This document shows, piece after piece, positions 1 through 64,000 of a DNA stretch of 64,000 bases. The translations under genes were made by a program, and so were the position numbers. Location: positions 45,845 through 109,844 of the forward strand of contig CAMAVU010000001.1 of NCBI GenBank assembly GCA_945861935.1, written 5' to 3'. How positions within the stretch are numbered: position 1 is the first letter of the stretch; each line of letters opens with the position of its first letter. The notes beneath the pieces were generated by a model, which saw nothing but the letters and a program-made list of their open reading frames with translations, searched no databases and had not been told where the DNA came from. This DNA comes from Bifidobacterium breve (GTDB lineage Bacteria > Actinomycetota > Thermoleophilia > Miltoncostaeales > Miltoncostaeaceae).

Positions 1-765
1 CGAGATGATGATGAGCGACAGGTACTCGGCCGTCATGAACATGGCGAACTTCACCGAGCCGTACTCGAGGTTGTATCCCGCGATCAGTTCGCTTTCGGCC
101 TCCCCCAGATCGAACGGGATCCGGTTGGTCTCGGCGATGGCCGCGATCATGAACACCACGAAAGCGATGGGCTGCACAAGGATGTACCAGATCCCCCCGG
201 CCTGATCATTCGCGATGTCCACCAGCGACAGGCTCTGGCTGATCATCACCACGCCCACGATGGAGAGCCCCATCGCGACCTCGTACGACACCAGTTGGGC
301 GGCGTTGCGCGCCGCGCCGAGCAGCGAGTACTTGTTGCCGCTCGCCCAGCCCCCGAGGATCAGTCCGTAGGCGCCGAGGCTGGACAGGGCCAGGAACACC
401 AGCACGCCCACGCTGAGGTCGGTGCCGTACAGGGTCACGGTCGTGCCGAACCACTCGTGCACGCCGCCGAAGGGGATCAGCGACAGCGCGGCCACCGCGG
501 CGATGACCGGGATCATCGGTGCCAGGCGGAACAACCAGCGGTTGGCCCCCGCCGGGATGAAGTCCTCCTTGAAGGTGAGCTTGCCGATGTCGGCCAGTGG
601 CTGCAGCAGTCCGAATGGGCCCGCCCGGTTGGGGCCGCGCCGTGCCTGGAAGCGGCCGAGCAGTTTGCGCTCGGCCACGGTGAGGCCTGCGAACGCCGAG
701 AACACCACGCCCACCACGATCAGCCCCTGGATCACCATGGCGACGACGGTCTCCTGCGGCGTCAC
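1..765 (-). CDS. nuoH: NADH-quinone oxidoreductase subunit H (NuoH), 5' part only; gene continues past window start
   Basis: Minus-strand frame is open from the window edge up to a GTG at 765, which forms a GTGA overlap with the nuoG stop at 762-764. My translation VTPQETVVAMVIQGLIVVGVVFSAFAGLTVAERKLLGRFQARRGPNRAGPFGLLQPLADIGKLTFKEDFIPAG... matches the ND1/NuoH N-terminus. It is absent from the ORF track because no stop lies in the window. Position after nuoG fits canonical operon order. Confidence 0.85.
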   Translation of the reverse strand, partial: MTPQETVVAMVIQGLIVVGVVFSAFAGLTVAERKLLGRFQARRGPNRAGPFGLLQPLADIGKLTFKEDFIPAGANRWLFRLAPMIPVIAAVAALSLIPFGGVHEWFGTTVTLYGTDLSVGVLVFLALSSLGAYGLILGGWASGNKYSLLGAARNAAQLVSYEVAMGLSIVGVVMISQSLSLVDIANDQAGGIWYILVQPIAFVVFMIAAIAETNRIPFDLGEAESELIAGYNLEYGSVKFAMFMTAEYLSLIIIS

Positions 766-3065
766 GTCACCACGTCCTCACGGGCCACCGCGGTGACGTT
801 CGCGCGTACCGGGCCGCGGTCCACGGGCAGCAGGTGCATGGCGCGCACGGCCGGGTCGCCCATCACGAGGTACGCGGCGCCTTCGTGCAGGCGCGAGTCC
901 ACCCGCAGCGGCAGCACGGCCTCGCCGTGCGGCGTGGTGATGCGTACGCGGGAGTCGGTACGCACACCCAGACGCTGGGCCTCGACGGGCGCCAGACCCA
1001 CATGGGTCGGTTCGCGCACGGACGCGAGCGCGTCGGACCGGTGCGCCGTGGCGTCCCCGAACACCGGGGTGCAGGGCACGATCACCAGCCCCTCGCCCCC
1101 GGCCTCCGGACGACGAGGGTCCGGGGTGGCGACCGCCGCCGCGATGACCGCGCCCTCACGATCGAGTGTCCCGTAGTCCATGCCCGCGAACGGCGCATGA
1201 CGGGCGGCGAGTCGGGCGAACGCCTGCGCGGGCGTGCGGTCGGGCACCGGGCGGCCCAGCCGGTGGGTAATGCCGATCAGCACCTCCCATGCCGCCGCCG
1301 CACCCGCGGCCTCGCGTGCGCCCGGCCGCAGGCGCTGCGCGCGACCGGCCATGCTCACCAGCACGCCCTCCTCCTCCAGCGGCGTGAGCAGCGGCAGCAC
1401 CAGCGCGGCGCGGTCGGTGAGCCCCGAGCGATACGACGCCATCTCGATGATCGTGCCGACCCCATCGAGCGCGGCGGCCCAGCGATCGCCCGCGGGCCCC
1501 GCGGTGGGGTCCGCGGAGATGGTGACCAGCACATCGATCCCCCCGGCCTCGATGGCCTCGAGCAGGTCGGCATCGGCGGAAATACCGAGCGCGCGCAGGC
1601 CCGGGCCGCTCACGTCGGCGCACATCTCAATGGCCCGGGCGCCCTCGGTCACCGCCATGGCCCGGGCGATCTCCTCTGCGGCCCCCGGCTCGGCGGCAAG
1701 GTCGGCCTCGTCCCAGAGCACGATGGCGCGCCGGGTGCCGTCGAGGTGTTCCCGGATGGCCACCACCGCATCGGTCATCTGGCCGGGAGCGGTGCGAACG
1801 ACCTCGCATGAGGCATCGAGCGCAGTGGGCCGTGGTCCGACGACGACGACGGGCACGCCCCGGCGCCGGGCCTTGCGGATGCGGAGCTCGGCCACGGGCT
1901 GCTGCGAGCAGGGGTCGCCGCCCAGCACCAGCACCAGATCGGCGTGGTCGAGATCGTCCATCTGGGCACCGGGCAGTGCGCGCATGAGGCCAAGACCGTC
2001 GCCGGGGATGCCCATACGGCGGACCATGGCGGGCGCGGCTCCCACACGGTCGCCCAGTTCCATGGCCAGGAAGCCCGTCTCCACCGTGACCACCTCACCC
2101 AGCAGGATGCCCACCCGGGCCTCATGCGGGATGAGCATGTCCGCGGCCACGCCCAGCGCACGCTCAAGGGGAACGGAGCGGCGCCCCACGCCATCCACGA
2201 GAACGGCACCGGGCAGACGGTCGTCGCCCCTGAGCGCCGGGTAGCCCCAGCGACCGCGGTCGCAGATCCAGCCCTCCTCGACGGCCATGTTGGGTTCGGG
2301 TCGCCCGGTCAGGCGCTTCACCTCGTTGTCACGCGTGGTGATCTCGATGTTGCAGCCCATGGCGCAGCCGGCGCAGACCGACGGGGTGTTCGTAATCTCC
2401 CAGGGCCGGCTGACGAAGCGGTACGGGTTGCTGGTGAGTGCCCCCACCGGGCAGAGATCAATCGTGTTCCCGGTGAAGCGCCCCTCGTAGGGGTCGCCGC
2501 TGGCCGTGGCGATCTCGATGTGGTCGCCCCGCTCCTGGAATGTCAGGTGACCATCTTCGGCGACGTCCTGACTGAAGCGCACGCACCGGAAGCACGCGAT
2601 GCAGCGCTCGCGGTCGAGGGCCACCAGGGGCGAGAGGTCGAGCGGCTTCGGGAAGTGCATCTTCGGCTCGAGGGTGCGGGTTTCGCCCGGGCCGAACCGG
2701 AAGGTCCGGTCCTGCAGGGGGCACTCCCCGCCCTTGTCGCACACCGGGCAGTCCAGGGGATGGTTGGCCAGCAGCAACTCCAGCACGCCGTCCTGGGCCT
2801 CGGCTGCGACCTCGCTGTCGGTGCTCACCACCATGTCGGGCGCCACGGGCGTGGAGCAGGCGGTCTGGAGGCCGCGCATCCCCTCGACCTCCACGAGGCA
2901 CATGCGGCAGGCGCCGATGGGTGCACCGAGGCGGGGCTCGTAGCAGAAGATGGGGATCTCGATGCCCACGGCCGCCGCGGCGTCCACCAGCATGGTGCCC
3001 TTGGCGGCCTGCACAACCTGGCCGTTGATGGTGAGCGTCATCAGCGTCCGGGGCTGGTCAGCCAA
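762..3065 (-). CDS. nuoG: NADH-quinone oxidoreductase subunit G (NuoG, 75-kDa type)
   Basis: 767-aa ORF with an N-terminal 2Fe-2S region (GACRMCLVEVEG), HPLDCPVCDKGGECPLQD and CIACFRCVRF Fe-S motifs, and a molybdopterin-oxidoreductase-like body. The TTG at 3065 has GGAGG 6 nt upstream. Alternative ATG at 3041 (MTLTINGQ). Confidence 0.95.
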   Translation of the reverse strand: MADQPRTLMTLTINGQVVQAAKGTMLVDAAAAVGIEIPIFCYEPRLGAPIGACRMCLVEVEGMRGLQTACSTPVAPDMVVSTDSEVAAEAQDGVLELLLANHPLDCPVCDKGGECPLQDRTFRFGPGETRTLEPKMHFPKPLDLSPLVALDRERCIACFRCVRFSQDVAEDGHLTFQERGDHIEIATASGDPYEGRFTGNTIDLCPVGALTSNPYRFVSRPWEITNTPSVCAGCAMGCNIEITTRDNEVKRLTGRPEPNMAVEEGWICDRGRWGYPALRGDDRLPGAVLVDGVGRRSVPLERALGVAADMLIPHEARVGILLGEVVTVETGFLAMELGDRVGAAPAMVRRMGIPGDGLGLMRALPGAQMDDLDHADLVLVLGGDPCSQQPVAELRIRKARRRGVPVVVVGPRPTALDASCEVVRTAPGQMTDAVVAIREHLDGTRRAIVLWDEADLAAEPGAAEEIARAMAVTEGARAIEMCADVSGPGLRALGISADADLLEAIEAGGIDVLVTISADPTAGPAGDRWAAALDGVGTIIEMASYRSGLTDRAALVLPLLTPLEEEGVLVSMAGRAQRLRPGAREAAGAAAAWEVLIGITHRLGRPVPDRTPAQAFARLAARHAPFAGMDYGTLDREGAVIAAAVATPDPRRPEAGGEGLVIVPCTPVFGDATAHRSDALASVREPTHVGLAPVEAQRLGVRTDSRVRITTPHGEAVLPLRVDSRLHEGAAYLVMGDPAVRAMHLLPVDRGPVRANVTAVAREDVVT

Positions 3066-4356
3066 CGGGGGCCTCCGTCATGGGGGCTGGCCGTGGGGAG
3101 CCTTCGTGGGCCACGCGCACGAACTCGTCGCGGAACAACTCGAGGGCGCTCTGGACGGGCATCACCGCACCGTCGGCCAGCGCACAGAGCGTGCGGCCGG
3201 AGATGCGACCGAACAGGCCCTCGAGCATGCGGATGTCGTCGTCGCCCCGGCCCCGGCCCTCGACCATCCGCCCGAGGATGTTCTCGAGCCACCCCGTCCC
3301 TTCGCGGCACGGGGTGCACTTGCCGCACGACTCATGGCGGTAGAACTGCGCGAGGCGGTGGCACGCGCGCACGATGCAGCCGGTGTCGTCCATCACGATG
3401 CAGCCGCCGCTTCCCAGGAAGGTGCCCACGCCCTCAAGCGACTCGTAGTCCAGGGGCACGTCCAGCGATCCTGCGCCGATCACCGGCACCGACGAGCCGC
3501 CCGGCCATACGGCCTTCACCTGACGCCCCGGGCGCAGGCCCCCCGCCATGTCGACGATGAGTTCCCGCAGCGTGGTCCGGCCCAGCACCACCTCGTAGTT
3601 GCCCGGCCTCAGAACATGGCCCGACACCGAGAAGACCTTGGTGCCGGGGCTCTTCTCCGGGCCGAGCGCCGCGTACCAGTCGGGCCCGCGGTGCATGATG
3701 GGCGGCAGCGCCGCCAGGGTCTCGACGTTGTTGATGAGGGTGGGACACCCGTACAGGCCGGCCACCGCCGGGAAGGGCGGCTTCAGCCGCGGCTGGCCGC
3801 GCTTGCCCTCGAGGCTCTCGAGCAGGGCGGTCTCCTCACCGCAGATGTAGGCGCCCGATCCCCGGTAGAGGGTGATGTCGAACGGACGGCCCTCGCCCAG
3901 GGCATCGGGGCCCAGGTGGCCGGCCTCCCGCGTCTCGGCCAGCGCCGCGTCGAGGACCGTGGCCTGAGCCTCGTACTCCCCGCGGATGTAGATGTAGGCG
4001 CGCTCGCAGCCCACCGCATGTGCGGCGATGGCGATGCCCTCGATCAACTGGAACGGGTTCTGCTCGATGATCTCCCGGTCCTTGAAGGTCCCGGGCTCGC
4101 TCTCGTCGGCGTTGCACACGACGTATGTGGGCTTGCCGGTGTTCTTCGGGAGGAAGGAGGCCTTCCGTCCCATGGGGAACCCGGCACCACCGCGCCCGCG
4201 CAGCCCCGAGCGATGGAACGCATACAGGACATCGTCCGACGACATGGCGATGGCGTCGCGCAGGCCGAGGAACCCGCCGACCCGCGTGTATTCGGCGAGA
4301 GTGGTGAGGGGCCGGCCGTATTCACGGTGGCGGTAGACGACATGGAACTCGGGCAT
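3058..4356 (-). CDS. nuoF: NADH-quinone oxidoreductase subunit F (NuoF)
   Basis: 432 aa with GLRGRGGAGFPMGRKASF (FMN/NADH site) and ESCGKCTPCREG (4Fe-4S). Lies directly after nuoE. Confidence 0.95.
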   Translation of the reverse strand: MPEFHVVYRHREYGRPLTTLAEYTRVGGFLGLRDAIAMSSDDVLYAFHRSGLRGRGGAGFPMGRKASFLPKNTGKPTYVVCNADESEPGTFKDREIIEQNPFQLIEGIAIAAHAVGCERAYIYIRGEYEAQATVLDAALAETREAGHLGPDALGEGRPFDITLYRGSGAYICGEETALLESLEGKRGQPRLKPPFPAVAGLYGCPTLINNVETLAALPPIMHRGPDWYAALGPEKSPGTKVFSVSGHVLRPGNYEVVLGRTTLRELIVDMAGGLRPGRQVKAVWPGGSSVPVIGAGSLDVPLDYESLEGVGTFLGSGGCIVMDDTGCIVRACHRLAQFYRHESCGKCTPCREGTGWLENILGRMVEGRGRGDDDIRMLEGLFGRISGRTLCALADGAVMPVQSALELFRDEFVRVAHEGSPRPAPMTEAPVG

Positions 4357-4854
4357 CTAGCGCTCGTACCTCTCGGGGGCCGGCAGATCGCGCAGGTCAT
4401 CGATCAGGCAGGTGGCGTCCGCGGGTTCGAGGGGGCCGACCTGTTCGCCCGAGTCCACCTGCAGGCACGGGGCCCGGTCGCATGCCCCGATGCACTGGAC
4501 CCGCTGCAGGGTGAACATGCCGTCCCCGGTCGTGCCCTCGCCGTCGAGGCCCAGGTAATCGGCGATGTGGTCGAAGATCTCATCCGAGCCCCGGAGCATG
4601 CAGGACAGGGTCACGCAGACGTTGAGGACACGGCGGCCAACGGGCTCCAGATAGCAGCGGTCGTAGAACGAGGCCACGCTCTCGACGTAGGCCTCGGTGA
4701 AGCCCGTGGCCTCGGCCACGGCGGACATGGACGCGGGCGGGAGCCAGCCCGCCTCGCCCTGGGCGTATCTCAGCGCCGGCAGGATGAGCGACCTGGGGTC
4801 CGCGTACTCGTGCCGCATGGGTGCCAGGTACTCCTCGATCTCGTCTGCGGTCAC
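4357..4854 (-). CDS. nuoE: NADH-quinone oxidoreductase subunit E (NuoE)
   Basis: The track ORF runs to 5019, but its first 55 aa are Arg/Pro/His-rich and overlap nuoD. A GTG at 4854 gives VTADEIEEYLAPMRHEY... and a GTGA overlap with the nuoD stop (4851-4853). Thioredoxin-like 2Fe-2S motifs CVTLSCMLRG and CIGACDRAPC are present. Confidence 0.85.
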   Translation of the reverse strand: MTADEIEEYLAPMRHEYADPRSLILPALRYAQGEAGWLPPASMSAVAEATGFTEAYVESVASFYDRCYLEPVGRRVLNVCVTLSCMLRGSDEIFDHIADYLGLDGEGTTGDGMFTLQRVQCIGACDRAPCLQVDSGEQVGPLEPADATCLIDDLRDLPAPERYER

Positions 4855-6218
4855 CGGTCCACGCCTCCCATCACGGGGTCGAGGGTGGCGACGATGGCGA
4901 TGAGGTCGGCCAGATAGCCGCCCTTGCACAGGGGCGCGGTGGCCTGCAGGTTCACGAACGAGGGATCGCGCATGTGAATGCGGTAGGGCCTGGGGCCGCC
5001 GTCGCTCACCGCATAGCACCCCATCTCGCCACGCGGGCTCTCGATGGCCACGTAGGCCTCGCCGGCCGGCACCGTGAAGCCCTCACTCACCAGTTTGAAG
5101 TGGTGGATGAGCGCCTCCATGGAATACGCGAGCTCCTCGCGCGGGGGGAGCACCACCTTGCGGTCGTCGGCAATGACGGGGCCCTCCGGCATGCCGTCGA
5201 GCACCTGGCGGATGATCCGCAGGCTCTCGCGCATCTCGCGCACGCGCACCAGATAGCGGGCGTAGCAGTCGCCCTCCGTGGCGGTGGGCACGTCGAACTC
5301 AAAGTGCTGGTACCCGGAGTAGGGCGCCACCTTGCGCAGGTCGTACGGCACGCCCGCGGCGCGCAGCGTGGGTCCCGTCACCCCCAGCGCGAGGAGCTGC
5401 TCGGCCGGGAGCACGCCGATACCCACCATCCGGTCCTTCCAGATGGGGTTGCCGGTGAGAAGCGCCTCGTAGTCGTCGATGCGCGCGGGCATCTCCTCGG
5501 TGAACGCGCGCACGCGCTCGATGAACCCCGGGGGGAGGTCGTCCGAGCAGCCGCCCACCTGGAAGTAGCGGTGGTTCATGCGCTCACCCGACACCATCTC
5601 GAACAGGTCCAGCATCTCGTCGCGCTCGCGGTAGCAGTAGAAGAACACCGACATGGCCCCGAGTTCCAGGCCCGAGGTGCCCAGCCAGACCAGATGGCTC
5701 GCCAGGCGGTTCATCTCGGCCAGGAGGACGCGGATCCACTGCGCGCGCGCCGGCACCTCCATCTGCAGCAACCTCTCCACCGACATCGTGTAGGCCTTGA
5801 TGTTGGCGAAGGGCGCGAGGTAGTCCATGCGGGTGACGAGCGTGATGCCCTGCCACCACGTCTTGTTCTCGCACTGCTTCTCGATGCCGGTGTGCAGGTA
5901 GCCGATCACCGGCGTGACCTCCCGCACCACCTCGCCGTCCAGTTCCACGATCAGGCGCAGTACGCCGTGGGTGCTCGGGTGGTTGGGCCCGAGGTTGATG
6001 AGCATCGGCTGGCGTACGCCCGGCCGGGCGTCGGCCAGCATCTCGTTGGTCAGCGTGCGCTCGATGGCCTCCTCCGGGGTGCGGGCCTCGACGCCGGCGA
6101 TGATCCTCTCGGTGGGCGTGAGGGCCCGCCCGTCGCGGGCGGCAGCCTCACGAGCCTCGCGGCTCTCGGCGGCGATGGGGAAGTTGCCGCTCCGGGGTCC
6201 CGCGGTGCCCATGGTCAT
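4851..6218 (-). CDS. nuoD: NADH-quinone oxidoreductase subunit D (NuoD)
   Basis: 455 aa with NLGPNHPSTHGVLRL, RIHMRDPSF and a C-terminal LDPVMGGVDR. ATGA overlap with the nuoC stop at 6215-6217. Confidence 0.95.
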   Translation of the reverse strand: MTMGTAGPRSGNFPIAAESREAREAAARDGRALTPTERIIAGVEARTPEEAIERTLTNEMLADARPGVRQPMLINLGPNHPSTHGVLRLIVELDGEVVREVTPVIGYLHTGIEKQCENKTWWQGITLVTRMDYLAPFANIKAYTMSVERLLQMEVPARAQWIRVLLAEMNRLASHLVWLGTSGLELGAMSVFFYCYRERDEMLDLFEMVSGERMNHRYFQVGGCSDDLPPGFIERVRAFTEEMPARIDDYEALLTGNPIWKDRMVGIGVLPAEQLLALGVTGPTLRAAGVPYDLRKVAPYSGYQHFEFDVPTATEGDCYARYLVRVREMRESLRIIRQVLDGMPEGPVIADDRKVVLPPREELAYSMEALIHHFKLVSEGFTVPAGEAYVAIESPRGEMGCYAVSDGGPRPYRIHMRDPSFVNLQATAPLCKGGYLADLIAIVATLDPVMGGVDR

Positions 6219-6688
6219 ACGGCGTCCGTGAACTGGACCTCTTCGCCCCCGATGGGATAGTCACGGCGCAGCGGGTGGCCCTCCCAGTCGAGCGGGTTGA
6301 GGATGCGGCAGAGGTCGGGGTGGCCGTGGAAGTGCACGCCGAACTGGTCGTATACCTCCCGCTCCATCCAGTTGGCGCCCGGCCAGATCGAGGTGACCGA
6401 CTCAACGGCGGGGTCGGATGCGCCGGCCCACGCGCGAAGGCGCGCGCGCGCTCCCGTGGCGATGTTCACGAGGTGGTATGCCATGCGGAACCTGCCGGGC
6501 TCATCCGGGAAGTCGGCGCAGGTGATGTCGGAGAGGAGGAGGTACTGCGACGGGCCATCGCGCAGCGCGCGGCAGGCCTCGACGATGCGGTCGCCCCGCA
6601 CCTCCACGGTGAGTTCGCCGAGGTCCTCCCATTCCAGGACCACGGCGCCGGGCGAGGCGGCTTCGATCTGGGCCGCGACGTCGCTCAC
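6215..6688 (-). CDS. nuoC: NADH-quinone oxidoreductase subunit C (NuoC, 30-kDa type)
   Basis: 157 aa with [24 protein letters not shown]. The GTG start forms a GTGA overlap with the nuoB stop (6685-6687). Confidence 0.9.
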
Positions 6689-7365
6689 GCAGGGCCCCCA
6701 TCGCCCGGTCGCACGCCCTGACCCTCACCGATGGTACGCAGGACGGCCAGCCCCGCGGCGTGCTCGTGGTCCCACGTCAGGCGCTCGGCCCGGCGCTCGG
6801 CGATGATCTCCGACGACGGCCGCTGGCCGTTCGCACCGATCTTCCGGCGCAGGATGTCGATGCCCTCCATCAGCCCCTCGGGGCGCGGCGGGCAACCGGG
6901 CACATAGACGTCAACCGGCAGGATCTTGTCCACGCCCTGCACCACGGCGTAGTTGTTGAACACGCCCCCGGTGCTGGCGCACGCGCCCATGCTGAGCACC
7001 CACTTGGGCTCGAGCATCTGGTCGTAGATGTGGCGCACGACCGGGGCCATCTTCTGGGTGAGCCGGCCGGCGACGATCATCAGGTCACTCTGGCGGGGGG
7101 TCCCGCGGAAGTACTCGGCACCGAACCGGCCCATGTCCAGGCGTGGACTCAGAGTGTGCATCATCTCGATCGAGCAGCAGGCCAGCCCGAAGGTGGCGGG
7201 CCAGATCGCCGAGGTCTGGGTCCAGGCGATGGCCTTCTCCATCGTGGTGGTGAGCAGCCCCTTGCCCACCTCGTCCGTGATCGGGTCGCGCAGGTCCCAG
7301 TCGATGCGCTCGTCGGTGCGGGGCGCGCGGCGAATCGGTGCGCCGGGTGGCGGGATCAGCGCCAT
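6685..7365 (-). CDS. nuoB: NADH-quinone oxidoreductase subunit B (NuoB)
   Basis: 226 aa with cluster N2 ligand motifs [18 protein letters not shown] and VPGCPPRPE. Confidence 0.95.
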
Positions 7366-7712
7366 TCGAGCGCCCGCTTCCGCCAGATGTATGCGAGTGC
7401 CCCGGCGAGGATCGCCATGAACACCACCAGTTCCACGACGGCGGCGGTCCCCACATCACGCAGGACGACGGCCAGCGGGTACAGGAATGCCAACTCGATA
7501 TCGAAGATGATGAAGAGCATCGCCGTGAGGTAGAAGTCGATCGAGAATCGCTGCCGGGCCGGTTGCACGGTGAGGATGCCGCTCTCGAAGGGCAGATCCT
7601 TCACGGGGTTGGGCCGCTTGCGCCCGACCAGCGACAACGCGAACAGTGCCCCGGCGACTCCGGCGCCGAGGACGATGTAGATCAGCAGTGGAAGCCAGGT
7701 GTAGAGGTCCAC
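7356..7712 (-). CDS. nuoA: NADH-quinone oxidoreductase subunit A (NuoA)
   Basis: The track ORF extends to 7787 with an Arg/Trp-rich leader. A GTG at 7712 gives 118 aa ([18 protein letters not shown]...), three TM segments and [14 protein letters not shown] purine-rich GGAAAGGG lies upstream. Confidence 0.85.
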
Positions 7713-8301
7713 CCTGACCCGCCCTTTCCGTGTCCGCAGTGCGTGCGGTGGGGTCCACCACCCCGCGTCGCAGCGCCACCCTAACAACGTGGGCGCACAA
7801 GCGCATCATCGTGCGGATTGCCTCATGGCAAGCGGGATCTCACGATGCCCCCAAGTGCGCTTTGTAACATTCTCGCCCCCGGTGCCAGGCACGTAACCGA
7901 CACCCTCGTGACCATTGGGTGCGGGATCCGGCACGACGATCGGTGCCCCGGTCGGCCGCGCCGGAACCGCCTCACTGACGACTGGGCGTGATCTGCCACG
8001 CGAGGACCACCAGCGCGGCTCAGGCCACGAGGTGAATCGCACCCCCTCGACCGATCCCCGTCGGCTGACGGGGTGCAGCAGCCACGGTCGGTGGTGGGTC
8101 CCGGCACTACGATCCGTGGGACGACGGTGCGTCCCGCGCGCCCGCTGGGGGGTCTGCACCCCGTCGTTCCCGCCTACGACACGGAACGGCAGTGATGACT
8201 GATCACGACACCATGGTGCGCTGCTCTGCCATCCATCTGACCTCCGCCCCCGGCCTCCGGCGCGGTTCGATCCGCCTCGTCGTGTCGCCCCCGGCATAGT
8301 C

Positions 8302-8616
8302 GTGGCAATCGACCGGATCGCGTACTTCTCGGCGCTGGTGGACGAGGCGCCGGACGAGCCGCGTGCGCGGTATGGGCTGGCCCTGGCCCTCCGTCAGGCC
8401 GACCGGTGGGATCAGGCTGCGGAGCAGTACCGCGCCTACCTTGCGATGGCCACTGATGAGGGCGCGGCCTATGGCCATCTGGCCGAGTGCCTCGCGGCCC
8501 TCGGCGATGTGGAAGGGGCGGCCGACGCCTACCTCGTCGGCATGGATGCCGCACTCCACCACGGGCACGACGGGCTGGCTGCGGACTTTCAGGCGGCGCT
8601 GGAGGCGTTGAACTGA
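8302..8616 (+). CDS. small TPR-like helical-repeat protein (hypothetical)
   Basis: 104-aa GTG-start ORF with coding-like codon usage (high GC3, A/T-rich second positions). Ala/Leu/Asp/Glu-rich helical-repeat pattern (ALALRQADRWDQAAEQYRAYLAM...GHLAECLAALGDVEGAADAYLVG). Confidence 0.5.
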   Translation: MAIDRIAYFSALVDEAPDEPRARYGLALALRQADRWDQAAEQYRAYLAMATDEGAAYGHLAECLAALGDVEGAADAYLVGMDAALHHGHDGLAADFQAALEALN

Positions 8617-8678
8617 ACGCTGCCCGCCAGCGGGTCACGGCACGTGGTGCGACGCGCTTCTGGTACCGCAACGCCACG

Positions 8679-9392
8679 GTGGGGCGCAAGACCGTGCTCA
8701 CCACGCTCGGCCCCCGGTTCGTGGAGGCCATCGCCTATCTGGCCATCATGGGCCTGGGTCTGGGGGCCTACCTCACCGAGGTGGATGGCGTGTCGTACGT
8801 GGCGTTCATCGCCCCCGGTATTGCCGCGAGCGCCGTGATGTTCGGTGCCATCCTCGAGACCTCGTACAACGCCTTCGTGCGCATCCATGTGCGCAGGGTG
8901 TTCGAGGCCGCCGTCACCACGCCCCTGTCGGTGGGCGACGTGGTGGTGGGCGAGTACATGTGGGGCGCCACACGCGGCACCATCTACGGGATCGTGTTCC
9001 TGATCGTCATGGCACCGTTCGGACTCATCGTGTCGTGGTGGGCGCTGCTCTGCCCGGTGGTATTCGTCATGGGCGGCCTGATGTTCGCCGTCCTTGGGAT
9101 GACCTATACGTCGTTCACCTCGAACATCGAGCACTTCAACATCTTCTGGACGGGAGTGATGACACCCATGTTCCTGTTCGGGGGCATCTTCTTCCCGTTC
9201 ACCGCTCTGCCGGGGTGGGCTCAGGTGATCGGCTGGTGCCTGCCGCTCTCGCACGTGGTCGCCGCCATACGCGAAATGGTGATGGGCGACGTCGGCTGGA
9301 TCACCCTGGGCCACCTCGCGGTGATCACCGGCTTCACCGCCCTCCTGTTTTATGTCCCGGTCCGCAGGCTGTCCGGTACGCTGCTGGCGTAG
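8679..9392 (+). CDS. ABC-2 type (NodJ-like) transporter permease; start unresolved, no cognate ATPase nearby
   Basis: Six-TM ABC-2 pattern: VDGVSYVAFIAPGIAASAVMF...YNAFVRIHVRRVFEA...PLSVGDVVVGEYMW...LPLSHVVAAIRE. Similarity to NodJ-type permeases begins about 8640 (ATRFWYRN), upstream of the first internal GTG (8679). The only in-frame upstream canonical start is the GTG at 8487, which would overlap the TPR ORF by 130 nt. Confidence 0.6.
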   Translation: MGRKTVLTTLGPRFVEAIAYLAIMGLGLGAYLTEVDGVSYVAFIAPGIAASAVMFGAILETSYNAFVRIHVRRVFEAAVTTPLSVGDVVVGEYMWGATRGTIYGIVFLIVMAPFGLIVSWWALLCPVVFVMGGLMFAVLGMTYTSFTSNIEHFNIFWTGVMTPMFLFGGIFFPFTALPGWAQVIGWCLPLSHVVAAIREMVMGDVGWITLGHLAVITGFTALLFYVPVRRLSGTLLA

Positions 9393-9497
9393 GCGCGGTC
9401 CCTATTTCACGTGGCTGTTACGGGAGCGTTGGCCCGGCAGCCGCTGGTCTCCGGGGGGACCCGCCGTGAGAGCCGTTCGCGACGATGGGGGTGTCAG

Positions 9498-10553
9498 GTG
9501 AAGCGCAGGGTCCTCGCTGCGAGTGGGGCGCTGGTTGCCTCGGTTGCTCTCGTGGTCGCTGGGTGCGGGGGCGGTGACTCGTCCACAGAGAGCACGGCGT
9601 CCACCTCGGGTGGCGGATCGGGCAGCGCGGCCGTGGGCTCGGGGGCGACGTTCCCTGCCACCGCCTACACCCGGTGGTGCCAGGAGTCCGGCACCTGCAA
9701 CTACGCGGCCAAGGGCTCGGGCGGCGGTATCACGGACCTGACCGCGGGCACCGTTGCCTGGGCGGGGTCCGACGCGCCGCTCGACGCCGAGGAGCAGGCG
9801 GCCATCGGCGTGACCGTCTACTACTTCCCGACCCTGCTCGGTGCCATCACCGTGCCCACCAACATCGAGGGCGTTGACACGGCGATCAACCTCACCGGCG
9901 CTGCGGTCGCGGGCATCTTCGACGGGGACATCGCCAATTGGAATGACGCAGCCATCTCGGCGAGCAACCCCGGTGTGACATTCCCCGACAAGCCCATCGT
10001 GGTCTGCGTGCGTGCGGACTCCTCGGGCACCTCGTACAACTTCAGCATGTACCTGTCCGAGGTGAGTCCGGCCTTCGCCGGGAAGGTGGCGGCGGGGGGG
10101 AGCAAGACGCCCAACTGGACCGCCACCGTCTCGAAGAGCCCCGGCAACCCCGGCGTGGCGCAGTGCGTCAAGGACAATCCCAACTCGATCGGCTACGTGG
10201 ATCTGGGCGATGCCCAGCGTGCGGGCCTGAGCGCCAAGGCATCGGCCATCGGTGAGGACGGTGCCTTCGTCGCCCCGACCATCGCGGCCGTGAGCAAGGC
10301 CGGGGATGTGGTGAGCATCCCGGATGACCTCCTGGTGAAGGTCGTCAACAGCCCGGTGACGGGGGCCTACCCCATTACCGCAACCACGTGGGTTCTGGTC
10401 ACCGCCGGCGGGGAGCACGTATCGGATGTGAAGAAGGCCGTCACCTACTTCCTGGGCGACACGGCCCAGAGCCAGTTGGAGGGCCTGGGCTTCGCGCCGC
10501 TGCCCGAGCATCTCCAGGCGGCTGCGCAGGCCCAGTTGGGCAAGTTGTCGTAG
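9498..10553 (+). CDS. pstS: phosphate ABC transporter substrate-binding lipoprotein PstS
   Basis: A GTG at 9498 gives VKRRVLAASGALVASVALVVAGC (signal peptide plus lipobox). GSGATFPATAYTRW, AKGSGGGITDL and AWAGSDAPL match PstS-family motifs. No pstCAB follows in the window. Confidence 0.85.
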   Translation: MKRRVLAASGALVASVALVVAGCGGGDSSTESTASTSGGGSGSAAVGSGATFPATAYTRWCQESGTCNYAAKGSGGGITDLTAGTVAWAGSDAPLDAEEQAAIGVTVYYFPTLLGAITVPTNIEGVDTAINLTGAAVAGIFDGDIANWNDAAISASNPGVTFPDKPIVVCVRADSSGTSYNFSMYLSEVSPAFAGKVAAGGSKTPNWTATVSKSPGNPGVAQCVKDNPNSIGYVDLGDAQRAGLSAKASAIGEDGAFVAPTIAAVSKAGDVVSIPDDLLVKVVNSPVTGAYPITATTWVLVTAGGEHVSDVKKAVTYFLGDTAQSQLEGLGFAPLPEHLQAAAQAQLGKLS

Positions 10554-10561
10554 TGCTGGCC

Positions 10562-10608
10562 GCACCTCCTGTCGGCCGTGCCCGGGGGGTGCGGCCGACA
10601 GGAGGTGC
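10562..10608. terminator. strong GC-rich hairpin between convergent pstS and the inhibitor gene (intrinsic-terminator-like, no U-tract)
   Basis: A perfect 17-bp inverted repeat: GCACCTCCTGTCGGCCG (10562-10578) pairs with CGGCCGACAGGAGGTGC (10592-10608), with a 13-nt loop. It starts 9 nt after the pstS stop. Confidence 0.55.
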
Positions 10609-10743
10609 AGGTGGAGCGCGCCGTGCGAGGGCATCGCCCGGATGGTCGGCACATCGCGCCGCTCCCCGGCGGTCGTCGGGCTGGCCGACGATTCCGGCCC
10701 GGGGGCGGAGAGTGCGTCCGGCGAGCCCCGGTGGACCTGCCCG

Positions 10744-11166
10744 TCAGCCCCCGCCCGGCCCTCCGACCAGAGGCAGCAGGACTGGGGCGAGGGATTCGTA
10801 CCGGTCGATCTCGCACCCGTTCGTGCGTGTGAGGATGGTGTCCACGGGCTCCCCCGCCCATGTGCCGACCAGCGTGATCTGCTCGGGTCCCCCGTAGATC
10901 TCGGTGCACGCGCGGTCGCCGGGCACCGGGTCGAAGGCACCGCTCAGCGACTCGATCTGCTCGCAGGCCATCCGGCCGTCGGGGTCGTCGGCCGGGCACG
11001 CGAGATCCGCCTCGCGGGGCGTGCGCTCCGGCTCGGGGACATACGTGATGTGGATGGTGCCGGTGGCGGGCTCGCCGAGCACCCCGCCATCACCGCAGCC
11101 GGCAGCGCCCAGTGCGCCCAGGGCCAGAGCGCCCACGACCGCGCAGATGGCGGGCAGCCGTGCCAT
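10744..11166 (-). CDS. subtilisin-inhibitor (SSI, I16)-like lipoprotein
   Basis: An ATG at 11166 gives MARLPAICAVVGALALGALGAAGC (lipobox). The mature part has the SSI four-Cys layout (DLACPADDPDGRMACEQI ... RACTEIYGGPEQITLVGTWAGEPV...NGCEI), resembling TLTCAP...ACADL...CPMVYDPV..VDGVWQGKRV..NECE of Streptomyces SSI. Confidence 0.6.
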   Translation of the reverse strand: MARLPAICAVVGALALGALGAAGCGDGGVLGEPATGTIHITYVPEPERTPREADLACPADDPDGRMACEQIESLSGAFDPVPGDRACTEIYGGPEQITLVGTWAGEPVDTILTRTNGCEIDRYESLAPVLLPLVGGPGGG

Positions 11167-11407
11167 TACGTCACCCTCGCATGGACGGTGTCGGTACGCA
11201 CGGGCGATGTCCAGCCGGGCGGCACGCATGACCCCGGAGCACCCGCTCCGGCCCCGGCGGTGTCATCGTCCATGGTCACCTGCATGCCCCCCACCGTACC
11301 GCGTGTTCTCATTGGATGGTCGCCTCGTGGGTCGCGGAGTCGGTGGACTCCTCCGTTCCGATGTGCTCCTGCCGGAACTCCAGTGCGCCGGAACCCAGGT
11401 CGACGGG

Positions 11408-11755
11408 TTATGTCGCCGTGATGGTGAGCGTGTCGGTCTGGCTGGCAGGGCCCCCGCCTGCGGCGGGAATGAGGCGGACGCGAGGTCCGTGGTGCCCGCT
11501 CCAGGTCTCGTAGCCCGCTGCCCCGGGCGGGGCGTCCTCGCTGTCCGTCGGCTCGCACCCGGTGGACGAGGACAGGGTCACCACCGAGTCGCCGGATGGC
11601 GTCATCTGCCACTGGTACCCGGTGCCGCTGTTGCAGCCAAGCCCCACGACCACCGTGCCGCCAACCCCGGCGGCCGTCGAGCCGCAGCCCGCCAGCACGA
11701 TCCCAGCCGCGACACGCACTGGTGCGGCACACATGGAGACGCGCGAAGAGCTCAC
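11408..11755 (-). CDS. chagasin/ICP (I42)-like cysteine-peptidase-inhibitor lipoprotein
   Basis: 115 aa with the signal/lipobox AAGIVLAGC. CNSGTGYQWQM resembles the NPTTGYxW signature of chagasin-family inhibitors. Short beta-rich body. GTG at 11755, alternative ATG at 11734. Confidence 0.5.
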   Translation of the reverse strand: MSSSRVSMCAAPVRVAAGIVLAGCGSTAAGVGGTVVVGLGCNSGTGYQWQMTPSGDSVVTLSSSTGCEPTDSEDAPPGAAGYETWSGHHGPRVRLIPAAGGGPASQTDTLTITAT

Positions 11756-11779
11756 GGGAAAACCGCACCCGCCCCGACG

Positions 11780-13099
11780 TCAGGGAATGGCAAGGCGGGC
11801 GCAGCCGGCCTGCCGTGAGGCCTCGGCCACTGCGGACGACACGAGCGGCACGAGCCGCGTGCTGAAGACCGACGGCACCACGTAGTCGGCGGCCATCGCA
11901 CCCTCCTCGGCCACTACGCCCGCGATCGCGTGAGCGGCGGCCATCACGGCGTGGTCGGAGAGCGCAGTGGCGCGTACGTCCAGCAGGCCCCGCCACATGC
12001 CGGGGAACGCGAGGGTGGAGTTCACCTGATTGGGCAGGTCGGGTCGCCCGGTGCCGAACACCGCGACGCCCCCTGCATCCGCGGGGTCGAGATCCGGACC
12101 GGGCATGGACAGCGCGAACACGACCGGGTCGGCGGCCATGGCGGCCACATCCTCCCGGCCCAGTGACCCCGGCGCCGACGCCCCTACGTACACATCCGCG
12201 CCCCGCACCAGGTCGTGCACGGCCTCGTCGCTGTGGGCCATGCGCACCTCGCGCGCCCCGGCCGCCTCGGCCAGGCGGCCGAACGCCGTGGGCCCGGGCC
12301 CCGGTCCCGCCACGCAGATGGTGGTGTCGCCGATCGTGCGCCCGGTCACCCGGAGGCCGTTCAGCACGCCCGCCAGCAGCGCGGCCGCGGTGCCCTCGGC
12401 GTCGCCGTGCAGAACGGGGATGTCGAGGGCGCTGGCCAGGGCGTCCTTCAGGGCGAAGCACCCCGGCGCTGCGATGTCGGCGATGTGCACGCCTGCGAAC
12501 ACCGACGAGATCTTCACCACCACATCAGCCATGGCGGTGTGGTCGTCGAGGTCAATGGGCAGCGGGAATGCGTCCACCCCCGCCAACTCGCGCATGAACA
12601 GCGAGAGGCCCTCCAGCACCGGAAGCGACGCCAGCGGTCCCAGATCCCCTTGGCCGACCAGTGCCGACCCGTCGCTGATCACCATCACGCTGTTGCCCTT
12701 GATGGTGAGGTCCCAGGCGCGGTCGGGGTCGTCGTGGATGGCCATGCACACTCGCGCCACGCCAGGGGTGTAGGCCATCGAGAGGTCGTCGCGCGACCGC
12801 ACCGGGACCCGGCTGCGCATGGTGAGCATGCCGCCCTCGTGGGCCCGGAAGATGCCATTGGTCACATCGAGCACCTCGATGCCCGGGATGCCCCGCAGCG
12901 TGCTGACCATCTCATCGCAGTGGCGGTCGTCGGTGCCCAGCACCACCACGTCGCGCGTGATCGCATCGCGCGTGCTGCGCACGGTGTCCATGCCGCCCAC
13001 CTCGCCGCCCGCCTTGGTGATGGCAGCCATGGCACTGCTCAGGGAATCGGCGCCTACGGGGAACGCGGCACGGACGATCACACTGGCATTGCACGACAT
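11780..13099 (-). CDS. NAD(P)-dependent malic enzyme with N-terminal ACT domain
   Basis: 439 aa with an N-terminal ACT-like region, then LSMAYTPGVARVCMAI, GNSVMVISDGSALVGQGDLG and VAGPGPGPTA (dinucleotide fold), typical of short bacterial malic enzymes. Confidence 0.85.
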   Translation of the reverse strand: MSCNASVIVRAAFPVGADSLSSAMAAITKAGGEVGGMDTVRSTRDAITRDVVVLGTDDRHCDEMVSTLRGIPGIEVLDVTNGIFRAHEGGMLTMRSRVPVRSRDDLSMAYTPGVARVCMAIHDDPDRAWDLTIKGNSVMVISDGSALVGQGDLGPLASLPVLEGLSLFMRELAGVDAFPLPIDLDDHTAMADVVVKISSVFAGVHIADIAAPGCFALKDALASALDIPVLHGDAEGTAAALLAGVLNGLRVTGRTIGDTTICVAGPGPGPTAFGRLAEAAGAREVRMAHSDEAVHDLVRGADVYVGASAPGSLGREDVAAMAADPVVFALSMPGPDLDPADAGGVAVFGTGRPDLPNQVNSTLAFPGMWRGLLDVRATALSDHAVMAAAHAIAGVVAEEGAMAADYVVPSVFSTRLVPLVSSAVAEASRQAGCARLAIP

Positions 13100-13195
13100 G
13101 CAGGCGGCTCCGGGGACTCAGGGCACGGGCGGGGGAAGGCTAGCGAGCGAACACCCGGGTGGGGGGGTTCCGCGCCCCGGTCCGGTGTCCGTCCC

Positions 13196-14200
13196 CTATC
13201 GGGGCACGCGCTCCGTCACCAGTGCCCTGAGGTCTGCCTCCGGGCGCGCCCCGAGATGCCCGATCACCTCGGCAGCCGCCACGGCGCCCATGCGTCCGCA
13301 GTCGTGCAGGGTGCGCCCCTGAGTCCAGCCTGTCAGGAACCCGGCGGCGAACAGGTCACCGGCCCCCGTGGTGTCCACCACCCGGGTCACGGGCTCGGCC
13401 GGGATGATGTGCACGTCGCCGTCACCGATCACCAGCGCACCGTGTTCGCTGCGCGTGATGGCTGCCACCTTCACGAGGGGCGTGAGGGCGTGGATGGCGT
13501 CGTCGAGGTCGTCGGTCCCATACAGCGACGTGATCTCGCCCTCGTTTGCGAACAGGATGTCCACGTCGGCGTCCACGAGGTCGAGGAAGTCATCGCGGTG
13601 GCGATCCACGCAGAAGGGGTCCGACAGCGACAGCGCCACGGCACGCCCTTCGCCCCTCGCGATGCGCACGGCCTTGCGCATGGCTTCCTTCGCGCCGGGC
13701 GGGTCCCAGAGGTAGCCCTCCAGGTAGAGCACGGCCGAGTCGCGCACCAGGGCTTCGTCCACGTCGTCGGGCCCCATCTCGATGGATGCACCGAGGTACG
13801 TGCACATCGTGCGGTGGGCATCCGGGGTCACCATCACCAGGCACACAGCCGTCTTTGGACCCCCGGTGGCGGGCGGGGTGTCGAACCGCACGCCAGCCGC
13901 CCGGATGTCGTGCGTGAATACCCGCCCCAGATGGTCATCACGCACCCGGCCGATGAAGGCCGTTCGCGCCCCCAGCATCGCGGCGCCGACAACCGTGTTG
14001 GCGGCCGAGCCGCCCGAGCACTCCACCCCGGGCCCCAGGGTGCCGTACAGCGACTCCGCCTCCTCCGCCCCCACCAGCGTCATGCCGCCCTTGTTCACCG
14101 GCAGGCCGTCGATCACCGATTCGTCCACGTGCGAGAGCACGTCCACGATGGCGTTGCCGAGCGCGAGGATGTCGATCGAGGGTGGGGCGGGTGGTGTCAT
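13196..14200 (-). CDS. PfkB-family carbohydrate/adenosine kinase
   Basis: The ATG at 14200 is preceded by AGGAG. ILALGNAIVDV, SGGSAANT and the C-terminal DTTGAGDLFAAGFL anion-hole motif are present. The overall pattern resembles adenosine-kinase-type PfkB proteins. Confidence 0.8.
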   Translation of the reverse strand: MTPPAPPSIDILALGNAIVDVLSHVDESVIDGLPVNKGGMTLVGAEEAESLYGTLGPGVECSGGSAANTVVGAAMLGARTAFIGRVRDDHLGRVFTHDIRAAGVRFDTPPATGGPKTAVCLVMVTPDAHRTMCTYLGASIEMGPDDVDEALVRDSAVLYLEGYLWDPPGAKEAMRKAVRIARGEGRAVALSLSDPFCVDRHRDDFLDLVDADVDILFANEGEITSLYGTDDLDDAIHALTPLVKVAAITRSEHGALVIGDGDVHIIPAEPVTRVVDTTGAGDLFAAGFLTGWTQGRTLHDCGRMGAVAAAEVIGHLGARPEADLRALVTERVPR

Positions 14201-14252
14201 ACGGGCTCCTGAGCGTGGATGGATTCCGGGCGACGCCAACGCGGCACCGTGG

Positions 14253-14729
14253 TCAACGGCGTCGGCGGATCATGGCCGAGAGCAAGCCGATGGCGACGAG
14301 CCCCAGCGCGACCACGCCCATGATGGGCACCGCCGTGGGAAGTTCATCGCTCGGGTTCGGGACCGGCGGGGCGGGGAGGCCATCGTTGTCGGTTACCGTC
14401 GTGGTGGGGTGGGGCGATGGCGTCGCCTCCGTGGAGTGAGGCGACTGCACCCCGAGTTGGTCCTCGGCGGTGTCAATCGTCCCGGCAAGTCTTCCGGTGA
14501 TGGCCTCACTCACGCTATCCGCGAAGGCCCTGTACCGCACTCCCTTCCCCACCTGCTTCTCGGCGGCGGTCAGCGCGGTCCGCAGATCCTCAACGGTGTA
14601 CCGGCCATTCAGATAGGTGTCCACGAAATAGTCGGCGAAGACATCGTTTGGTGTCGCACTCGCGCCGATGGGTGTGAGCACGACAGCGAGCACGGCGAAC
14701 ACGGAAACGGGGCGGACCACATGTTGCAC
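14253..14729 (-). CDS. secreted protein with Pro/Thr-rich stalk and C-terminal membrane anchor (hypothetical)
   Basis: 158 aa. It has an N-terminal signal-like VSVFAVLAVVLTPIGASA and a helical domain. These are followed by a SPHSTEATPSPHPTTTV linker, a C-terminal TM segment (IMGVVALGLVAIGLLSAMI) and an RRRR tail. Confidence 0.5.
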   Translation of the reverse strand: MQHVVRPVSVFAVLAVVLTPIGASATPNDVFADYFVDTYLNGRYTVEDLRTALTAAEKQVGKGVRYRAFADSVSEAITGRLAGTIDTAEDQLGVQSPHSTEATPSPHPTTTVTDNDGLPAPPVPNPSDELPTAVPIMGVVALGLVAIGLLSAMIRRRR

Positions 14730-15192
14730 GTTAGACGCCCCGGCTGGGCCTCATCTGTGCCCGTGCATCCTCAGCAGCGACCACCGCGGCGATCACCAGC
14801 GTGCTCGGTGCGCTCCGACCGGCGGGCGATATCGTATTGCGACGCTCCCGGCTTCGCACTTTGCGCCGACCGGGTCACGACGCGCCCCGTCACCGATCAC
14901 TGGTGTGGGAAGCAGCCCAGCGGTGGACACGCCCGGGACGATGTCGACGGGCGATGGGGGCTCGAATATCCCCAAGCCCCTCGCGTTGGGTGGTCGGTGG
15001 GGCAGCGGGATGAGCAGCAGCGTCCCAGCCGCAGAGTCCTCGTGGTCGATTTCACCGATGTTCCCGATCCGTGGTGCGCGCGCCGGGGCCGGTCAGGGCC
15101 CATCGGTCCCCCGGAGAGGTGGCGTGGCCCTCCCCTTCGGCTCGTGCCCGGACTGTCAGTGCGACCGTGAGCGATGGCACTGTGCTCATCCA

Positions 15193-15837
15193 TCAGAACA
15201 GCGGGTAGAGCAACGGAGCGAACGCGGACGTCTGGAGGAAGGTGAACAGGGTGGCGAGTAGGCCGAGGACGACCGCGACCACCACGAGGAACCGGTTTCC
15301 GCGCGCGCCGAAGAAGGAAACCGAGCGCATGAGGCGAGATCCGGATACGAACCCCGCGATCGCCGTATGCGTGTGCGGGACCCAGGTCGCGTGCCTCCAA
15401 GCGGTGGCATCGGACCCCCGCACGAGCCACGGCTTCAGCCAAGGGCGCCGTTGCACTTGGTTCGGGCGGTTGATCAACCGGGCCGGAATGAGCGTGAGCA
15501 CGAACATCACGGCGAGAATCAGCACCAGGAATGCGGTGGCGAGCAGGTGGCCAACCATGCGGAACGGGGTCGCGATCACCCGCTCGAAGACGATTGGTGC
15601 GGCGAAGGCCAGGACCCAGATGGTTGGGATGAGCACGATGAAGGCCATGATCCACATCTGTGCCATGAGGGTATGGCGGAAGGCACCTACCGCGAACTGC
15701 AACGTGAGCACGATGGCCAGCGCCTGGACGGCAACGGCCACCCCCGCAAGCGTCTTCGTCTTCCGGATTGCCTCCACCCGCATACGGGTGAGGTGCCATC
15801 GGGATGTGCGAACAGGCGGGTGGTGGGGATCGGGCAT
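15193..15837 (-). CDS. membrane protein: SxtJ-like region fused to a DUF5989 (SxtK)-like C-terminal tail
   Basis: 214 aa, 4-5 TM, directly downstream of the carbamoyltransferase. The last 45 aa (MRSVSFFGARGNRFLVVVAVVLGLLATLFTFLQTSAFAPLLYPLF) resemble the small DUF5989 proteins that end in ...APFIYTLF. Assignment is from memory of family consensus, not a search. Confidence 0.55.
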   Translation of the reverse strand: MPDPHHPPVRTSRWHLTRMRVEAIRKTKTLAGVAVAVQALAIVLTLQFAVGAFRHTLMAQMWIMAFIVLIPTIWVLAFAAPIVFERVIATPFRMVGHLLATAFLVLILAVMFVLTLIPARLINRPNQVQRRPWLKPWLVRGSDATAWRHATWVPHTHTAIAGFVSGSRLMRSVSFFGARGNRFLVVVAVVLGLLATLFTFLQTSAFAPLLYPLF

Positions 15838-15854
15838 CGTCAGGGGTTCATCAC

Positions 15855-17711
15855 CTAGTCGAGGACGTAGTCTGCGAGCGCCATCGCGATTTCGTGGGCG
15901 TCCGGCATCGCAACGGTCTGGTCGGATCTCACGATGAGGGAACCGTCAAGAACGAGGGCGTCGATGTCGGTGAGGAGGAAGCAGCGAACCGCATCGAATG
16001 CCGAGCACACGATCGGTTCTCCGCGGACGTTGAACGACGTGTTTACGAGGACGGAGCATCCGGTGCGAACACGGAAGGCCACAAGCACGTCATGGAGAAA
16101 CGGGTGGTGCGCCGAAGCCACTGTTTGGACCCGTGCGGAGTAGTCGATGTGCGTAACGGCGGGGATCACACTCCGGGTCTCGTTGATGCGCTCGAAGCCG
16201 AGGGGGCCGTCGCGGTCGGCCTCCTTGCCGTCTCCCATCCGTAGTGCCTGCTGGACTGGGAATGTCTTCAGCATGTAGGGCGAGCGGAGGCCCGGCGGCA
16301 TCTCGAAATATGTGCACGCGTCCTCTTCGAGCACGATGGGAGCGAACGGCCGGAAGCTCTCCCGGTACTTCGTCTTGAGGTTGAGTCGTTTCTGCGTATC
16401 GGGATTCCGGGGGTCAGCGAGGATGGACCGGTTACCGAGGGCCCGTGGTCCGAACTCCATTCGCCCACGTGCGATGCCGACGACACTTCCCGATGCCAGC
16501 AGGTCGGCAACGGCGTCGGGCAGCGGGGTGCCGCCGAGATCCCGCGTGATGAGTCCGGCGTCCGCGAGGGCGTTGGCCGAACCGGTGTCCACCTGTCCGG
16601 GCGCTGGACCGAGGAACGCCCCAGCCATCCCGTCCTCGCCGTCCACAGGACGGGGGGATCCGAACTCGTGGTGGTCGACCCAGAGGGCCGCACCGAGAGC
16701 GCCGCCCGCGTCGCCGGCAGCGGGCTGGATCCAGACGCCGGTGAAGGAGTCTGAGCGCTCGAGAGATCCCATTGCGACGACATTCAGCGCGACGCCACCA
16801 GCGAGGCACAGGTTTGATGAGCCCGCTGACGTACATGCTCGTCGGGCGAGTGCAAGCACGGCACGGTTGGTCACCGCCTGAATACTCGCCGCGATGTCGG
16901 CGTGGATCTGCATCAGCGGTGCCTCAGGCGACCGGGGATCGGTTTCAAGGAGGGTTGCGAGGCGATCGGTGTAGGTGTGCAGCCCGTGCAGGTATGCGAA
17001 GTACGCTGGGTTCAGGCTGAATGAACCGTCCGGATCGAGGTGAATGACCTCGTCGAGCAGCGCCCCCTGAAACCGTGGTGCGCCATACGGCGCCAACCCC
17101 ATCAACTTGTACTCCCCCGAATTGACCTTGAACCCGCAGAACATCGTGAGGGCGCTGTACAGGAGGCCCAGCGAGTTGGGGTACTCGATCTCCTCGATGA
17201 GTGTGATGTCCCTGCCCTGCCCGTGGCCGATGGAACATGTGCTCCACTCGCCCACACCGTCGATCGTGAGGATTGCGCTCTCATGAAACGGGCTGGGATA
17301 GAAGGCCGACGCGGCGTGCGAGAGATGGTGTTCACCGAGGTGCACGCGGACCCGGGAACCGAGTGCGTGCTGGATTGCCTTCTCCACGGGAAACTTCTCG
17401 GGCATGAACGCCTTCATGGCGACGACGAAGGCGCGAGCGGCCGACGCGTTGCCCGTCAGGTACGTGGACAACATCCGCTCCAGCTTCAGCATGGGGGAGT
17501 CGTAAAACGCGACGACCGCGAGGTCATCCGGCACGAGACCTTCCTGGCCGAGGACGTACTCCACCGCACGATGGGGGAATCCGGCGTCGCCCTTCTCCCG
17601 GGTGAAACGCTCCTCTTGGGCTGCAGCGAGGATGCGTCCGCCGCAGGTCAGAGCGGCCGCGCTGTCGTGGTAGAACGCCGACACGCCGAGGACGTAGCGC
17701 TCATCTGGCAT
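15855..17711 (-). CDS. NodU/CmcH-family carbamoyltransferase
   Basis: 618 aa with YVLGVSAFYHDSAAAL, EERFTREKGDAGFP and C-terminal VNTSFNVRGEPIVCSAFDAVRCF, all hallmark motifs of the family. Confidence 0.9.
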   Translation of the reverse strand: MPDERYVLGVSAFYHDSAAALTCGGRILAAAQEERFTREKGDAGFPHRAVEYVLGQEGLVPDDLAVVAFYDSPMLKLERMLSTYLTGNASAARAFVVAMKAFMPEKFPVEKAIQHALGSRVRVHLGEHHLSHAASAFYPSPFHESAILTIDGVGEWSTCSIGHGQGRDITLIEEIEYPNSLGLLYSALTMFCGFKVNSGEYKLMGLAPYGAPRFQGALLDEVIHLDPDGSFSLNPAYFAYLHGLHTYTDRLATLLETDPRSPEAPLMQIHADIAASIQAVTNRAVLALARRACTSAGSSNLCLAGGVALNVVAMGSLERSDSFTGVWIQPAAGDAGGALGAALWVDHHEFGSPRPVDGEDGMAGAFLGPAPGQVDTGSANALADAGLITRDLGGTPLPDAVADLLASGSVVGIARGRMEFGPRALGNRSILADPRNPDTQKRLNLKTKYRESFRPFAPIVLEEDACTYFEMPPGLRSPYMLKTFPVQQALRMGDGKEADRDGPLGFERINETRSVIPAVTHIDYSARVQTVASAHHPFLHDVLVAFRVRTGCSVLVNTSFNVRGEPIVCSAFDAVRCFLLTDIDALVLDGSLIVRSDQTVAMPDAHEIAMALADYVLD

Positions 17712-19254
17712 ACGTGGGCCTCAGGGTAATGGCGAACGGGATGAGATCGATCCTCTGGTTGACCGGACATCCTCTGGCCTGAGCAGCGGACCAGACGTAC
17801 ACGCCCGCGACGCGTACGCCCGGTGACATCGTGGGCACGATCGCGGTCCTCCCGGGTGCCACCCGAACCGCCGCGGACATGATCAGGGTCATGTCCGGGG
17901 TATACCCGAACGACGCCACCTCGACCGCCACGGCATCGGGGCCGACCTGGGCGCGGAGCCCCACGACATTCCTGCGCGCGGCATCAACGAGGTCGATCTC
18001 TGAGTGGGGGCGGCCGAGATCGGCACACGGAGCCGTCTGCCCGGGGAGCATGTGACCGGCGATGTTCAGCGTCGTCTCGATGACGGGGCGCCCTGACGGA
18101 TGCGCGGAGATGTCGGCTGCGCCGCCGCCCCGCTCGCTGATCTGCAGGTAGGTCGGAAGGAAGCCAGCCGTCAGCCGTCTCGTGTCCGGCGGGGTTTCGC
18201 CGCCGGCGGGAAGGATCTCCGCGGTCCGTGGGTCGGCGAGCAGGGTGTCGGCGGCATCTTCCGCCAGGCGATGTGCCAGTCGTGGGCTGGGGTGTGCGTT
18301 GACGGGGTTGATCATCAGCACGGATGGGTCTTCGAAGCGGACGAAGGGCGTCGTGCGCGGAATCGGGATGATCGTCGCGCCGCCGCCGCGCAGGATCTCA
18401 AGCGGTCGTCGGGCCAGTTCGAAGTCGCTCGGGCGGATCGGTGTGGGGAGAATGAACAGCGGCATCTGTTGGCCCACGGTCGTGCGCATGCGCGCGGCGG
18501 TCACGCGATACGCCGCCAGTGCATCCTCGGCGAGGATGCGGCGCAGGAAGTGGTAGAAGGGGTAGCCGACGGCGTCCGACGCGTTCGCCTCCCCGTCGGC
18601 GAGGCAGTAATTCGCGGTCATGCTCCGGGTGAGTGCGGGGAGCCACGCGGCTGTCTGGTGCATGAGTGTGGCGAACCACGATCCCTCGCCCTGCATGCAG
18701 GCGAGATACGGCTTGTCCTCCTCGTATTGCTTGATCCCGTAACACCAGTAGCCGAAACATGTGGCGCTGTCCTTGCGGCCCCGTGGCACCGAGTCGTTCG
18801 TCACGTAGCCGAAGACGACGGCATCGGGCCGGAGGCGGCCGAGCACTGCCGGCGTCAGCCAGTCGAGTTGGTTCATGGTCGCCGCCCCGTTGTTGGCAAG
18901 GGCTGTTACCTCGACGCGGCCGGCTCCAAGCCGATCATCCATCACGGTCTGCAGCGCGCGCGGCCACGCCGTTGCGGTATCGGTCGCGCCATCGCCCCAC
19001 ACGAACGAGTCCCCGACGACGAGGATCCGCAGTCGTCGCTCGCTCCCTTCCCCCGGAAGGATGTTCTCCTGCCGATTCACATGTGGATCACCGAGGCGCG
19101 GCGTCAACCGTGCGTAGTTGGAGGCGCTGATGAAACCATCCTCACGTGCCCACATGGCCCGGTCATCGAGAAGCTGGTCCGCACTCAGGGAAACCAGACC
19201 CACGATGGCCCATAGGCCGAGCGACCACATGACGATGATCGCGCGGCGCTTCAT
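17701..19254 (-). CDS. membrane-anchored SGNH/GDSL-family hydrolase or acyl-esterase with extra C-terminal domain
   Basis: An ATG at 19254 gives MKRRAIIVMWSLGLWAIVGLVSL (TM segment), then LRILVVGDSFVWGDG (GDS block I). The roughly 200-aa C-terminal region is unassigned. The stop overlaps the carbamoyltransferase start by 11 nt. Confidence 0.7.
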   Translation of the reverse strand: MKRRAIIVMWSLGLWAIVGLVSLSADQLLDDRAMWAREDGFISASNYARLTPRLGDPHVNRQENILPGEGSERRLRILVVGDSFVWGDGATDTATAWPRALQTVMDDRLGAGRVEVTALANNGAATMNQLDWLTPAVLGRLRPDAVVFGYVTNDSVPRGRKDSATCFGYWCYGIKQYEEDKPYLACMQGEGSWFATLMHQTAAWLPALTRSMTANYCLADGEANASDAVGYPFYHFLRRILAEDALAAYRVTAARMRTTVGQQMPLFILPTPIRPSDFELARRPLEILRGGGATIIPIPRTTPFVRFEDPSVLMINPVNAHPSPRLAHRLAEDAADTLLADPRTAEILPAGGETPPDTRRLTAGFLPTYLQISERGGGAADISAHPSGRPVIETTLNIAGHMLPGQTAPCADLGRPHSEIDLVDAARRNVVGLRAQVGPDAVAVEVASFGYTPDMTLIMSAAVRVAPGRTAIVPTMSPGVRVAGVYVWSAAQARGCPVNQRIDLIPFAITLRPTYAR

Positions 19255-19947
19255 GCCCGGCACCCCGACGTCGGTCCGGGGAGTTCGGAGGCCGGGAGAG
19301 CCTGCAGCCTGGCCAGCGAGGAGGAAGCGGTGGCTGTCCACGGCGGGATCACGGGTCGGATCGAGCGTACCGGCGGTCGCATCTCCGGGCAACCGTTACG
19401 GATCGCCGCGCTGGTCGCTACCGGCGCGGCATGAGTCCCCGGCATCTCGGAGGGTCTGTGCTCCGGGGGGCCGAGTCTGCATCCGGCGAGACGACGAGCC
19501 GTCAGCGTTCCCGCGGGGCATCACCCGGGACAACGGGGCTTCGGGTCCGTGTGCCGCGACGCCGCCTGTCAGCGACCGACCTCGGCTCCCAGGTTCCGGG
19601 AGATCCCCGGCACGACGGAGACATCGTGGCTCGCACCGTGCAGGATGGCGGATCGGGTGCTCGACCATTGCGATGCGGCGCACGGAACGGTCATGCCGCC
19701 CGCGTGGTCATCCGGAGTCGGCACGGGTAGGCCCGACGGATCAGTGCATGGCGGAAGAGATACGGTTCGCCCGGGGTCCGCGATGAGCCCCGGTGTCCGT
19801 GGCGGCCGGGTGCTCTGGCGACGCAGACCGTGCGTTGCACGCCGCCTCTTCCCGTACGCTCCCAAGGTGCGGCGGTCGCCTCAGGACGATTGCGGGAAGG
19901 GTGCGGTCGTCAATAGCGCTTGTTGACGCGGGGGAAGGGGTCGTCAC

Positions 19948-20907
19948 ATGGTCGGTCAATTCAGCGGGTACCTGAGTCCGGTCTTCCCGTCGCAGATCAC
20001 GGTGGACGTCACCGAGTACTGCAACCTGGCCTGCATCCATTGCCCCTACGAGACGGTCACCAAGCTCAAGGGGCGGGCGCGGCAGCATCTGTCCCCGCAG
20101 TGGCATACGAAGTTGATCGACGAGATCGTGAGCGACGGCCAGGGGCATTGCCGCTACGTCCGGTATACCGGGGACGGCGAGCCTCTTGCTCACCCGGGGC
20201 TGGCGGATCTGATCGCCTACGCCCACGACCGGTCCGGGATTCCGATCAACCTCACGACCAACGGGATGCTCCTCACGGAGGATCGGGCGGAAGCACTTCT
20301 GGACGCCGGGGTCGATGTCTTCGACATCAGCATCGATGCCAACACACAGGAGACCTATGCCCGCGTCCGGGTCAAGGGGAAGTTGGACATCACCCGTGCG
20401 AATGTCCTGCGGCTGATTGAAATGGTGCGCGAGCGGCCCGGTAGTGCCCGTGTGATGGTGAGCTTCGTGGAGCAGCCTCTCAACGCCCACGAAGCCGATG
20501 ACTTTCGCAACGACTGGCGGGCTGCCGGTGCTGACTTCGTGGTCGTACGGCGCCCCCATTCATGTGCGGGGTCGATCCCCGCGCAGGCAAAGGTTCTGTG
20601 GGACGCGGCGCCAGCGGAACGCCGTGCCTGTCTCTATCCATGGGAGCGGCTGACCCTGAAGGCCGATGGGTCACTGTCGTACTGCCCCACCGACTGGCGC
20701 CATGAGGCTGAGATCGGTCACATCGCTGCGACCACGGTCCGTGACGTCTGGCAGGGGCCCGGGATGGAGGCTGTACGGCTCGCTCACACGACGGGCGACT
20801 TCTCCGGACACGGGTTCTGCGGAAAGTGTCCGGACTGGTCTGTGGTCCGATGGCCATCAGAGGGTCGTAGCTACGCCTCGGTCATGCACGAGTTCTCTTC
20901 TGACTAG
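19948..20907 (+). CDS. radical SAM protein with SPASM-like C-terminal Cys cluster
   Basis: 319 aa with CNLACIHCPY (CxxxCxxC), GDGEPLAHP and TTNGMLL. C-terminal cysteines occur in CLYPWERLTLKADGSLSYCPTDW...CGKCPDW. GGAAGGGG lies upstream of the ATG. Confidence 0.85.
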   Translation: MVGQFSGYLSPVFPSQITVDVTEYCNLACIHCPYETVTKLKGRARQHLSPQWHTKLIDEIVSDGQGHCRYVRYTGDGEPLAHPGLADLIAYAHDRSGIPINLTTNGMLLTEDRAEALLDAGVDVFDISIDANTQETYARVRVKGKLDITRANVLRLIEMVRERPGSARVMVSFVEQPLNAHEADDFRNDWRAAGADFVVVRRPHSCAGSIPAQAKVLWDAAPAERRACLYPWERLTLKADGSLSYCPTDWRHEAEIGHIAATTVRDVWQGPGMEAVRLAHTTGDFSGHGFCGKCPDWSVVRWPSEGRSYASVMHEFSSD

Positions 20908-20920
20908 TCCCCCAACGGTC

Positions 20921-22069
20921 GTGTCCGGTCCCCACGTGCCGTTTTCACGGCCCTCATCGAGCGAGGAGGAGCACCGCCGCGTTCTGGCGGCGCTGCAGGA
21001 GGGGCATCTGCAGGGAGGTGGGCCATGGACGGATGTGTGCGAGGCGTGGTTGGAATCGTCAACACGCGCGGTGAAGGCGCTGCTGACAACGTCGGGGACA
21101 TCAGCTCTGGAACTGGCCGTCCTCCTGGCTGGCATCGGCCCGGGTGACGAGGTGATCATGCCCTCGTTCACATTTCCGTCAACTGCGAACTGCGTCGTGC
21201 TGCGTGGTGCAACGCCCGTGTTCGTTGACAGTGATGAAGGCACGATGAATATCGACCCGGTGCGCGTCCGCGCCGCTGTCACATCTCGCACCGCAGCCGT
21301 CATCCCCGTGCACTACGCGGGCACAGGGTGCGACATGGACGCCATCTGCGGGATAGCCCGAGATGCCGGCGCCATGGTGATCGAGGATGCAGCCCAAGCG
21401 GTCTGCGCCTCCTGGCAGGGGCGCTCCCTTGGGGCGATCGGCCAGTTGGGGGCCCTGAGCTTCCATGTGTCAAAGAACGTCAGTTGCGGGGAGGGCGGTG
21501 CCCTGTTGATCAACGAGCCCCGCTTGGTGGAAAGGGCTGAGATCCTGTGGGAGAAGGGGACTGATCGCAAGCGGTTCCTGCGCGGGGAGGTCGCGAAGTA
21601 TCGCTGGCGCGACGTCGGCTCATCGTTTCTGCCAAGCGAGGTATTGGCGGCCCTCCTGAGTGCTCAGATGGAGCGCGCGTGGGACATCACCCGGGCACGG
21701 GTGGGCCTATGGGATCGGTACCACGGCTCCCTGGCCCCTCTCGAGGATGCGGGGTTCCTGCGGCGCCCAACCGTTCCGGCCGGATGCCACCACAACGGCC
21801 ATATCTACTTCATCACTCTGCGGAGCACGGCCGTCCGCGAGATGGTCGTTGAGGAGATGCGCCGGGCATCCATCATGGTGCAGACGCATTATGTGCCACT
21901 CCACTCCGCGCCGGCCGGCCGTCGCTTCGGTCGTGCCCACGGGCCGATGGATGTGGTCGACTCCGTGGCACCCCGACTGCTTCGCCTGCCGTTGTTCCCG
22001 GATATGACTCCAGAACAGCACGCGGTTGTTGTCGGCGTCCTGCAGCGGGTGGCGGGGATGGGTGGGTGA
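20921..22069 (+). CDS. DegT/DnrJ/EryC1-family sugar aminotransferase, WecE-like (dTDP-4-amino-4,6-dideoxyhexose transaminase type)
   Basis: The track ORF starts at 20666 inside the radical SAM gene. Homology starts at VPFSRPSSSEEEH (candidate GTG starts at 20921 or 20936). Long colinear similarity to E. coli WecE: FHVSKN (PLP Lys), WEKGTDRKRFLRGEVAKYRWRDVGSSFLPSE, HNGHIYFI, HYVPLHSAPAG, LLRLPLF. Confidence 0.85.
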   Translation: MSGPHVPFSRPSSSEEEHRRVLAALQEGHLQGGGPWTDVCEAWLESSTRAVKALLTTSGTSALELAVLLAGIGPGDEVIMPSFTFPSTANCVVLRGATPVFVDSDEGTMNIDPVRVRAAVTSRTAAVIPVHYAGTGCDMDAICGIARDAGAMVIEDAAQAVCASWQGRSLGAIGQLGALSFHVSKNVSCGEGGALLINEPRLVERAEILWEKGTDRKRFLRGEVAKYRWRDVGSSFLPSEVLAALLSAQMERAWDITRARVGLWDRYHGSLAPLEDAGFLRRPTVPAGCHHNGHIYFITLRSTAVREMVVEEMRRASIMVQTHYVPLHSAPAGRRFGRAHGPMDVVDSVAPRLLRLPLFPDMTPEQHAVVVGVLQRVAGMGG

Positions 22070-22302
22070 GCATTCCCGCCGGTCGGCGCGAGCCGCGGGT
22101 CGGTCGCGGCATCAGGCGGGTCCCCCTCGTTGGGCCCCGGTCTCTTATTGGCGGCGTCCCCGGACCCGGGAATCGGGGGATCGGCTCGCGAGGACGCACC
22201 AGGGGGGATCGGTATCGCTGCGGCGATCATCGCCGGTGTGCGCTCACACCGTGGGCCAACCACGCGGCACTCGCCCTCCGGGGGGATCCGGGTTGACCAC
22301 GG

Positions 22303-23028
22303 GTGGCTGACACTTCGTCGAGCGAAGCCCGGTGCGTCGCAGTCATCCAGTCCAACTACCTCCCTTGGAGGGGGTACTTCGACATCATGGATGACGCGGA
22401 TCTCTTCATCCTCCATGACGATCTTCAGTACACGAAGCAGGACTGGAGGAACAGGAACAGAATCAAGACTCCTGCCGGTCTCGAGTGGCTGACGGTCCCC
22501 GTTTCTCACCGTGCCACGCGGCAACTCATCCAGGAGACGGAGATCGCCGCCGGTGACTGGCCTGTGAGGCACCGCAGGAAGATCACCGAGGCCTATCGCG
22601 CCGCGCCGTACTTCTCGGAGGTGTTCCCTCTCATCGAGAAGGCCCTGAGCGCACCTTCGGGTCTGCTGTCGGATCTCAACGCTCACCTACTTCGATCGAT
22701 CGCCGACTTCCTGGGAATCACGACGCCGATCGTATGGTCACGGGACTATCAATCGGCGGGGGTGCGCAATGAGAAGTTGGTGTCCCTGCTGGTATCCGCG
22801 GGGGCAACGCGCTACATCAGTGGGCCGAGTGCACGCGCCTACATCGATGAGGCCCTGTTTGAGGCCGCAGGCATCCCGGTTTTATTCAAGGAGTACTCGT
22901 ACGCGCCGTACGAGCAGTTATGGGGGCCGTTCGCCGGCGAGGTTTCGGTGATTGATCTGCTGTTCAACATGGGGCCGGCGAGCCGAGGCCTCATCAAGAG
23001 CCGCGTTCCGCTGCCCTTCGGTCTATGA
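22303..23028 (+). CDS. WbqC-family protein
   Basis: 241 aa with AVIQSNYLPWRGYF, QDWRNRNRIKT and EWLTVPV, typical of WbqC-like proteins. GTG start. Visibly lower GC than its surroundings. Its stop overlaps the convergent downstream gene's stop (CTATGA). Confidence 0.75.
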   Translation: MADTSSSEARCVAVIQSNYLPWRGYFDIMDDADLFILHDDLQYTKQDWRNRNRIKTPAGLEWLTVPVSHRATRQLIQETEIAAGDWPVRHRRKITEAYRAAPYFSEVFPLIEKALSAPSGLLSDLNAHLLRSIADFLGITTPIVWSRDYQSAGVRNEKLVSLLVSAGATRYISGPSARAYIDEALFEAAGIPVLFKEYSYAPYEQLWGPFAGEVSVIDLLFNMGPASRGLIKSRVPLPFGL

Positions 23029-24234
23029 CGTGTCCCGGGTCCGCACAGGCACCCGTTCCAGAACTACGCGCGCAGCGACCCGGGGATCGAAGTTCCGGAG
23101 CGCAGCCCGGTTCCCCTCCTCCGCGAGTGCCGGGAGGAGGTGGGGATGGGCGCTCGCCCACGAGAGCGCTTGTGCGACGTCGGCCGCTGTCTCGCAGTGA
23201 AGGCCCGGAAGGGCCGTCCCGTACCACGCGGAATACACATCGGGCCGCAGGTTGCCGAGGACGACGCGACGTCGCAACATCGAATCCATCGCAATGCCAG
23301 CCGGGCCGATCGGTGACAGGGCATCGCAGACGATGTGCTGGTCCTCGATAACGGATACGTAATGCTCGTAGGACAGTTCCGGCACCCACTCGACCCATCG
23401 GCCGATGCCCTGCGATGTGACGTACTGTTGGACCCGGGCGGGATCCAGCCCCTTGGTGGTCACGGTCAGCCGGGCGTCACCGCCTGAGAGAACGAACCGG
23501 CGAAAGCCCTCGAGCAGGATGTCGGTGCCCTTGCGGTCGGTGAAGGATTGGGCGGAATCGGCATCTCGGACTCCAATGCGCGCCAGACAGGCGATGCGCA
23601 GCGGAGCATCAGTGGGCATCGGTCGTGAGGCACGGGAACAGAAGGTGTTCCCGAGGCGCAGGGCGAGGCGTTGGGATGGCATGACACCGAGCCCCTGAAA
23701 CAAGATCTCGGCGTCCGGCCGAAGGCCCGGCGGGTCGTGGATGATCAACTCCGCCGAGGCGATGCCGTGCCGCTGCCGGGCCACGAGATGGCTCCATGCG
23801 AGCCGGTGGTCGAGCGCCTCGCGCGAGCGCCGGAAGTCGCCGCTCCATCCCGCCTCACGCAGATGAATCGAGTCGTAGTTCGCGTAGTAGGTGAGATCCG
23901 ATCCCGTGAGGTGCGCGACATGTGGGACGGACAGGAGGTCCGCGATGGAGGGCCCCTGGTCGTTGAGGAACACGAGGTCTGCCCACTCGTTGATGTCGGC
24001 AACCAGATCCCGCAGGCGCGGGCTGCGATCCACGAAGTCGCTGTCCGCGAGGCTGGCATCGGGGGGCCAGGTGACCTCGGCCGTGTGCGTATCCACGAGC
24101 GCCCGGAGGGATGAGGGCTGGTGGAGCGCTTCGGGGCGGGTTGGGACCAGACGGCACTCATGTCCGGATTCGGCAAACCCCAATGCCAGAAGATGCGGTG
24201 CGTTGTTGACGTTGCCGACGAACGCGATGCGCAT
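23023..24234 (-). CDS. putative glycosyltransferase (GT-B fold, GT1/GT4-like, divergent)
   Basis: An ATG at 24234 gives MRIAFVGNVNNAPHLLALGFAESGHE (Rossmann-type GT-B N-terminus). The second half is Rossmann-like, with TDRKGTDILLEGF. The 188 aa upstream in the track ORF are Arg/Pro-rich and judged non-coding. Confidence 0.5.
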   Translation of the reverse strand: MRIAFVGNVNNAPHLLALGFAESGHECRLVPTRPEALHQPSSLRALVDTHTAEVTWPPDASLADSDFVDRSPRLRDLVADINEWADLVFLNDQGPSIADLLSVPHVAHLTGSDLTYYANYDSIHLREAGWSGDFRRSREALDHRLAWSHLVARQRHGIASAELIIHDPPGLRPDAEILFQGLGVMPSQRLALRLGNTFCSRASRPMPTDAPLRIACLARIGVRDADSAQSFTDRKGTDILLEGFRRFVLSGGDARLTVTTKGLDPARVQQYVTSQGIGRWVEWVPELSYEHYVSVIEDQHIVCDALSPIGPAGIAMDSMLRRRVVLGNLRPDVYSAWYGTALPGLHCETAADVAQALSWASAHPHLLPALAEEGNRAALRNFDPRVAARVVLERVPVRTRDTS

Positions 24235-25172
24235 CACGTCCTCCCCGGCCCGGTAAGCCCATGCGCGAGCACATGGTATGTCCCGCCGGGGGTTCTGGCG
24301 ACTCCGACACGCTCCGTTGTCCGATGGCGAACGCGAATCCGCGCATGCGCGTCGGGGCGAAGGGGGCGGTCCCCCCGCCGGGTGCCGGTCCCGATTCGTT
24401 GCCCGGCGAGGTCTGCTGGGCCGACTGGCCCAGTGGGATCGTCCCAATCCATGCTGCGCGGGGCATGCTCTGGGCAGTACGCGACGAGGTCGTCCTGATG
24501 AGGGTACGCCCGGTATGGGGATGCGCCCGGCCTCCGTGGAGCGATCCACGGGGAGGAGGCAGTACTCATCCGGTGACGTCCCGCCCGGGATGCCCATGGC
24601 TGCCACGAAGGCCTGGACGTCGCAGGTACGGGCTGGATGGAATGATGCCGCGCGTGCCTGCGACGGGGGAATCAGGCACGCGGGCTGTACGGGAGGGTTG
24701 CCGTCCCGGGTGCCGGTAGCCGGGCGACAGGCGGAAGGGCCCCGCCCCGCCGCCCCTCGCTGCAGTTGGCACCGTCGATGACGCCCACCGGCACACACGA
24801 CGCGCGCGGCCGGTCACTCGACCAGAGCGGTTGCGCGGTGGCGCGCCCGCGCCCGGCGTTTCCGGGTTGGCGTGGAACCGGCCGGTGGTTGCCAACGTTC
24901 CACGATTCCGATCGGGGGAGTGCACGGGTGCCGGACGCCGGAGGGAGTGCGGACGCGAGGTGTGCCCCTGGGATCTCCGCCCGCTGCAGGCCTGCTGGCG
25001 TCCCGTGATCCGCTGCAGCCCGCGAGTGGGTCCACAGGGACGCGGGTCGGGTGCCCGGGAGCCGTGGCGTGCAAATCGGCACCCGTCCCGCCGACCTCGG
25101 TGTCCCGACTGATGGTCTATGAGGCTCCCCCGCCCCGATGTGTCGGTTCCAGGCGCCAACCACGCCGGTCCG

Positions 25173-27638
25173 TCATCGTCCCGATCCGCTGGCACGCGGG
25201 CGGAGGGTGATCCCCAGCGTCACGACGGAGAGGTCCGCTGCCGAGTGGTCGCGGAATCGCGGGTTCATCTCGGCAATCTGGCCGGTCGTGACGGACGGCG
25301 TGACCTCATCCCAGGAAGTCACTTGCCGCATCTCCGGTCCGACGCCGATGAGGAATGTGATTTCGGGATCGAAACCGGCATCCGCGGCGAGGCGGAGGTG
25401 GTCAGACGCACGCAGGCGATTCTCAGTGTTGATCAGCGCGTAGTCCTCGTCGGATGTGTAGAGGAAGCGAAGGGGTTCGGCTGTGTGGAGGTGGTCACGG
25501 AGGTCAATGCAGTGGAAGGCCACTGCGTCAGGACGCATCATGCGGTGCATGGCCGCGTACACGGCCTCGGGGTGCATCACATGTTCAAGCACCGAATTGG
25601 AGCACACGAAGTCCACGGAGCCGGGGCTGATGTTCATCGCCTCAAATGCTTCGTCGCCCCGCACGTCGAGGCCCTCGAACAGCACATCGTCGTGGGTTCC
25701 CTGACGGAGGTGGGGCGTCAGCGCAGCGACCAGGTGCGGCTCGGTGGCGCTCACGACAGACAGGAAGGGCGCCATCACGGAGTTCGGCATCCGGTGATCA
25801 ACACTCAGCAGGTCGTTGGCGATGACATGCTCGAACCCCTCGGCGAGTAGGCGGATGGCGGCCCAAGGGCGTTGACCGCATCCCAGAACGACGGCACGTG
25901 ACCCGCGACCGGCACGCTCGCGGGCATGTGTGAGCCACGGGAGGGCTTGCAGGAAGAAGTTGTTGAAGACGGTGTTGTTCGTGTGAGTGCTGGCGACGAA
26001 ACGTGAAAGGAGCGCCTCGTCTGTACCGGCGAGCCAATCGCCGTAGCCCCGGAGGAGGGCGTCAAGGAGCGCCGGCTCGGGGATCTCAACGGTGTACTCA
26101 CGGCCGTTGGTCCGGCAGTCCGAGCCGTCGGTGGATGAGAACATGACCCGGTCGCCCCATAGACAGAAGCGCCCGTGCCCGAGGGTGCGCACCTCTTCGT
26201 GCTGTGCATTCGGGGTGGTGAGGGGTACGCCGTCTTCGAACACCACGGTGCATGGCACGATACGGGGGTCCGCCAGAAGCCCCTTCGCCGCGGCCACCGG
26301 GAGAGGCGCGAGAACCGCGTATCCATTTTCGGAGATGAAGGGCCGGGAGAGCGACACCGTGCCCCACGCGGACACAACGGTAGGCGTATCGGTGACCACG
26401 AGTGCATACGTGCGCCCATTGGATCGGCAGTCCGTACCATCCGATGCGGCGAAGTAGATGTCGTCACCCCAGATGCTGAATCCGTTGCCATGTTCGCGGA
26501 TGGCAGCGTGAGGTACGTCGGCAAGGGAGAGCGCGACGCCGTTCTCTGTGACGTACGCCGTGTGTTGCGCTCCGTCATCAAGAAGTGTGCGCGCGACCGG
26601 CGGAAGGGACGTCCGGTAACTGAGTCCACCGTCCGGGATCAGTACCCCGTCGAGCGGGAAGGCATCCCCGACTGGCGGGGCTGATTGCTGTGGTTCGCGT
26701 CGGCGGCCACCGACGGTCGTCAACGCGCCGTTGTATTCCCGGCGCACTGCGCGGAGCGGTCGTGTGATGCGCCATGACGCCGACGAGGTCACGAGCGCGA
26801 GACCGGCGGTGGCGTCACGCTCCCGGGCCTCACTTTCGACGGCGATGCGTCGCGCGAGGTTCCGCTCGTGTGTCATCTGTTCCGTGGCACGCTGGAGGTC
26901 CGCGATCCGCTCGACAAGATCGCCTACGACATCGCTGGGCGCATCCTCGGCAGGGGTCGGTGTCGGCAGTGCTCGTCGGGTGTGCACCGGCCACTCATGA
27001 AGGTGACTTGTGCGGTTGTCGAGCCCCAGAAGGAGAGGATGTGCCTCGTGGGCGCGAAGGGCAAGGGGGAGCGTCAGCTGATCCCGTTGCGAGTACCGCA
27101 GGACGAGTGTCCACCATGTCTCCATCGCCCGAATGACGTCGGGGTGATGATGATGCCGGAGAATCATCCCGCCCCAGTACACGTCTCCGTTCAGGGCGGC
27201 GCTATCAACCGTGCGGACCATCGTGAGGTAGTCGGCCAGCACCGCAGGGGATTCCATGTGGAGGCGCGCGATCGCCTCTGCCTCGTCTCGCAGCGTGCCA
27301 TGGAACGAGTGCGTGTTGAGGGCAAGGCACGCCTCCGGGTTCGCGATGAACGCATTCAGCATGGCGTCGGGCGGGCACCGCAGGAGGACGCTGTTGTCGA
27401 TGTAGAGGGAGGTCTGGTACTCGGGCAGGTAGCGGTGCGGGAGGATCTTCGGGTGTCGTGAACTGCGACGGGTATCTGCCGGCAGGATCTTCTCGGTCAC
27501 CACCACGCGCCACGTAGCCGACGAGAGCGCGGAGTCGTCGGTGAAGCAGATGAAGTCGGTGCCCGATTGGTTCGCAACCTCCTGCTCGACGAGGGTCTCA
27601 TAGCCGCCGAAGAGACACGTGTAGACGCATGCACCCAT
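25173..27638 (-). CDS. multidomain protein: DUF616 (TOD1/MUCI70-like) glycosyltransferase, coiled coil, two novel tandem repeats, class I SAM methyltransferase
   Basis: The ATG at 27638 forms an ATGA overlap with the upstream epimerase stop. The DUF616 domain carries the motifs CLFGGYE, TDFICFTDD and RRSSRHPKILPH. A coiled coil (LVERIADLQRATEQMTHERNLARRIAVESEARE) is followed by SASWRITRPLR. Two roughly 57-aa repeats come next, and the C-terminal methyltransferase fold carries VVLGCGQRPW...FVCSNSVLEHV. Confidence 0.7.
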   Translation of the reverse strand: MGACVYTCLFGGYETLVEQEVANQSGTDFICFTDDSALSSATWRVVVTEKILPADTRRSSRHPKILPHRYLPEYQTSLYIDNSVLLRCPPDAMLNAFIANPEACLALNTHSFHGTLRDEAEAIARLHMESPAVLADYLTMVRTVDSAALNGDVYWGGMILRHHHHPDVIRAMETWWTLVLRYSQRDQLTLPLALRAHEAHPLLLGLDNRTSHLHEWPVHTRRALPTPTPAEDAPSDVVGDLVERIADLQRATEQMTHERNLARRIAVESEARERDATAGLALVTSSASWRITRPLRAVRREYNGALTTVGGRRREPQQSAPPVGDAFPLDGVLIPDGGLSYRTSLPPVARTLLDDGAQHTAYVTENGVALSLADVPHAAIREHGNGFSIWGDDIYFAASDGTDCRSNGRTYALVVTDTPTVVSAWGTVSLSRPFISENGYAVLAPLPVAAAKGLLADPRIVPCTVVFEDGVPLTTPNAQHEEVRTLGHGRFCLWGDRVMFSSTDGSDCRTNGREYTVEIPEPALLDALLRGYGDWLAGTDEALLSRFVASTHTNNTVFNNFFLQALPWLTHARERAGRGSRAVVLGCGQRPWAAIRLLAEGFEHVIANDLLSVDHRMPNSVMAPFLSVVSATEPHLVAALTPHLRQGTHDDVLFEGLDVRGDEAFEAMNISPGSVDFVCSNSVLEHVMHPEAVYAAMHRMMRPDAVAFHCIDLRDHLHTAEPLRFLYTSDEDYALINTENRLRASDHLRLAADAGFDPEITFLIGVGPEMRQVTSWDEVTPSVTTGQIAEMNPRFRDHSAADLSVVTLGITLRPRASGSGR
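26079..26564 (-). repeat. intragenic tandem duplication encoding two roughly 57-aa modules
   Basis: Copy 1 (26391-26564): AYVTENGVALSLADVPHAAIREHGNGFSIWGDDIYFAASDGTDCRSNGRTYALVV. Copy 2 (26079-26255): CTVVFEDGVPLTTPNAQHEEVRTLGHGRFCLWGDRVMFSSTDGSDCRTNGREYTVEI. Shared pattern: E-[DN]-G-V-x-L...H...[IV]R..G.G.F..WGD...F..[ST]DG[ST]DCR[ST]NGR.Y. Confidence 0.6.
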
Positions 27639-28591
27639 CAGACCGAAACGGGCTCGCGGGATCGATGCCATGCGACCTGCTCGATGATGCCCTCGCGGAG
27701 TGGTATGCGCGGCTCCCAACCGAGCATCGCACGGGCCTGTGTCGTGTCGGCACCGGTGCGTCTGACATCACCCGGCTGATCCCCACCCGGCTCGATGATG
27801 ATCGGCCTCCCCACCACCTCCTCGATGAGGCCGATCAGTTCCCGCATGCTCACGATGCTCCCGCCGCCGAGGTTGAGGACGGAGCCCGGAGCGATGTCCG
27901 CGGCAGCGGCGAGCACATTGGCCTCCACGATGTCATCGACGAACGTGAAATCGCGTTCTTGCGACCCATCGCCGTTGAGGATGAATGAGCCGCGGCCGAG
28001 GGCACACTCGATCAGCCTGTAGGTGGCCATATCCGGGCGCTGCCGCGGGCCATACACGGTGAAGTAGCGAAGTGACACCGTGCTCAGCGAGTGATTCGCC
28101 GCGTAAAGGTTGACGAGGTGCTCGCCCGCCAGCTTGGTGACCCCGTACGGGCTCCGCGGCACGGGCAGCGACTTCTCGGTGAACGGGAAGTCGTCACTGT
28201 CCCCGTACACGGAGGAACTGGAGGCGTAGACGAAGCGCTGAACACCGGCCCGGATGGCCGCCTCAAGCAGGATCTGAGTGGCCAGAATGTTGTCCCGGAC
28301 ATAGACCGCGAAGCCTCCGCCCCAACTGGCCCGGACGCCAGGCTGCCCAGCCTGGTGGAAGACGGCGTCCGCGCCCTCGATGAGCGCAGGGAGATCGGCA
28401 GTCAGGAGATCCTCGATACGGACGCGGACCCCCGCTTCCTCGATCGTGCGGACCGATCGCCTCTTGATGTCCGGGTCGTAGTAGTCCGAGAGTCGGTCAA
28501 TGCATATGACATCCCACCCCTCGTCGCGCAGCCGTTGCGCGAGTGTGCTGCCGATGAAGCCCGCACCTCCTGTCACCACGGCCTTCGGCAC
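27638..28591 (-). CDS. NAD-dependent nucleotide-sugar epimerase/dehydratase (extended SDR; possibly UDP-uronate 4-epimerase-like)
   Basis: 317 aa with VVTGGAGFIGS, the catalytic YGVTK (YxxxK) and FTVYGPRQRPDMA. GTG start at 28591. Confidence 0.85.
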   Translation of the reverse strand: MPKAVVTGGAGFIGSTLAQRLRDEGWDVICIDRLSDYYDPDIKRRSVRTIEEAGVRVRIEDLLTADLPALIEGADAVFHQAGQPGVRASWGGGFAVYVRDNILATQILLEAAIRAGVQRFVYASSSSVYGDSDDFPFTEKSLPVPRSPYGVTKLAGEHLVNLYAANHSLSTVSLRYFTVYGPRQRPDMATYRLIECALGRGSFILNGDGSQERDFTFVDDIVEANVLAAAADIAPGSVLNLGGGSIVSMRELIGLIEEVVGRPIIIEPGGDQPGDVRRTGADTTQARAMLGWEPRIPLREGIIEQVAWHRSREPVSV

Positions 28592-28678
28592 TCGCGCCTC
28601 CGCTGGTCGGACCGCTGCGGACCGCGGGCAACAGCGGAGCGGCGGATCGTTGCCATTCCTGTCAGTCTACTGCCCCAG

Positions 28679-31600
28679 ATGTGTGGCATCGCTGGCATTC
28701 TCCTCGGCACCGATGGCGCTGGTGACCCTGAGCGTGTTCGGGCTCTCGTCGGCACCATGACGGAGTCACTGGCCCATCGTGGGCCCGATGCCAGCGGTAT
28801 CTGGGCCGACCCGGCGCATCGGTGTGTGTTCGGTCACCGGCGGCTCAGCATCGTCGACCTATCGGAGACGGGTGCACAGCCGATGTCGGCGCCGTCAACG
28901 CCGTGGGTGCTCACTTTCAACGGTGAGATCTACAACTTCCCTCTTATCCGCGTCGAACTCGAGCGCGCGGGAGTGGTATTCAGCGGGCGATCCGACACCG
29001 AGGTCCTCCTTCAGGCCATCACGGCGTGGGGTGAGGACGCCGTCGCGCGTCTTGACGGCATGTTCGCCTTCGCGGCCTTCAATCGCCACACCGGCGAGAC
29101 GCTGCTTGCGCGCGATCCCTTCGGGGAGAAGCCGCTCTATTACTGCGACGCCGGGTCCGCCGGGCTCGCGTTTGCCAGCGAGATCCGGGCCCTCGAACGC
29201 CTCCCTTGGTTTCGGCGCGAGGTCTCGGCCGATCGTCTCGCCGAGATGCTGATGTTCCAGTACGTGGGCGCCCCACGCACGATCTACGACGCCGTGTCGC
29301 AGGTCCCACCCGGCCACACCATGCACGTCGACCGTCGTGGACGACGTCGGGTCACGCGGTACTTCGCGTATGAGCCGGGTGTTGTCGAAGACGACGGGCG
29401 TCCCCTCTGGGCAGCCGCCGACGAGGTGGAGGATCTCCTGGCTGCGAGCCTGGAGCGTCGCATGGTTGCCGACGTGCCCCTTGGTGCGCTGCTGTCGGGG
29501 GGTGTGGACAGCGCGACGGTGTGCGCACTTGCCACGCGTCGGTTGGGTATACCCCTGGCGACGTTCTCCCTGGGATTCCGGGGTGCGCCGGAGTCCGAGA
29601 CCGAAGTGGCCGCAGCCATTGCCCGGGAGATCGGGAGCGATCACCATGAGTTGGTGGTCGATGGATCCGCAGTGGACTTCCTCCGTGAGATCGGCGACGT
29701 ACTCGATGAGCCGAACGGCGACGTTTCGTGTTTTCCGACGTACCTTCTCTCGCGGCTCGTCCGGGAGCATGTGACGGTCGCGATTTCCGGTGATGGCGGC
29801 GACGAGATGTTCGGGGGATACTCGAGATATCTGAACACACTCAACGATCTCCAGCGCCGACCGCGGGGCCGGTTCGGGTCGGAGTACTACGGCTCCGCCG
29901 TTCTGGTGATGAGTGACTTGGAGATTCGGGCGCTCTTCGGCTTGGTACCAGAGGGCCTGCGCGCTCATCTCCGGAGCCTGCGTGGCTCTCTTGAGGCCCA
30001 GCGCGGCACGCCATTGGCTGCCATGCGGGCCACCGACGCTGCCAACTACATGCCCGGTGCCGTGCTTGCGAAGGTGGACCGGATGAGCATGCAGCATTCC
30101 CTCGAGGTCCGGACGCCCTTTCTCAACGTGGACCTCGTGCGCTGCGCTGCCGGGCTTCCGCCGAGGCTGCTGGTGGGGGGCGGCTACGGCAAGCTGGTCC
30201 TCCGCGAGGTTGCAGCGCGCTATCTCCCGCGTGAGATCGTTGACCTCCCCAAGAAGGGCTTCGGCCTTCCTTCGCAGGACTGGGCGCGCGGGCCGATTCA
30301 GTCCGTTGCACGTGATCGGCTCCTCGGCCCCGGGAGTCGACTGGCGGGGATCGTCGGGTTCGACAGGATGCGCCAGTTCCTCATGCGCCCCTATCGGCTG
30401 GAGCCGCTGTGGGCCCTGGTGGCGCTGGAGTCGTGGCTCCGCGTCCATGATCCCGACGTGACGGGGCTGACCCCCGCCGTTGCCCCCGGCCGTGTGGGTG
30501 GATCACCTCGCGTTGCACGCCGGGCGCGCTGGCTCAGTTCCGAGACGCTCATCGTGGTTGATGACGCGTTTCAGTCGTCGCGATCCGAGCCGGAGGCTGA
30601 TGGCTGCAGCGGTATCGGGCGCGGGGTGACCGGGCGGGCACTGAACGTCCTGCGCGCGTTGCGCCCCATACTCAGATCCGAGGCTCCTGCGTCGGACGGT
30701 ACATGGGTTGATCTGCCACCGGACGACACCCTCGGGGCCGCCCTGCAGCGCGGAGGCCTCTCCGTGACGCACGCCCGAGTCGTCTGGTTCCGTGCTGATG
30801 CCTTGGTGAGCCAAGGTCCCCGAAGCCAACTCGCCCGTGTCGCGTCCTGGCTGAGATACCGGCTTCTGTACGGGAGCGTTGCGCGGGACGTGGGGAACAC
30901 CCGATCGCTCATCATCGTCAATCCCTTCGATGACTCGTGTGACCTTCCGGTGGTCACTCACAAGCGGCGCGTTGTGCCGGCCCGGGTGGGCAGGCGCATC
31001 GTCCGCTATGTCCCATCTTGGTGGCGCCCGGAGGTGGGGGTGCCGCCCCGCTCCCTGCCCTGGCGTGTGTCGCAGGACCTTGTCGGCTTGCCGCAGGTCC
31101 CCACCGCCAGCTCTGGACCGTTGCGCCGAGCGCTCATCGTCACCCATGCCCTTCCCTCCGGCGGTGCCGAGAGGCAGTGGTGTTACCTTGCCGCTGGGCT
31201 CAGGGCACGCGGGGTGGACGCGCGGCTGGTAACCACTCACCCGTTGGTGGGGCCGGACGCGCACTATCTGCCGCTCGCCGAGAACGCCGGTGTGCCGATC
31301 ACAGAGTTGCCGGACATCTCGGTGGGGGACCTCCTCACCGGTGTCACCGGCGAGGACCTATGCGCCGAGGTCCAGGGAGCCGACGAGGGGGAGTTCCGGG
31401 ATCTCGCGCTGCGACTGTCAGCGATGTGCCGTAAGAATCACCCCGACGCCCTGTTTGCCCAACTTGATCTCACCAATGTGGTCACGGCGTTCACCGGGGT
31501 CCGCGTGGGCGTTCCGCGGACCGTTTTGTCCTTCCGGAACTACAACCCCGACAACTTCTCATATCTCCGGAACGCTTGGTACCGCGATGTCTATCGCAGC

Positions 31601-32335
31601 TTGTCGACATGCCCGGACGTGCGGCTCGCGGGGAATTCCCGCGCTGGTAATGACGACTACGCTTCATGGTTGGGACTCCCCCGGCGGAAGGTCGCATTCA
31701 TCCCGAATGCCATTGACCAGGCGACAATCGGTCTCGGTGCCCCGAATGGGCTGCCCGATCGTACGGCGACCCGTCGTGCCCTGGGTCTGGACCCGGATGC
31801 ACCCATCGTGTTGGGCGCGTTTCGGCTGTCAGAGGAGAAGCGCGTGAGCCTCTTCGTCGAGGTGTGCGCACGGGTCCGGGAGCATGTCCCTGAGGTGCGT
31901 GTGCTCGTGGTGGGCAGGGGCCCCCAGGAAGACATCCTTCGGCATGCGATCTCGTGCCACGCGGTGGAGGACGTGGTCACCATTCTCGGTGCGCGGACCG
32001 ATATGGAGGCACTGTTCGCATCGGCGGACGTGCTGCTTCTCACGAGTCGTTTCGAGGGGATGCCCAACGTGGCCGCCGAGGCGCAGGCGCTGGGCGTGCC
32101 GGTGGTCGGGCCGCGTGTCGGTGCACTGCCCGATCTGCTGGATGACGGCCGCACGGGGATTGTGTGCGAGGACGACAGCGCCCGCACGCTTGCTGCGGCG
32201 GTTGCCCGGGTTCTGTGCGAGCGCGATCTGTGGCGGGCACGCACCGAGGAGGCCGCGGCTGCCTTCGCGGAGCGCTATTCGATCGACAGAATGGTTGATG
32301 CCTACATTGATCTGGCATCCGCGTCAGCCACCTGA
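28679..32335 (+). CDS. fusion protein: glutamine-hydrolysing asparagine synthase (AsnB)-like amidotransferase, linker, GT4 glycosyltransferase
   Basis: The ATG at 28679 gives MCGIAGIL (Ntn Cys2). The AsnB body carries LSGGVDS (PP-loop) and runs to about 30450. No stop occurs in this frame until 32335. The C-terminal roughly 400 aa form a GT-B domain (ALIVTHALPSGGAERQ..., SRFEGMPNVAAEAQALGVPVVG, GRTGIV). The track start at 28091 is antisense to the epimerase and was rejected. Confidence 0.8.
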   Translation: MCGIAGILLGTDGAGDPERVRALVGTMTESLAHRGPDASGIWADPAHRCVFGHRRLSIVDLSETGAQPMSAPSTPWVLTFNGEIYNFPLIRVELERAGVVFSGRSDTEVLLQAITAWGEDAVARLDGMFAFAAFNRHTGETLLARDPFGEKPLYYCDAGSAGLAFASEIRALERLPWFRREVSADRLAEMLMFQYVGAPRTIYDAVSQVPPGHTMHVDRRGRRRVTRYFAYEPGVVEDDGRPLWAAADEVEDLLAASLERRMVADVPLGALLSGGVDSATVCALATRRLGIPLATFSLGFRGAPESETEVAAAIAREIGSDHHELVVDGSAVDFLREIGDVLDEPNGDVSCFPTYLLSRLVREHVTVAISGDGGDEMFGGYSRYLNTLNDLQRRPRGRFGSEYYGSAVLVMSDLEIRALFGLVPEGLRAHLRSLRGSLEAQRGTPLAAMRATDAANYMPGAVLAKVDRMSMQHSLEVRTPFLNVDLVRCAAGLPPRLLVGGGYGKLVLREVAARYLPREIVDLPKKGFGLPSQDWARGPIQSVARDRLLGPGSRLAGIVGFDRMRQFLMRPYRLEPLWALVALESWLRVHDPDVTGLTPAVAPGRVGGSPRVARRARWLSSETLIVVDDAFQSSRSEPEADGCSGIGRGVTGRALNVLRALRPILRSEAPASDGTWVDLPPDDTLGAALQRGGLSVTHARVVWFRADALVSQGPRSQLARVASWLRYRLLYGSVARDVGNTRSLIIVNPFDDSCDLPVVTHKRRVVPARVGRRIVRYVPSWWRPEVGVPPRSLPWRVSQDLVGLPQVPTASSGPLRRALIVTHALPSGGAERQWCYLAAGLRARGVDARLVTTHPLVGPDAHYLPLAENAGVPITELPDISVGDLLTGVTGEDLCAEVQGADEGEFRDLALRLSAMCRKNHPDALFAQLDLTNVVTAFTGVRVGVPRTVLSFRNYNPDNFSYLRNAWYRDVYRSLSTCPDVRLAGNSRAGNDDYASWLGLPRRKVAFIPNAIDQATIGLGAPNGLPDRTATRRALGLDPDAPIVLGAFRLSEEKRVSLFVEVCARVREHVPEVRVLVVGRGPQEDILRHAISCHAVEDVVTILGARTDMEALFASADVLLLTSRFEGMPNVAAEAQALGVPVVGPRVGALPDLLDDGRTGIVCEDDSARTLAAAVARVLCERDLWRARTEEAAAAFAERYSIDRMVDAYIDLASASAT

Positions 32336-33717
32336 TTCTCACCGGGCTGGTCCTCCCGGGACAGATGGAGGACGGCGATGGCGGAGATGACCACCGCCAC
32401 GAAGTAGAACGGCCACGCTTTGCGCGGGTGGGAGTTCCAGATATCCATGTACGACAGGACGAAGGAAATCCACGCTCCCGTCGCGAGTGAAACCATTACG
32501 CCGCTTCCCCGGGGACGGATCCTCAGGCGCCGCCGGACCGCGGGGATTGTGGAGGTGACGCCCGCAAGGGCTACGAGCCACGCCGCGAGCCAGAAGAGAG
32601 CGATGTTGTTACCTGTTGTGGCGTCGGTCGTGTAGTAGACCGGGTTGACGATGGCCGGGACCACAGTGCGGGTTCCGGGGAAGACCCACGCTGAGGACGC
32701 TTGGGCCGCTCCCTGCACAGCCCAGGTCATGGCGCTGTCGGGGTTGCCGCGCCAGTAGGAGACGGGGACCGCGAGGTAGTTCTCCTCGATCCACGCGAGC
32801 CCGTTGGGCCCGCATGTCTCGATGGCGGTGGAACCGAGAGCATTCCAGTCCGTGATGGCGGGGTTGAACTCGCGTAGGCACCGCGGGGCATCATCGGGGA
32901 GTTCGGCGACGACATCCGCGCTGAAGAGGGGGTTCAGGGCTGGCGAGATGGCGAAGAGGGTCCGGTACACCCGCTCTGATGCGGGACCCCACGCCCGGCT
33001 CTGGTTCGCCGATACATGCTGGATGTAGACGCCGCACCCGACGAGGAGGATGACGCCTCCCGCGATGGTGACCCAGCGGTGGACGGCTGAGCGAATCGGG
33101 CCGTGCCGGATCAGCGACACGAGAAGAACCCCGAGCACTGCGATGAGGACGACCACGCCCGTGATCCTGATGACCGAGAGCATGACCGCGAGCGCCAGTG
33201 CGGCGGTGGAGGAGGCGACGTCGCGACGGTGCCATCCCGCAGCGCGCACCCTGCGGGCGAGGTTCACTGTGAGGCCCACCACAACCAGGGCAATGATGTA
33301 GGCGATGCCCTCGGCTCCGATCGTGAGCACGTGTGTCAGGGCGGTACCCGTCAGCGCAAACAGATATATGAACGCACGCCCGGCAATCTGCAGGTGCGGC
33401 CCGAGCGGAGCAGTCATGGCCCGCGCGACGAACACCGTCGCGAGCATCGCGATGACCCACTGGGCGGTGATACGCCCGTCATTCCCGAGCAGGCCATCGC
33501 CGCCGGGAAAGAGTGAGTAGAAGAGGGTTGCCGGCCACGCCCGAAAGGCATCACCGGCAAGACTCAACCCCCCCCAACTACCGATCGGGTGACCACCACC
33601 TGTGGCCCCGGTGGGATCCGTGAACTCTTCTCCGCTACGCAGGTAGCCGCCCGAGTCGCCGGTGATGATGGGTGTGAGTGAGTACACCGCTGATGCGGCG
33701 TACGCGAGCATGAACAT
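32302..33717 (-). CDS. polytopic membrane protein with large extracytoplasmic loop (candidate polymerase or GT-C-like enzyme)
   Basis: About 470 aa from the ATG at 33717 (MFMLAYAASAVYSL); an upstream in-frame TTG is also possible. It has about 10 TM segments and a roughly 110-aa Cys-containing loop (PRCLREFNPAITDW...ETCGPNGLAW). It is last in the SDR-methyltransferase operon. I recognise no family motif. Confidence 0.55.
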   Translation of the reverse strand: MFMLAYAASAVYSLTPIITGDSGGYLRSGEEFTDPTGATGGGHPIGSWGGLSLAGDAFRAWPATLFYSLFPGGDGLLGNDGRITAQWVIAMLATVFVARAMTAPLGPHLQIAGRAFIYLFALTGTALTHVLTIGAEGIAYIIALVVVGLTVNLARRVRAAGWHRRDVASSTAALALAVMLSVIRITGVVVLIAVLGVLLVSLIRHGPIRSAVHRWVTIAGGVILLVGCGVYIQHVSANQSRAWGPASERVYRTLFAISPALNPLFSADVVAELPDDAPRCLREFNPAITDWNALGSTAIETCGPNGLAWIEENYLAVPVSYWRGNPDSAMTWAVQGAAQASSAWVFPGTRTVVPAIVNPVYYTTDATTGNNIALFWLAAWLVALAGVTSTIPAVRRRLRIRPRGSGVMVSLATGAWISFVLSYMDIWNSHPRKAWPFYFVAVVISAIAVLHLSREDQPGENQVADADARSM

Positions 33718-33781
33718 CCAGTCGAACCACCGCAACGTTCTGAGGTGGTCGGCGATCCGGCTCCCGCCAGCCCGGCATCTA

Positions 33782-34555
33782 TCAGCCGTGGACGGCAGCG
33801 GTGCTCTCCCGGTCGCGCTTCGACAGGGTGAACAGCAGGTGCAGATGCGTCCAGCGGAGGCGGGGTCCGAGGCGCTGCTCAAGCCGCAGCATGCGCGAGA
33901 GCACCCATCCCGGAATGGGCGTCCGGGAGAACACGCCACCGGACAGCACATACGACGGACCGGTCAGCGACGGGCCCTCCTCGACGAGGAAGTTGGGGAA
34001 GCTCTGCTCGAAGGCGGCGCGGTCGCGGCGGAGCAGGATGTATGCCAGTGCCTGATTGGAGTCCCAGCGCTCGTCTGTGGATCCTCCCCACGCAGCAGCG
34101 CCCTCGTCGTATGGCTCCGGATGAAGGTGCCGGAAGACGAAGCGGGCGAGAGGGCTCCAGTACGGCTCGATACATGCGACACACCCGCCGGGTGCAAGGA
34201 CTCGATCGGCCTCGGCCATGAACGCCGGCACGTCAGGGATGTGGTGCAGAACATCCTTCATGATGATGGCCCGTATCGCTCCGTCGCCGAAGGGGAGGAC
34301 CTCGGCGCGGCACGTGATATCGACTGTGGGGTCGTCAATCACATCGGTGACGAGCACCCTGGGATCGAGGTCGTGCACCATCCCCGGGGCCCCACCGATC
34401 TCCACCACGGTCCCCGTGGTGGAGATCGGTGTACGGGCGACCTGGTCGAGAAGTCGCGAGTACATATCGTGGTACACGGACGAGAGATACGGATCACAGA
34501 CGATTGCGCGCCGGATGGCCTGGGGAGGGGAATCGCGGTCCACTCGCTCACGCAT
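33782..34555 (-). CDS. class I SAM-dependent methyltransferase
   Basis: 257 aa with VVEIGGAPG (motif I), LPFGDGAIRAIIMKDVLHH and LAPGGCVACIEP. Confidence 0.75.
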   Translation of the reverse strand: MRERVDRDSPPQAIRRAIVCDPYLSSVYHDMYSRLLDQVARTPISTTGTVVEIGGAPGMVHDLDPRVLVTDVIDDPTVDITCRAEVLPFGDGAIRAIIMKDVLHHIPDVPAFMAEADRVLAPGGCVACIEPYWSPLARFVFRHLHPEPYDEGAAAWGGSTDERWDSNQALAYILLRRDRAAFEQSFPNFLVEEGPSLTGPSYVLSGGVFSRTPIPGWVLSRMLRLEQRLGPRLRWTHLHLLFTLSKRDRESTAAVHG

Positions 34556-34654
34556 GGGGACTTCTCGTCGGGTGGTCGGGTGTCACGCTGTCCAGTCGTC
34601 GTTCGCCCGGCGCCTGAATCCGGGTGCCCACCCAGTCACGGGATCGTCTGAACA

Positions 34655-35482
34655 CTACCCAGCGAAGGGCCGGAGAGGCACGCCGAGGGGCGCGCCGCCG
34701 CCGACCGTCGGCGTCGGGGCGTGAATGACACCGAGGATGTTGTCGGCACGAAACGGCAGTGGGACCCGGGAGAACTCGGCGAGGCGAAGGCCGGCGATGG
34801 CGACTGCGGAGGGCAGGCGGATGATCCGGACGCGGCGCCCGTCGCGCCGGGCGATTCGCCGGGCAATCTCCTCCAGTCGGAGGGCCTCAGGATGGGCGAT
34901 GGGCAGCGGTCGGTCCGCCGGGATGGTGTCCTCGACGGCACGGAGTATGACGGCGGCGAGATCCCGCGCATGCACGAGGACCTGGTTGGCGACCTCCACG
35001 CGCGGTACCGGTATGATGGGCAGACGTCGGACGGCGGCGCGCATTCCCGCCACCAAACCGCGATCGCCCGCGTCGTCCCATACGAGCCCCGGCCGGACGA
35101 CCATGGCCCCGCGTTCGGCCGCGATCGACTCGATGGATCGCTTTGCGGCGCCGTACGTCGATGGCACCTCCGGCGCCGCGGACATGGACGATGTGATAAG
35201 GATCCGGGGCACGTCCGCGAGTGTCGCGGCGTCGAGGAGTCGGCGAGTCCCCTCAACATTCACCTCGGCCTCCTGGGCTGATACGCGCAGGTACGCGTAC
35301 GCGCAATGGATGAGCGCATCTGCTCCCACGAGCGCGCTCGTCAAGCGTGGCCGACCATCGTTGAGGTTGAATGGGGGTGTCGATCCCCGACCGAGGGGAC
35401 GCACCGTGTGACCGCGTGCGCTGGCCTCGCGCGCCACATGTTCGCCGATCAGACCGGATGCGCCCGTGATGGCGACCACCAA
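34655..35482 (-). CDS. NAD(P)-binding SDR/epimerase-family protein
   Basis: 275 aa with AITGASGLIGEH (TGxxGxxG) and STYGAAK (YxxxK). TTG at 35482 or GTG at 35479. Confidence 0.7.
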   Translation of the reverse strand: MVVAITGASGLIGEHVAREASARGHTVRPLGRGSTPPFNLNDGRPRLTSALVGADALIHCAYAYLRVSAQEAEVNVEGTRRLLDAATLADVPRILITSSMSAAPEVPSTYGAAKRSIESIAAERGAMVVRPGLVWDDAGDRGLVAGMRAAVRRLPIIPVPRVEVANQVLVHARDLAAVILRAVEDTIPADRPLPIAHPEALRLEEIARRIARRDGRRVRIIRLPSAVAIAGLRLAEFSRVPLPFRADNILGVIHAPTPTVGGGAPLGVPLRPFAG

Positions 35483-35530
35483 GGGTTTCTGATGTCGCCG
35501 GTGGGGTTCGTTGGTCGTCAGGGCAGCGCC

Positions 35531-35561
35531 TTGCCTCGGATCTGGTGATGTCCTTTAGTAT
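35531..35561 (+). promoter_or_regulatory. candidate sigma-70-type promoter giving a leaderless mRNA for the GT2 operon
   Basis: TTGCCT (35531-35536), then a 19-nt spacer, then TAGTAT (35556-35561) in a locally AT-richer patch. The in-frame ATG at 35569 lies 8 nt downstream, compatible with leaderless initiation. The spacer is longer than optimal. Confidence 0.3.
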
Positions 35562-36540
35562 CGTCGACATGTCCGCCCCCGCCGCCTCTGCAACCCCCGC
35601 CCGTGAAGCACGGATCGCGGTGCTCATCCCGTGCCGGGACGAGGCCAGCACCATCGCCAGCGTGGTCCATGCCTTCCAACGGGCCCTCCCGACTGCGTCC
35701 GTCTATGTCTACGACAACTGCTCGACCGACGGCACGGCCGATGTCGCGCACCGTGCCGGGGCGATCGTGCGGCATGAGACGCGCCCGGGGAAGGGGCTTG
35801 TAGTCCGGCGGATGTTCGCCGACGTGGACGCCGACGTCTATCTCATCGTGGATGGCGACGATACGTATGACTCATCGGTGGCCGCTGAGATGGTTGAGAT
35901 GCTTCTCTCGCAGGAACTGGACATGGTGGTCGCAGCTCGGGGGGCCAGCGACAACGACATCGATGAGCGCCGCGGTCACGCAATGGGGAACCGCCTTTTT
36001 TCGCGGGTGGTCGCCTCGTTTTTCGGCCGGGCGTTCACCGACGTTTTCTCGGGGTACCGCGTCCTGTCGCGGCGGCTGGTCAAGACGTTCCCGGCGGAGT
36101 CCTACGGCTTCGAGATCGAGACCGAGATGACGGTGCACAGCCTCGATCTGATGTTGCCGGTCGGGGAGATCACCGCTCTGTACGCCGCTCGTCACATGGG
36201 GGGTGGTGAGAGCAAACTCCGGACGATCCCCGATGGGGCGCGGATAGCGGGAAAGATCATCAACTTGTTCCGGCACTCCCGCCCGCTCGCATTCTTCTCG
36301 ATCCTCGCGCTTCTTGTCACCTGCGTCGCATGGGCAGTTGGCGGCGTTGTCGTGGTGGAGTACATCGATACCGGCCTCGTTGCACGTCTGCCGTCAGCCG
36401 TGCTCGCGTCGGCTCTGCAACTGGTGGCCGTGCTGCTCGTCGCAACCGGCCTCATTCTCGACTCGGTTGCGCGTGGACGGCGGGAGGCGAAGCGGCTCGC
36501 CTATCTGGGTTACATCTCGCCAAGGGTGGATCCGCACTAG
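35545..36540 (+). CDS. GT2 glycosyltransferase with two C-terminal TM helices (GtrB/ArnC-like polyprenyl-phosphate sugar synthase)
   Basis: IAVLIPCRDEASTI, YVYDNCSTDGT, IVDGDDTY (DxD). The C-terminal helices FFSILALLVTCVAWAVGGVVV and ASALQLVAVLLVATGLIL are followed by a basic tail. Possible starts: GTG 35545, ATG 35548, ATG 35569. Confidence 0.8.
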   Translation: MMSFSIVDMSAPAASATPAREARIAVLIPCRDEASTIASVVHAFQRALPTASVYVYDNCSTDGTADVAHRAGAIVRHETRPGKGLVVRRMFADVDADVYLIVDGDDTYDSSVAAEMVEMLLSQELDMVVAARGASDNDIDERRGHAMGNRLFSRVVASFFGRAFTDVFSGYRVLSRRLVKTFPAESYGFEIETEMTVHSLDLMLPVGEITALYAARHMGGGESKLRTIPDGARIAGKIINLFRHSRPLAFFSILALLVTCVAWAVGGVVVVEYIDTGLVARLPSAVLASALQLVAVLLVATGLILDSVARGRREAKRLAYLGYISPRVDPH

Positions 36541-38036
36541 TGGAGTCGGTCGGAGTCGCGGTCGTGGGATCCGGCCCCGCCGCCCTCGCCGCGGTTCTCG
36601 CCCTCCGGCGGCGTGGTGTGAGTCCGACCGTCATCGATGCCGGTATCACTGCCACGACTCCACCCTCGGCCTCCGCATCCATGCCGAGCGCGACGGATGG
36701 GTCGGGATTGCCGGACAAGACGTTCGGGGGCTCAGACTTTCCCTACCGGGTTCCCCGGGTGCGCACGTGGGAGATCGACGATACGTGTGCGCTGCGGGGA
36801 TCGTTCGCTCTCGGGGGGTTCAGTACGGTGTGGGGCGCGGCGGTCCTTCCGTTCACGGCAGCCCAGATGGCGGCGTGGCCCATTGGAATCGAGGATCTCC
36901 GCCCCCACTACGCCGCGATTGCGGAGGTCGTTCCGACCTCTGGAGTGTGCGGTGACGCCCTTGATGCCACCTTCGTGGACCTTCCCACCAATCCCCGCCC
37001 CCTCGCCGGTGTGCGTGCAACGGAGGCGATGGCGTCACGGCTCACCCGGGATGCCGTGCACCTTGGGCGACGCGGACTCATCGGCGGGCGCGCCCGGCTT
37101 GCGGTTGATGCCGGTGACGGGCCGAACGCGTGCACCTACGAAGGCGCGTGCCTCGCCGGCTGCCCCCGGGGGGCGATCTTCGACGCCGGGGACATGATCG
37201 CTGCGCAGGCAACGACGGGCGCCATCACGTACGTCGGCGGCACGGTGGTCCAGAGGCTGACGAGCGTCCCCCGCGGCGTCGTGTTGGACCTGTCCGACCT
37301 GACCGGTGGATCCCAGCGGCGGGTGCACGCCACCCATGTCCTTCTCGCCGCTGGCGTCCTCGGCACCGCGGACATCATTCTGCGATCGCAGGGTGCAGGC
37401 GTTCGTGTGCTACGGGCACTTGACAGCCAGTACTTCCTTGCGCCCCTCGTCCGGTTGGGAGCCCAGGAGATCGATCCGCATGCTGTGGCCCTGAGCCACC
37501 TCTTCCTCGAGGTCGAGGTGTCGTCATCCGGTGAGATGAGCCATCTCCAGGTGTATCCGCCGAACGCTCTCCTGCTCGGCGTCCTCAGTGACCGCCTCGG
37601 CGTGCACGTCGCGCGTCGGGCGATCCGCCACGTGATGGGCCTGCAAGGGTTCCTGCCGTCAAGCCAGTCCGGGGTGATCGACATCCGTCTTGGCAGGGCG
37701 GGCACGCTGGCTGTGTCGGCGCGCCCGAACCCGGAATCGGGTCCTGCCGCCCGACGCGTCCTGCGGCGTCTCGTCGGCGCGGCTCGGCAACTCGGCGGCG
37801 TGCCCGTTGCCGGGCAGATGGTGATGGCACCGGTGGGTCGGGGGTTCCATTCCGGGGGGACGCTTCCGATGACGTCTGACCCGGCAGTGGGTGGCACCGA
37901 CACCCTCGGCAGCCCGCCGGGGCTGCCGAGGGTGCACATCGTGGATTCAAGTGTGTTCCCGACCATTCCGGGAGGGACCATCACCTACACGGTCATGGCG
38001 AACAGCCATCGCATCGCGAGCGGGGTCCCCCTGTGA
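36540..38036 (+). CDS. GMC-family FAD-dependent oxidoreductase
   Basis: A GTG at 36540 overlaps the GT2 stop by 1 nt (TAGTG). VAVVGSGPAALAAVLAL (GxGxxA), C-terminal GFHSGGTLPM and VHIVDSSVFPTIPGGTITYTVMANSHRIA (GMC C-terminal signature). Confidence 0.75.
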   Translation: MESVGVAVVGSGPAALAAVLALRRRGVSPTVIDAGITATTPPSASASMPSATDGSGLPDKTFGGSDFPYRVPRVRTWEIDDTCALRGSFALGGFSTVWGAAVLPFTAAQMAAWPIGIEDLRPHYAAIAEVVPTSGVCGDALDATFVDLPTNPRPLAGVRATEAMASRLTRDAVHLGRRGLIGGRARLAVDAGDGPNACTYEGACLAGCPRGAIFDAGDMIAAQATTGAITYVGGTVVQRLTSVPRGVVLDLSDLTGGSQRRVHATHVLLAAGVLGTADIILRSQGAGVRVLRALDSQYFLAPLVRLGAQEIDPHAVALSHLFLEVEVSSSGEMSHLQVYPPNALLLGVLSDRLGVHVARRAIRHVMGLQGFLPSSQSGVIDIRLGRAGTLAVSARPNPESGPAARRVLRRLVGAARQLGGVPVAGQMVMAPVGRGFHSGGTLPMTSDPAVGGTDTLGSPPGLPRVHIVDSSVFPTIPGGTITYTVMANSHRIASGVPL

Positions 38037-39991
38037 CCGGTGGTATCCGTCGTCTCGTCATGAGGTCGGGCCTCACCGCAGTAGATGGTGCGTTCTACAG
38101 GCGTGACACCGGTCGGTCGTGGCTTCCGGTTCCGGTTGCCCGGCTGCACTTCTCACTGATCGGGCAGTGGCGCGGCCACAGCCCGTGTGAGGCTTTCGAT
38201 TCGCGATTCGTCGCGGATCAAGTCGCGATGCAGACGGGCACCCGCCCGCGATCGGCGTGGCTGGCTGGCACAGCACGGGGATTCGGCCGTGCACTCCACA
38301 TCTCCCCGTTCCAGGTTGCCGAGCCTGTGGGATTCGGCCTTGATGAGCCGGACGGGTCGGTGGTTGCCGGATTGATGGCAGGCATGCCCGGAGCGCTCGC
38401 CGCACGGCGCGTCCACCCCTGCATGGACGCTGAGGCTGTCATCGGTCTCACCGACGCAGGACGCCTGTTCGCGCGGATTGCGGCGGCGCGTACGGGTGAA
38501 GGTCGCCCGGTGGTGGTGGACGTGGACGTCCTGTTCGTGAACGGTGACCAGTACTGCCCACCGTGCACGCACTACCGGGTGCTGAATCCGGTGGAGATAC
38601 TGAGGGAGCGAGGGTGGTCGGTAACTGCGGTGGATGCCGCAGACCTCCACCGCCTGTCAGGGTGTGATATCCGCGCCCGCGTGGTCGTGGTATTCCGTGC
38701 GTTGCCGGATCCGGTGCTCTCATCGTGGCTCGACCGTCTGCGTCGGCACGGCGCACACATCGTCTTTGATGTCGACGATCTCCTGTTCGACGGTCCACGA
38801 TCGCTGACGGCGATGCAGTTCGGTGAGGGTCCGGGACAGCGCCTGGACCCTCCGGGGTCGGAGCGGGGCCGGGCCGCCATGGCGGGTGTCGCCCGTGGGT
38901 GCGATGAGCATTGGGCGCCCACCGAGGACATCGCCGCCGCCTTCCAGGCGGAGGGCATCGGTGAGGAGCCTATGATCCTCCCCAGCACGCTGTCCAGCAC
39001 GCAGTTGGCCGTCGGGGCGGCCACTCCCCGCGCACCCAGCGGAAATCGCGTGACGATCGGCTACTCCTCCGGTACCGCGACGCACGCCGCGGACTTCGCG
39101 GTCGCCGCACCCGCCCTGCGATCGGTGCTCAGGGCGTATCCCGATGCGCGTCTGGTGGTATTCGGACCCCTCGACGTCGGTGCCTTCGACCTTCCAGCGC
39201 ACCAGGTCATCCACGACGAGGTCGTCACGCGAGGCTGGGGTGACCTGATGCGGAGGATGGCGTCCATCGACATCAACGTGGTACCACTCGAGATCCTCAA
39301 TGGGTACTGCCGGGCGAAGAGCGAGGTGAAGTATCTGGAGGCGGGTTGTGTCGGCACGCCGACGCTCGCCACACCGACTCCAGCCTATGCACGAGCGATC
39401 ACACATGGGGAAACGGGCCTGCTCGCGTCGGATGAAGCGGCTTGGACAGAGGCCCTGATGAGTTTCATCGCCGACCAATCTCTGCGGCGGCGCCTTGGTG
39501 CGGCCGCGCAGGAGGATGTCGCGGCGCGCTACGGCCCATCTGGTAGGTACGCGGGTCGGTATCTCGCCGCCATTGATGCCCTGCACGGCGGGGACCGATC
39601 CACGCCCGAGGTGTCCGCGGGATGGGCGTCGGTACTCGGCTCCGGGGCGGAGGTCGACGCTCTGCGGGATCCGGCACGGGTCCTCATCGTCGTCGACGAG
39701 GGCCTGTCGGACGAAGGAGACCTCATCGTGGAGGCCATCCGTACGCGGTGGCCGGGGCTGGACGTTGCCGTGGTGGGGCTCGATGACGCGGGCGTGGCCG
39801 TTGCCGGGCGCCTCGGGATCGCGGCGTGGCGTCCGGGTGACTCGCTCGTCGACCTCGCGACGGCGCTCCGGCGCGCACGGGTCGTCATCGCTGCAGACAG
39901 CGTCCCTGACGGGATCGCAGCCCTCGTCGCTGCAAGTGGGGTCCCGACGGGGGTATGGAACCGGCAGGAGCCCCCGGCGGTGCTCAGGTGA
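38033..39991 (+). CDS. glycosyltransferase (GT-B, GT1/GT4-like) with N- and C-terminal extra domains
   Basis: GTGA overlap with the GMC stop. The central/C-terminal GT-B core has RVTIGYSSGTATH and SEVKYLEAGCVGTPTLATPTPAYARAITHGETGLL. The roughly 170-aa N-terminal and roughly 130-aa C-terminal regions are unassigned. Confidence 0.65.
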   Translation: MTGGIRRLVMRSGLTAVDGAFYRRDTGRSWLPVPVARLHFSLIGQWRGHSPCEAFDSRFVADQVAMQTGTRPRSAWLAGTARGFGRALHISPFQVAEPVGFGLDEPDGSVVAGLMAGMPGALAARRVHPCMDAEAVIGLTDAGRLFARIAAARTGEGRPVVVDVDVLFVNGDQYCPPCTHYRVLNPVEILRERGWSVTAVDAADLHRLSGCDIRARVVVVFRALPDPVLSSWLDRLRRHGAHIVFDVDDLLFDGPRSLTAMQFGEGPGQRLDPPGSERGRAAMAGVARGCDEHWAPTEDIAAAFQAEGIGEEPMILPSTLSSTQLAVGAATPRAPSGNRVTIGYSSGTATHAADFAVAAPALRSVLRAYPDARLVVFGPLDVGAFDLPAHQVIHDEVVTRGWGDLMRRMASIDINVVPLEILNGYCRAKSEVKYLEAGCVGTPTLATPTPAYARAITHGETGLLASDEAAWTEALMSFIADQSLRRRLGAAAQEDVAARYGPSGRYAGRYLAAIDALHGGDRSTPEVSAGWASVLGSGAEVDALRDPARVLIVVDEGLSDEGDLIVEAIRTRWPGLDVAVVGLDDAGVAVAGRLGIAAWRPGDSLVDLATALRRARVVIAADSVPDGIAALVAASGVPTGVWNRQEPPAVLR

Positions 39992-42345
39992 CCGACGCTC
40001 CGTTCGCAGCCTGCACCATCGTGACGGCAAGTCACCTCTCCCGGGCGGCCGTCCTCGCGGGGTCCCTTGGCAAGGTTCACCCGGACGTTGTTCTGCAGGT
40101 AGTGGTGATCGATGCCCCACCGCATCACGTCACCGCCCCCGGTGGCACGCGTCTGCTCCCCGTCTCGGCCCTACCGATCGGCGAAGGTGAGTTCCTCGAC
40201 ATGGTGGCCGTGTACACGCCTCTCGAACTCAGTTGCGCGCTCAAGCCCTGGGTGGTCATGGCGTTGTTTGACGGCGGCGCACGTCGGGTTCTCTACCTCG
40301 ATGCCGATGTGCTCGTCCTGGATGACCTCGGGGCGTTCGCCCGGGAGTCCGACGGGCCCGGGATGGCGTTCACCCCGCATCTGCATCGGCCCATCCGTGC
40401 TGTCGAGCACGAAACCGACGTGGAGGGTGTGATCCTCGGCAGTGGGCTGATGAACATGGGCGTGTTTGCTGCGTCGCCGAGGGGAGTTCCCTTCCTGCGG
40501 TGGTGGGCCCTCCGTCTACGCCGCGACTGCGTGGTTGACCCTGCGCGCCATATGTTCGTTGACCAGCGCTGGGTTGATGTGGGGCTCACCACCTTCCCGC
40601 ACGCCGTGACGGAGGACGGCGGTGTCAACGTCGGGTGGTGGTCCCTCAGTGACCGTGAGATCACGGCGAGCCCGTCGGGCGCATGTCTCATTGACGGGGT
40701 GCCTATCCGTGCGCTGCACCTGAGCGGCTTTTCCCCGGATGCGCCCCACTCCCTCAGCGTCCATGCGGGACCGCGACCGCGTGTACGGATGTCGGAGCAG
40801 CCGATCCTGCGCCCCCTCTACGCGGCGTATGCGGCGGCCGTCCTCGATGCCGGAAACACCTGGGCACCTGAGACCCCGTACGGATTCGCCCGACTCCCCG
40901 GTGGGCTGCCCTATGACGCGAGCATGCAGCGCGTCTACCGTCATGCCCTCATCGCCGCCGAGCATGGGGTCGGTGAGCGCCCTCCGCGCCCGTTTGACCC
41001 GACGGGAGACGGAGCCTTTATGGCCTGGCTCGCGGCGCCGACCGGACCAATGGGGACAGCCGTTCCCGTCTCCCGCTACCTGAGGGCTGTTCATCTCGAC
41101 GTGCCAGCCCTGCGCGAACGCATCCCCGACCTGGATCGGGCGGATCCCGCCGCGCTCGCCGCATGGCTCGACGCGGACGGGTGCGCGGCGGCGATGGCCG
41201 CCCGCGTCCTCTCGCCGCTTCCTCCCCCGTCGCTCTCGCGGGATCGTCAGGGTGCGCTGATGCTTGTTGTCTCGGAATCCGGCCCAACGGAGGGTGTCGA
41301 AGTCGATGCCGTTGCTGTCGCCATGGCGGACGCCATCACGGATGCCGGGGTCGCCGCATGTCATGTCACCGCGATGTCAAATGGCTGGTCCTCCGATGCG
41401 TCCCGGCGTGATCTGGGTCCGGCGCCACCGGTACCGACGTCTGCCCTTCTCGTCGGTGGCGTGGAGGTCATCCCGTCCCTGCACCATGCATATCGTGCGT
41501 TGGGTGATGCCCAGATGAAGCAGTACGGGGTGATTCACTGGCACGGGACGGCAGCGCCGTCGTCCGTTGCCGGGGCCCTTCGCGTCGCCGACGTGGTCTT
41601 CGTGCCCAGTCGTCAGGCTCGCGACGCCCTCACATGTGCCGGGGTCAGTGACGTCCGGGTCCTCGGGCTTCCCGTGCTCCCCACTCAGTCCGCCGGTTGC
41701 CGAGAGGCTCACGGGCTTGGTTCCCACCCGGTGATCTACACGACGGTGGATCTGGTGGATGGCGGCATCCGCAATGACCCCGCCCCGCTCGTTGCCGCTC
41801 TTGACCTGATGGCGGGAGTGACGGACCCCCCGCATCTTGTCATCGGCCTACGTGGTCGGGACGATCAGGTACTCGCCGGCGAGCGCGTTCGGGTGCTGGT
41901 CGCCGACAGGGATGACGTATTGGTCGTGGCTGTACCGGGTGGACCGCCATGGGCGGATCCATGGCTGGCGGAGGCGGATCTGGTGGCCTCACTGCATCGG
42001 CTCGAGGGGTTCGCCTGGCCCGCTGCGGTCGCGATGGCCTCGGGCACCCGGGTGATCGCCACGGCCTTCGGCGGGAATCTGGACTTCATGGACGCGTCCA
42101 ACGCGGTCCTGGTCGAACCCGCCGTCCTGGAGCCCCTCGGTGAGGATCTGGCGGGAGCGGCGGCGGGGTCCCTCATCGCGACGCTGGATCCGGGCGCCAT
42201 GGCCATGGCGCTCGAAGCCGTGCTCGGGGAGGGTGGGTGGGCCACGCGCCAGGCCGTCGTCAGGGGGAGGATGGTCGTCGAGCGGGCGTTCGCCCCCCGG
42301 GTCCTTGCGGGTGTCTTCGCGGCGCTCCCCGGTGTCCGGGCATGA
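39988..42345 (+). CDS. two-domain glycosyltransferase: GT8-like (GT-A) N-terminal domain plus GT4-like C-terminal domain
   Basis: GTGA overlap with the upstream stop. The N-terminal domain has FAACTIVTASHLSRAAVLAGSL and VLYLDADVLVLDD (DxD). The C-terminal domain has HRLEGFAWPAAVAMASGTRVIATAFGGNLDFM. Confidence 0.65.
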   Translation: MTDAPFAACTIVTASHLSRAAVLAGSLGKVHPDVVLQVVVIDAPPHHVTAPGGTRLLPVSALPIGEGEFLDMVAVYTPLELSCALKPWVVMALFDGGARRVLYLDADVLVLDDLGAFARESDGPGMAFTPHLHRPIRAVEHETDVEGVILGSGLMNMGVFAASPRGVPFLRWWALRLRRDCVVDPARHMFVDQRWVDVGLTTFPHAVTEDGGVNVGWWSLSDREITASPSGACLIDGVPIRALHLSGFSPDAPHSLSVHAGPRPRVRMSEQPILRPLYAAYAAAVLDAGNTWAPETPYGFARLPGGLPYDASMQRVYRHALIAAEHGVGERPPRPFDPTGDGAFMAWLAAPTGPMGTAVPVSRYLRAVHLDVPALRERIPDLDRADPAALAAWLDADGCAAAMAARVLSPLPPPSLSRDRQGALMLVVSESGPTEGVEVDAVAVAMADAITDAGVAACHVTAMSNGWSSDASRRDLGPAPPVPTSALLVGGVEVIPSLHHAYRALGDAQMKQYGVIHWHGTAAPSSVAGALRVADVVFVPSRQARDALTCAGVSDVRVLGLPVLPTQSAGCREAHGLGSHPVIYTTVDLVDGGIRNDPAPLVAALDLMAGVTDPPHLVIGLRGRDDQVLAGERVRVLVADRDDVLVVAVPGGPPWADPWLAEADLVASLHRLEGFAWPAAVAMASGTRVIATAFGGNLDFMDASNAVLVEPAVLEPLGEDLAGAAAGSLIATLDPGAMAMALEAVLGEGGWATRQAVVRGRMVVERAFAPRVLAGVFAALPGVRA

Positions 42346-42383
42346 TCGAGGCAGCGGCGTTAGGGGATTCGGGGCTCCGGTCC

Positions 42384-43745
42384 TCACGCTGACCGGCCCC
42401 ACCGCCAGACGGTCTTACCCGGGGACACATTGTCGTGGGCATCGGCAGTGGGCAGGACAGACCAGGCCACCGGGACCGCCAGAACCCCATCACCTGGCCA
42501 AGTCCGCTCCATGAAGAGCGGGACCGACTCAGGCCACTGATCCAGTCGGGCCCCGGTTGTGAGGTCACGGATGATCGCATTGACGTTGAGCCATCCCTCT
42601 TGAATCGGCAGGGAAAACGCGATCGCGCACGTGAAACCGCCTCTCTCCTGAGGGAGGGCCCCGGCCATGTCGGAGGAGTGCGTCTCCAGAATGGTCTGGC
42701 GGAGTGAGTCGGTGACGGTGATCTCCATGCTGAGCACGGCGATTGGGTCGTTCGTCTCAACCTCCACTTCCACCACGACCGTTGCACCCGCCGGAAGCCG
42801 CCTCTGGGCGTCAGGATCGGGTGGATCGGTGATCTGCATTCGCTTGATCGTGGCCGAGGGCTCCACCGGCAGTGTGCCCGGGTCGGGGGTGAAGCGGATG
42901 GGGGGTTCCCCGCCCTCCTCCTCGTGGTGATATTCGGGGTCGGCTACGGATGCCGGGGGTGACCAGACCGTGTCTGGAACATCGGCTCCGATTCCACCCT
43001 CCCGGTCCTCGAGCAACTGCTCATAGATAGGGAGCACCTCATCCGGGGAGCCGTCCACGACCACTCGGCCGCCGTCGATCAGGACGGCACGCGAGCATAT
43101 GGTGCGGACCGCGTTCTGATCGTGCGACACAAAGGCAAGGGTCCCACCGTGATCGAGGAAGTGATGGATCCTGTCCATGCACTTCGCCTGGAAGGCGGCG
43201 TCGCCGACGGTGAGGACCTCGTCGAGAAGGAGGATGTCAGGGTTGACGTGGGCGGCCACGGCGAACGCCAGGCGCATCTGCATGCCGCTGGAGTAGGTGC
43301 GCACAGGCATGTCAATGAAATCGGCGAGCTCCGCGAAGTCGATGATCTTCTGGAGGCGCGCTGACACATCCCGGTGGCGCAGGCCGTGGAGCGCCCCGTT
43401 CATAAAGACGTTCTCCCTGCCGGTGAAGTCCGGGTGGAAGCCCGATCCGAGTTCCAGCATGGCGGCGATCGACCCACCGGCTTCGACCGAGCCCGCGTGG
43501 GGCGGGAGAATGCCCGCGAGCACTTTGAGCAAGGTGCTCTTGCCCGCTCCGTTGCGGCCGATGAACGCGACGGCCTCGCCGGAGCGGATGTCGAGGGTGA
43601 CATCGCGCAGTGCCCACAACTCGGAGTAGGCGACGCGCCGCCTGCGCACGATCGTCTCCTTGAGCGTCAGACTGCGCTCGTGGACGATCCGGAAGCGGCG
43701 GGAGACGTGGTGCAACCGCACCTGCCCGCGCACGAGGTTACTCAC
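42384..43745 (-). CDS. wzt: polysaccharide ABC exporter ATP-binding protein (Wzt/TagH type) with C-terminal extension
   Basis: The GTG at 43745 forms a GTGA overlap with the wzm stop. Walker A GRNGAGKST, signature YSSGMQMRLAF and Walker B ILLLDE are present. Residues about 251-453 form an acidic linker plus a beta-rich domain. The track ORF upstream part (to 44435) is antisense or out of frame to wzm. Confidence 0.9.
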   Translation of the reverse strand: MSNLVRGQVRLHHVSRRFRIVHERSLTLKETIVRRRRVAYSELWALRDVTLDIRSGEAVAFIGRNGAGKSTLLKVLAGILPPHAGSVEAGGSIAAMLELGSGFHPDFTGRENVFMNGALHGLRHRDVSARLQKIIDFAELADFIDMPVRTYSSGMQMRLAFAVAAHVNPDILLLDEVLTVGDAAFQAKCMDRIHHFLDHGGTLAFVSHDQNAVRTICSRAVLIDGGRVVVDGSPDEVLPIYEQLLEDREGGIGADVPDTVWSPPASVADPEYHHEEEGGEPPIRFTPDPGTLPVEPSATIKRMQITDPPDPDAQRRLPAGATVVVEVEVETNDPIAVLSMEITVTDSLRQTILETHSSDMAGALPQERGGFTCAIAFSLPIQEGWLNVNAIIRDLTTGARLDQWPESVPLFMERTWPGDGVLAVPVAWSVLPTADAHDNVSPGKTVWRWGRSA

Positions 43746-44545
43746 AACTCGACTGCCATCTCGCGCTCGAGGCGTGCGAATACCTGCCATCCGATGATCA
43801 CCATGGCGATGCTCGCCAGAATGACGTAGAGCGCATCGGCCAGCGGGGGCCAGGTTCCGAAGAAGAGCGTGTCCTGAATACAGATCACGAGGGGCGCGAT
43901 GGGGTTGCCCCAGTGGAGGATGCCGATGAGCACCTCGTGCTCGCGCGCCGCGTCGGGCAGCGTGGAGTACGTGTAGAAGATCGGGGTCAGAAAGAACCAC
44001 GGGACGCCGAGGGCGGCGATGATGTGCTCGACGTCCCGGAAGTACACATTGACCGCTGCGAGAACCAACCCCAGACCGATGGTGAACACGAACGCCACGA
44101 TGAGGAGCGCCGGTAGGGCGATCAGCGGTGCGTAGGAACCCTCCTGCAGCCAGATGCACAGGGGAAGGGCGATGAGCAACATTGCCGCTGCGATGACCGC
44201 ATTGGCGGTGATCGCAGCGGCTGGGATGATCACCCGCGGGAACCGTACTTTCGTGACCAGCGACGCGTTGCTGATGATGCTCTGTGCGCCGACCGACATG
44301 CCCCCGAAGACGAGAGTCCAGACCATGAGGCCGACGAAGAGGAAGAGCGCGTAGTTCTGGATCGGTGACCCGAATAGGAACTTGAACACGACCCAATACG
44401 CCGCGACCACGAGAAGCGGGTTGATGAGCGTCCACGCGAGACCGAGTGCGGAAGCCTTGTAGCGCTGGCGAACCTCGCGTCGTACGAGATTCCGAAACAG
44501 CGGCGCGTATGCCAGTAGGGGGCGAAGCGAGTCCACTGTCCGCAC
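43742..44545 (-). CDS. wzm: polysaccharide ABC exporter permease (Wzm, ABC-2 type)
   Basis: LLAYAPLFRNLVRREVRQRYKASALGLAWTLINPLL is the canonical Wzm/TagG N-terminal motif, with 6 TM segments. The GTG at 44545 sits 1 nt after the upstream stop (TAG, 44547-44549). The track ATG at 44605 would overlap by 59 nt. Confidence 0.85.
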   Translation of the reverse strand: MRTVDSLRPLLAYAPLFRNLVRREVRQRYKASALGLAWTLINPLLVVAAYWVVFKFLFGSPIQNYALFLFVGLMVWTLVFGGMSVGAQSIISNASLVTKVRFPRVIIPAAAITANAVIAAAMLLIALPLCIWLQEGSYAPLIALPALLIVAFVFTIGLGLVLAAVNVYFRDVEHIIAALGVPWFFLTPIFYTYSTLPDAAREHEVLIGILHWGNPIAPLVICIQDTLFFGTWPPLADALYVILASIAMVIIGWQVFARLEREMAVEL

Positions 44546-44546
44546 T

Positions 44547-45053
44547 CTATTGGACGGTCGCCCCCGCTGCGATCGCGGCCTCGATCGCAGCGTCCACGAC
44601 GGCACCTACGCCGTCGTCGAACCCGGTGGCCGGGTCGATCCCCAGGGTTTGTGCGAGCGCAGGCGCTGTCCCGAGGACGCGCCGTACGGTGAAACGGTCG
44701 AGCGGGGAGGGGGGAGCGAGGACCCCGTCGCCCCCCGGCCCCCCGGCCATCACCGCAATCGGCGGGGCGAAGGGTGCGATGGCGGCGGCCTCGGCCGGAT
44801 CGATCACCACGACGGCGTCCGAGGAGGTGATCTGTGTCCGGCTGATGGCATCCACATGACGTACGCCCACGAGCGGGATCAGGACCCGGGGTCGCGGGTC
44901 GCCATGGTGGATCAGCATGGGATCACCCACGCCAATCAAAAACGATGCGCAGGGCAGCCCGGATCGTGAGTGGTCCGTCAGGCGCTCGCAGAGTGCGAGC
45001 GCGAAGGCCGCGGTGCCGCCCGCAGCGTCGCGTCCGCAGCGTATGACGCTCAT
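44547..45053 (-). CDS. hypothetical protein (168 aa) embedded between GT4 and wzm
   Basis: The ATG at 45053 forms an ATGA overlap with the upstream GT4 stop. Sequence begins MSVIRCGRDAAGGTAAFALALCERL... No recognisable motif. Ala/Gly/Pro-rich but in the operon frame. The 260-aa track version has an Arg-rich extension. Confidence 0.45.
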   Translation of the reverse strand: MSVIRCGRDAAGGTAAFALALCERLTDHSRSGLPCASFLIGVGDPMLIHHGDPRPRVLIPLVGVRHVDAISRTQITSSDAVVVIDPAEAAAIAPFAPPIAVMAGGPGGDGVLAPPSPLDRFTVRRVLGTAPALAQTLGIDPATGFDDGVGAVVDAAIEAAIAAGATVQ

Positions 45054-46096
45054 GCAAGCGTCCTGATGAAGTCCTGCAGCCGGGCCGTGGTCCGTTCGGC
45101 GGAATGGTGAGATATCTGTTCGCGCCGCGCGCTCTCCGGCACCCCGATGTCCCCGGACAGCACGCCGAGCAGCGCTTCGGCGACGAGGGACGGGCTCTTG
45201 TCGTCGAGCACGATCCCAGCATGCCCGAGCGTCTCCGCAACGGCGCCCGCGCGGAAGGCGACCACCGGAATGCCAGCCTCCAGAGCCTCGACGATGGGTA
45301 CGCAAAAGCCCTCGTGCTCGGAGAGGCACAGGAAGGCATCTGCCGTCGCATACTCGTGGGCAAGGTCTGCATCGCTCACGGAGCCCAGGAACTCCACTTG
45401 GTCCGCGACCCTCAGATCACGTGCGAGGACGTGGCAATACGCGGTGTAGGCAGGGGAGCCACCCCAGGAGCCAACGAGCCGGAGCCGGACCTCGACCCCG
45501 ACCTGACCCAATGCCGCCACAACGAGAATGCAGGAGTGCTGGGCCTTGTTCGGCACGCCACGACCGACGAAGAGAATGCGCGGTGGCCCGGGGTGCCGGG
45601 TGCGAGCGGGTGTGGGGCCGCCATCCGGGCGGAGGACGCCGATCACAGCAACGGGGGGGAATCCAAGGGCATCCATCTCCTCGGCGTTGAAGGCGGAGTC
45701 CGCTGCGGCACCAATGACCCGTGGCGCGAACGCGACCAATCGTGCCCGGCCCTCTCGGCACTGCGCTGCAAGGTTCGGATTGAACGTCCAGAGCAGGTCT
45801 GCCGGGGTGATGTTGTGGTAGTGGATCGCGCACGCGCTGCAGTGCTCGACGACATGGGTAAATGCGGGGCTTTCAATCGAGTAGTGGAGGATGGCGGCTG
45901 CATCGGTCCCTGCGGTCACGCGCCAGCCGTTCACGTCGCGTACCTCGTCCGCCAGATCCGCTGCCAGATGGCGCGGATCGCAATAGACCTCCGACGGATG
46001 GCCCATTGCCCGTATGACACCGCGGGCCCGGAACACGTGGCGGGTGATCGCGTCCTGCCGCGTCGCGCCAGCCACGACCTGATGGATGGGCCTCAC
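45050..46096 (-). CDS. GT4-family glycosyltransferase
   Basis: The GTG at 46096 forms a GTGA overlap with the upstream stop. RILFVGRGVPNKAQH and LSEHEGFCVPIVEALEAGIPVVA (EX7E). Confidence 0.75.
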   Translation of the reverse strand: MRPIHQVVAGATRQDAITRHVFRARGVIRAMGHPSEVYCDPRHLAADLADEVRDVNGWRVTAGTDAAAILHYSIESPAFTHVVEHCSACAIHYHNITPADLLWTFNPNLAAQCREGRARLVAFAPRVIGAAADSAFNAEEMDALGFPPVAVIGVLRPDGGPTPARTRHPGPPRILFVGRGVPNKAQHSCILVVAALGQVGVEVRLRLVGSWGGSPAYTAYCHVLARDLRVADQVEFLGSVSDADLAHEYATADAFLCLSEHEGFCVPIVEALEAGIPVVAFRAGAVAETLGHAGIVLDDKSPSLVAEALLGVLSGDIGVPESARREQISHHSAERTTARLQDFIRTLA

Positions 46097-47310
46097 GCGA
46101 GGGCCGCGATGCTGTCGATGAGGTGCTCCCCGACGGCCGCCCAACGGAATCGCTCCATGACGTATTCCCTGCCGGCGATGGCGAGATGGTCGTGGGTGTT
46201 CGGGCTCTCCTCGAGCATGAGGACCGCTTCGGCGAACTCTGCGGGGTTTGCCCACCACAGGCCACCACCACTCGCTGTGCAGTGCTCTACGAGCACCGGG
46301 CTGTGCGCGGTGACGAGCACCGGGGTTCCGGCGAGCCACGCCTCGAGGAGGACCAGGCCCAAGCTCTCCATCCGCGAGGGGTGGACGAGCAGAAACGCAC
46401 CGGCATAGGCCACGGCCATGTCCGTGTGGTCCACGAACCCGAGGTCGACGACGTGCGGTATCAGGTCATCTGGGACGGGGAGCTCACCGGAGCCCACGAG
46501 CACGAGGGGTCGAGGTCGGTCGGTGGCCTGCCTGTACGCGCGGTACGCACGGTAAAGGTCGGGCACACCCTTGCCGATCTCCCGCCGACCCGCGTATAGG
46601 AGATACCCGGGCGTGAGTCCGTGCCGTGATGTGAAGGCGCGCACTTCATCTGTGCTGGGGATCGGGCGCTCCTCATAGCCCACTCCGATCACAGGACACG
46701 CGGAGATATCACCGCACCGTGTGGGGAGACTGCCGATGATCGTACGGGCGAGGTCTCGCTCGCCGGTCGAATTGAAGAACAGCCCACGGGACGACGCGAG
46801 GGCCGTGCGCACGACGCGCGCGCGCGCGTGGGCCTCATCGTGCAGGCAGGGGAACACGATCGATCTCGTCGGCCGGGCGACGACGGTCCAGAACGTGGTG
46901 CCGAAGAGGTAGGGCATGGCGATGGTCCAGTCCCCTGCCTGTGACCCGCCCACGGCATCCAAGATGCCTTGCGCCCATACCGAGTTCGCCATCCACAGCA
47001 ACTCGTCCGCGTAGTCGACGCGCTGACCTCTCGCGATCTCGGCGTGCAGGGCACTCCACTGATCGTGGTTGCGTGGGCCGACCGGGTACCGATGAACCTC
47101 CACGCCCTCCTCGATCGTGATCCCGGGAGGCAGGGCGTCGGCCCACATGAAATGGTCAACGGCGCATGTCGTGAGCACTCGGACCCGTGCGCCTGCACGC
47201 GTGAGGTGAACGGCGAACATGCGGCAGAGTGTCTCGGCACCGCCCACCACGGATTGCCCATACCGGGGCACAACGAAGTCGAGGGCGAGGTCACCCGCGT
47301 TGGTTGTCAC
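46093..47310 (-). CDS. GT4/GT1-family glycosyltransferase
   Basis: 405 aa with VVPRYGQSVVGGAETLCR, LLYAGRREIGKG and HPSRMESLGLVLLEAWLAGTPVLV (EX7E). The GTG start forms a GTGA overlap with the upstream ORF. Confidence 0.75.
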   Translation of the reverse strand: MTTNAGDLALDFVVPRYGQSVVGGAETLCRMFAVHLTRAGARVRVLTTCAVDHFMWADALPPGITIEEGVEVHRYPVGPRNHDQWSALHAEIARGQRVDYADELLWMANSVWAQGILDAVGGSQAGDWTIAMPYLFGTTFWTVVARPTRSIVFPCLHDEAHARARVVRTALASSRGLFFNSTGERDLARTIIGSLPTRCGDISACPVIGVGYEERPIPSTDEVRAFTSRHGLTPGYLLYAGRREIGKGVPDLYRAYRAYRQATDRPRPLVLVGSGELPVPDDLIPHVVDLGFVDHTDMAVAYAGAFLLVHPSRMESLGLVLLEAWLAGTPVLVTAHSPVLVEHCTASGGGLWWANPAEFAEAVLMLEESPNTHDHLAIAGREYVMERFRWAAVGEHLIDSIAALA

Positions 47311-47711
47311 GCCGACGCGGCCGGTTTCACGGCGGAGAGGGCCCTCTCGAGTTCGTCCACCCGCGCCTGCAGGAGAGCGACCTCCCGAGCCAGCCCGGCG
47401 AGGTGGTGCAGGAGGAGGCCATTGAACGTCGTTGCCCGGCAGGCCAGATCGTCAACGGGCTGTCGAGTCGCACGGACAAGGACATGCTTCGCGCCGGTCA
47501 CGGCGCCGCCGATCACCGGCTTCGTGGATCGGACGACTGATGGGTCGGGGGCGACATCCACCAGTCGTTCCAGGCGGGCGAGCCCGTCGGCATCCACTGG
47601 TTCCGGCCCCGGACGTATCTCATCGGAGAGCGCGTCGATGGAGTAGAGGCCCTGCGCCTTCTTCTCAGCGACGCGTCGGTGGAGCTCATCCATCAGGTCG
47701 GATTCGTTCAT
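47307..47711 (-). CDS. hypothetical coiled-coil protein, first gene of the GT4-GT4-wzm-wzt operon
   Basis: 134 aa. The N-terminal LMDELHRRVAEKKAQGLYS motif recalls N-termini of methyltransferase or GT-associated proteins in O-antigen loci. C-terminal coiled coil LAREVALLQARVDELERAL. Confidence 0.5.
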   Translation of the reverse strand: MNESDLMDELHRRVAEKKAQGLYSIDALSDEIRPGPEPVDADGLARLERLVDVAPDPSVVRSTKPVIGGAVTGAKHVLVRATRQPVDDLACRATTFNGLLLHHLAGLAREVALLQARVDELERALSAVKPAASA

Positions 47712-47817
47712 GGTCTCCCGCTTGTTGGTTCCTCAGCGCGACCGACGCGGGAGCATCCGTGAGTGGACTTGCACGTCCGTCGCCGCCCAACCTCCGGTAA
47801 GGGTAGCGTGCAGACCC

Positions 47818-49736
<1,919 letters not shown>

Positions 49737-49926
49737 GCGGGGTGGGGTGGGGGATCGGGCCTGATGGAGGCCGATACCAGGCCCGGCGTCGTTCCGGAGC
49801 CGGGGTTCGACGTCGTGGACCGCCACCGCCGAGTCGGGCCATCGGTTGCAGGCGGTGACGAGGTGGCACCGCGCATCGTGCCGTGCCCCGAACGAATCCT
49901 CCCGGGGCCGCCCCTATCCTGCCCCC

Positions 49927-51078
49927 GTGGCCCCTGTTCCGTCCCGCGTGGTCTTCGTCACCTACTACTACAGCCCCTACATCAGCGGGCTGACCCTGTG
50001 CACGCGCTCCCTCGCCGAGGGCCTCGTGCGCCGGGGATGGGAGGTACACGTCGTGTGCGGCCGTCATGACCCCGGCACGGCGCGCGAGGAGGTCATCGGG
50101 GGGGTCCGCGTCCACCGTCTCGCCACTGTCGGCGGTGTGGACAGAGGCATCATCGTGCCGGGCCTCGTGCCTGCGGCGCTCCTGCGGGCTGGGCGCGACG
50201 GGATGATCGTGCCGGTGCTCCCGCTCGTCGAGGCCGCCGCCATCGGGTGCATGCGTCCGCGCGAACGGGTGGTGCCGTTCTACGTATGCGACCTTCGCCT
50301 GGCGCACACGGCCGTCTCCCGGCTGATCGAGCGCGCCGCGCACGCCAGCGCACGCGCCGCCATCCGTCGCTCGGTCGCATTCATGGCCCTCTCGGAGGAG
50401 TACGCGCGCTCCTCCCGGGTGGTCGGGCACCTGGACCGGCCGGTCATCGGTGTCCTGCCGCCGGTGGACCCTGGCCGCTTCGTACCCACCGACTCCGCTC
50501 GGCTCCGCTCCCGACTCGGCGTGCCGCGTGGCTCCCGGCTCGTCGGGTTCGTCGGGCGGCTCGTCCCCGAGAAGGGCCTGCCGGTGCTGATGGACGCGGT
50601 GGAGCGCGTCCGGGTGTCACGACCCGACGTCCGGCTCATCATCGCCGGCGAGGGGGACACAGTGGCGGGCGGTGGTCTGGGTGCCGCCGTGCGTACACGT
50701 GCTGCCACCGATGACTGGGTCGTGGTGACCGGCTTCATGCCGGATGCGGACCTTCCGGCCTTTCACTCGATGCTCGATGTCCTGGCCCTGCCGAGCGTGG
50801 ACCCCCTTGAGGCCTACGGCATTGTGCAGGTGGAGGCCATGTTGTGTGGCACCCCCGTCATCGCCAGTGACATGCCAGGCGTCCGGATACCGGTGAGCCG
50901 GACGGGGATGGGTCTCCTCGCGCCCCCGGGGGACCCCGACGCGCTCGCCGACGCGCTCGGCCGGGTGCTCGATGACCCCGGCGCCTTCACCGCGGATCGT
51001 GAGGCGGTGATCAGGGCGATCGATCCCGAGGAGGGGATCAACGCGTTGGCAGACCTTCTCCATCGGCTCGCTGTGTAG
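49927..51078 (+). CDS. GT4-family glycosyltransferase
   Basis: Start set at the GTG at 49927. RVVFVTYYYSPYISGLT, VGFVGRLVPEKG and EAYGIVQVEAMLCGTPVIAS (EX7E). Confidence 0.8.
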   Translation: MAPVPSRVVFVTYYYSPYISGLTLCTRSLAEGLVRRGWEVHVVCGRHDPGTAREEVIGGVRVHRLATVGGVDRGIIVPGLVPAALLRAGRDGMIVPVLPLVEAAAIGCMRPRERVVPFYVCDLRLAHTAVSRLIERAAHASARAAIRRSVAFMALSEEYARSSRVVGHLDRPVIGVLPPVDPGRFVPTDSARLRSRLGVPRGSRLVGFVGRLVPEKGLPVLMDAVERVRVSRPDVRLIIAGEGDTVAGGGLGAAVRTRAATDDWVVVTGFMPDADLPAFHSMLDVLALPSVDPLEAYGIVQVEAMLCGTPVIASDMPGVRIPVSRTGMGLLAPPGDPDALADALGRVLDDPGAFTADREAVIRAIDPEEGINALADLLHRLAV

Positions 51079-51131
51079 GGCCGCGCGTCGTCCCCGCATC
51101 GGATCGTCGTCCCCCCGCGCGATTCCCGTTC

Positions 51132-52001
51132 TCAGGCAGAGCCGAGCACCGCGATGGACAGGATGATCCAGAGGATCACGCTTATCTGGATGGGACGATC
51201 CGTCCAGGCGATCTGTGTGGGGCTCTCACCCTGCGCTGCATGGAGGAGCAGCCACAGGTACCGGAGCACGCCGTATGCGACGACTGGCAGCGTCAGCACC
51301 ATCCAGGGGGTGGTGCCTCCGGTTGCCGTGTACGCGGCGTAGGCGGCGATGGTGAGGGTGGCGGTGGAGACCAGCATCGCATCGAGAAAGGGCCCGCTGT
51401 AGTTCGCGAGCACGCGACGGCTGTGGGCCCGTTGCGGATGGTCCAAGGTGACCGCCTCATACCGGCGCTTCCCGAACCCGAGCAGCATGGCCAGCAGGCC
51501 CGTGCAGATGAGGATCCACGGGGACGGCACCACGGCGATCGCCGCGCATCCGGCGACGACGCGCACGACGAAGCCCGCGGCGATGCCCATCACGTCGAGG
51601 ATCACCTCGTGCTTCATCCAGAGCGTGTAGCAGAGGGTGATGGCCAGGTAGGCGAGAATGCACAGGGTGAAGCGCAGTCCGATCACCGCTCCGAGGCCGA
51701 CGGACCCTACGGCCAGGACCGCTGACGCGGTGAGGGCGGTCGCCACCCGAAGGTGACCTGCGGCGATGGGTCGGTCGCGCTTACGCGGATGGAGGCGGTC
51801 CGCCTCGCGGTCGAGCACGTCGTTGAGGAGATAGGTCGCGCTCGACGCGAGGCAGAAGGCGATCACCGCGAGCGCAGCCCGCGCGAACAGCGGCCCGTCG
51901 AAGATGTCGTCCGCGAAGATCAGCGGCGCCCCCACGAAGCCGTTCTTGATCCACTGCTCCGGGCGGAGCGAGCGGGCGAGGGCGACTCCGGTGCCGGTCA
52001 C
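51132..52001 (-). CDS. UbiA-family prenyl-phosphate phosphoribosyltransferase (decaprenyl-phosphate 5-phosphoribosyltransferase-like)
   Basis: The GTG at 52001 forms a GTGA overlap with the rmlC stop. LRPEQWIKN and YLLNDVLDREADRLHPRKRDRPIAAG are colinear with M. tuberculosis Rv3806c (NDVRDVEADR.HPTKRFRPIAAG). About 8 TM segments. Confidence 0.8.
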   Translation of the reverse strand: MTGTGVALARSLRPEQWIKNGFVGAPLIFADDIFDGPLFARAALAVIAFCLASSATYLLNDVLDREADRLHPRKRDRPIAAGHLRVATALTASAVLAVGSVGLGAVIGLRFTLCILAYLAITLCYTLWMKHEVILDVMGIAAGFVVRVVAGCAAIAVVPSPWILICTGLLAMLLGFGKRRYEAVTLDHPQRAHSRRVLANYSGPFLDAMLVSTATLTIAAYAAYTATGGTTPWMVLTLPVVAYGVLRYLWLLLHAAQGESPTQIAWTDRPIQISVILWIILSIAVLGSA

Positions 52002-52546
52002 CCGGTCCGGTATCCGAATACCAGCGCGTCGCGGATGTCTGCGAGACACGGAGCGTCGGCGTCGCGTGCCGAGAGGTGGCGCTGGGCGGAGGGCCACTCG
52101 ATCCCGATCGCCGGGTCGTCATGGGCGATCGTCAGTTCCGCCCCCGCGTCGTAGTACGACGAGCACCGGTATGTCACATCAGCACCGGCATCGCTCAGCA
52201 CCGCGAAACCATGGGCGAACCCCACGGGGATGTACATCTGCCGGTGATTGACGTCATCGAGGATGACGGTCTGGTACATCCCGAAGCGGGGGGACGGGGG
52301 ACGTACATCCACCACGACATCGAAGATGCGTCCTCGGGCACATCGTACGATCTTCGCCTGGCCCCCACCCGCTTGGACGTGCAGGCCCCGCACGACACCA
52401 TGGGCCGAGTGGGAGTGGTTGTCCTGCACGAACGGGTGGTCGATCCCCAGCTCGCGCATCCGGCTATCGCGAAACGTCTCAAGGAACCATCCACGTTCAT
52501 CGTGGTGCACGGCCGGTTCGATGACGATGGGTTCCCGTGGGGTCAC
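51998..52546 (-). CDS. rmlC: dTDP-4-dehydrorhamnose 3,5-epimerase-family protein
   Basis: 182 aa with HDERGWFLETF, VVRGLHVQ, KIVRCARGRIFDVVVD and YIPVGFAHGF (cupin RmlC motifs). Confidence 0.9.
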   Translation of the reverse strand: MTPREPIVIEPAVHHDERGWFLETFRDSRMRELGIDHPFVQDNHSHSAHGVVRGLHVQAGGGQAKIVRCARGRIFDVVVDVRPPSPRFGMYQTVILDDVNHRQMYIPVGFAHGFAVLSDAGADVTYRCSSYYDAGAELTIAHDDPAIGIEWPSAQRHLSARDADAPCLADIRDALVFGYRTG

Positions 52547-52604
52547 CGGTCAAGGCTAGTCGGTGCATTGGGGCGCGGGCGGCAGGCCGTAGAGTGACCA
52601 CGTC

Positions 52605-53879
52605 GTGAGCACCGGATCCTTCACGCGCGGAGCGGTCCTCGTGGGGGTCGCCACCATGGCAGCCAACGCACTCGTCTTCGCGTCGCTGGTAATCGCGAGC
52701 CGCTGGCTGGGCCCCTTGGGCTACGGCGTGGTCGGCGCGATGCTCGGGCTCTTGCTGATCGTCGCGGTGCCGTGTGTGACCTTCCAGACGCATGTCGCGC
52801 GCGAGGTCGCCGCCGCCGGCACGCGCGGTGGGGGGCGGGGGAACTCATCCGCCATCGTCCAACGGCGTATGCGGCAAGCCGCAGCGGGCGGGGTGGCGGT
52901 CCTCGTTCTGTCCGTGGCCGTCGCCTGGCCGCTCGCAGGGTTGTTCGATCTGGCGAGCCCGCTCCCGATCATCGTCACGGGCATGGCAGCGCTGCCGTAC
53001 CTGCTGGTCACCGTCCTGCGGGGTGAGATGCAGGGCCGCGAGGCGTTCGGGGCCCTCGGCGTCAACTTCATCGTCGAGACCGTCGGGCGGCTCGCCTTCG
53101 TGGTGGTGGCGCTCGCCTCCGGTCTGGGGGAGGTGGGTGTGTGCGCGGCCCCGGCTGTCGGCGCCGTCATCGCGCTGGTCTGGGCATGGCGCGCGCACCT
53201 CCGGTCCGCCCCCACCGGTGACGACTCGCGGGATGGGTTCCTGTCCGGCCTCATCCCCACGCTCGTGTACTTCTCGGCATTTGCCGCCCTCACCAACGTG
53301 GATGTCCTCGTCGCGCGCGCCCGGCTCGACGCCCTTGCCTCCGGCGACTACGCGGCCGCGGCCTTCTTCGGGAAGATCGTCCTTCTCGTGGCGCTGGCGA
53401 TCAGCATCGTGCTCGTCCCGAAGGTCGCGGTGCGGCACGGGGAACGCCGGGGGTCCATCGATCTTCTCGCGGCCGCGCTCGTCTACACCCTCGTCCTGTG
53501 CGGCGCCGTGGCCGCGGTGGGCTTCGTGGCCCCCGACCTTGTGCTCGCCCTCACCACCGGCTCGGAGTTCGCGGGAGCGGCCGATGTGCTCGGGCCATAC
53601 GGGCTCGCGATGGCGGCCTTCGCTGGCGTGACGGTATGCGGTCTGCACCTGCTCGCCCTCGGGCGCTTCCTCGCCGCCGGCATCTGCGCCATCGTGGTGC
53701 CCCTCGAGTTCACGGCGCTCATCATGGTGCCTGCGTCCGGCCGCGATCTCGCGTGGATTCTCGCGGCGACCGGCGGATTGGTCCTCGTCCTCGTCCTTGC
53801 CGCATCCCTTCGCGCGGAGGCGCGACCCCGCCACGAGATCCCCGGCGAGATCACCGTCGGCGGAGGCGAACTCGTGTGA
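52605..53879 (+). CDS. polysaccharide/oligosaccharide flippase-like membrane protein (MOP/Wzx-type)
   Basis: 424 aa, about 12 TM segments, with an N-terminus typical of polysaccharide biosynthesis (Wzx-like) proteins ([33 protein letters not shown]). Assignment rests on topology and context only. Confidence 0.55.
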
Positions 53880-54540
53880 GCGTCCAGATGGCCTCGACGC
53901 CGTCCTTCCACGTCAGCTTCTTCCCCTCCTCGCGGCTCCGGGCGACATACGAGATCGGCACCTCGTAGATGCGGTGGCCTGCCTGCACGAGTTTCCCCGT
54001 GATCTCGGGCTCGATGTTGAAGCCACTGCGGGTGAGGCCGAGGGCGCGCCAGGTCTCGACCGACATGACCTTGAAGCACGTCTCCATGTCCGAGATGTAG
54101 ATGTTGAACAGGATGTTCGTAGCGAGGGTCACCGCCCGGTTCCCCATGACATACCAGTACGAGTAGGCGGAGTGCGATGAGAATGTCCGTGAGCCGTACA
54201 CGACCGTCACGCCCGGCCTGTCGAAGGGCTCGAGCAGGGTGGGGTAGTCGGCCGGGTCGTATTCGAGGTCAGCGTCCTGGATGAGAGCCAGGTCGGACGT
54301 TGCGTGGGCGATCGCGGTGCGCACGGCGCCGCCCTTGCCCTGATTCACCTCGTGGCGGACCAGCGTGACCGGTCGTCGGAAACGCCTCGCCGCCAGAATC
54401 TCCGCGGTGCGGTCCGTGGAGCAGTCGTCCACGATGACGATCTGGGACACCTCATCGCGCGCCTCGACCGCGTCGAGGAGCTCCGCGAGGGTCGCCTCCT
54501 CGTTATAGACGGGGATGAGTACCGACAGGCTAGGGGGCAT
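53851..54540 (-). CDS. GT2 glycosyltransferase (soluble, polyprenyl-phosphate sugar synthase-like)
   Basis: An ATG at 54540 gives [35 protein letters not shown] (DxD) and [13 protein letters not shown]. Overlaps the upstream UPF0104 gene by 11 nt. Confidence 0.8.
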
Positions 54541-55588
54541 GGGTCTCCTTCGTGCCGGTGCTGCGGCGGGTAAGAGTTCGGACGTCGATGCCCCGGATGC
54601 CGGCATATGCGATGAGCCCGATACCCGCCACGATCGTCGGGATGAGCCATGTGGCCTGCATGAGCACCGAGAACGCGAAGGCATTATCACGACTCACGCC
54701 CGTGAGGCCCATTGCGGCCACCGCCAGCCACTGATAGGTGCCGACGAAGCCGGGCGATGATGGGATGGCGACGCCGAGATTGAGGACGGCAGCGACGAAC
54801 AGGATGTCCGTCGCGGACTGGGCGATGCCGAGGGAGGAGGCGATCGCCCATGCACCGCCAGCCCAGGCGAGCCAGGCCAGACCACTGAGGCCCGCGACCA
54901 CCATCGCATCGCGGGCGGTCACGATCGACGCGGCACCGCGGACGATTCCGGAAACGTGGTGGCGCAGGCGCCGTCTCACGACCGTGCCCGACACCCCCCG
55001 TGCACGACCGGTCGCCGACTTGTGTGTGTACCACCACGCGGCGGCCATGACGACCACCAGCGCCACCGCAACGGCGAGCATGACGTAGACGATGGTCTGG
55101 AGCCACGCCGGGTGCTCGACAAAGGGCAGGGTGATAACGAGGATCACCACGAGGGCGATGACATCGCTCGCGCGGTCCACGATGACTGTGGCCAGCGCGC
55201 GTGCTCCGGCGATGCCGGTGCGTCGTGAGAGCCAGTACGCGCGTACCACCTCGCCGGGGCGCCCCGGCACGACGTCGTTGATCGCAATGCTCCCCACCAC
55301 CATGGCGGTGAACACCGGCAGCGGCGCGGTCCCGTCACGCCGGGCGATGTAGCGCCACCTCTGCGCCTGGACCACGTACACGACCGCCATGGCGATGACG
55401 CCGACGACCACGAGGCCGACGCGGGCCTGGCTCAGGGCGTCTGTGACCGCGTGGAAGTCCACACCGCGGACCGCCAGCCACAGGAACAGGAGGCTGAGCG
55501 GGACGCCGACAATCGTTCCGATCATGACGACACGACGGGAGATCAGCGGACTGTCGGCGGTCACCCCCGGGGGCTCCGGCGTACTCAT
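54530..55588 (-). CDS. UPF0104 / lysylphosphatidylglycerol-synthase-TM-region (flippase-like) membrane protein
   Basis: 352 aa, about 8 TM segments. [19 protein letters not shown] and [15 protein letters not shown] resemble the PF03706 family. ATGA overlap with the upstream gene. Confidence 0.7.
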
Positions 55589-57675
55589 CCGGCGGGGAGC
55601 GGCGGGAGCGGGTTGAGGATGCGCACGCCGTAGCTCTCGGGCTGTCCCGCGACGGCCTTCCAGTGCTCCTTCGGACGGATGACGATGGGCGTCCAGCGGT
55701 TCGTGGCGGGCACGGGCAGGGTCACCCGCGTTGCCGCTGGCAGGGCCACGGTGCGCAGCACCCCGTCCACGACGCCGATCCGCACCTCGTTCGTGATCGG
55801 AGCCGGGTCGAGGACGACCTGGATGGGCGGCGCTCCCGGACGACGGATCGCCCAGAGATAGGCATCACCTGAGCGGCTCAACTGCCCCTCCACCGACGGC
55901 GAATCCCAGCCGGTGCATGGTTGGACCGCGGTTGTCGCCCCGCTGATCGCATCCGCGGGCATCGAGCCGACGCCGGTGATCCGGGAGGGATCGATGGCCC
56001 ATGCGCGGACGCCGGAATCCGTGCCGATGGGGGTGACGCCGGGCATCCGGTCGAACGCGGTGATCATCGCCGAGGGGTTCCATGCCGACCAGGGGGTTCC
56101 GTAGTACGGCGGGTAGATGAGCACGTTCCGGATGTCGTGGCGGCGGATCGCAGCGACCTGCTGTGCGCCGACGATCCCGCAGTCCAGCGGCCTCAGTGCC
56201 TCCTGGCGGACCACCGCCTCCTTCGGTGTGTACGGCGAATAGCCGTTGGCGCTCCGCCTCGGATCGAAGATGGTCGCGTACATGTACGCGACCCCGGTCG
56301 TGTTCGTGACGTCGAACACTGGTGCGGAGATCACCGCCCCGGCTCGATCACCCAGCAGATGTTGCTGCGCCTGGAGGCCGGACGCCGAGGCCGATTCGAA
56401 CGGCACGAAGGACACGTCCCACGGGGCGATGGCGGCGATCGCGGCGATGCCGAGCGCTGCAGCGACCTTGCGATGTCGCTCCTCACCGATGAGTGCGAGA
56501 CCCCGGTTGACGGCGACCGCCGCGAGGAGAGCGAGCCCGACGCCGGCCAGCGGCAGTGGCCGGGTCACCGAGCGCGCGAACGACAGGACGCCGACGTTGT
56601 CGTGGAGCCAGCCAAACACCGGCGTCGCGGTGCCCATCACGAAGACCGCGAGGACGAGGCCCCAGCCGGCCCAGAACCACACGACCCGGCGTCGCCAGCC
56701 TGCGAGGATCCCCGCGGGGATCGCGAGAAGGCCGAGAATGCCGAGATACGCGAACTTCTCACCCCCCATCGAGGTGTCGCGCAGGAGCACGTTGCGCCCG
56801 GAGGGCGAGTAGATCTGCGCCTCCATGAGGGGTCGCCCGCCCGACCAGAACGAGTCCGAGATGAACCACCAGCGCATCGCGAGCGCGGCGAGAAGGGCGA
56901 GGGCAATCCCTGCGATGACCACCCAGAGTGCACGCTCACGGAAGAGGCGTGTTCCCAGACGCAGGACCGCGTACGAGCCGGTGATGAGGGCCCCGAACAG
57001 GGCGAAGTAGAATTCCCCTGCCTGCACGATGGTGATGAGGGTGATCGCGTAGCCGATCGACCACCAGATGCGCCCCCGGGTCGTACGGGAACGTGCGGCC
57101 CGCTCGATCAGCCACAGGGCTACCGGCACGAGAATCACGAGCCAGGCGACGTAGTGACCGAACAGGCGGTTCACCCGGGCCGGGAAGAACGCCATGACGA
57201 GCCCCCCCGCGATGGCCCCCGCCCGCCCGATTCCCGTCGCGCGCAGCCATAGGTACGTGGCCCCCGCAGCGAGGGGATACGTGAGGACGAGCACGGCGTT
57301 GTAGGCGATGGTCGTGCCGAAGATGAGGAAGATCCCGAAGAGCGGCGCAAAGGGCCACCCCATCTGGTTCGGGATCCCCTCGGTGAGGGCACCGAACGCG
57401 AAGGGGTCCACGTAGGGGTTCGACATGTGGCCGATTTGCCAGAGCCATGTCCACCAGTGGTACAGGGGTTCGAAGGCATCGCCGTAGAAGAAGCCCGGCC
57501 CGCCGGGGTTCCCGCCTGTGATGATTCCCGAGGCGAACCCGCCGACGGCTGGCCCGATACTCCACAGACCCAACCCCAGCACGGCGAGGAACCCTGCGAT
57601 CCCCAGCGTCATCACCCGGACCCGGCGCCCGAGTCGGCTCCAGGTCGTGCGTATCCGGCGCAGCACGCGGGGCAC
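55585..57675 (-). CDS. large polytopic membrane protein with C-terminal extracytoplasmic domain (GT-C-like glycosyltransferase candidate)
   Basis: 696 aa: about 11-12 N-terminal TM segments followed by a roughly 250-aa soluble C-terminal domain. Context: polyprenyl-P-sugar synthase genes downstream in the same operon. I recognise no family motif with certainty. Confidence 0.55.
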   Translation of the reverse strand: MPRVLRRIRTTWSRLGRRVRVMTLGIAGFLAVLGLGLWSIGPAVGGFASGIITGGNPGGPGFFYGDAFEPLYHWWTWLWQIGHMSNPYVDPFAFGALTEGIPNQMGWPFAPLFGIFLIFGTTIAYNAVLVLTYPLAAGATYLWLRATGIGRAGAIAGGLVMAFFPARVNRLFGHYVAWLVILVPVALWLIERAARSRTTRGRIWWSIGYAITLITIVQAGEFYFALFGALITGSYAVLRLGTRLFRERALWVVIAGIALALLAALAMRWWFISDSFWSGGRPLMEAQIYSPSGRNVLLRDTSMGGEKFAYLGILGLLAIPAGILAGWRRRVVWFWAGWGLVLAVFVMGTATPVFGWLHDNVGVLSFARSVTRPLPLAGVGLALLAAVAVNRGLALIGEERHRKVAAALGIAAIAAIAPWDVSFVPFESASASGLQAQQHLLGDRAGAVISAPVFDVTNTTGVAYMYATIFDPRRSANGYSPYTPKEAVVRQEALRPLDCGIVGAQQVAAIRRHDIRNVLIYPPYYGTPWSAWNPSAMITAFDRMPGVTPIGTDSGVRAWAIDPSRITGVGSMPADAISGATTAVQPCTGWDSPSVEGQLSRSGDAYLWAIRRPGAPPIQVVLDPAPITNEVRIGVVDGVLRTVALPAATRVTLPVPATNRWTPIVIRPKEHWKAVAGQPESYGVRILNPLPPLPAG

Positions 57676-57711
57676 CCTAGCAGCGGCGGCTCGGGGGGCT
57701 AGGCTGCCGGA

Positions 57712-59118
57712 GTGCGCCCTCCCGAGGCGGTGATCACCATTCTGCGTCGCCCGCTGTCGGTACTGCTGCTCGTGGTCAGCCTAGCGGTGCTGGCGGTCGG
57801 GATCATCCAACTGCAGGAGCAACTTCGCGGCGGCGGAGGGCGGGTGTACGACAACCCGTCGTGCATCCCGGAGACCCTGCCCGCGTGCCAGGGGCGATCC
57901 GATGTCTTTCCACTGCTCGTCGGCGCTCGTCTGGCGTGGCAGCGCGAATCGCCGTATGGCGCTGACCTGACGCGTGAGGTCGGCCGGTTCGCACCGCCCG
58001 ATATCGCCGAGGTGCACGCCTTCTACTACCCGTTGCCCATCGCCGTTCTCGTGACCCCGTTCGCGGCACTCCCCTATGCGTGGGGCGGCACATTGTTCAC
58101 GTGGGTCATGACGTTCGGGTTCGCCGGTCTCCTCGGTGTGACCATGCGGTTCGCATCGGTGGGCCGAATACCCTGGGGCATCGCCCTCGGCGGCTCAGCG
58201 GCTCTCGTTGCCGCGTCGCCCATGTTCCGCGGCGCGGCGTACCTGCAGCAGCCGGCACTGCTCCTCGCGGTACTGCAGGTGGGTCTGTGCCTCGCGATCG
58301 TTCGCGGGACGTGGCGATGGGCCGGGGTACTCGCGGCGCTGGGGCTGGTGAAGCCGCAGTTCGGCTTTCTGCCCGCGCTCGTCGTCCTTCTCATGATCGG
58401 CTGGCACGACCGGACACGACGCGGGCTTCTCGCCTTCGGTGCCACGGTCGGGGCCATGGCCGCCGTCTCATTCATTCTGGTGCCGTCGTGGATCGGCGGC
58501 TTCCGTGAGAGGGTCGACGCCTACGCGGAGGCGGGCCCGCGCCTGTCGGTTCTCGACTGGATGGGCGCGCCGTCCGGACTGGTCGTGGGTGGCGCGGTCA
58601 TCGTGGCCGCGGCACTCCTGGCCGGGGTCCTCAGGCGCCGGTTCGACCCGGCATCTCCCGAGGCGCCGTCCGCGCGAGTGGACCTCGCGGTGCTCGTCGT
58701 CGGGGCGCTGGCTCTCGCGATGCTCGTCATCCCGCGTCTTGATCCGCTCGTCGGCCCCTATGACCACCTGTTCCTTCTCATCCCCGTTGCGCTGCTGACG
58801 GCGCGCGCCCTGATCGGCGGGGCATTGCGAATCACCGTGGGTGTTATCGCGCTTCTTGTGCCGGTATGGGCCATCATCGGGCGCGAATGGCTCGGGTGGC
58901 ACCAGTGGGGAACCGATCTCCTGCTGGGAGTCCAGGAGATCATCGGCTTCGCCCCGCCCCCGGGATTCCACTACGCGACGAACATCACCGACTACTTCCT
59001 CCAGAGCTGGGCGCCGTTCGCCGTGGTGGTGCTCGCCATCGCCTGCGCCGCACCGGGCATCCGTGATTGCGCCCAGTGGCTCCGCGCGCGTGTCGCGGAG
59101 CGCGCGTCGGTAGGGTAA
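57712..59118 (+). CDS. GT87/DUF2029-like membrane glycosyltransferase (polyprenyl-P-mannose-dependent type)
   Basis: 468 aa, polytopic. FYYPLPIAVLVTPFA and LGLVKPQFGFL (the KPQ motif typical of DUF2029/GT87). Only 36 bp separate it from the divergent GT-C-like gene. Confidence 0.65.
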   Translation: MRPPEAVITILRRPLSVLLLVVSLAVLAVGIIQLQEQLRGGGGRVYDNPSCIPETLPACQGRSDVFPLLVGARLAWQRESPYGADLTREVGRFAPPDIAEVHAFYYPLPIAVLVTPFAALPYAWGGTLFTWVMTFGFAGLLGVTMRFASVGRIPWGIALGGSAALVAASPMFRGAAYLQQPALLLAVLQVGLCLAIVRGTWRWAGVLAALGLVKPQFGFLPALVVLLMIGWHDRTRRGLLAFGATVGAMAAVSFILVPSWIGGFRERVDAYAEAGPRLSVLDWMGAPSGLVVGGAVIVAAALLAGVLRRRFDPASPEAPSARVDLAVLVVGALALAMLVIPRLDPLVGPYDHLFLLIPVALLTARALIGGALRITVGVIALLVPVWAIIGREWLGWHQWGTDLLLGVQEIIGFAPPPGFHYATNITDYFLQSWAPFAVVVLAIACAAPGIRDCAQWLRARVAERASVG

Positions 59119-59159
59119 GCGGCCCCGGATTCTGCGCGCGCGGCCGCGTCCCGCGAGCA

Positions 59160-59900
59160 TCAGGCGCGTAGTGGCCCTCTCCGCAGGCGCCGGAGGCGCG
59201 GAACGCCCACCGCCGCCTCCAGCACGATGCGCCGAGACATCTTCGACGTGCCCCGCACGCGGTCGGTGAAGATGATCGGCACCTCCACGATCCGGAATCC
59301 CTGGAGCATGGCCCGGTACGTCATCTCGATCTGGAAGACGTATCCGGCGGCATGAACATCGTTGAGTGGGATTGCCTCCAGGACCTCGCGCCGGAAGCAC
59401 TTGAAGCCACCCGTGAGGTCCTCGATGGGGATGCCGAGGATGATGCGGGCGTAGATGCACCCCCCGTGGCTGATCGCGCGCCGGATGATTCCCCAGTTCA
59501 CCGTGCCCCCGCCGGGGACATAGCGCGACCCGAGCGCGAGGTCGGCGTCGGCGGTGGCGCGGATGAGGTCCGGGATCAGCGCCGGATCGTGGGAGAAGTC
59601 GCAGTCCATCTCGACGATGTGCGTGGCGCCCTCGGCCAGCGCCAGACGGAAGCCGTCGCGATATGCGGGGCCGATGCCCTCCTTCCGGGGGCGGTGCAGG
59701 ACGCGTACCCGTGGGTCGACGGCCGCCATTCGGTCTGCGAGGGCCCCGGTGCCGTCGGGTGAGCCGTCATCCATGACGAGGACGGTGAAATCTGTGGCCT
59801 CGTCAGCGAGCGTCGTGAGCACCCGTGTGACCAGCGCCTCGAGATTCTCCCTCTCGTTGTAGGTGGGAACGCACACCCAAACGCGTGGTCGCCCGGTCAT
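59160..59900 (-). CDS. ppm1: polyprenol-phosphate mannose synthase (Ppm1/Dpm1-like GT2)
   Basis: An ATG at 59900 gives MTGRPRVWVCVPTYNERENL. VMDDGSPDGT, EMDCDFSHDP, GSRYVPGG and TGGFKCFRREVLE are hallmark Dpm1/Ppm1 motifs. ATGA overlap with the upstream GT4 stop. Confidence 0.85.
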   Translation of the reverse strand: MTGRPRVWVCVPTYNERENLEALVTRVLTTLADEATDFTVLVMDDGSPDGTGALADRMAAVDPRVRVLHRPRKEGIGPAYRDGFRLALAEGATHIVEMDCDFSHDPALIPDLIRATADADLALGSRYVPGGGTVNWGIIRRAISHGGCIYARIILGIPIEDLTGGFKCFRREVLEAIPLNDVHAAGYVFQIEMTYRAMLQGFRIVEVPIIFTDRVRGTSKMSRRIVLEAAVGVPRLRRLRRGPLRA

Positions 59901-60994
59901 CGCCTCACGGTCTCGATGAGCGCGAGGTACCGCTCCGCGCACCGGTCCCACCCGAAGCGCTCGACGGCTCGTGCACGCGCCCGTTCACCGAGGGCGTCGC
60001 GTCGGTGGGGGTTGGCGATCAGGTCACCGAGAACCTGCGCCAGACCCCCGGGGCCGTCCGCGAGGGGGAAGACGGCGGCCGCGTCGCCGACCACCTCGAG
60101 GTTGGGGGCATGGTCGCTCACGACAAGGGGCGCACCCGCGGCAAGCGCCTCCACGATGACCGGGTGCGTTCCACCGACCTCGGTCGGGGCGCACATCAGT
60201 CCCGCACGGTGCACGAGCTCACGGTATCCATCCCCGAACACGTAGCCGGGGAAGATGACCGACGGCCCGGCCTCTGCCCGCAGGGCCCCGATGTAGGCGG
60301 AGGAATACGGGGCGTCGCCCACGATGACGAGCGGCCACGTCGGCGCGAGGGTCGCGTGTGCGCGCACGAGCAGGTGGGCGTTGTTCTCGGGAACGAGGCG
60401 CCCCACGAACAGGATGAACCGCCCCGGCTCCACCCCGAGGGCCTCGCAGGTCGCCGTGGTCCCCGGGTCGGGCATCGAGGCGCCGTAGGGGATCGCCAGA
60501 AGCCGTCGCCCGAAGCGCTCCTCGTACAGATCGGCCACGCTCTCGGAGTCCGTGATCGCGATGGTCGCACTCGCCGCCGCCATTCGTTCCGTCTGGCGGA
60601 TGAGCCGCCGTGCGAGGCGCGGCCACTTCGCGCGCTCGGAGTCCATCCCGTCGATCTGCAGAATGCTCGGCACCCCGGCCATCCGTGCGAACGGGACGAG
60701 GGGTGCGTTACCCGCGATGAAGTAGATGGCCGCATCCGGTCGCTCGCGCGCCACCAGATGGACGGTGCTCACCGCCGTATGCACGATCGTGTCGAGGTAC
60801 TTGGTGCGGATGGTCGGGAGGTGGACGAGGCGGGCTCCGGCGTGTTCGGCCCGCCGCCCGGTCATGTGGGGCCGGCAGTACACAGTCACCTCGTGACCCC
60901 GGGCCGAGAACTCGAGGGCGAGGTGCTCAACCGCGGTCTCGAACCCCGAGTAGGCCGCGGGGATGCCACGGGTACCGATGAGGGCGATCTTCAC
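59897..60994 (-). CDS. GT4 glycosyltransferase with DUF1972-type N-terminus
   Basis: A GTG at 60994 gives VKIALIGTRGIPAAYSGFETAVEHL (DUF1972 signature IGTRGIPAxYxGFET). FVGRLVPENN and GGTHPVIVEALAAGAPLVVS. The track ORF extension to 61870 overlaps the membrane genes and was rejected. Confidence 0.8.
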   Translation of the reverse strand: MKIALIGTRGIPAAYSGFETAVEHLALEFSARGHEVTVYCRPHMTGRRAEHAGARLVHLPTIRTKYLDTIVHTAVSTVHLVARERPDAAIYFIAGNAPLVPFARMAGVPSILQIDGMDSERAKWPRLARRLIRQTERMAAASATIAITDSESVADLYEERFGRRLLAIPYGASMPDPGTTATCEALGVEPGRFILFVGRLVPENNAHLLVRAHATLAPTWPLVIVGDAPYSSAYIGALRAEAGPSVIFPGYVFGDGYRELVHRAGLMCAPTEVGGTHPVIVEALAAGAPLVVSDHAPNLEVVGDAAAVFPLADGPGGLAQVLGDLIANPHRRDALGERARARAVERFGWDRCAERYLALIETVRR

Positions 60995-61026
60995 GCGCGC
61001 AGGATACGGGCGGCGCGCATGGGTGG

Positions 61027-61338
61027 TCAGAGTCCTCCGAAGACCCCGCCGGGCAGGGGCATGAGCACGGTGAGGATGAGGGGCGCGATCATCACCACGG
61101 TTCTCCACCCGGTCGGTGCGGATCGCACGATGACAAGCATGCCCAGCACCATCAGGGGCGCAAGGTTGCGCGCGAAGGCGTAGGGCTCGGCCCACAGGGC
61201 CGTCCCGAAGACCAGCGTCAGCGCCGCACCCACTGCGACCGTCACTCCGATGTCGTCCTTCCTCCGCCGCGCGACCACGAGAGCGGTGGCGATGAGTACG
61301 GATACGACGAGCATGAAAGCGATTGACCAGAGCCCCAC
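61027..61338 (-). CDS. small membrane protein, or the C-terminal portion of the preceding gene
   Basis: 103 aa from a GTG, three TM segments. It is in the same frame as 61408-62169 and separated from it by a single TAG plus 23 sense codons with high GC3. Confidence 0.4.
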   Translation of the reverse strand: MGLWSIAFMLVVSVLIATALVVARRRKDDIGVTVAVGAALTLVFGTALWAEPYAFARNLAPLMVLGMLVIVRSAPTGWRTVVMIAPLILTVLMPLPGGVFGGL

Positions 61339-61407
61339 CCGGCCCGCGAGGAGACCCGCTCCGAGCGTGTCGCGGAGGAAGGAGATCGGTCCCTCGAGCG
61401 GGAGGCC

Positions 61408-62169
61408 CTAGGTTCCGGGTCCGGATGCCATGATGCCCGGCTCCCCGAGATGCACGGTGAGCCAGGTCTGCCACAGGGCGAACGCCGTGAGGGCACCCCC
61501 TGCTGCGAGGGCCCGACCCGGTTGGCGGCGGACCGCGTCCAGCACGAGCAGGGCAACGACGATCACTGCGAGCGACTCCCGCCCCAGCATCGCCAAAGCG
61601 AGAGCGGATCCGTATGCCCATGGGGGCGCGTGCTCCCGAAGCCAGAGTGCCCCGGCCAGCGTCGCCAGCGCGACCGGCTCGGTGAGGTCGCGCACCGCCG
61701 CCATCACGAGGCCCGGCAGGAGGCCGACGGCCAGTCCGAACCAGGCTGAGACTCCGGCCCGGATCGCGAACAGCCCGATCACTGCTGAGAGGAGGCCGAG
61801 CGCGATCATGTTGATGATGCCCATGGCCCATGCGGCCGCCACGGGGTTGCCGCCCCCGGATACGGCCCACGTGAGCGCCGGCAGCAGGACGCGTTGTGCC
61901 CGGTAGACCGGGGTGTCCAACGCGGCCTCAGTGGCCGGGTCGATCACCAGGGGATCGCGGGCCAGAGCGAAGTAGAACTGGCCGTCGTATCCGGTATCCG
62001 GGACGCGAACGGCCCCGTCGGGTACCCGGTCCACGGCGGCATTGTCGTGTCCTGCGGCGATCCACGTGGTCGGGTCGAACCCATGACGGGCGGACTGGCC
62101 GAGGAGGATCAGACAGGCCGCGAGGGCCGTCGCCAGGCCGACAAGCCATGGGGAGCGGACAGCGCTCAT
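61408..62169 (-). CDS. polytopic membrane protein, N-terminal portion (ends at an in-frame TAG)
   Basis: 253 aa with DTGYDGQFYFALARDP and several TM segments. ATGA overlap with the upstream GT2 stop. Same reading frame as 61027-61338. Confidence 0.55.
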   Translation of the reverse strand: MSAVRSPWLVGLATALAACLILLGQSARHGFDPTTWIAAGHDNAAVDRVPDGAVRVPDTGYDGQFYFALARDPLVIDPATEAALDTPVYRAQRVLLPALTWAVSGGGNPVAAAWAMGIINMIALGLLSAVIGLFAIRAGVSAWFGLAVGLLPGLVMAAVRDLTEPVALATLAGALWLREHAPPWAYGSALALAMLGRESLAVIVVALLVLDAVRRQPGRALAAGGALTAFALWQTWLTVHLGEPGIMASGPGT

Positions 62170-63029
62170 CGACGGATCCTGCCGACTGCCAGCAGCACCT
62201 CTCCGGTGATCGCCGCCAGGGTGGCGGGGATGAGCCCCCGGACCCCCGGGCGGTGCTTGCGGATGAGCACTGCCATGGTGCGATGCGCCGCCGTGTTGGC
62301 CTGGGGCGTGCGCCGGCCGTCGCGGTTCGATCCTCCGCCCACATGCACCACGTCCACGCCGGGCCAGTAACGGACGACCCAGCCGTGCTCACGGAAGCGC
62401 ATGCAGAGGTCAATGTCCTCGGCGTACATGAAGAACTGCTGGTCGAAGCCGCCCACCTGATGCAGGGCCCGGGATCGCATGAGCATGAAGGCGCCCGACA
62501 CCGCGTCCACATCGGCGGGGCGGTCGTCAGGCAGGTCGCGCAGCACGTAGGCCCGGGCGCTCCGCCACGGCAGCACGCGGTCGAGGCCCGTGATGAAGCA
62601 GAACGCCGACCAGGCCGTGGGGAAGCTCCTGTGGCACCGGGGGTCGAGGCGGCCGTGCGGGTCAACCACGCGCGGCGTGAGCACCCCGATCCGGGGGTCG
62701 GCCCACAGGATGTTGAGGCATGCGCGCAGCGCACCGGACGGGATGACGGTATCCGGGTTCAGGACCAGGACGGCACGGCCGCGCGCACGTGCCATACCCT
62801 GATTGGCGGCACGGGCGAAGCCGGTGTTCGCCGGGCACTCGATCAGGGCGACGCCGGGGTGGTCGCGTGCCACCCCTGGAGTGGCATCACCGCTCGCGTT
62901 GTCCACAACGATCACCTCGAGCGCGATCTCGGCGTGCTGTGTATCGAGGCTGGAGAGGCACGCGGTCAGGTGGTGGGCGCAGCGATACGACACGATCACC
63001 ACGCTGAGTTCGGGTGCGCTCACCCCCAC
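62166..63029 (-). CDS. GT2 glycosyltransferase (WbbL/rhamnosyltransferase-like)
   Basis: LSVVIVSYRCAHHL, VVDNASGD, NTGFARAANQG and YAEDIDLCMR. GTG start at 63029 or 63023. The upstream 30 aa of the track ORF are Arg/His-rich. Confidence 0.8.
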   Translation of the reverse strand: MGVSAPELSVVIVSYRCAHHLTACLSSLDTQHAEIALEVIVVDNASGDATPGVARDHPGVALIECPANTGFARAANQGMARARGRAVLVLNPDTVIPSGALRACLNILWADPRIGVLTPRVVDPHGRLDPRCHRSFPTAWSAFCFITGLDRVLPWRSARAYVLRDLPDDRPADVDAVSGAFMLMRSRALHQVGGFDQQFFMYAEDIDLCMRFREHGWVVRYWPGVDVVHVGGGSNRDGRRTPQANTAAHRTMAVLIRKHRPGVRGLIPATLAAITGEVLLAVGRIRR

Positions 63030-63245
63030 CAGATGAAGGGCAGTCCATCCGCGATGGCTGCGCGCCTGGGCGCCCGCCTGTCGCGCTCGCTGGTGATCGG
63101 GGGGATGGCGGCCCACGCGATGCCGGGGTCCGGGTCGCCGTGCACTGCGGGCTCGATCACGACCACGCCCGGCAGCACGGTGGGGAGCGCTCTCATGGGC
63201 TCATCGTAGGGACGTGGCCCTCGTCGGCAGGCGTCGCCCCCGGGG

Positions 63246-64000
63246 TCACACCCGCGCCCCCGACCGGAGCGCCTCCCAGCCCGCCCGCCCCATTGCGGTG
63301 CCCGTGAATCTGGCCGCCTGCCGCACGCCGGCTTCTCGCAGCCGCTCGCCCTCGCCGGGTTCGAGCGCCGCGCCGATCGCCAGAGCCAGGTCGTTGGGCG
63401 TGGGGTCGCAGGTGATCGCGCCGTCCCCCGCGACCTCGGGCATGGCCCCGCGGTTGCTCGCCACCACGGCGGCCCCGCAGGCCATCGCCTCGAGGATGGG
63501 CAGGCCGAAACCCTCGTACAGCGACGGCACCGCCACCACGGCGGCGGCCCGGTAGAGGTCGGCCAGTTGCCCGTCGTCCACGCGGCCCAGCCAATGGGCG
63601 CGGGCACCGCGCATGATCTCCTCCCCGCCGAGGGCAGACCGACCCACCAGCGCCAGTTCCAGGCCGGCGTCGCCGACAAGGGCCATCGCCCGGGCCAGGG
63701 CACCGATGTTCTTGCGGGGGTGGATGTCGCCCACTGCCAGCACGTAGCGCCTGAGCCCGAAGCGCGCGAACACGCGGTTGGCCGCCTCACCTGTGGCATC
63801 GGGGGTGAACACCGCCGCAGGGGAGGTGCGCACCACGTGCACCTTGGCCGGATCGATCCCGAAGACGTCGGTGATCTCCGCGGCCTCGGTGTGGCTGACG
63901 CCGATCACCACATCGGCTCGCGCGATGGCCCGTGGCACGAGACGCCCGAGCATGAGCCGGTCGCGGCGGCTGAACCACTCGGGGTTGGTGACGAAGGCCG
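63246..64000 (-). CDS. GT4 glycosyltransferase, 3' part; 5' end beyond window
   Basis: C-terminal GT-B half: YVLAVGDIHPRKN and PSLYEGFGLPILEAMACGAAVVAS (EX7E). The frame stays open upstream of the track's Met at 63953 to the window end. Confidence 0.75.
   Translation of the reverse strand, partial: AFVTNPEWFSRRDRLMLGRLVPRAIARADVVIGVSHTEAAEITDVFGIDPAKVHVVRTSPAAVFTPDATGEAANRVFARFGLRRYVLAVGDIHPRKNIGALARAMALVGDAGLELALVGRSALGGEEIMRGARAHWLGRVDDGQLADLYRAAAVVAVPSLYEGFGLPILEAMACGAAVVASNRGAMPEVAGDGAITCDPTPNDLALAIGAALEPGEGERLREAGVRQAARFTGTAMGRAGWEALRSGARV

Follow-up and report, generated by a model that had tools for sequence, protein, structure and literature searches.

Genes for an ABC exporter (Wzm/Wzt), for a Wzx-like flippase and for polyprenyl-phosphate sugar donors with GT-C-type glycosyltransferases lie close together in an uncultured Thermoleophilia bacterium, kin to the marine actinobacterium Miltoncostaea. 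A first-pass annotation regarded these as three normally alternative export or assembly routes that co-occur. Do they represent rival pathways, or parts of one? We analysed a window of 64 kb, meaning the whole stretch of DNA under study, by scanning all ORFs from 15.2 to 64 kb against Pfam and NCBIfam, by comparison with solved structures and by comparison with relatives (L numbers below).

Content of the gene cluster

The region of about 51 kb is a real gene cluster for cell-surface polysaccharide. Between 15.2 kb and the right edge of the window, family- or fold-level support for a role in glycan work was obtained for 33 of about 37 genes (Table 1), and the earlier impression of nearly uninterrupted glycan genes holds: this is one very dense envelope-glycan region. 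This density is far above chance expectation when compared with the 1-15 kb flank, which contained no glycan gene on scanning and carries nuoA-G, an ABC-2 permease, a phosphate-binding protein, malic enzyme and PfkB. The right end lies about 2.5 kb beyond the window edge, near 66.5 kb, and holds three GT4 genes, one begun in the window and two beyond it (continuation seen in L084). The GC content is 65-68% over 14-50 kb versus 70-72% in the flanks.

Table 1. Predicted genes of the cluster, with coordinates in the window, strand and evidence
Coordinates	Strand	Product	Evidence
15193..15837	-	Small polytopic membrane protein, left edge of cluster	Weak DUF5989 match, 21 bits; 4-6 transmembrane segments (hydropathy); gene called
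15855..17711	-	NodU/CmcH-type O-carbamoyltransferase	Carbam_trans_N 2e-78, Carbam_trans_C 2e-64; exact gene call, source contig
17701..19392	-	SGNH/GDSL-like hydrolase or acyltransferase, membrane-anchored (weak)	Lipase_GDSL_2 29.6 bits, under cut-off; Lipase_GDSL 24.6 bits; single N-terminal transmembrane helix
19948..20907	+	Radical SAM/SPASM enzyme	Radical_SAM 1e-19, SPASM 9e-10; no specific equivalog in NCBIfam scan
20666..22069	+	DegT/WecE-like sugar 4-aminotransferase	DegT_DnrJ_EryC1 5e-85; NF008687 456.6 bits (cut-off 375); true start internal to ORF
22387..23028	+	WbqC-like protein	PF08889 7e-73
23023..24234	-	403-aa protein	Gene calls; no family match
25173..27671	-	832-aa protein, TOD1/MUCI70 GT-like N-domain and C-terminal methyltransferase	PF04765 1e-14; Methyltransf_23/11
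27638..28591	-	NAD-dependent sugar epimerase, GalE/TviC-like	NCBIfam GalE 152.8 bits, TviC 124 bits, both under cut-offs; gene calls
28679..32335	+	1218-aa fusion, AsnB-type glutamine amidotransferase and TviE-like GT4	GATase_7, Asn_synthase, Glycos_transf_1; asn_synth_AEB 443 bits, TviE 125.6 bits; exact gene call
32302..33711	-	469-aa polytopic membrane protein, near-orphan; GT-C or Wzy-like candidate	No family match in Pfam/NCBIfam scans
33782..34555	-	SAM methyltransferase	Methyltransf_11 5e-9
34655..35482	-	Rossmann NAD(P) epimerase/reductase-like protein	Epimerase 2e-12 over N-terminal part; NCBIfam matches weak
35548..36540	+	GtrB/AglJ-like GT2, lipid-phosphate-sugar synthase type	Glycos_transf_2; AglJ 182 bits; Dol-P-hexose transferase and PpgS matches; two C-terminal transmembrane helices, residues 253-304
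36540..38036	+	GMC-type FAD oxidoreductase	GMC_oxred_C 30.8 bits (cut-off 24.6); gene call
38033..39991	+	652-aa GT-B glycosyltransferase	Glyco_trans_1_4 7e-11
39988..42345	+	785-aa two-domain glycosyltransferase, possible GT8-like N-domain and GT4-like C-domain	Glyco_trans_1_4 30.9 bits; GT8 E 0.16
42384..43733	-	Wzt, ABC ATPase with C-terminal extension	ABC_tran 3e-22
43742..44605	-	Wzm, ABC-2 permease	ABC2_membrane 54.9 bits; 73% identity to L091, 59% to M. oceani
44547..45047	-	Conserved 166-aa ORF between GT4 and Wzm	No Pfam match; counterparts (35-47% identity) at or near equivalent position in L087, L091, L093
45050..46339	-	GT4 glycosyltransferase	Glycos_transf_1 3e-25; syntenic in L087, L091, M. 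oceani; true start probably near 46100
46093..47310	-	GT4 glycosyltransferase	Glycos_transf_1 1e-16; syntenic in L003, L087, L091, M. oceani
47710..48771	+	Rmd	Best PDB matches Rmd 2pk3 (E 6e-56) and 6x3b (E 5e-48), far ahead of other SDRs
48792..49736	+	Gmd, GDP-mannose 4,6-dehydratase	TIGR01472 421.9 bits (cut-off 415); 79% identity to M. oceani protein
49846..51078	+	GT4 glycosyltransferase	Glycos_transf_1 1e-29; 72% identical and syntenic in L087
51132..52001	-	UbiA-family polyprenyl-phosphate phosphoribosyltransferase	NF008978 211.7 bits (cut-off 207)
51998..52546	-	RmlC-type cupin 3,5-epimerase	dTDP_sugar_isom 1e-60; beside UbiA in L087 too; present in L088 cluster
52605..53879	+	Wzx-like (MOP superfamily) flippase, divergent	Polysacc_synt 19.7 bits, under 28.2-bit cut-off, near-full-length alignment; ~12 transmembrane segments
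53851..54690	-	Soluble Dpm1/AglJ-like GT2, donor synthase of triad	Glycos_transf_2 6e-33; AglJ 113 bits; 81% identity in L087, 65% in L088, beside UPF0104 every time
54530..55588	-	UPF0104/MprF-flippase-like membrane protein	LPG_synthase_TM 1.5e-43; TIGR00374 'flippase-like domain' 75.5 bits (cut-off 43.2)
55585..57675	-	696-aa GT-C-fold glycosyltransferase (predicted), C-terminal beta-rich domain	AlphaFold model matches (Foldseek)
57712..59118	+	GT87 (PimE-type) GT-C mannosyltransferase family member	PF09594 52.1 bits (cut-off 25); 74% identical and syntenic in L087
59160..59951	-	Soluble Dpm1/Ppm1-like GT2	Glycos_transf_2 6e-29; best NCBIfam matches Dol-P-hexose transferase, PpgS, AglJ, ArnC, all under cut-offs
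59897..60994	-	GT4 with DUF1972 N-domain, Cps2T/WchF-like	DUF1972 and Glycos_transf_1; Cps2T 87.8 bits, under cut-off; 70% identical in L088
61027..62169	-	AZOBR_p60025-family membrane protein	NF046093 148.8 bits (cut-off 150)
62166..63023	-	GT2 glycosyltransferase	Glycos_transf_2 6e-20; 61% identical in L088
63246..64000	-	GT4 glycosyltransferase, truncated by window edge	Glycos_transf_1 8e-23

Almost all the family assignments of the first-pass annotation proved correct in the scans. Eight of its nine GT-B domains have profile support; the ninth, placed in the 403-aa protein, does not, this near-orphan matching nothing in Pfam, NCBIfam or the PDB. Five of its six GT-A domains stood (four GT2 and the TOD1/MUCI70 domain), and the sixth, the GT8-like N-terminus of the 785-aa protein, reached only the E value given in Table 1. 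The modification genes that it had listed were found by profile, namely the carbamoyltransferase, three methyltransferase domains, the AsnB amidotransferase, the WecE-like aminotransferase and the radical SAM/SPASM protein, and the GalE/TviC-like epimerase gene had been overlooked. The 832-aa protein contains an internal duplicated motif, and its methyltransferase portion shares 40% identity with a methyltransferase adjoining Wzt in L091; it might act as a chain terminator. The true start of the AsnB-GT4 fusion (MCG, at 28679) shortens an ORF of 1414 aa to the product listed. For the 469-aa membrane protein two homologues are known, one at 34% identity from a word index and one at 31% in L091, and its AlphaFold model (pLDDT 41.9) is too low in confidence for use.

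The exporter, the D-rhamnose genes and the lipid-phosphate-sugar layer

Wzm/Wzt, recognized at the first pass and confirmed here by Pfam, is the only exporter in the 64 kb. The C-terminal domain of Wzt scored 23.4 bits against Wzt_C, under the 30.4-bit cut-off, and its homologues carry PF14524. As far as sequence goes, the neighbouring Gmd and Rmd confirm a GDP-D-rhamnose pathway.

The proposed layer of polyprenyl-phosphate donors and GT-C enzymes is real. Profiles found the Ppm1-like GT2, the GtrB-like GT2, the GT2 with UPF0104 and the UbiA enzyme, and the Dpm1/GtrB-like GT2 enzymes number three (35548-36540, 53851-54690 and 59160-59951). The best PDB match of the UbiA protein is the DPPR synthase of M. 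tuberculosis (8j8j, E 1e-33), and its conserved motif NDxxDxxxD..HPxKxxRPxAxG aligns as a catalytic motif of the decaprenyl-phosphate phosphoribosyltransferase type. No phosphatase for its phosphoribose product was found in the scans, and the genes adjoining it are neither DprE1/E2-like nor an SDR epimerase; its metagenome relatives (36-49% identity) have neighbours that differ from those here. The earlier assignment of a Wzx-like flippase is upheld by the weak Polysacc_synt match and by an orthologue in L087 (58% identity) for which PF01943 is recorded. The gene adjoins those of UbiA and RmlC, a position kept in a 73%-identity relative, as would suit a protein that flips a lipid-phosphate-sugar donor.

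Both proteins that had been called clearly GT-C-like keep that status, the GT87 member by profile and the 696-aa protein by its predicted fold. The latter has no Pfam or NCBIfam match, its family being missing from both databases. Its AlphaFold model matched AftD (6w98, E 4.5e-8) in Foldseek, then STT3, AglB, ArnT, Pmt and ALG12, and nearly all matches at E <= 0.001 are named GT-C enzymes. The family comprises 344 representatives among 1.84 billion proteins, and residues G65 and D66 are near-invariant across 43 members. One homologue, at 30% identity, stands alone amid housekeeping genes, and the family is thus not invariably tied to the GT2-UPF0104-GT-C triad. Further right, the DUF1972-GT4 is possibly a rhamnosyl adaptor transferase. 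The adjacent gene, the second of the two further GT-C candidates named at the first pass beside the 469-aa protein, which matches the NCBIfam 'AZOBR_p60025 family cell surface glycopolymer formation protein' (NF046093), is split by an in-frame TAG (61408-61410), and the 253-aa product ending there is identical on four contigs.

A conserved core and exchangeable blocks in relatives

In the relatives both the core and its chromosomal site are conserved, and the accessory blocks are swappable. The relative L087 keeps the entire stretch of GT87, GT-C, UPF0104, GT2, Wzx, RmlC and UbiA together with three GT4 genes, and the triad, contiguous and co-directional here, recurs in relatives at 73% and 55% identity. 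L091 has a run of Rmd, two GT4 genes, the small ORF, Wzm and Wzt, after which come the 785-aa GT (35% identity, full-length, adjoining Wzt), a methyltransferase, the AsnB-GT4 fusion (full length, 55% identity) and the 469-aa membrane protein, so that part of the left block also moves with the exporter. L093 carries a 34% homologue of the 652-aa GT immediately beside Wzt and has its own GT2, DUF2304 and DUF2142 set. In Miltoncostaea oceani the same site presents nuo, the ABC-2 permease and malic enzyme; next in line are Gmd, Rmd, Wzt, Wzm and GT4 genes, and the 15-42 kb block is missing near the exporter. The blocks are therefore separable, with subsets differing among relatives, but every block found in a relative adjoins part of the Wzm/Wzt-GT4 core, which argues for a mosaic locus rather than unrelated loci adjacent by accident.

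One decorated polymer or several glycans

The ABC exporter, the Wzx-like protein and the lipid-linked/GT-C parts are not rival routes here. Profile scans of the 64-kb window detected no Wzy polymerase, chain-length regulator (PCP) or initiating phosphoglycosyltransferase (PGT), which leaves a separate Wzx/Wzy pathway without evidence. Nor is the combination surprising, since published systems from other bacteria already join an ABC exporter to lipid-phosphate-sugar synthases, flippases and GT-C enzymes. The model for the streptococcal group A carbohydrate places an ABC exporter, a Wzx-like flippase, a GT2 and a GT-C enzyme in a single cluster (bioRxiv 10.1101/180810), and the Citrobacter youngae O1/O2 O antigens involve an ABC exporter, Gmd/Rmd, GT4s, a UbiA-type phosphoribose synthase, a flippase and a GT-C enzyme (PMC11127046). 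A flippase role has been proposed for UPF0104 proteins, and in archaea their genes neighbour those of GT2 and PMT/STT3-like proteins (PMC5898192; bioRxiv 10.1101/2022.03.11.483950). The Citrobacter and streptococcal systems work by precisely the logic proposed here. Mycobacterial arabinogalactan, the synthesis of which also involves an ABC exporter, is a further precedent.

Adjacent blocks might nevertheless specify at least two independent glycans: a conserved D-rhamnan-type polymer using Wzm/Wzt and a second, strain-variable polymer or glycolipid encoded mainly by 15-42 kb, which may be assembled through the Wzx-like flippase and polymerised by the 469-aa membrane protein. The lower GC at 14-50 kb, together with the presence of the core but not of the left block at this site in M. 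oceani, means that a portion of the region may be devoted to another product. Block subsets differ between relatives, the 469-aa and 403-aa proteins are near-orphans, and the AsnB-TviE-like fusion and TviC-like epimerase would fit a separate uronamide polymer. We nevertheless consider two glycans unlikely: the lack of an initiating transferase, a Wzy family match or a chain-length regulator in the window scans weighs against them, as do the Wzx-like gene, 19 kb away within the conserved right block beside UbiA, and the AsnB-GT4 fusion, 785-aa GT and 469-aa protein lying by Wzm/Wzt in L091.

A mycobacterium-like lipoglycan, arabinan or riban, in which GT-C enzymes would polymerise whole pentofuranose and mannose domains outside the membrane, drawing on polyprenyl-phosphate donors in the manner of LM/LAM and arabinogalactan, and not add mere single side residues, appears very unlikely. 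The DPPR-synthase motif, the GT87 gene adjoining a Ppm1-like GT2, the arabinofuranosyltransferase AftD as top structural match and the shared use of an ABC exporter speak for it. At a TM-score of only 0.36, and with STT3, ArnT and Pmt matching too, the AftD match reflects the generic GT-C fold; moreover, cytoplasmic GT4/GT2 genes greatly outnumber GT-C genes, and no scan of the window ORFs found DprE1, DprE2, Emb/Aft sequence homologues, Glf, GlfT or an Rv3807c-like phosphatase, in agreement with the earlier remark that the gene set is unlike that of the Corynebacteriales. Least probable is a locus for glycosylation of a protein, e.g. of an S-layer, in which an exported D-rhamnose-containing glycan would be moved to a surface protein as in the Aneurinibacillus and Geobacillus S-layer glycan clusters. 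The closest solved relative of Rmd is indeed that of Aneurinibacillus thermoaerophilus, whose gene belongs to an S-layer glycan cluster with Wzm/Wzt, and the 696-aa protein has oligosaccharyltransferases, STT3 and AglB, among its structural matches; these matches cannot, however, tell GT-C functions apart, and the window scans found neither an O-antigen-ligase/WsaB-like (Wzy_C) protein nor an S-layer protein gene.

We favour, as the most likely reading, a single ABC-transporter-dependent rhamnose-type polymer that is made, exported and then decorated outside the cell. GDP-D-rhamnose would come from Gmd and Rmd, and amino, uronamide and possibly L-rhamnose precursors from other enzymes. The chain would be built on a lipid carrier by cytoplasmic GT4 enzymes and the large multi-domain transferases, with the initiating enzyme encoded outside the locus, perhaps capped by a methyltransferase, and exported via Wzm/Wzt. 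Beyond the membrane it would be decorated by several 'three-component' systems of polyprenyl-phosphate sugar synthase, flippase and GT-C transferase. The candidate sets are the GT2 with UPF0104 and the 696-aa GT-C; the Ppm1-like GT2 with GT87; the UbiA phosphoribose synthase with the Wzx-like flippase and some GT-C; and possibly the GtrB-like GT2 at 35.5 kb with the 469-aa membrane protein. Carbamoyl and methyl groups would also be attached. The analysis shows to which family or fold each part belongs and which parts keep together in relatives; we infer the substrates, the match of donors to GT-C enzymes and the convergence of everything on one polymer. The locus is probably the main cell-envelope polysaccharide locus of its host.

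Extent, gene content and conservation of the cluster

Since GC-rich DNA holds numerous spurious ORFs overlapping real ones, ORFs were chosen by their third-position GC and then corrected using the gene calls stored for the contig. Families were assigned by Pfam and NCBIfam scans of these ORFs. The scans confirmed nearly all of the family assignments that the first-pass annotation had made by motif, with profile support for 8 of the 9 GT-B and 5 of the 6 GT-A domains counted there; one of each was left unsupported. The earlier gene list was right overall, but it had overlooked an epimerase gene and misplaced the start of the gene fusing AsnB and GT4 domains, which lies at 28679.

Features of the glycan cluster, with positions in the window and profile scores
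Feature	Positions	Strand	Profile match
Stretch of 938 bp	24235-25172
832-aa protein	25173-27671	-
Epimerase	27638-28591
AsnB-GT4 fusion, 1218 aa	28679-32335
469-aa membrane protein	32302-33711	-
GtrB-like GT2	35548-36540
652-aa GT	38033-39991
785-aa GT	39988-42345
Wzt	42384-43733		ABC_tran, 80 bits; Wzt_C, 23.4 bits (cut-off 30.4)
Wzm	43742-44605		ABC2_membrane, 54.9 bits
166-aa ORF	44547-45047	-
Rmd-like SDR	47710-48771
Gmd	48792-49736		TIGR01472, 421.9 bits (equivalog cut-off 415)
UbiA	51132-52001	-	NF008978
RmlC-type cupin	51998-52546
Wzx-like protein	52605-53879		Polysacc_synt, 19.7 bits (cut-off 28.2)
GT2 of the triad	53851-54690
UPF0104 protein	54530-55588		NCBIfam flippase-like domain
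696-aa GT-C-like protein	55585-57675	-
GT87	57712-59118		PF09594, 52.1 bits (cut-off 25)
Ppm1-like GT2	59160-59951
AZOBR_p60025-family gene	61027-62169
In-frame TAG in the latter	61408-61410	-

The window corresponds, in reverse complement, to a portion of the metagenome contig k141_1637027 (ENA ERZ27280223; 115.6 kb), and several further assemblies also contain its sequence. Its first 15 kb bear nuoA-G and the genes for a TPR protein, an ABC-2 permease, a phosphate-binding protein, malic enzyme and a PfkB kinase. As none of these genes is glycan-related, the left border of the cluster at approximately 15.2 kb is real. On the right the cluster extends beyond the window edge, as is seen in L084, another contig of this population. 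Three consecutive GT4 genes, the one cut by the edge and two more, end there at approximately 66.5 kb and are followed by the genes for a 419-aa protein of no assigned function and a metallophosphoesterase. The glycan region thus covers approximately 51 kb. At the two ends of the window, over 14 kb on the left and 4 kb on the right, the GC content is 70-72%; across 14-50 kb it is 65-68%. Neither tRNAs nor Rfam families nor repeats, tandem or long, that would point to a mobile insertion were found in the window. Within the gene-dense cluster, a 938-bp stretch with 72% GC shows no frame-specific third-position bias and carries no gene call, Rfam match or repeats. It could represent the remnant of a gene or an extended regulatory region.

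The best Gmd matches were found in Thermoleophilia and Miltoncostaeales MAGs. The Gmd scan returned 80 loci, and only a few Thermoleophilia MAGs had more than Gmd/Rmd in common with the window; the informative relative contexts were reached through a Wzt search. In Miltoncostaea oceani (CP064356, locus L092, 51-72 kb), nuoA-C and the genes for the TPR protein, the ABC-2 permease and malic enzyme lie in the same order as in positions 1-14800 of the window, followed by a glycan locus with Gmd (79% identity), Rmd, Wzt, Wzm, GT4 genes and methyltransferases. Chromosomal site and core are the same, and the 15-42 kb block is absent. Because site and core are shared, the organism of the window is regarded as a Miltoncostaea relative, and its locus as an expanded version of a lineage-conserved one. 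By this shared gene order the source organism falls near the Miltoncostaeales, and the site stands out as one at which the insertion of envelope-glycan genes is conserved.

Other relatives share different parts. A contig with a 60% identical Wzt (L091) carries Rmd, two GT4 genes, the small ORF that lies between GT4 and Wzm in the window, Wzm and Wzt. Further on, the 785-aa GT, a methyltransferase, the AsnB-GT4 fusion (55%, complete) and the 469-aa membrane protein all have homologues there, so that part of the 15-42 kb block travels with the exporter. In L087, whose GT-C is 73% identical, the GT87, GT-C, UPF0104, GT2, Wzx-like, RmlC, UbiA and three GT4 genes are found in unchanged order, with no Gmd or Rmd in between. 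L088 (GT-C 55% identical) keeps GT-C, UPF0104 and GT2 together with GT4, GT2 and RmlC homologues, and the more distant L093 combines Wzm/Wzt and a 652-aa GT homologue with a GT2, DUF2304 and DUF2142 set of its own. The cluster, which the first-pass annotation took for a single super-locus to be checked by synteny, is therefore kept in relatives as a core of exporter and GT4 genes, with Gmd/Rmd alongside in the window, M. oceani and L091, but the surrounding accessory blocks are modular and present in different subsets. A conserved core with modular blocks is usual for surface-polysaccharide loci.

The 15-42 kb block encodes several large proteins. Among these, the 832-aa protein combines TOD1/MUCI70-like and methyltransferase domains, between which a motif of approximately 32 residues (…WGDxxxFxxxDGxDCRxNGRxY…) is duplicated; in a chain terminator, this motif could act as a ruler or bind the glycan end. 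The AsnB-GT4 fusion, which is full-length in L091, joins an AsnB-type amidotransferase and a TviE-like GT4 in a single protein, and such a fusion suggests that the amidation of a uronic acid residue is coupled to its transfer.

Exporter and probable backbone precursor

Wzm and Wzt are encoded by adjacent, co-directional genes, and the pair is kept in L091, M. oceani and L093. Cytoplasmic glycosyltransferases flank the exporter, with GT4 genes on one side and the 652-aa and 785-aa enzymes on the other, and this arrangement is also kept in relatives. The match of Wzt to Wzt_C, the carbohydrate-binding C-terminal domain of the subtype coupled to a chain-terminating enzyme, is weak and falls below its cut-off; methyltransferases that may be candidate terminators are present in the cluster. 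Between a GT4 gene and Wzm lies a 166-aa ORF with no family match; L087, L091 and L093 have ORFs 35-47% identical to it at this position or close by.

Gmd passes its equivalog cut-off, and the best solved relatives of the adjoining SDR are 2pk3 and 6x3b, both Rmd and far ahead of other structures. GDP-D-rhamnose is for these reasons the best-supported precursor. Within the 64 kb, no ORF matched Glycos_transf_4 or Bac_transf, the families of an initiating polyprenyl-phosphate sugar-phosphate transferase (WecA/WbaP), whose gene often lies at another site in known systems (PMC11127046). Pfam scans of the window ORFs likewise gave no match to Wzy_C, O-antigen polymerase, Wzz or PGT families.

Lipid-linked donors, putative flippases and GT-C proteins

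Of the two proteins annotated at first pass as clearly GT-C-like, the one encoded at 57712-59118 matched the GT87 profile well above its cut-off. The other, of 696 aa, had no sequence match in Pfam, NCBIfam or PDB, and its family profile found nothing among PDB sequences; a fold search alone succeeded. A word-index search yielded 8 relatives and an exhaustive HMMER search 344 representatives in 1.84 billion, and a scan of genome contigs found no close copy among GTDB species representatives. The AlphaFold model, obtained from an alignment of eight sequences, was of moderate quality (pLDDT 65), the helical core and a C-terminal beta-rich domain being its better-modelled parts. Eight of the nine Foldseek matches with E ≤0.001 were named GT-C glycosyltransferases (AftD, yeast and human STT3, archaeal AglB), with ArnT, Pmt4 and ALG12 just below. 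As the TM-scores were only approximately 0.36, these matches denote the fold and no specific relationship. Across 43 family members, the first loop contains a nearly invariant Gly-Asp pair, at the usual site of the GT-C catalytic acid as described for ORF12 (PMC11127046). Based on the predicted fold and this pair, we accept the 696-aa protein as a GT-C enzyme whose family is not yet represented by a database model.

Its gene is contiguous with those of GT2 and UPF0104 in three genomes, and the UPF0104 protein passes the curated cut-off for a flippase-like domain. A 30% homologue of the GT-C is surrounded by housekeeping genes.

For three GT2 proteins, the top NCBIfam matches are synthases of polyprenyl- or dolichyl-phosphate sugars (AglJ, Dol-P-hexose, PpgS, ArnC). 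One of the three has a GtrB-like pair of C-terminal transmembrane helices, and all are putative GtrB/Dpm1-like loaders of sugars onto polyprenyl phosphate. No family match to the small flippase GtrA was obtained, the UPF0104 and Wzx-like proteins being present instead. UbiA passes one curated cut-off for decaprenyl-phosphate phosphoribosyltransferase and can be aligned from end to end with 8j8j, the enzyme of M. tuberculosis (E 1e-33, Asp-rich motif intact); it is 289-321 aa long and bears no fused phosphatase domain. No HAD or PAP2 family that might supply a phosphoribose phosphatase was detected in any scanned ORF. Beside UbiA there is no DprE1/E2 or SDR gene, the adjoining gene being that of the RmlC-type cupin, and the window ORFs gave no match to FAD_binding_4/ALO or arabinosyltransferase families, the fold-level match to AftD being the sole link. 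A metagenome scan with UbiA returned 80 loci at 36-49% identity, none with RmlC, Wzx or GT-C neighbours.

The 12-TM Wzx-like protein scores below the Polysacc_synt cut-off, and its L087 orthologue is recorded in that family. Neither it nor the GT87 protein matched any PDB entry by phmmer, the PimE structure included. A separate Wzx route, as postulated at first pass, finds no partners here, since Wzy, a chain-length regulator and an initiating transferase are all absent from the family scans of the 64 kb. Together with the position of the gene next to the UbiA region, an adjacency conserved in relatives, this makes a lipid-phosphate-sugar flippase the best reading of the Wzx-like protein. Another reading, for the region 34655-38036, was not adopted: the GtrB-like GT2 has as its neighbours there a GMC-type FAD oxidoreductase and an SDR-like protein of the Rossmann type, which would allow a DprE1/DprE2-like oxidation/reduction epimerisation of a lipid-linked sugar, but in locus L006 the 57%-identical GT2 lacks these neighbours.

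Two further membrane-protein genes lie in the cluster; the first-pass annotation listed both products as possible GT-C proteins, and they keep the rank of candidates. The 469-aa protein is polytopic and a near-orphan, with one 34% homologue in a word index of 5.8 billion protein clusters and a 31% homologue in L091; a D-S-G-G-Y motif after its first helix is conserved. Its AlphaFold model had a pLDDT of 41.9, and hhalign against the GT-C family gave a probability of 2.5% (1.9% for the AZOBR_p60025-family protein). The gene of the latter is split by an in-frame TAG, after which the same frame continues for 381 nt with a strong coding bias (GC3 0.85). The identical 253-aa product ending at this TAG occurs in four contigs from three or four samples. 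The split gene could be a pseudogene, two genes or a case of read-through. For the AZOBR_p60025-family protein, no tblastn match was found in plasmids, and no mention of the family name in papers.

Comparison with known systems and significance

The D-rhamnan (common polysaccharide antigen) cluster of Pseudomonas aeruginosa, rmd-gmd-wbpW-wzm-wzt-wbpXYZ, belongs to a Gram-negative LPS context and shares with the window a compact core of Gmd, Rmd, Wzm, Wzt and three GT4 genes. We know of no polyprenyl-phosphate/GT-C decoration layer in that cluster.

The closest published parallel is the Citrobacter youngae O1/O2 O-antigen system with its pentofuranose three-component system (Kelly et al. 2024, PMC11127046). 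Both loci combine Wzm/Wzt, Gmd and Rmd and GT4 backbone transferases with a phosphoribose synthase of the UbiA type, a flippase (a putative one in the window) and a GT-C whose C-terminal domain is beta-rich and, in C. youngae, described as carbohydrate-binding (PMC11127046). In the window, however, UbiA lacks the fused phosphatase domain, the flippase is a 12-TM Wzx-like protein instead of a 4-TM one, and the neighbouring epimerase is an RmlC-type cupin and not an SDR. The transferase of the C. youngae system is a GT-C of family GT136; in the window, the GT-C with the beta-rich domain is operonic with GT2/UPF0104 and not with UbiA. Moreover, the host is an actinobacterium, with two or three extra donor/GT-C sets.

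The streptococcal group A carbohydrate and rhamnose-rich cell wall polysaccharides (bioRxiv 10.1101/180810; reviewed in PMC9574508) offer a second comparison. Like the window, the group A cluster (GacD/E, GacI/J, GacK, GacL) contains an ABC rhamnan exporter, a GtrB-like GT2 for the synthesis of a lipid-phosphate sugar, a Wzx-family flippase, which the Wzx-like protein may parallel as a counterpart of GacK, and a GT-C for decorating the chain after export. The streptococcal polymer is made of L-rhamnose from dTDP through rmlABCD, in contrast to the GDP-D-rhamnose pathway of the window. In the comparisons made, GacL showed no sequence relationship with the GT-C proteins, and no GacJ-like or GacH-like genes were identified in the window.

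The resemblance to mycobacterial arabinogalactan/LAM assembly (UbiA, Ppm1, PimE-type GT87, AftD/Emb, Rv3781/Rv3783) that the first-pass annotation saw holds for the DPPR-type UbiA, the Ppm1-like GT2 next to GT87 and the ABC exporter, and AftD is the best fold match of the 696-aa GT-C. It does not extend to DprE1/E2, Rv3807c, Rv3789, Emb/Aft, Glf or GlfT, homologues of which were not found in the window, and the backbone genes are Gmd/Rmd and GT4, so the gene set is otherwise unlike that of Corynebacteriales, as had been stated. An archaeal neighbourhood of AglD-type GT2, UPF0104 and a PMT/STT3-like protein (Makarova et al. 2015, PMC5898192) likewise places a Dpm1-like GT2, a UPF0104 membrane protein and a large GT-C-like membrane protein side by side. 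That system is a prediction in a protein N-glycosylation setting, whereas the triad of the window is bacterial and lies within a polysaccharide cluster. UPF0104 is the flippase domain of MprF (PplT/MprF-type flippase domains, bioRxiv 10.1101/2022.03.11.483950).

These comparisons remove the clash implied by the initial view of three normally alternative routes co-occurring: an exporter, a Wzx-like flippase and GT-C enzymes make up a known layered design. Direct support is available for the families and folds, a single exporter and the conserved triad. In the working judged most likely, cytoplasmic transferases would assemble a chain containing D-rhamnose on a lipid carrier, with Wzm/Wzt as its exporter. 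Once outside the membrane, the chain would be decorated by several donor/flippase/GT-C sets; carbamoyl and methyl substituents would be added as well.

To our knowledge, nothing is known about the cell-envelope chemistry of Thermoleophilia. The locus is a further example of the layered design in an unstudied lineage and, since the principle is already established, the gain is one of breadth and not of concept. It provides a concrete parts list for the Thermoleophilia envelope, with a cultured relative, M. oceani, bearing the core at the same site. It also provides test cases for extracytoplasmic glycosylation, namely a GT-C family without a model, the GT2/UPF0104/GT-C triad and a non-mycobacterial DPPR-type enzyme paired with a Wzx-like flippase; the GT-C family and the triad are worth following up. 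A tentative and, in our estimate, rather doubtful reading is that the triad represents a distinct, uncharacterised type of three-component glycosylation, in which a phospholipid-flippase-type protein, and not GtrA, SMR or Wzx, moves the lipid-linked sugar, and which forms with the UbiA and GT87 sets a multi-donor extracytoplasmic layer, a possible evolutionary kin of that of the mycobacterial envelope. If this were true, a deep-branching actinobacterial class would gain a multi-donor layer building glycans outside the cytoplasm.

Follow-up and report, generated by a model that had tools for sequence, protein, structure and literature searches.

The window, meaning the whole 64-kb stretch of DNA analysed here, carries on its minus strand a multidomain gene in a locus that also encodes Wzm and Wzt (Table 1). 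The frame is open without interruption across 25173..27719; the ATG at 27638, which shares bases with the TGA stop codon at the end of the epimerase gene upstream (tgATG), yields 821 aa, while an alternative ATG at 27671, the start chosen by public gene callers, yields 832 aa (P0001). The 821-aa protein comprises, in order, a DUF616/TOD1_MUCI70 domain, a helix of about 42 residues, the motif SASWRITRPLR, two tandem modules of about 95 residues and a class I SAM methyltransferase, and it contains no transmembrane-like segment (maximum 19-residue hydropathy, 1.27). Its frame is intact with a coding-type GC3 of 0.76, and the same gene occurs, identical, on four independent public contigs, which rules out an assembly artefact. 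Rfam, promoter and terminator scans returned zero matches.

Table 1. Features of the target gene and of neighbouring genes in the window.
Feature	Position	Strand	Residues	Remarks
Whole ORF	25173..27638	-	821 aa	From the ATG overlapping the epimerase stop codon
DUF616 / TOD1_MUCI70 glycosyltransferase-like domain	26955..27638	-	1 to ~228	Pfam and family alignments
Pro-rich linker			229-235	Precedes the helix
Helical segment, coiled-coil candidate	26790..26933	-	236 to ~283	AlphaFold and heptad scan
SASWRITRPLR motif	26751..26783	-	286-296	Followed by basic AVRRE
Gly/Pro/Arg/Gln-rich linker	26655..26750	-	297-328	~30 residues; pLDDT <50; gene-split point
Module 1	26367..26654	-	~329-424	Small beta-rich domain, un-annotated family
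Module 2	26058..26351	-	~430-527	Un-annotated family of module 1
Helical linker	25914..26057	-	528-575	Conserved along with the methyltransferase in the module-methyltransferase family
Class I SAM-dependent methyltransferase	25197..25913	-	576 to ~814	Pfam, model and Foldseek
NAD-dependent epimerase	27638..28591	-		Translationally coupled, upstream; closest to UDP-glucuronate 4-epimerases
Asparagine-synthase-like amidotransferase + TviE-like GT4 fusion	28679..32335	+
Second, stand-alone class I methyltransferase	33782..34555	-		Alternative or additional capping candidate
Wzt	42384..43760	-		Nucleotide-binding domain and ~200-aa C-terminal domain
Wzm	43742..44605	-		ABC-2 type permease; ABC2_membrane

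The product of the coupled epimerase gene matches PDB 6zl6 and MoeE5 (6kv9) at E ~5e-67, and the pairing of epimerase and DUF616 genes is conserved in L001, L045 and the four Microbacterium loci examined. The epimerase probably makes the donor sugar of the DUF616 domain, and its resemblance to UDP-GlcA 4-epimerases suggests a GalA donor. In plants, MUCI70, which shares the DUF616 family, is linked to the synthesis of GalA-containing pectin, which fits the presence of such a gene beside the target; the neighbouring gene and this proposed role of MUCI70 are the two grounds for naming GalA. As the sequence-only reading had described, the window encodes a Wzm/Wzt pair in which Wzt bears a C-terminal extension of about 200 aa. 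The nucleotide-binding domain of this Wzt resembles that of A. aeolicus Wzt (E 2.7e-68), and its C-terminal ~200 residues resemble Wzt_C only weakly, at 24.5 bits against a cut-off of 30.4, which counts against a capping function. The stand-alone methyltransferase has a homologue that accompanies the target's counterpart in L045 (tblastn), a methyltransferase also stands at the same position in L001, and the cluster further encodes a carbamoyltransferase.

The N-terminal domain matches PF04765 (TOD1_MUCI70) over residues 40-193 in Pfam (54.7 bits against a cut-off of 21.4, E 1.3e-14) and contains the motifs CVYTCLFGGYE, FTDD, YIDNS, RDQLTLP and HEWP. Hundreds of DUF616 relatives align to target residues 3 to ~228, and about 124 of the best 150 representatives are DUF616 proteins, aligning from residue 3 to ~220-300. 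The domain is a putative glycosyltransferase of GT-A-like type; AlphaFold gives a pLDDT <50 across most of it, and the literature searched held no functional work on bacterial DUF616/PF04765 and no characterised bacterial member.

Behind this domain a coiled coil had been predicted from the letters alone. AlphaFold does place a helix there, at residues 236-277 before SASWRITRPLR (~42 residues, ~6 nm, low pLDDT), but its heptad signal is unremarkable, since a home-made scan found an a/d occupancy of 0.62-0.75, no better than in ordinary helices of neighbouring proteins. Helical spacers of 35-125 residues stand at the matching place in homologues, between the glycosyltransferase domain and the motif. 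A regular expression for the motif has a single match in the 64-kb window, and the target is the sole window protein with the coiled coil + motif element. Among the top representatives, 44 of 148 carry S-x-S-W-R-x-T-x-P-[LIVMF]-R, 6-42 residues before the C-terminus, and an alignment of 39 sequences shows no variation at the W, T, P and R. This first unit (unit A, residues 1 to ~300) is typically a stand-alone protein of 290-350 aa consisting of DUF616, coiled coil, motif and basic tail, and most family members end at the helix and motif. Judged from these alignments, helix and motif belong to the DUF616 unit as its C-terminal tail and do not constitute a spacer between two catalytic domains. 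We infer a role for the motif-bearing tail in oligomerisation, or in docking of the enzyme to the membrane or an assembly complex; a profile of coiled coil and motif yielded only chance matches in the PDB, which is without the C-terminal parts of WbdD and WbbB. In addition, DUF616, coiled coil and motif have been joined independently to FkbM, an unrelated methyltransferase family (P0249, P0269 and P0197). Another DUF616 + coiled-coil fusion, P0164, sits outside any glycan locus, which counts against capping.

The two modules, already recognised as a tandem repeat in the sequence-only reading, are 34% identical over 94 columns (pairwise E 3e-16), module 2 being the nearer of the two to the family consensus (GHGRFCLWG...FSSTDGSDCRTNGREY). 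Both fall into a family of over 600 proteins, and Pfam has no match for the module. The two-module model is confident (pLDDT 87.8), and Foldseek returned no match at E <= 0.001 for it (best E 0.03, TM <= 0.27), so the module cannot be assigned to CBM, Ig or FN3 domains; hhalign found no relationship between the module and the Wzt C-terminal domain. The module may bind a glycan or a lipid-linked acceptor. Membrane-anchored single-module proteins also belong to the family. Three long contigs hinted that the module always adjoins a methyltransferase, yet only 3 of the 104 nearest-neighbour ORFs from 80 metagenome loci (a sample of one sub-clade, with crude ORF calling) are methyltransferases, and the general adjacency claim was therefore dropped.

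At the C-terminus, Methyltransf_23 (residues 576-756, 32.0 bits against 27) and Methyltransf_11 (residues 665-706, 26.2 bits against 21.2) are recognised, together with a motif I (VLGCGQRP), an acidic post-I residue within IANDL, and SNSVLEHV thereafter. The full-length AlphaFold model is poor (mean pLDDT 49.9, from an 8-sequence alignment), and only its methyltransferase region, with a pLDDT of 66-88 over residues 560-715, and its secondary structure were used. For the methyltransferase, Foldseek gave 556 matches at E <= 0.001, and the top 50 listed are all SAM-dependent methyltransferase-fold proteins. Residues 324-814 align end to end with P0005 (E 5e-144), P0130 (6e-123) and P0131 (6e-97), and P0132 belongs to the same family; relatives with one module align to target residues ~423-813. 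Unit B (residues ~329-821) is thus a self-contained combination of one or two modules with this methyltransferase subfamily, known from some 21 representative clusters. Both the DUF616 and the methyltransferase domains share their catalytic-type motifs with relatives. The four elements that the sequence-only reading had placed in this one frame are therefore borne out in position by Pfam, AlphaFold, the motif and the module alignment, with PF04765, Methyltransf_23 and Methyltransf_11 all above the Pfam cut-off.

A word-indexed homology search with the full protein returned only the target itself and two DUF616 proteins, and an exhaustive HMMER search was consequently needed; among 1.84 billion representative proteins, it found the target itself as the sole full-length match. 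A PDB sequence search with the whole protein gave no match at E <= 1 except an unrelated tail fibre. By these comparisons the 821-aa protein is a rare fusion of two widespread units, A and B. In a second lineage, 47-50% identical to the target over the compared parts, the two halves are fused in one genome (P0129, 864 aa) and separate in a near-identical genome. The split, seen in GCA_039746435.1, falls exactly at the linker of residues 297-328 and leaves two translationally coupled genes, whereas a relative at least 90% identical has the fused form, so a rigid covalent spacing seems dispensable. The fusion is thus real and recurrent, being present on four contigs and again in the second lineage.

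In Microbacteriaceae, wzm and a wzt carrying Wzt_C immediately precede the DUF616 + coiled-coil gene. Across 37 genome loci, wzm and wzt stand within 3 kb upstream of it in 12; the Wzt extension measures 150-183 aa in 11 of these 12, and Wzt_C exceeds the cut-off in seven of the eight linked Wzt tested, with the Microbacterium Wzt at 35.8-63.2 bits. In E. coli O9a, the slot directly after wzt is held by wbdD. The DUF616 + coiled-coil gene also takes the place that wsaE holds in Geobacillus stearothermophilus, directly after wzm-wzt (PMC2943079). Two findings from other loci count against capping: no Wzm/Wzt was found within the 10 kb examined around the genes of close relatives, and some loci with Wzx/MurJ-type flippases (L043 and L044), where capping is not expected, likewise contain module-methyltransferase and single-module genes.

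Among known terminators, WbdD (E. coli O9a/O8; K. pneumoniae O3/O5) resembles the target in joining a methyltransferase to a helical or coiled-coil stretch with a short C-terminal element behind it, and in serving a Wzm/Wzt pathway whose Wzt has a C-terminal domain (PMC3482155, PMC11231755). However, the target is without a kinase domain (Pfam) and WbdD without a glycosyltransferase domain, and the target helix belongs to the glycosyltransferase unit and precedes the methyltransferase. The two proteins had been proposed to be non-homologous, in keeping with the lack of a sequence match to WbdD in the PDB and its absence from the best 50 of the 556 Foldseek matches. K. pneumoniae O7 ORF6 has the order methyltransferase, kinase, predicted Ig-like CBM, coiled coil, GT2 and GT2 (PMC11231755), and like the target it unites in one polypeptide a methyltransferase, an adjoining non-catalytic beta-rich domain, a coiled coil and glycosyltransferase modules; its orthologues exist with or without the glycosyltransferase part (PMC11231755). 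In contrast, the order is reversed in the target, which has DUF616 instead of GT2, no kinase, and a module without an Ig/CBM match.

WbbB of K. pneumoniae O12 and ORF7 of K. pneumoniae O4 (GT137) attach a terminating glycosyltransferase to a coiled coil, and the arrangement of ORF7 (glycosyltransferase, a bracketed TPR, C-terminal coiled coil) is like that of the stand-alone DUF616 + coiled coil + motif proteins. Both depend on CMP-Kdo and come from other folds or families, whereas DUF616 is GT-A-like, would use UDP-GalA and is hypothesised to terminate. WsaE, which acts on the S-layer glycan of G. stearothermophilus, also fuses a methyltransferase to glycosyltransferase domains, and the 2-O-methyl cap that it forms is believed to be recognised by Wzt (PMC2943079); unlike the target, it has rhamnosyltransferase domains and an N-terminal methyltransferase, and no coiled-coil ruler is described in that review. 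Plant TOD1 and MUCI70 share PF04765 with the N-terminal domain of the target, but they are proteins of the Golgi or of membranes and lack the modules, the methyltransferase and the coiled coil + motif tail.

Collectively, a role of the target as a chain-end capping enzyme (terminator) for the Wzm/Wzt export pathway is plausible. In characterised ABC-transporter-dependent systems, the terminator always resides in a coiled-coil protein and the carbohydrate-binding module of Wzt reads the cap (PMC11231755). By analogy, the coupled epimerase would supply UDP-GalA, the DUF616 domain would add GalA to the non-reducing end of the growing chain, and the tethered methyltransferase would methylate the added or a neighbouring residue; the resulting cap would stop elongation and be recognised by the Wzt C-terminal domain, leading to export. 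The best explanation at hand is a bifunctional enzyme of this kind in the cytoplasm, soluble or peripheral, composed of two evolutionarily independent units; the reading as a whole is tentative, with somewhat less than an even chance. As far as sequence can tell, either domain could be the terminating one and the methyl group may or may not be terminal, and the stand-alone methyltransferase or the carbamoyltransferase of the cluster could make the cap instead.

The rival that survives best, unlikely but credible, is that DUF616 gives each repeat unit a main-chain or branch uronic acid, with the methyltransferase acting on this residue or its neighbour; the fusion would then do no more than improve their coupling, and the protein would have no part in termination or length. 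Consistent with such in-chain decoration, the amidotransferase + TviE-like GT4 fusion accompanies the methyltransferase/module unit in the window, L001, L042 and L045 (in L127 the GT4 half only), suggesting that the unit modifies the product of the fusion enzyme. The flippase loci with module-bearing genes point the same way, as do the several methyltransferases per locus (five in L042) and a module fused to a radical SAM enzyme, which makes the module look like a general substrate-delivery domain. However, DUF616 + coiled-coil genes show tight linkage with wzt genes carrying Wzt_C, and such systems use terminal caps (PMC11231755); a coiled-coil tail would also be unusual on a plain decorating enzyme.

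The sequence-only reading had further proposed that the protein is a molecular ruler, in which DUF616 is part of the polymerase, the methyltransferase terminates, and a rigid coiled coil separates the two so that a chain must reach a minimum length before it is capped. In architecture, the glycosyltransferase (1-228) and the candidate terminating methyltransferase (576-814) do lie on opposite sides of the helix (236-283) in one polypeptide, and the order glycosyltransferase, helix, possible carbohydrate-binding modules, methyltransferase is that of K. pneumoniae O7 ORF6 reversed (PMC11231755). The spacer between glycosyltransferase domain and motif varies across the family as that of a tunable ruler might, and the same motif occurs in an L005 protein with the order Methyltransf_24, coiled coil, motif, GT4, GT2 and Methyltransf_11. 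Nevertheless, the target helix has about 42 residues against roughly 250 in the coiled-coil region of WbdD (residues 460-708; PMC3482155), its heptad signal does not stand out, and the low-complexity linker of about 30 residues after the motif leaves the methyltransferase flexibly tethered. Moreover, the halves are separate genes in a near-identical relative of a fused form, and most family members end at helix and motif, with nothing beyond to space apart. A ruler is accordingly very doubtful, and of the earlier proposal it is the chain terminator, favoured by the Microbacteriaceae wzm/wzt linkage and the FkbM fusions, that stays plausible. It is highly improbable that the fusion is incidental or decaying, with halves that are independent or of which one is inactive and an architecture without mechanistic meaning: the extreme rarity of the fused form, the existence of a split form and the atypical motif I (LGCGQRP) would fit this, but the fusion is kept in two lineages of such low identity, the frame is unbroken and has a coding-type GC3, both domains retain their catalytic-type motifs, and fusion to FkbM methyltransferases is convergent.

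Chain termination and length control in ABC-transporter-dependent glycans are understood from a few enterobacterial enzymes and one Geobacillus enzyme. If the capping role is correct, the target would represent a new terminator architecture in an apparently uncultured high-GC lineage, and bacterial DUF616 proteins, members of the plant MUCI70/TOD1 family, would gain a testable function and donor sugar; should it do no more than decorate repeat units, the protein would still be a tidy case of fusion between gene neighbours. The analysis also exposes two widespread, un-annotated elements: the 95-residue module, and the coiled coil with its S-x-S-W-R-x-T-x-P-L-R tail, which is common to different enzymes of one locus. 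Given a capping role, the two could help to recognise capped-glycan pathways in genomes and provide handles for glycoengineering. In a broader reading that is itself doubtful, and clearly on the unlikely side, DUF616 + coiled coil + S-x-S-W-R-x-T-x-P-L-R proteins would form a widespread family of chain-capping (probably GalA) transferases, the tail would be an element that different enzymes of a locus share for docking or oligomerisation into a complex, and the module would be a new domain that binds glycan ends and brings methyltransferases and radical SAM enzymes to the terminus. Were this so, it would give the bacterial relatives of plant MUCI70 their first biochemical role.

Searching 1.84 billion representative proteins exhaustively with HMMER returned 7,724 matches to the 821-aa target, and only the target itself matched over its full length. 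The other matches fall into two classes: DUF616 proteins (about 124 of the best 150 matches), many of which are 290-350 aa long and align with residues 3 to about 300, including the helix and the SASWRITRPLR motif, and proteins combining one or two modules with a methyltransferase of the target's subfamily (about 21 representatives of 390-520 aa, aligning with residues 324/423-814). The closest DUF616 relatives are from Actinomycetota. A second lineage contains both a fused form (P0129, 864 aa, GCA_039747255.1, locus L045) and a split form (338-aa and 519-aa genes with an ATGA overlap, GCA_039746435.1, locus L001). The two sequences are at least 90% identical, differ by a linker indel and represent a natural fusion/split polymorphism, with the split falling in the low-complexity linker just past the motif. 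A methyltransferase, GT2, amidotransferase-GT4, epimerase, target and PfkB are syntenic in the window and both loci. The target is two separately conserved, independent units fused into one protein. In a further locus, L127, the paired methyltransferase paralogues adjoin a GT4 sharing 49% identity with the GT4 portion of the amidotransferase-GT4 fusion in the window.

The minus-strand reading frame is free of interruptions from 25173 to 27719. The start codon (27638) and the TGA stop of the epimerase gene upstream overlap as tgATG; public gene calls (P0001) use an ATG 33 nt further upstream, giving 832 aa. Exact copies of the gene occur on four independent public contigs, its GC3 of 0.76 is of the coding type, and the protein has no transmembrane-like segment. 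All element coordinates in the sequence-only reading were correct, and its DUF616 (PF04765) and methyltransferase assignments correspond to Pfam matches above the cut-offs.

Features of the target protein, its surroundings and related loci
Feature	Position	Strand	Details
Target ORF	25173-27638	-	821 aa
TOD1_MUCI70/DUF616	residues 40-193	-	Pfam E 1.3e-14, well over cut-off
Charged Pro-free segment	residues 236-283	-	precedes SASWRITRPLR
SASWRITRPLR motif	residues 286-296; 26751-26783	-	sequence match
Two tandem modules	residues ~329-424 and 430-527; 26058-26654	-	duplication, 34% identity, pairwise E 3e-16
Methyltransf_23	residues 576-756	-	Pfam, over cut-off
Methyltransf_11	residues 665-706	-	Pfam, over cut-off
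Block of ~8-9 kb between target and PfkB	15855-24234		carbamoyltransferase, GDSL-like protein, radical SAM/SPASM protein, WecE-like aminotransferase, WbqC, 403-aa protein without family match
Region directly 3' of target (~940 bp)	24235-25172		no convincing ORF; no Rfam, promoter-like or terminator-like match
Epimerase	27638-28591	-	translationally coupled to target
Amidotransferase-GT4 fusion	28679-32335	+	asparagine-synthase-like and TviE-like; 1,218 aa
GDP-mannose 4,6-dehydratase and adjoining SDR enzyme	47710-49736	+
Split target counterpart	L001:8985-11560
Fused target counterpart	L045:10001-12595
Paired methyltransferase paralogues	L127:2-2108		tandem, target's subfamily; upstream copy cut at contig end
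Coiled coil and motif element in Methyltransf_24 - coiled coil - SSTSWRVTKPIR - GT4 - GT2 - Methyltransf_11	L005:2794-2817		1,283-aa protein
Coiled coil and motif element in GT4 ending in a coiled coil and SLSWRITAPLR	L012:19825-19848
Module at C-terminus of radical SAM/SPASM enzyme	L128:1993-3444		module-methyltransferase gene adjoins
Methyloterricola oryzae module gene	L042:7001-7420		between amidotransferase-GT4 and methyltransferase genes

The glycan cluster that contains the target spans about 33 kb, its G+C content is below that of the flanking DNA and its far boundary is not sharply defined; nuo genes, PstS, a malic-enzyme-like gene and PfkB flank it on one side. Besides the window genes in the table, the cluster encodes a second methyltransferase, one GT2, several GT4s, a GMC oxidoreductase, Wzt and Wzm. 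The syntenic loci L001 and L045 lack the block that separates the target from PfkB, so this block resembles an inserted decoration module. Public gene callers disagree on the region directly 3' of the target. The dehydratase (Gmd) and SDR pair suggests that this glycan contains a sugar of the GDP-6-deoxyhexose type. Several distant genomes have the amidotransferase-GT4 fusion, which reaches 1,606 aa in Methyloterricola oryzae, together with the module/methyltransferase unit, suggesting a polymer of amidated uronic acid.

At the position of the target helix, relatives carry clearly coiled-coil-like sequence of up to about 125 residues. The motif S-x-S-W-R-x-T-x-P-[LIVMF]-R was present in 44 of the 148 DUF616-class sequences checked, and in short DUF616 proteins it lies 6-42 residues before the C-terminus, with a basic tail after it. 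The distance from RDQLS in the GT core to the motif is 77-167 residues (median 107.5; one outlier of 271), which implies a predicted helical spacer varying from about 35 to 125 residues. FkbM methyltransferases are fused downstream of DUF616 with its coiled coil and motif, and PhyH plus cupin (motif confirmed in P0164) and a TupA-like ATP-grasp domain (motif confirmed in P0208) are fused downstream of DUF616 units; in a fusion with a downstream WsaF-type GT, the motif was not detected. Coiled coil, motif and basic tail sometimes occur on two proteins within one locus, and one DUF616 plus coiled-coil fusion sits outside any glycan locus. The coiled coil and motif element is portable among glycan enzymes, and we suspect a role in docking or oligomerisation.

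A seven-copy profile of the 95-residue module retrieved 624 proteins; nearly all matches listed are 96-182 aa long without a Pfam domain, and in 79 of 118 examined a hydrophobic helix at the N-terminus precedes a single module. The signature reads approximately EDG-x-PLGPAH ... G-x-GRFSHW ... FSSSD(N/G)-x-DP-x-TNGR-x-YW, and the family has no Pfam annotation. A confident model of the two-module region (123-sequence alignment, mean pLDDT 87.8) predicts a small beta-rich fold with two short helices per module. Foldseek found nothing for it in the PDB at E <= 0.001 (best TM 0.27), and hhalign indicated no relationship between the module and the Wzt C-terminal domain. Large proteins with many copies include P0147, with an apparent signal peptide, and P0156, which carries DUF4838. 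The idea that the module generally neighbours a methyltransferase was rejected when checked systematically, with methyltransferases making up 3 of 104 neighbours. The module is a putative accessory domain for substrate binding or targeting.

Among 37 genome loci, 12 (Microbacteriaceae plus one Moraniibacteriota) have wzm and wzt no more than 3 kb upstream of the DUF616 plus coiled-coil gene, an arrangement resembling wsaE, directly after wzt (PMC2943079). Eleven of the 12 linked Wzt proteins have a C-terminal extension of 150-183 residues, and seven of eight scored pass the Wzt_C cut-off. The window's Wzt, whose nucleotide-binding domain resembles that of Aquifex aeolicus Wzt (E 2.7e-68), extends about 200 residues beyond this domain, with a sub-threshold Wzt_C match. 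A homologue of the window's epimerase is the sole intervening gene in four of five loci examined, and the epimerase-DUF616 pair is conserved among the close relatives as well as in the four Microbacterium loci that were inspected. UDP-GalA is likely the donor for the DUF616 domain, because the epimerase is closest to UDP-GlcA 4-epimerases (6zl6, MoeE5; E ~5e-67). Seven Microbacterium loci (L011, L013, L014, L017, L019, L021 and L036; ~6.8-11 kb) read wzm - wzt (genuine Wzt_C) - (epimerase) - DUF616 plus coiled coil, with no target-related methyltransferase detected within 10 kb; there, termination could fall to the DUF616 plus coiled-coil protein itself.

The best reading, which we hold tentatively, is that the target may be a bifunctional end-capping enzyme: the DUF616 domain would extend the chain end by a residue, which the tethered methyltransferase would methylate, and Wzt would recognise the product. 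A serious if somewhat unlikely rival is in-chain decoration, with which the travelling of the methyltransferase/module unit with TviE-like GT4 and the presence of module genes in Wzx-type loci are consistent. The interpretation given in the sequence-only reading is partly supported; its molecular-ruler variant is improbable, being weakened by the short target helix (a single low-confidence AlphaFold helix at 236-277 with an unremarkable heptad signal), by the gene's naturally split form and by a flexible linker. In characterised systems, the terminator resides within a coiled-coil protein and the Wzt carbohydrate-binding module reads the cap; Klebsiella pneumoniae O7 ORF6 even has a predicted CBM next to its methyltransferase (PMC11231755). 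If end-capping holds, the target would represent a variant of this known coiled-coil terminator theme, built from uncharacterised domains.

Follow-up and report, generated by a model that had tools for sequence, protein, structure and literature searches.

A widespread fusion of an AsnB-type amidotransferase to a GT4 glycosyltransferase in a Wzm/Wzt surface-glycan locus

In the 64,000-nucleotide stretch of DNA analysed here (the window), a single gene encodes an AsnB-type amidotransferase, a spacer domain and a GT4 glycosyltransferase in one chain (Table 1). The protein is almost certainly a real bifunctional fusion and is best explained as a genuine cytoplasmic enzyme, soluble or peripheral, that serves an ABC-transporter-dependent (Wzm/Wzt) pathway for a surface glycan. 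By analogy with known systems, we propose that the sugar transferred by the GT4 module is a hexuronic acid (probably GalA), whose C6 carboxylate the AsnB module would then convert to a carboxamide using glutamine and ATP. We give this reading a probability of about 0.55, a figure that covers the chemistry of uronate transfer and uronamide formation.

A single reading frame, fused across phyla

The fusion gene is one ORF of 1218 codons followed by a stop. Nothing interrupts its frame between 28091 and the stop codon at 32333–32335, and the start at 28679 is ATG-TGT (Met-Cys, MCGIAG). At the base composition of the window, a run of 1218 codons without a stop has a probability of ~2e-12, and GC2 is the lowest codon position over most of the ORF. 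A second assembly, an ENA metagenome contig of different length (L037, 38 kb), matches at 100% identity across 15.7 kb. Its 1218-aa product is identical too, and this protein is also found in a Logan assembly; the same reads possibly lie behind these assemblies. AlphaFold2 modelled the full-length chain confidently (pLDDT 87.6, pTM 0.87), and no transmembrane segment was found in the protein (maximum KD19 1.43). A sequence-only reading had described one uninterrupted polypeptide, and the ORF, its translation and the second assembly bear this out.

Could the fusion be an artefact, an asnB-like gene and a GT4 gene run together by a frameshift, an overlooked stop or assembly chimerism? High-GC DNA does yield long chance ORFs, the 227-codon spacer alone would be stop-free with a chance of ~0.007 (~0.7%, window's base composition), GC3 periodicity is weaker at ~30480–30780, and an internal deletion with a frameshift does occur in one relative (P0121/L033). 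Such an artefact is nevertheless effectively refuted by more than 120 independent homologues that are likewise fused, by in-frame conserved residues across the entire spacer in the subfamily, by the identical sequence of the second assembly and by the confident full-length fold prediction.

Among the best 120 database matches, 120/120 carry PF00733 and PF00534 on chains of 1088–1617 aa, from many assemblies and phyla. Fused homologues occur in Thermoleophilia, Nitrospira, Burkholderiales, Bradyrhizobium and Rhodopseudomonas, and the domain order is fixed across distant phyla. The earlier reading had allowed that orthologues might always be two genes; they are fused as well. Nor is the architecture a rarity: the fusion is widespread in environmental bacteria and is labelled asparagine synthase in databases, and so the architecture is not unique. 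The earlier reading's remark that it knew of no characterised example agrees with the literature, in which we found no paper describing or characterising the fusion. Of the 150 best representatives of the GT clade at 50% identity, 31 carry the AsnB module and 119 lack it, although some of the latter are possibly fragments. GTs of the clade also occur by themselves, in tandem arrangements or within giant multidomain proteins, and some fusions carry an extra methyltransferase domain (P0087, P0119).

Table 1. Features of the fusion gene and its locus (window coordinates)
Feature	Coordinates	Strand	Basis
Whole fusion gene: AsnB-type amidotransferase, spacer domain and GT4	28679..32335	+	ORF, translation, domain scans
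Class II (Ntn) glutaminase module, Met-Cys2 nucleophile	28679..29278	+	Pfam GATase_7 134 bits, GATase_6 134 bits
Asn_synthase (PP-loop ATP pyrophosphatase) module, to LESWLR 30425–30442	29423..30442	+	PF00733
Spacer (residues 589–815)	30443..31123	+	Family-less; AF2 core, subfamily conservation
GT4 (GT-B, retaining-type) module, residues 816–1218	31124..32332	+	Pfam, fold matches
SDR, probable UDP-glucuronate 4-epimerase, divergent from fusion	27638..28591	-	PDB matches, conserved residues
Wzt (ABC ATPase and Wzt_C carbohydrate-binding domain) and Wzm (ABC-2 permease)	42384..44605	-	Pfam

Two intact catalytic modules and a folded spacer

The Pfam scan placed GATase_7, Asn_synthase and Glycos_transf_1 on one chain, in line with the three-part anatomy proposed earlier. 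The amidotransferase part (Ntn-glutaminase and Asn_synthase) covers residues 1–588. GATase_7 and GATase_6 match at residues 36–173, above their cutoffs, and the glutaminase motifs are MCGIAG (residues 1–6), HRRLSIVD (53–60), FNGEIYN (80–86) and SDTEV (105–109). With a Cys after the initiator Met and the Arg, Asn-Gly-Glu and Asp residues of the glutamine site, this is a class II (Ntn/PurF-type) amidotransferase. PF00733 is matched over profile 1–354/354 (residues 249–588, 276 bits against a cutoff of 21); the match includes the PP-loop LSGGVDS at residues 272–278 (29492–29512), and the module also contains SGDGGDEMFGGY at 29786–29821 and LPKKGFG at 30245–30265. The glutaminase motif residues are invariant or nearly so in a 71-sequence family alignment; Cys2, R-L, N-G-E, D-T-E, SGGxDS, SGDGGDE and the Lys of LPKKGFG are likewise invariant or nearly invariant in the family, and most homologues have the N-terminal MCG.

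In the GT module, Pfam matched Glyco_transf_4 (residues 828–1013, 35.7 bits against a cutoff of 28.5), Glycos_transf_1 (residues 1027–1188, 96.5 bits against 26.4) and Glyco_trans_1_4 (103.8 bits). The N-lobe carries GGAERQW (31160–31180) and SFRNYNP (31529–31549), and the C-lobe FRLSEEK (31820–31840) and an EX7E motif (EGMPNVAAE, residues 1126–1134, 32054–32080) in which neither Glu varies within the family. With its two Rossmann lobes, its EX7E motif and Pfam models above cutoff, the module is a retaining GT-B enzyme of GT4, and its fold matches BshA, HepE, MshA and PimB' with target-normalised TM of 0.76–0.86. Both catalytic modules are intact, and because the catalytic motif residues and the EX7E Glu are invariant or nearly so, both look catalytic.

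Which curated families do the modules approach? Over both GT lobes, the best NCBIfam model is TviE (PRK15179, 125.6 bits against a cutoff of 733), and PRK15490 scores 85.5 against 813. Residues 818–1211 align to TviE 284–689 (E = 2e-36), but the window GT is not a TviE orthologue because 126 lies far below 733; TviE, the GT4 of the Vi antigen, also differs from the window protein in having another N-terminal region and no amidotransferase. TviE is a GalNAcA polymerase, that is, a retaining GT4 with a uronic-acid donor. For the AsnB module, the second-best NCBIfam model and closest specific curated family is TIGR03108 (eps_aminotran_1), matched in two stretches at 425.9 bits, below its cutoff of 816.9. 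This agrees with the kinship to WbpS-type enzymes suggested earlier, but by the curated threshold the module is not a member of the family, and a WbpS-like working is therefore a proposal.

Could the N-terminal module instead be an asparagine synthetase with a housekeeping role, or a scaffold without catalysis, fused by chance to a GT? The broad TIGR01536 model (asn_synth_AEB, equivalog) is exceeded (443 bits, cutoff 267), which explains the family's public name, asparagine synthase (glutamine-hydrolyzing). The E. coli-type AsnB model NF006949 gives 255.5 against a cutoff of 499, so that the module is not an AsnB orthologue by that measure. Its best solved relatives, TsnB9 (7YLZ, target-normalised TM 0.81) and E. 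coli AsnB (1CT9, 0.75–0.79), share fold and catalytic motifs with it, as does human ASNS, but these enzymes differ in acceptor. Moreover, SGDGGDE replaces the SGEGSDE of AsnB, and the AsnB T322/T323/R325 (TTIR) segment, implicated in the handling of Asp and beta-aspartyl-AMP, is missing from the window sequence, which has a gap there in the alignment. The gene lies in a glycan island, not among genes of amino-acid metabolism, and the invariant catalytic residues argue against a dead scaffold. We consider this explanation very improbable.

The linker had been said to lack any recognised motif. Pfam and NCBIfam scans of residues 589–815 indeed matched no model, but the segment is more than a tether: the full-length AF2 model predicts a folded alpha/beta core at ~residues 614–763 (30518–30967), with block-mean pLDDT mostly ~87–95 and three segments below 50, and six subfamily members share 37 invariant spacer positions and 36–41% identity. 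Low-confidence loops fall at ~residues 601–608, 713–734 and 763–793, and the secondary structure of the AF2 model shows no evident coiled-coil ruler in the spacer. Modelled alone, the spacer was predicted poorly (pLDDT 59.7), and a PDB fold search with that model gave no significant match. Homology to the longer spacer of the main family is undetectable beyond ~50 residues.

The glycan locus and its uronate-epimerase-like neighbour

The window contains an ABC-transporter-dependent (Wzm/Wzt) glycan assembly locus, with ABC2_membrane at 43742–44605, ABC_tran and Wzt_C within 42384–44435 (Pfam), and several large GT4-like ORFs. Wzm/Wzt genes also flank the fusion in three other loci (L001, L031, L032). 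From their domain content, Wzm and Wzt define the predicted export route of the glycan made by the locus. Wzt_C domains recognise terminal modifications.

The divergent neighbour had been compared to UDP-uronate 4-epimerases, an assignment that we can now strengthen. Among solved structures it is closest to BcUGAepi (6ZL6/6ZLA) and MoeE5 (6KV9), at ~229 bits each with the next at 173; the RYFTVYGPRQRPDMA motif is identical between the neighbour and these solved UDP-glucuronate 4-epimerases, and Tyr149, Lys153 and Arg185 are kept. Arg185 binds the carboxylate of UDP-GalA (PMC12338863). By its residues and closest characterised relatives, this SDR qualifies as a probable UDP-glucuronic acid 4-epimerase and would supply UDP-GalA. 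In L030 and L032, too, an SDR is found divergently placed next to the fusion, with 61% and 37% identity, respectively.

The 64-kb window contains no gene for a UDP-sugar 6-dehydrogenase, and none was found within ±10 kb of the fusion in L001, L030, L031 and L032 (precomputed Pfam neighbour lists). P0122, a relative with tandem GTs that belongs to this GT clade, adjoins two UDP-sugar dehydrogenase-family genes, an SDR and Wzm. Many fusion loci contain GDP-mannose 4,6-dehydratase and several methyltransferases, which points to a glycan made mainly of methylated 6-deoxyhexose, with uronic acid as a minor or terminal component. A cassette at 19948–24798 encodes a radical-SAM enzyme, a WecE-like aminotransferase (TIGR02379, 465 bits, above cutoff), WbqC and an unknown 591-aa protein; two loci from Nitrospira MAGs, L003 and L007, likewise have this cassette directly upstream of their fusion gene.

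Proposed function and its alternatives

How might transfer and amidation be combined? In the reading that we favour, the C-terminal retaining-type GT4 would move a hexuronic acid onto a growing lipid-linked glycan, the sugar most likely being GalA, donated by UDP-GalA that the neighbouring UDP-GlcA 4-epimerase would provide. The N-terminal module would hydrolyse glutamine at Cys2 and adenylate the C6 carboxylate of the sugar with ATP at the PP-loop site, and ammonia would then displace AMP to give the uronamide (GalAN). The fusion may thereby couple transfer and charge-neutralising amidation both stoichiometrically and spatially. The single ORF, the two intact catalytic modules, the conservation of the fusion across phyla, the Wzm/Wzt setting and the uronate-epimerase-like neighbour are observed; from these we infer the identity of the sugar, the choice of the GT-handled carboxylate as the amidation target and the order of the two reactions. 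In favour of a uronate function, we count the SDR neighbour with its Arg185, TIGR03108 as second-best AsnB model, TviE as best GT model, the SDR in L030 and L032, the dehydrogenase-family genes near P0122 and the moenomycin precedent. Against it, we count the absent UDP-sugar 6-dehydrogenase, the 6-deoxyhexose and methylation genes of many fusion loci, the scores below the TIGR03108 and TviE cutoffs, and the GT clade members without AsnB (119/150).

In the moenomycin system, a UDP-GlcA 4-epimerase (MoeE5), a glycosyltransferase (MoeGT1) and amidotransferases for GalA carboxylates (MoeH5/MoeF5) bring together the same three activities in one cluster, and MoeE5 is co-best solved relative of the window's SDR. 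Both amidotransferases resemble AsnB, and the substrates of MoeF5 are lipid-linked intermediates. MoeH5 turns the carboxyl of the galacturonic acid unit into a carboxamide or other amides, and moeH5 overlaps moeGT1 (PMC8778134). Unlike the window fusion, the moenomycin enzymes are separate polypeptides, and their product is a phosphoglycolipid antibiotic rather than a Wzm/Wzt-exported polymer. WbpS (P. aeruginosa O6), WbqG (E. coli O121) and PGN_1234 (P. gingivalis) belong to TIGR03108 (PMC7468200) and are genetically required for the conversion of (N-acetyl)hexuronic acid to uronamide (PMC7468200, PMC6025236). Like the window module, they combine an Ntn glutaminase with a PP-loop synthetase in surface-glycan loci; in contrast to the window protein, they are stand-alone, ~630 aa long and without a GT, and their family cutoff is 817 against the window module's 426. 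Multidomain polymerase and terminator proteins of ABC-transporter-dependent O-antigen pathways, such as K. pneumoniae WbbB and ORF6-O7, are also large cytoplasmic proteins in which GT and modifying modules are joined, and they too come from Wzm/Wzt loci whose Wzt has a CBM, but the modules mentioned in the passages used here include no amidotransferase (PMC11231755).

A more specific form of our proposal is that the AsnB module works in cis: its substrate would be a uronate that the GT4 module has only just added to the lipid-linked chain rather than a nucleotide sugar, and the neutral uronamide so formed would be the signal for the next step, be it chain extension or a capping that the carbohydrate-binding module of Wzt recognises. 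We regard this specific form as unlikely. If true, it would answer for one family the question of when bacterial uronamides are made, and would add a new class of modifying module to ABC-transporter-dependent polymerases.

Alternatively, the enzyme may be bifunctional and yet amidate a carboxylate other than hexuronate C6, which we regard as unlikely. Candidate targets are (i) a carboxyl-bearing N-acyl or amino-acid substituent on a 4-amino-4,6-dideoxyhexose from the nearby aminotransferase/WbqC cassette; (ii) an ulosonic acid; and (iii) a cap that ends the chain and is read by the carbohydrate-binding module of Wzt. The lack of a Ugd gene in the window, the recurrence of the radical-SAM/aminotransferase/WbqC cassette near the fusion here and in L003 and L007, and the Wzt_C domain on Wzt would all fit such a target. 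By contrast, the adjacent divergent SDR resembles UDP-GlcA 4-epimerases down to the carboxylate-binding Arg, the sugar-linked AsnB paralogues with genetic evidence cited here all act on uronic acids, and no ulosonic-acid synthesis genes were seen among the scanned ORFs.

A further alternative, which strikes us as distinctly unlikely, is that the modules are fused but uncoupled: AsnB would amidate a UDP-uronic acid used by another GT while the fused GT4 transfers a different sugar, and the fusion would merely secure co-expression or co-localisation in a multi-enzyme assembly complex. The sugar-nucleotide level is indeed the favoured stage for Bordetella amidotransferases (PMC2615507), and modular shuffling is described as the rule in ABC-transporter-dependent systems (PMC11231755); the varied settings of the GT clade and the methyltransferase domain added in P0087 and P0119 are in keeping with this. 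What speaks for coupling is that fusion and domain order are kept across distant phyla, that the high pTM of the model suggests a defined inter-domain geometry instead of beads on a string, and that the closest curated model of the GT is a uronic-acid polymerase.

Reading frame and homologues of the fusion

The sequence-only reading had proposed that an AsnB-type amidotransferase and a GT4 glycosyltransferase (GT) are fused in one protein, an observation that we found to be real and correctly read. The frame stays open from 28091 to the stop codon at 32333–32335 on the forward strand, with an ATG-TGT start at 28679 and the N-terminus MCGIAG (ORF list and translation), so the 1218-aa ORF is indeed uninterrupted. 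From the base frequencies of the window itself (67–68% G+C), 1218 stop-free codons are expected by chance with a probability of ~2e-12, and a 227-codon spacer stays open with a probability of ~0.007. GC2 is the lowest among the codon positions over most of the ORF, and this signal is weaker at ~30480–30780. The three-part anatomy had also been described accurately: four Pfam models fall on one chain (see table), and the spacer between the two enzymes (residues 589–815) has no Pfam or NCBIfam match. A 28.6-bit match of the fusion to GT4-conflict (PF20706) was set aside because far stronger generic GT4 models overlap it.

Features of the fusion protein (residue numbers) and of the surrounding locus (window coordinates)
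Feature	Position	Strand	Remark
GATase_7/6	residues 36–173	+	Pfam
Asn_synthase	residues 249–588	+	Pfam, 276 bits, full profile
LSGGVDS motif	residues 272–278	+	motif scan of fusion protein
Glyco_transf_4	residues 828–1013	+	Pfam
Glycos_transf_1	residues 1027–1188	+	Pfam
EX7E (EGMPNVAAE)	residues 1126–1134	+	motif scan of fusion protein
nuo operon	1–8 kb
Lower-GC glycan and envelope island	~15–62 kb
Carbamoyltransferase, GDSL-like protein			upstream of fusion
Radical-SAM/SPASM enzyme, WecE-like aminotransferase (above cutoff), WbqC, 591-aa ORF	19948–24798		upstream of fusion
Island ORF	23023–24798	-	no Pfam or NCBIfam match
848-aa ORF	25173–27719	-	TOD1/MUCI70 GT-like (residues 67–220), class I methyltransferase (residues 603–783)
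SDR, UDP-GlcA 4-epimerase-like	27638–28591		directly upstream of fusion
549-aa island ORF	32302–33951	-	downstream; overlaps fusion 3' end by 34 nt on opposite strand; no Pfam or NCBIfam match
Methyltransferase, short SDR, GT2, GMC oxidoreductase, two large GT4-like ORFs			downstream of fusion, after 549-aa ORF
Wzt (with Wzt_C), Wzm, more GT4s, SDR, GDP-mannose 4,6-dehydratase (GMD)			farther downstream
Island ORF	45104–46408	+	no Pfam match
UbiA-family prenyltransferase, GT2, LPG_synthase_TM, GT87	51132–59951		after Wzm/Wzt cluster
Island ORF	55585–57675	-	no Pfam match
Island ORF	59885–61183	+	no Pfam match

A protein search of 5.8 billion sequences gave 5465 matches for the fusion. The best 120 of these, drawn from NCBI, ENA, JGI and Logan assemblies, all carry both Asn_synthase and GT4 Pfam domains on chains of 1088–1617 aa. 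Named sources are Rhodopseudomonas boonkerdii, Bradyrhizobium sp. LHD-71 and MAGs of Janthinobacterium and Burkholderiaceae, to which a genome scan adds MAGs of Thermoleophilia, Nitrospira/Nitrospiraceae, Gammaproteobacteria and Burkholderiales. The nearest relative in the GTDB-representative scan is from a Thermoleophilia MAG (46% identity over spacer and GT). In most family members, MCG forms the N-terminus, the AsnB module closes with (L/M)ESW at residue ~585–593, and GGAE(R/K) marks the start of the GT.

Could a frameshift or a missed stop have created the fusion? An ENA metagenome contig of 38 kb (100% nucleotide identity over 15.7 kb) and a Logan assembly both encode the identical 1218-aa protein. 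Because a second assembly encodes the same protein, an assembler-specific artefact is excluded; the ENA and Logan assemblies may derive from the same reads as the window and would then share any read errors. The six sequences with the window-type spacer align in frame throughout it, with 37 invariant positions. The best representative match, P0121, is a 621-aa protein of spacer and GT only, as a naturally split gene would encode. It lies on a 3-kb JGI contig where the AsnB synthetase core is present in another frame, followed by a ~130-aa deletion at the C-terminal end of the AsnB module and a frameshift, and where the gene caller reports the spacer and GT portion alone. We thus rejected P0121 as a split gene; the contig holds a damaged or misassembled copy of a fusion of the same subfamily, either a pseudogene or a misassembly. 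From the fused homologues, the in-frame spacer, the second assembly and the damage to P0121, we treat the frameshift hypothesis as refuted and the fusion as a real bifunctional enzyme (probability above 0.95).

Predicted folds, active sites and spacer

AlphaFold2, run on residues 27–1218 (1192 residues) with a 71-sequence alignment, gave a mean pLDDT of 87.6 and a pTM of 0.87. Such a pTM on a three-part chain of this length implies that the domains are predicted to hold a defined mutual arrangement. By Foldseek, the N-terminal half has the AsnB fold (target-normalised TM 0.81 to TsnB9, 7YLZ, and 0.75–0.79 to E. coli AsnB) and the C-terminal half that of a retaining GT4 (0.76–0.86 to BshA, HepE, MshA and PimB').

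When residue conservation was scored in the 71-sequence family alignment, the catalytic motifs of all three modules were invariant or nearly so: Cys2, the R-L of HRRLS, N-G-E and D-T-E in the glutaminase; SGGxDS, SGDGGDE and the Lys of LPKKGFG in the synthetase; and GGAERQW, the R...EK phosphate-binding motif and both Glu of EX7E in the GT. Compared with E. coli AsnB, the fusion lacks the T322/T323/R325 segment, has SGDGGDE in place of SGEGSDE, and misses the cutoff of the E. coli-type AsnB equivalog (255 vs 499). For these reasons, L-aspartate is an unlikely acceptor of the AsnB module.

The spacer had been described as a linker with no recognised motif, a description that we revise. In the full-length model, residues ~614–763 form a strand-helix core, mostly at block-mean pLDDT ~87–95 with three low-confidence loops; together with the invariant positions of the subfamily, this core argues against a floppy linker. 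Modelled alone from six sequences, the spacer was poor (pLDDT 59.7, AlphaFold2), and a Foldseek search of the PDB with this poor isolated model found nothing better than E = 0.96. The window protein shares its spacer, of ~245 aa in this comparison, with the homologues P0002–P0006 only (55–56% identity), and this subfamily is rare: apart from the cluster that includes the window protein, it comprises six clusters at 90% identity. The main family has a different, longer spacer of 320–390 aa in ~1300-aa homologues (e.g., P0010, residues ~600–955), and homology between the two spacers was undetectable by hhalign (first 49 columns only, 68% probability). The main-family spacer belongs to no Pfam family and bears a strongly conserved motif, FEGxRQLPP...SH..I..GxGRYS; P0039 and P0115 contain this spacer twice, and P0104 has two copies of GxGRYS. 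Two fusions, P0087 and P0119, also bear a Methyltransf_24 domain.

Proposed uronic-acid chemistry and the glycan locus

What might the AsnB module amidate? The divergent neighbour had been said to resemble UDP-uronate 4-epimerases, and its best solved relatives are the UDP-GlcA 4-epimerase BcUGAepi (6ZL6/6ZLA) and the moenomycin epimerase MoeE5 (~229 bits each vs 173 for the next). Its motif RYFTVYGPRQRPDMA is identical to that of BcUGAepi, and Tyr149, Lys153 and Arg185, the last of which holds the UDP-GalA carboxylate (PMC12338863), are kept. The closest specific family of the AsnB module is TIGR03108 (NCBIfam), which includes the stand-alone uronic-acid amidotransferases WbpS, WbqG and P. 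gingivalis PGN_1234; deletion abolishes uronamide formation (PMC7468200, PMC6025236). Over both lobes of the GT, the best curated model is TviE. By curated cutoffs, the fusion lies outside TIGR03108 (426 vs 817) and its GT outside TviE (126 vs 733); we infer that it works like the sum of WbpS/WbqG and a TviE-like GT. A relative from this GT clade, with tandem GTs, adjoins two UDP-sugar dehydrogenase-family genes. The moenomycin cluster combines the same three activities, MoeH5 amidating the GalA carboxylate and its gene overlapping moeGT1 (PMC8778134).

On the other side of the argument, a UDP-sugar 6-dehydrogenase (Ugd-family) gene was absent from the window, both by Pfam of selected long ORFs and by tblastn with a Ugd-family protein, and from the 10 kb around the fusion in four homologous loci (L001, L030, L031 and L032; Pfam neighbour lists). 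Weak tblastn matches occur only in L010, L012, L014 and L017, and of these L010 alone has a closely similar AsnB match (53% identity) near a GT match. Because GMD and methyltransferase genes are abundant, we suggest that most of the polymer is a methylated 6-deoxyhexose glycan, in which any uronamide would occupy a minor, adaptor or terminal position. We put uronate transfer plus uronamide formation at slightly better than even odds as the chemistry of the fusion. The epimerase would provide UDP-GalA, the GT4 module would pass GalA to a lipid-linked chain, and the AsnB module would produce ammonia from Gln at Cys2 and adenylate the C6 carboxylate to yield the carboxamide; transfer and amidation may occur in either order.

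The fusion locus is an ABC-transporter-dependent pathway. The glycan would thus be made in the cytoplasm, which fits a fusion protein in which we found no TM-like segment. Homologous loci share Wzm/Wzt and several methyltransferases (one usually convergent just downstream of the fusion), often with GMD, and L030 and L032 have a divergent SDR just upstream. Because two loci from Nitrospira MAGs (L003 and L007, ~650–7300) also carry the radical-SAM/SPASM, WecE-like and WbqC genes, with a ~590-aa protein, directly upstream of the fusion, we suggest that this cassette is an amino-sugar module functionally linked to the fusion.

The 848-aa ORF may be a second fusion of the locus: its TOD1/MUCI70 and methyltransferase parts are two separate genes in L030, where they are adjacent, and in L001. 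The SDR gene and the 5' end of this ORF overlap, which leaves the ORF's true start uncertain. The UbiA, GT2, LPG_synthase_TM and GT87 genes are typical of actinobacterial polyprenyl-phosphate-sugar envelope glycosylation, and this set agrees with a Thermoleophilia MAG as the nearest relative. In the Thermoleophilia locus L001 (~18200–22540), the GT2, short SDR and GMC-family oxidoreductase genes (34655–38036) are kept, with GtrA nearby; a GMC oxidase might, in principle, act on the alcohol group of a sugar. ORFs 23023–24798 and 32302–33951 have weak relatives in L030 (32–36% identity).

Known systems and public annotation

In the full-text literature, we found no AsnB-GT fusion described or characterised. 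A Wzm/Wzt O-antigen cluster of Acidovorax oryzae contains uncharacterised 'asparagine synthetase' ORFs with no known O-polysaccharide role, a GT fusion being unstated (PMC11597636). The GT clade is modular: its best 150 50%-identity representatives comprise 31 AsnB fusions, 23 tandem GTs and 96 single GTs with variable N-terminal extensions, a pattern that agrees with the module shuffling known for ABC-transporter-dependent systems (PMC11231755).

Uronamides are found in O-antigens, N-glycans, T9SS anchors and moenomycins. Published work on stand-alone WbpS-type enzymes allows amidation at either stage, while the sugar is nucleotide-bound or once it has been transferred (PMC2615507, PMC7468200). 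A covalent fusion to a GT is a 'Rosetta-stone' link that identifies the partner GT, and it offers a single soluble, tractable protein for asking in what order transfer and amidation occur, how they are coupled and when uronamides form.

Since fused matches are plentiful and the full-text searches gave no description, the architecture is abundant in databases yet concealed by its name: hundreds of proteins called 'asparagine synthase (glutamine-hydrolyzing)' are bifunctional glycan-assembly enzymes, several of which are annotated from an internal Met and so lose the catalytic Cys. The public call for the window's own gene (P0001, 1192 aa) begins at Met27 and so loses Cys2 of the glutaminase (window 28679–28759); P0004, P0011, P0031, P0046, P0077 and others are likewise called from internal starts. 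A second record of the window's gene, P0262, has the full 1218 aa.
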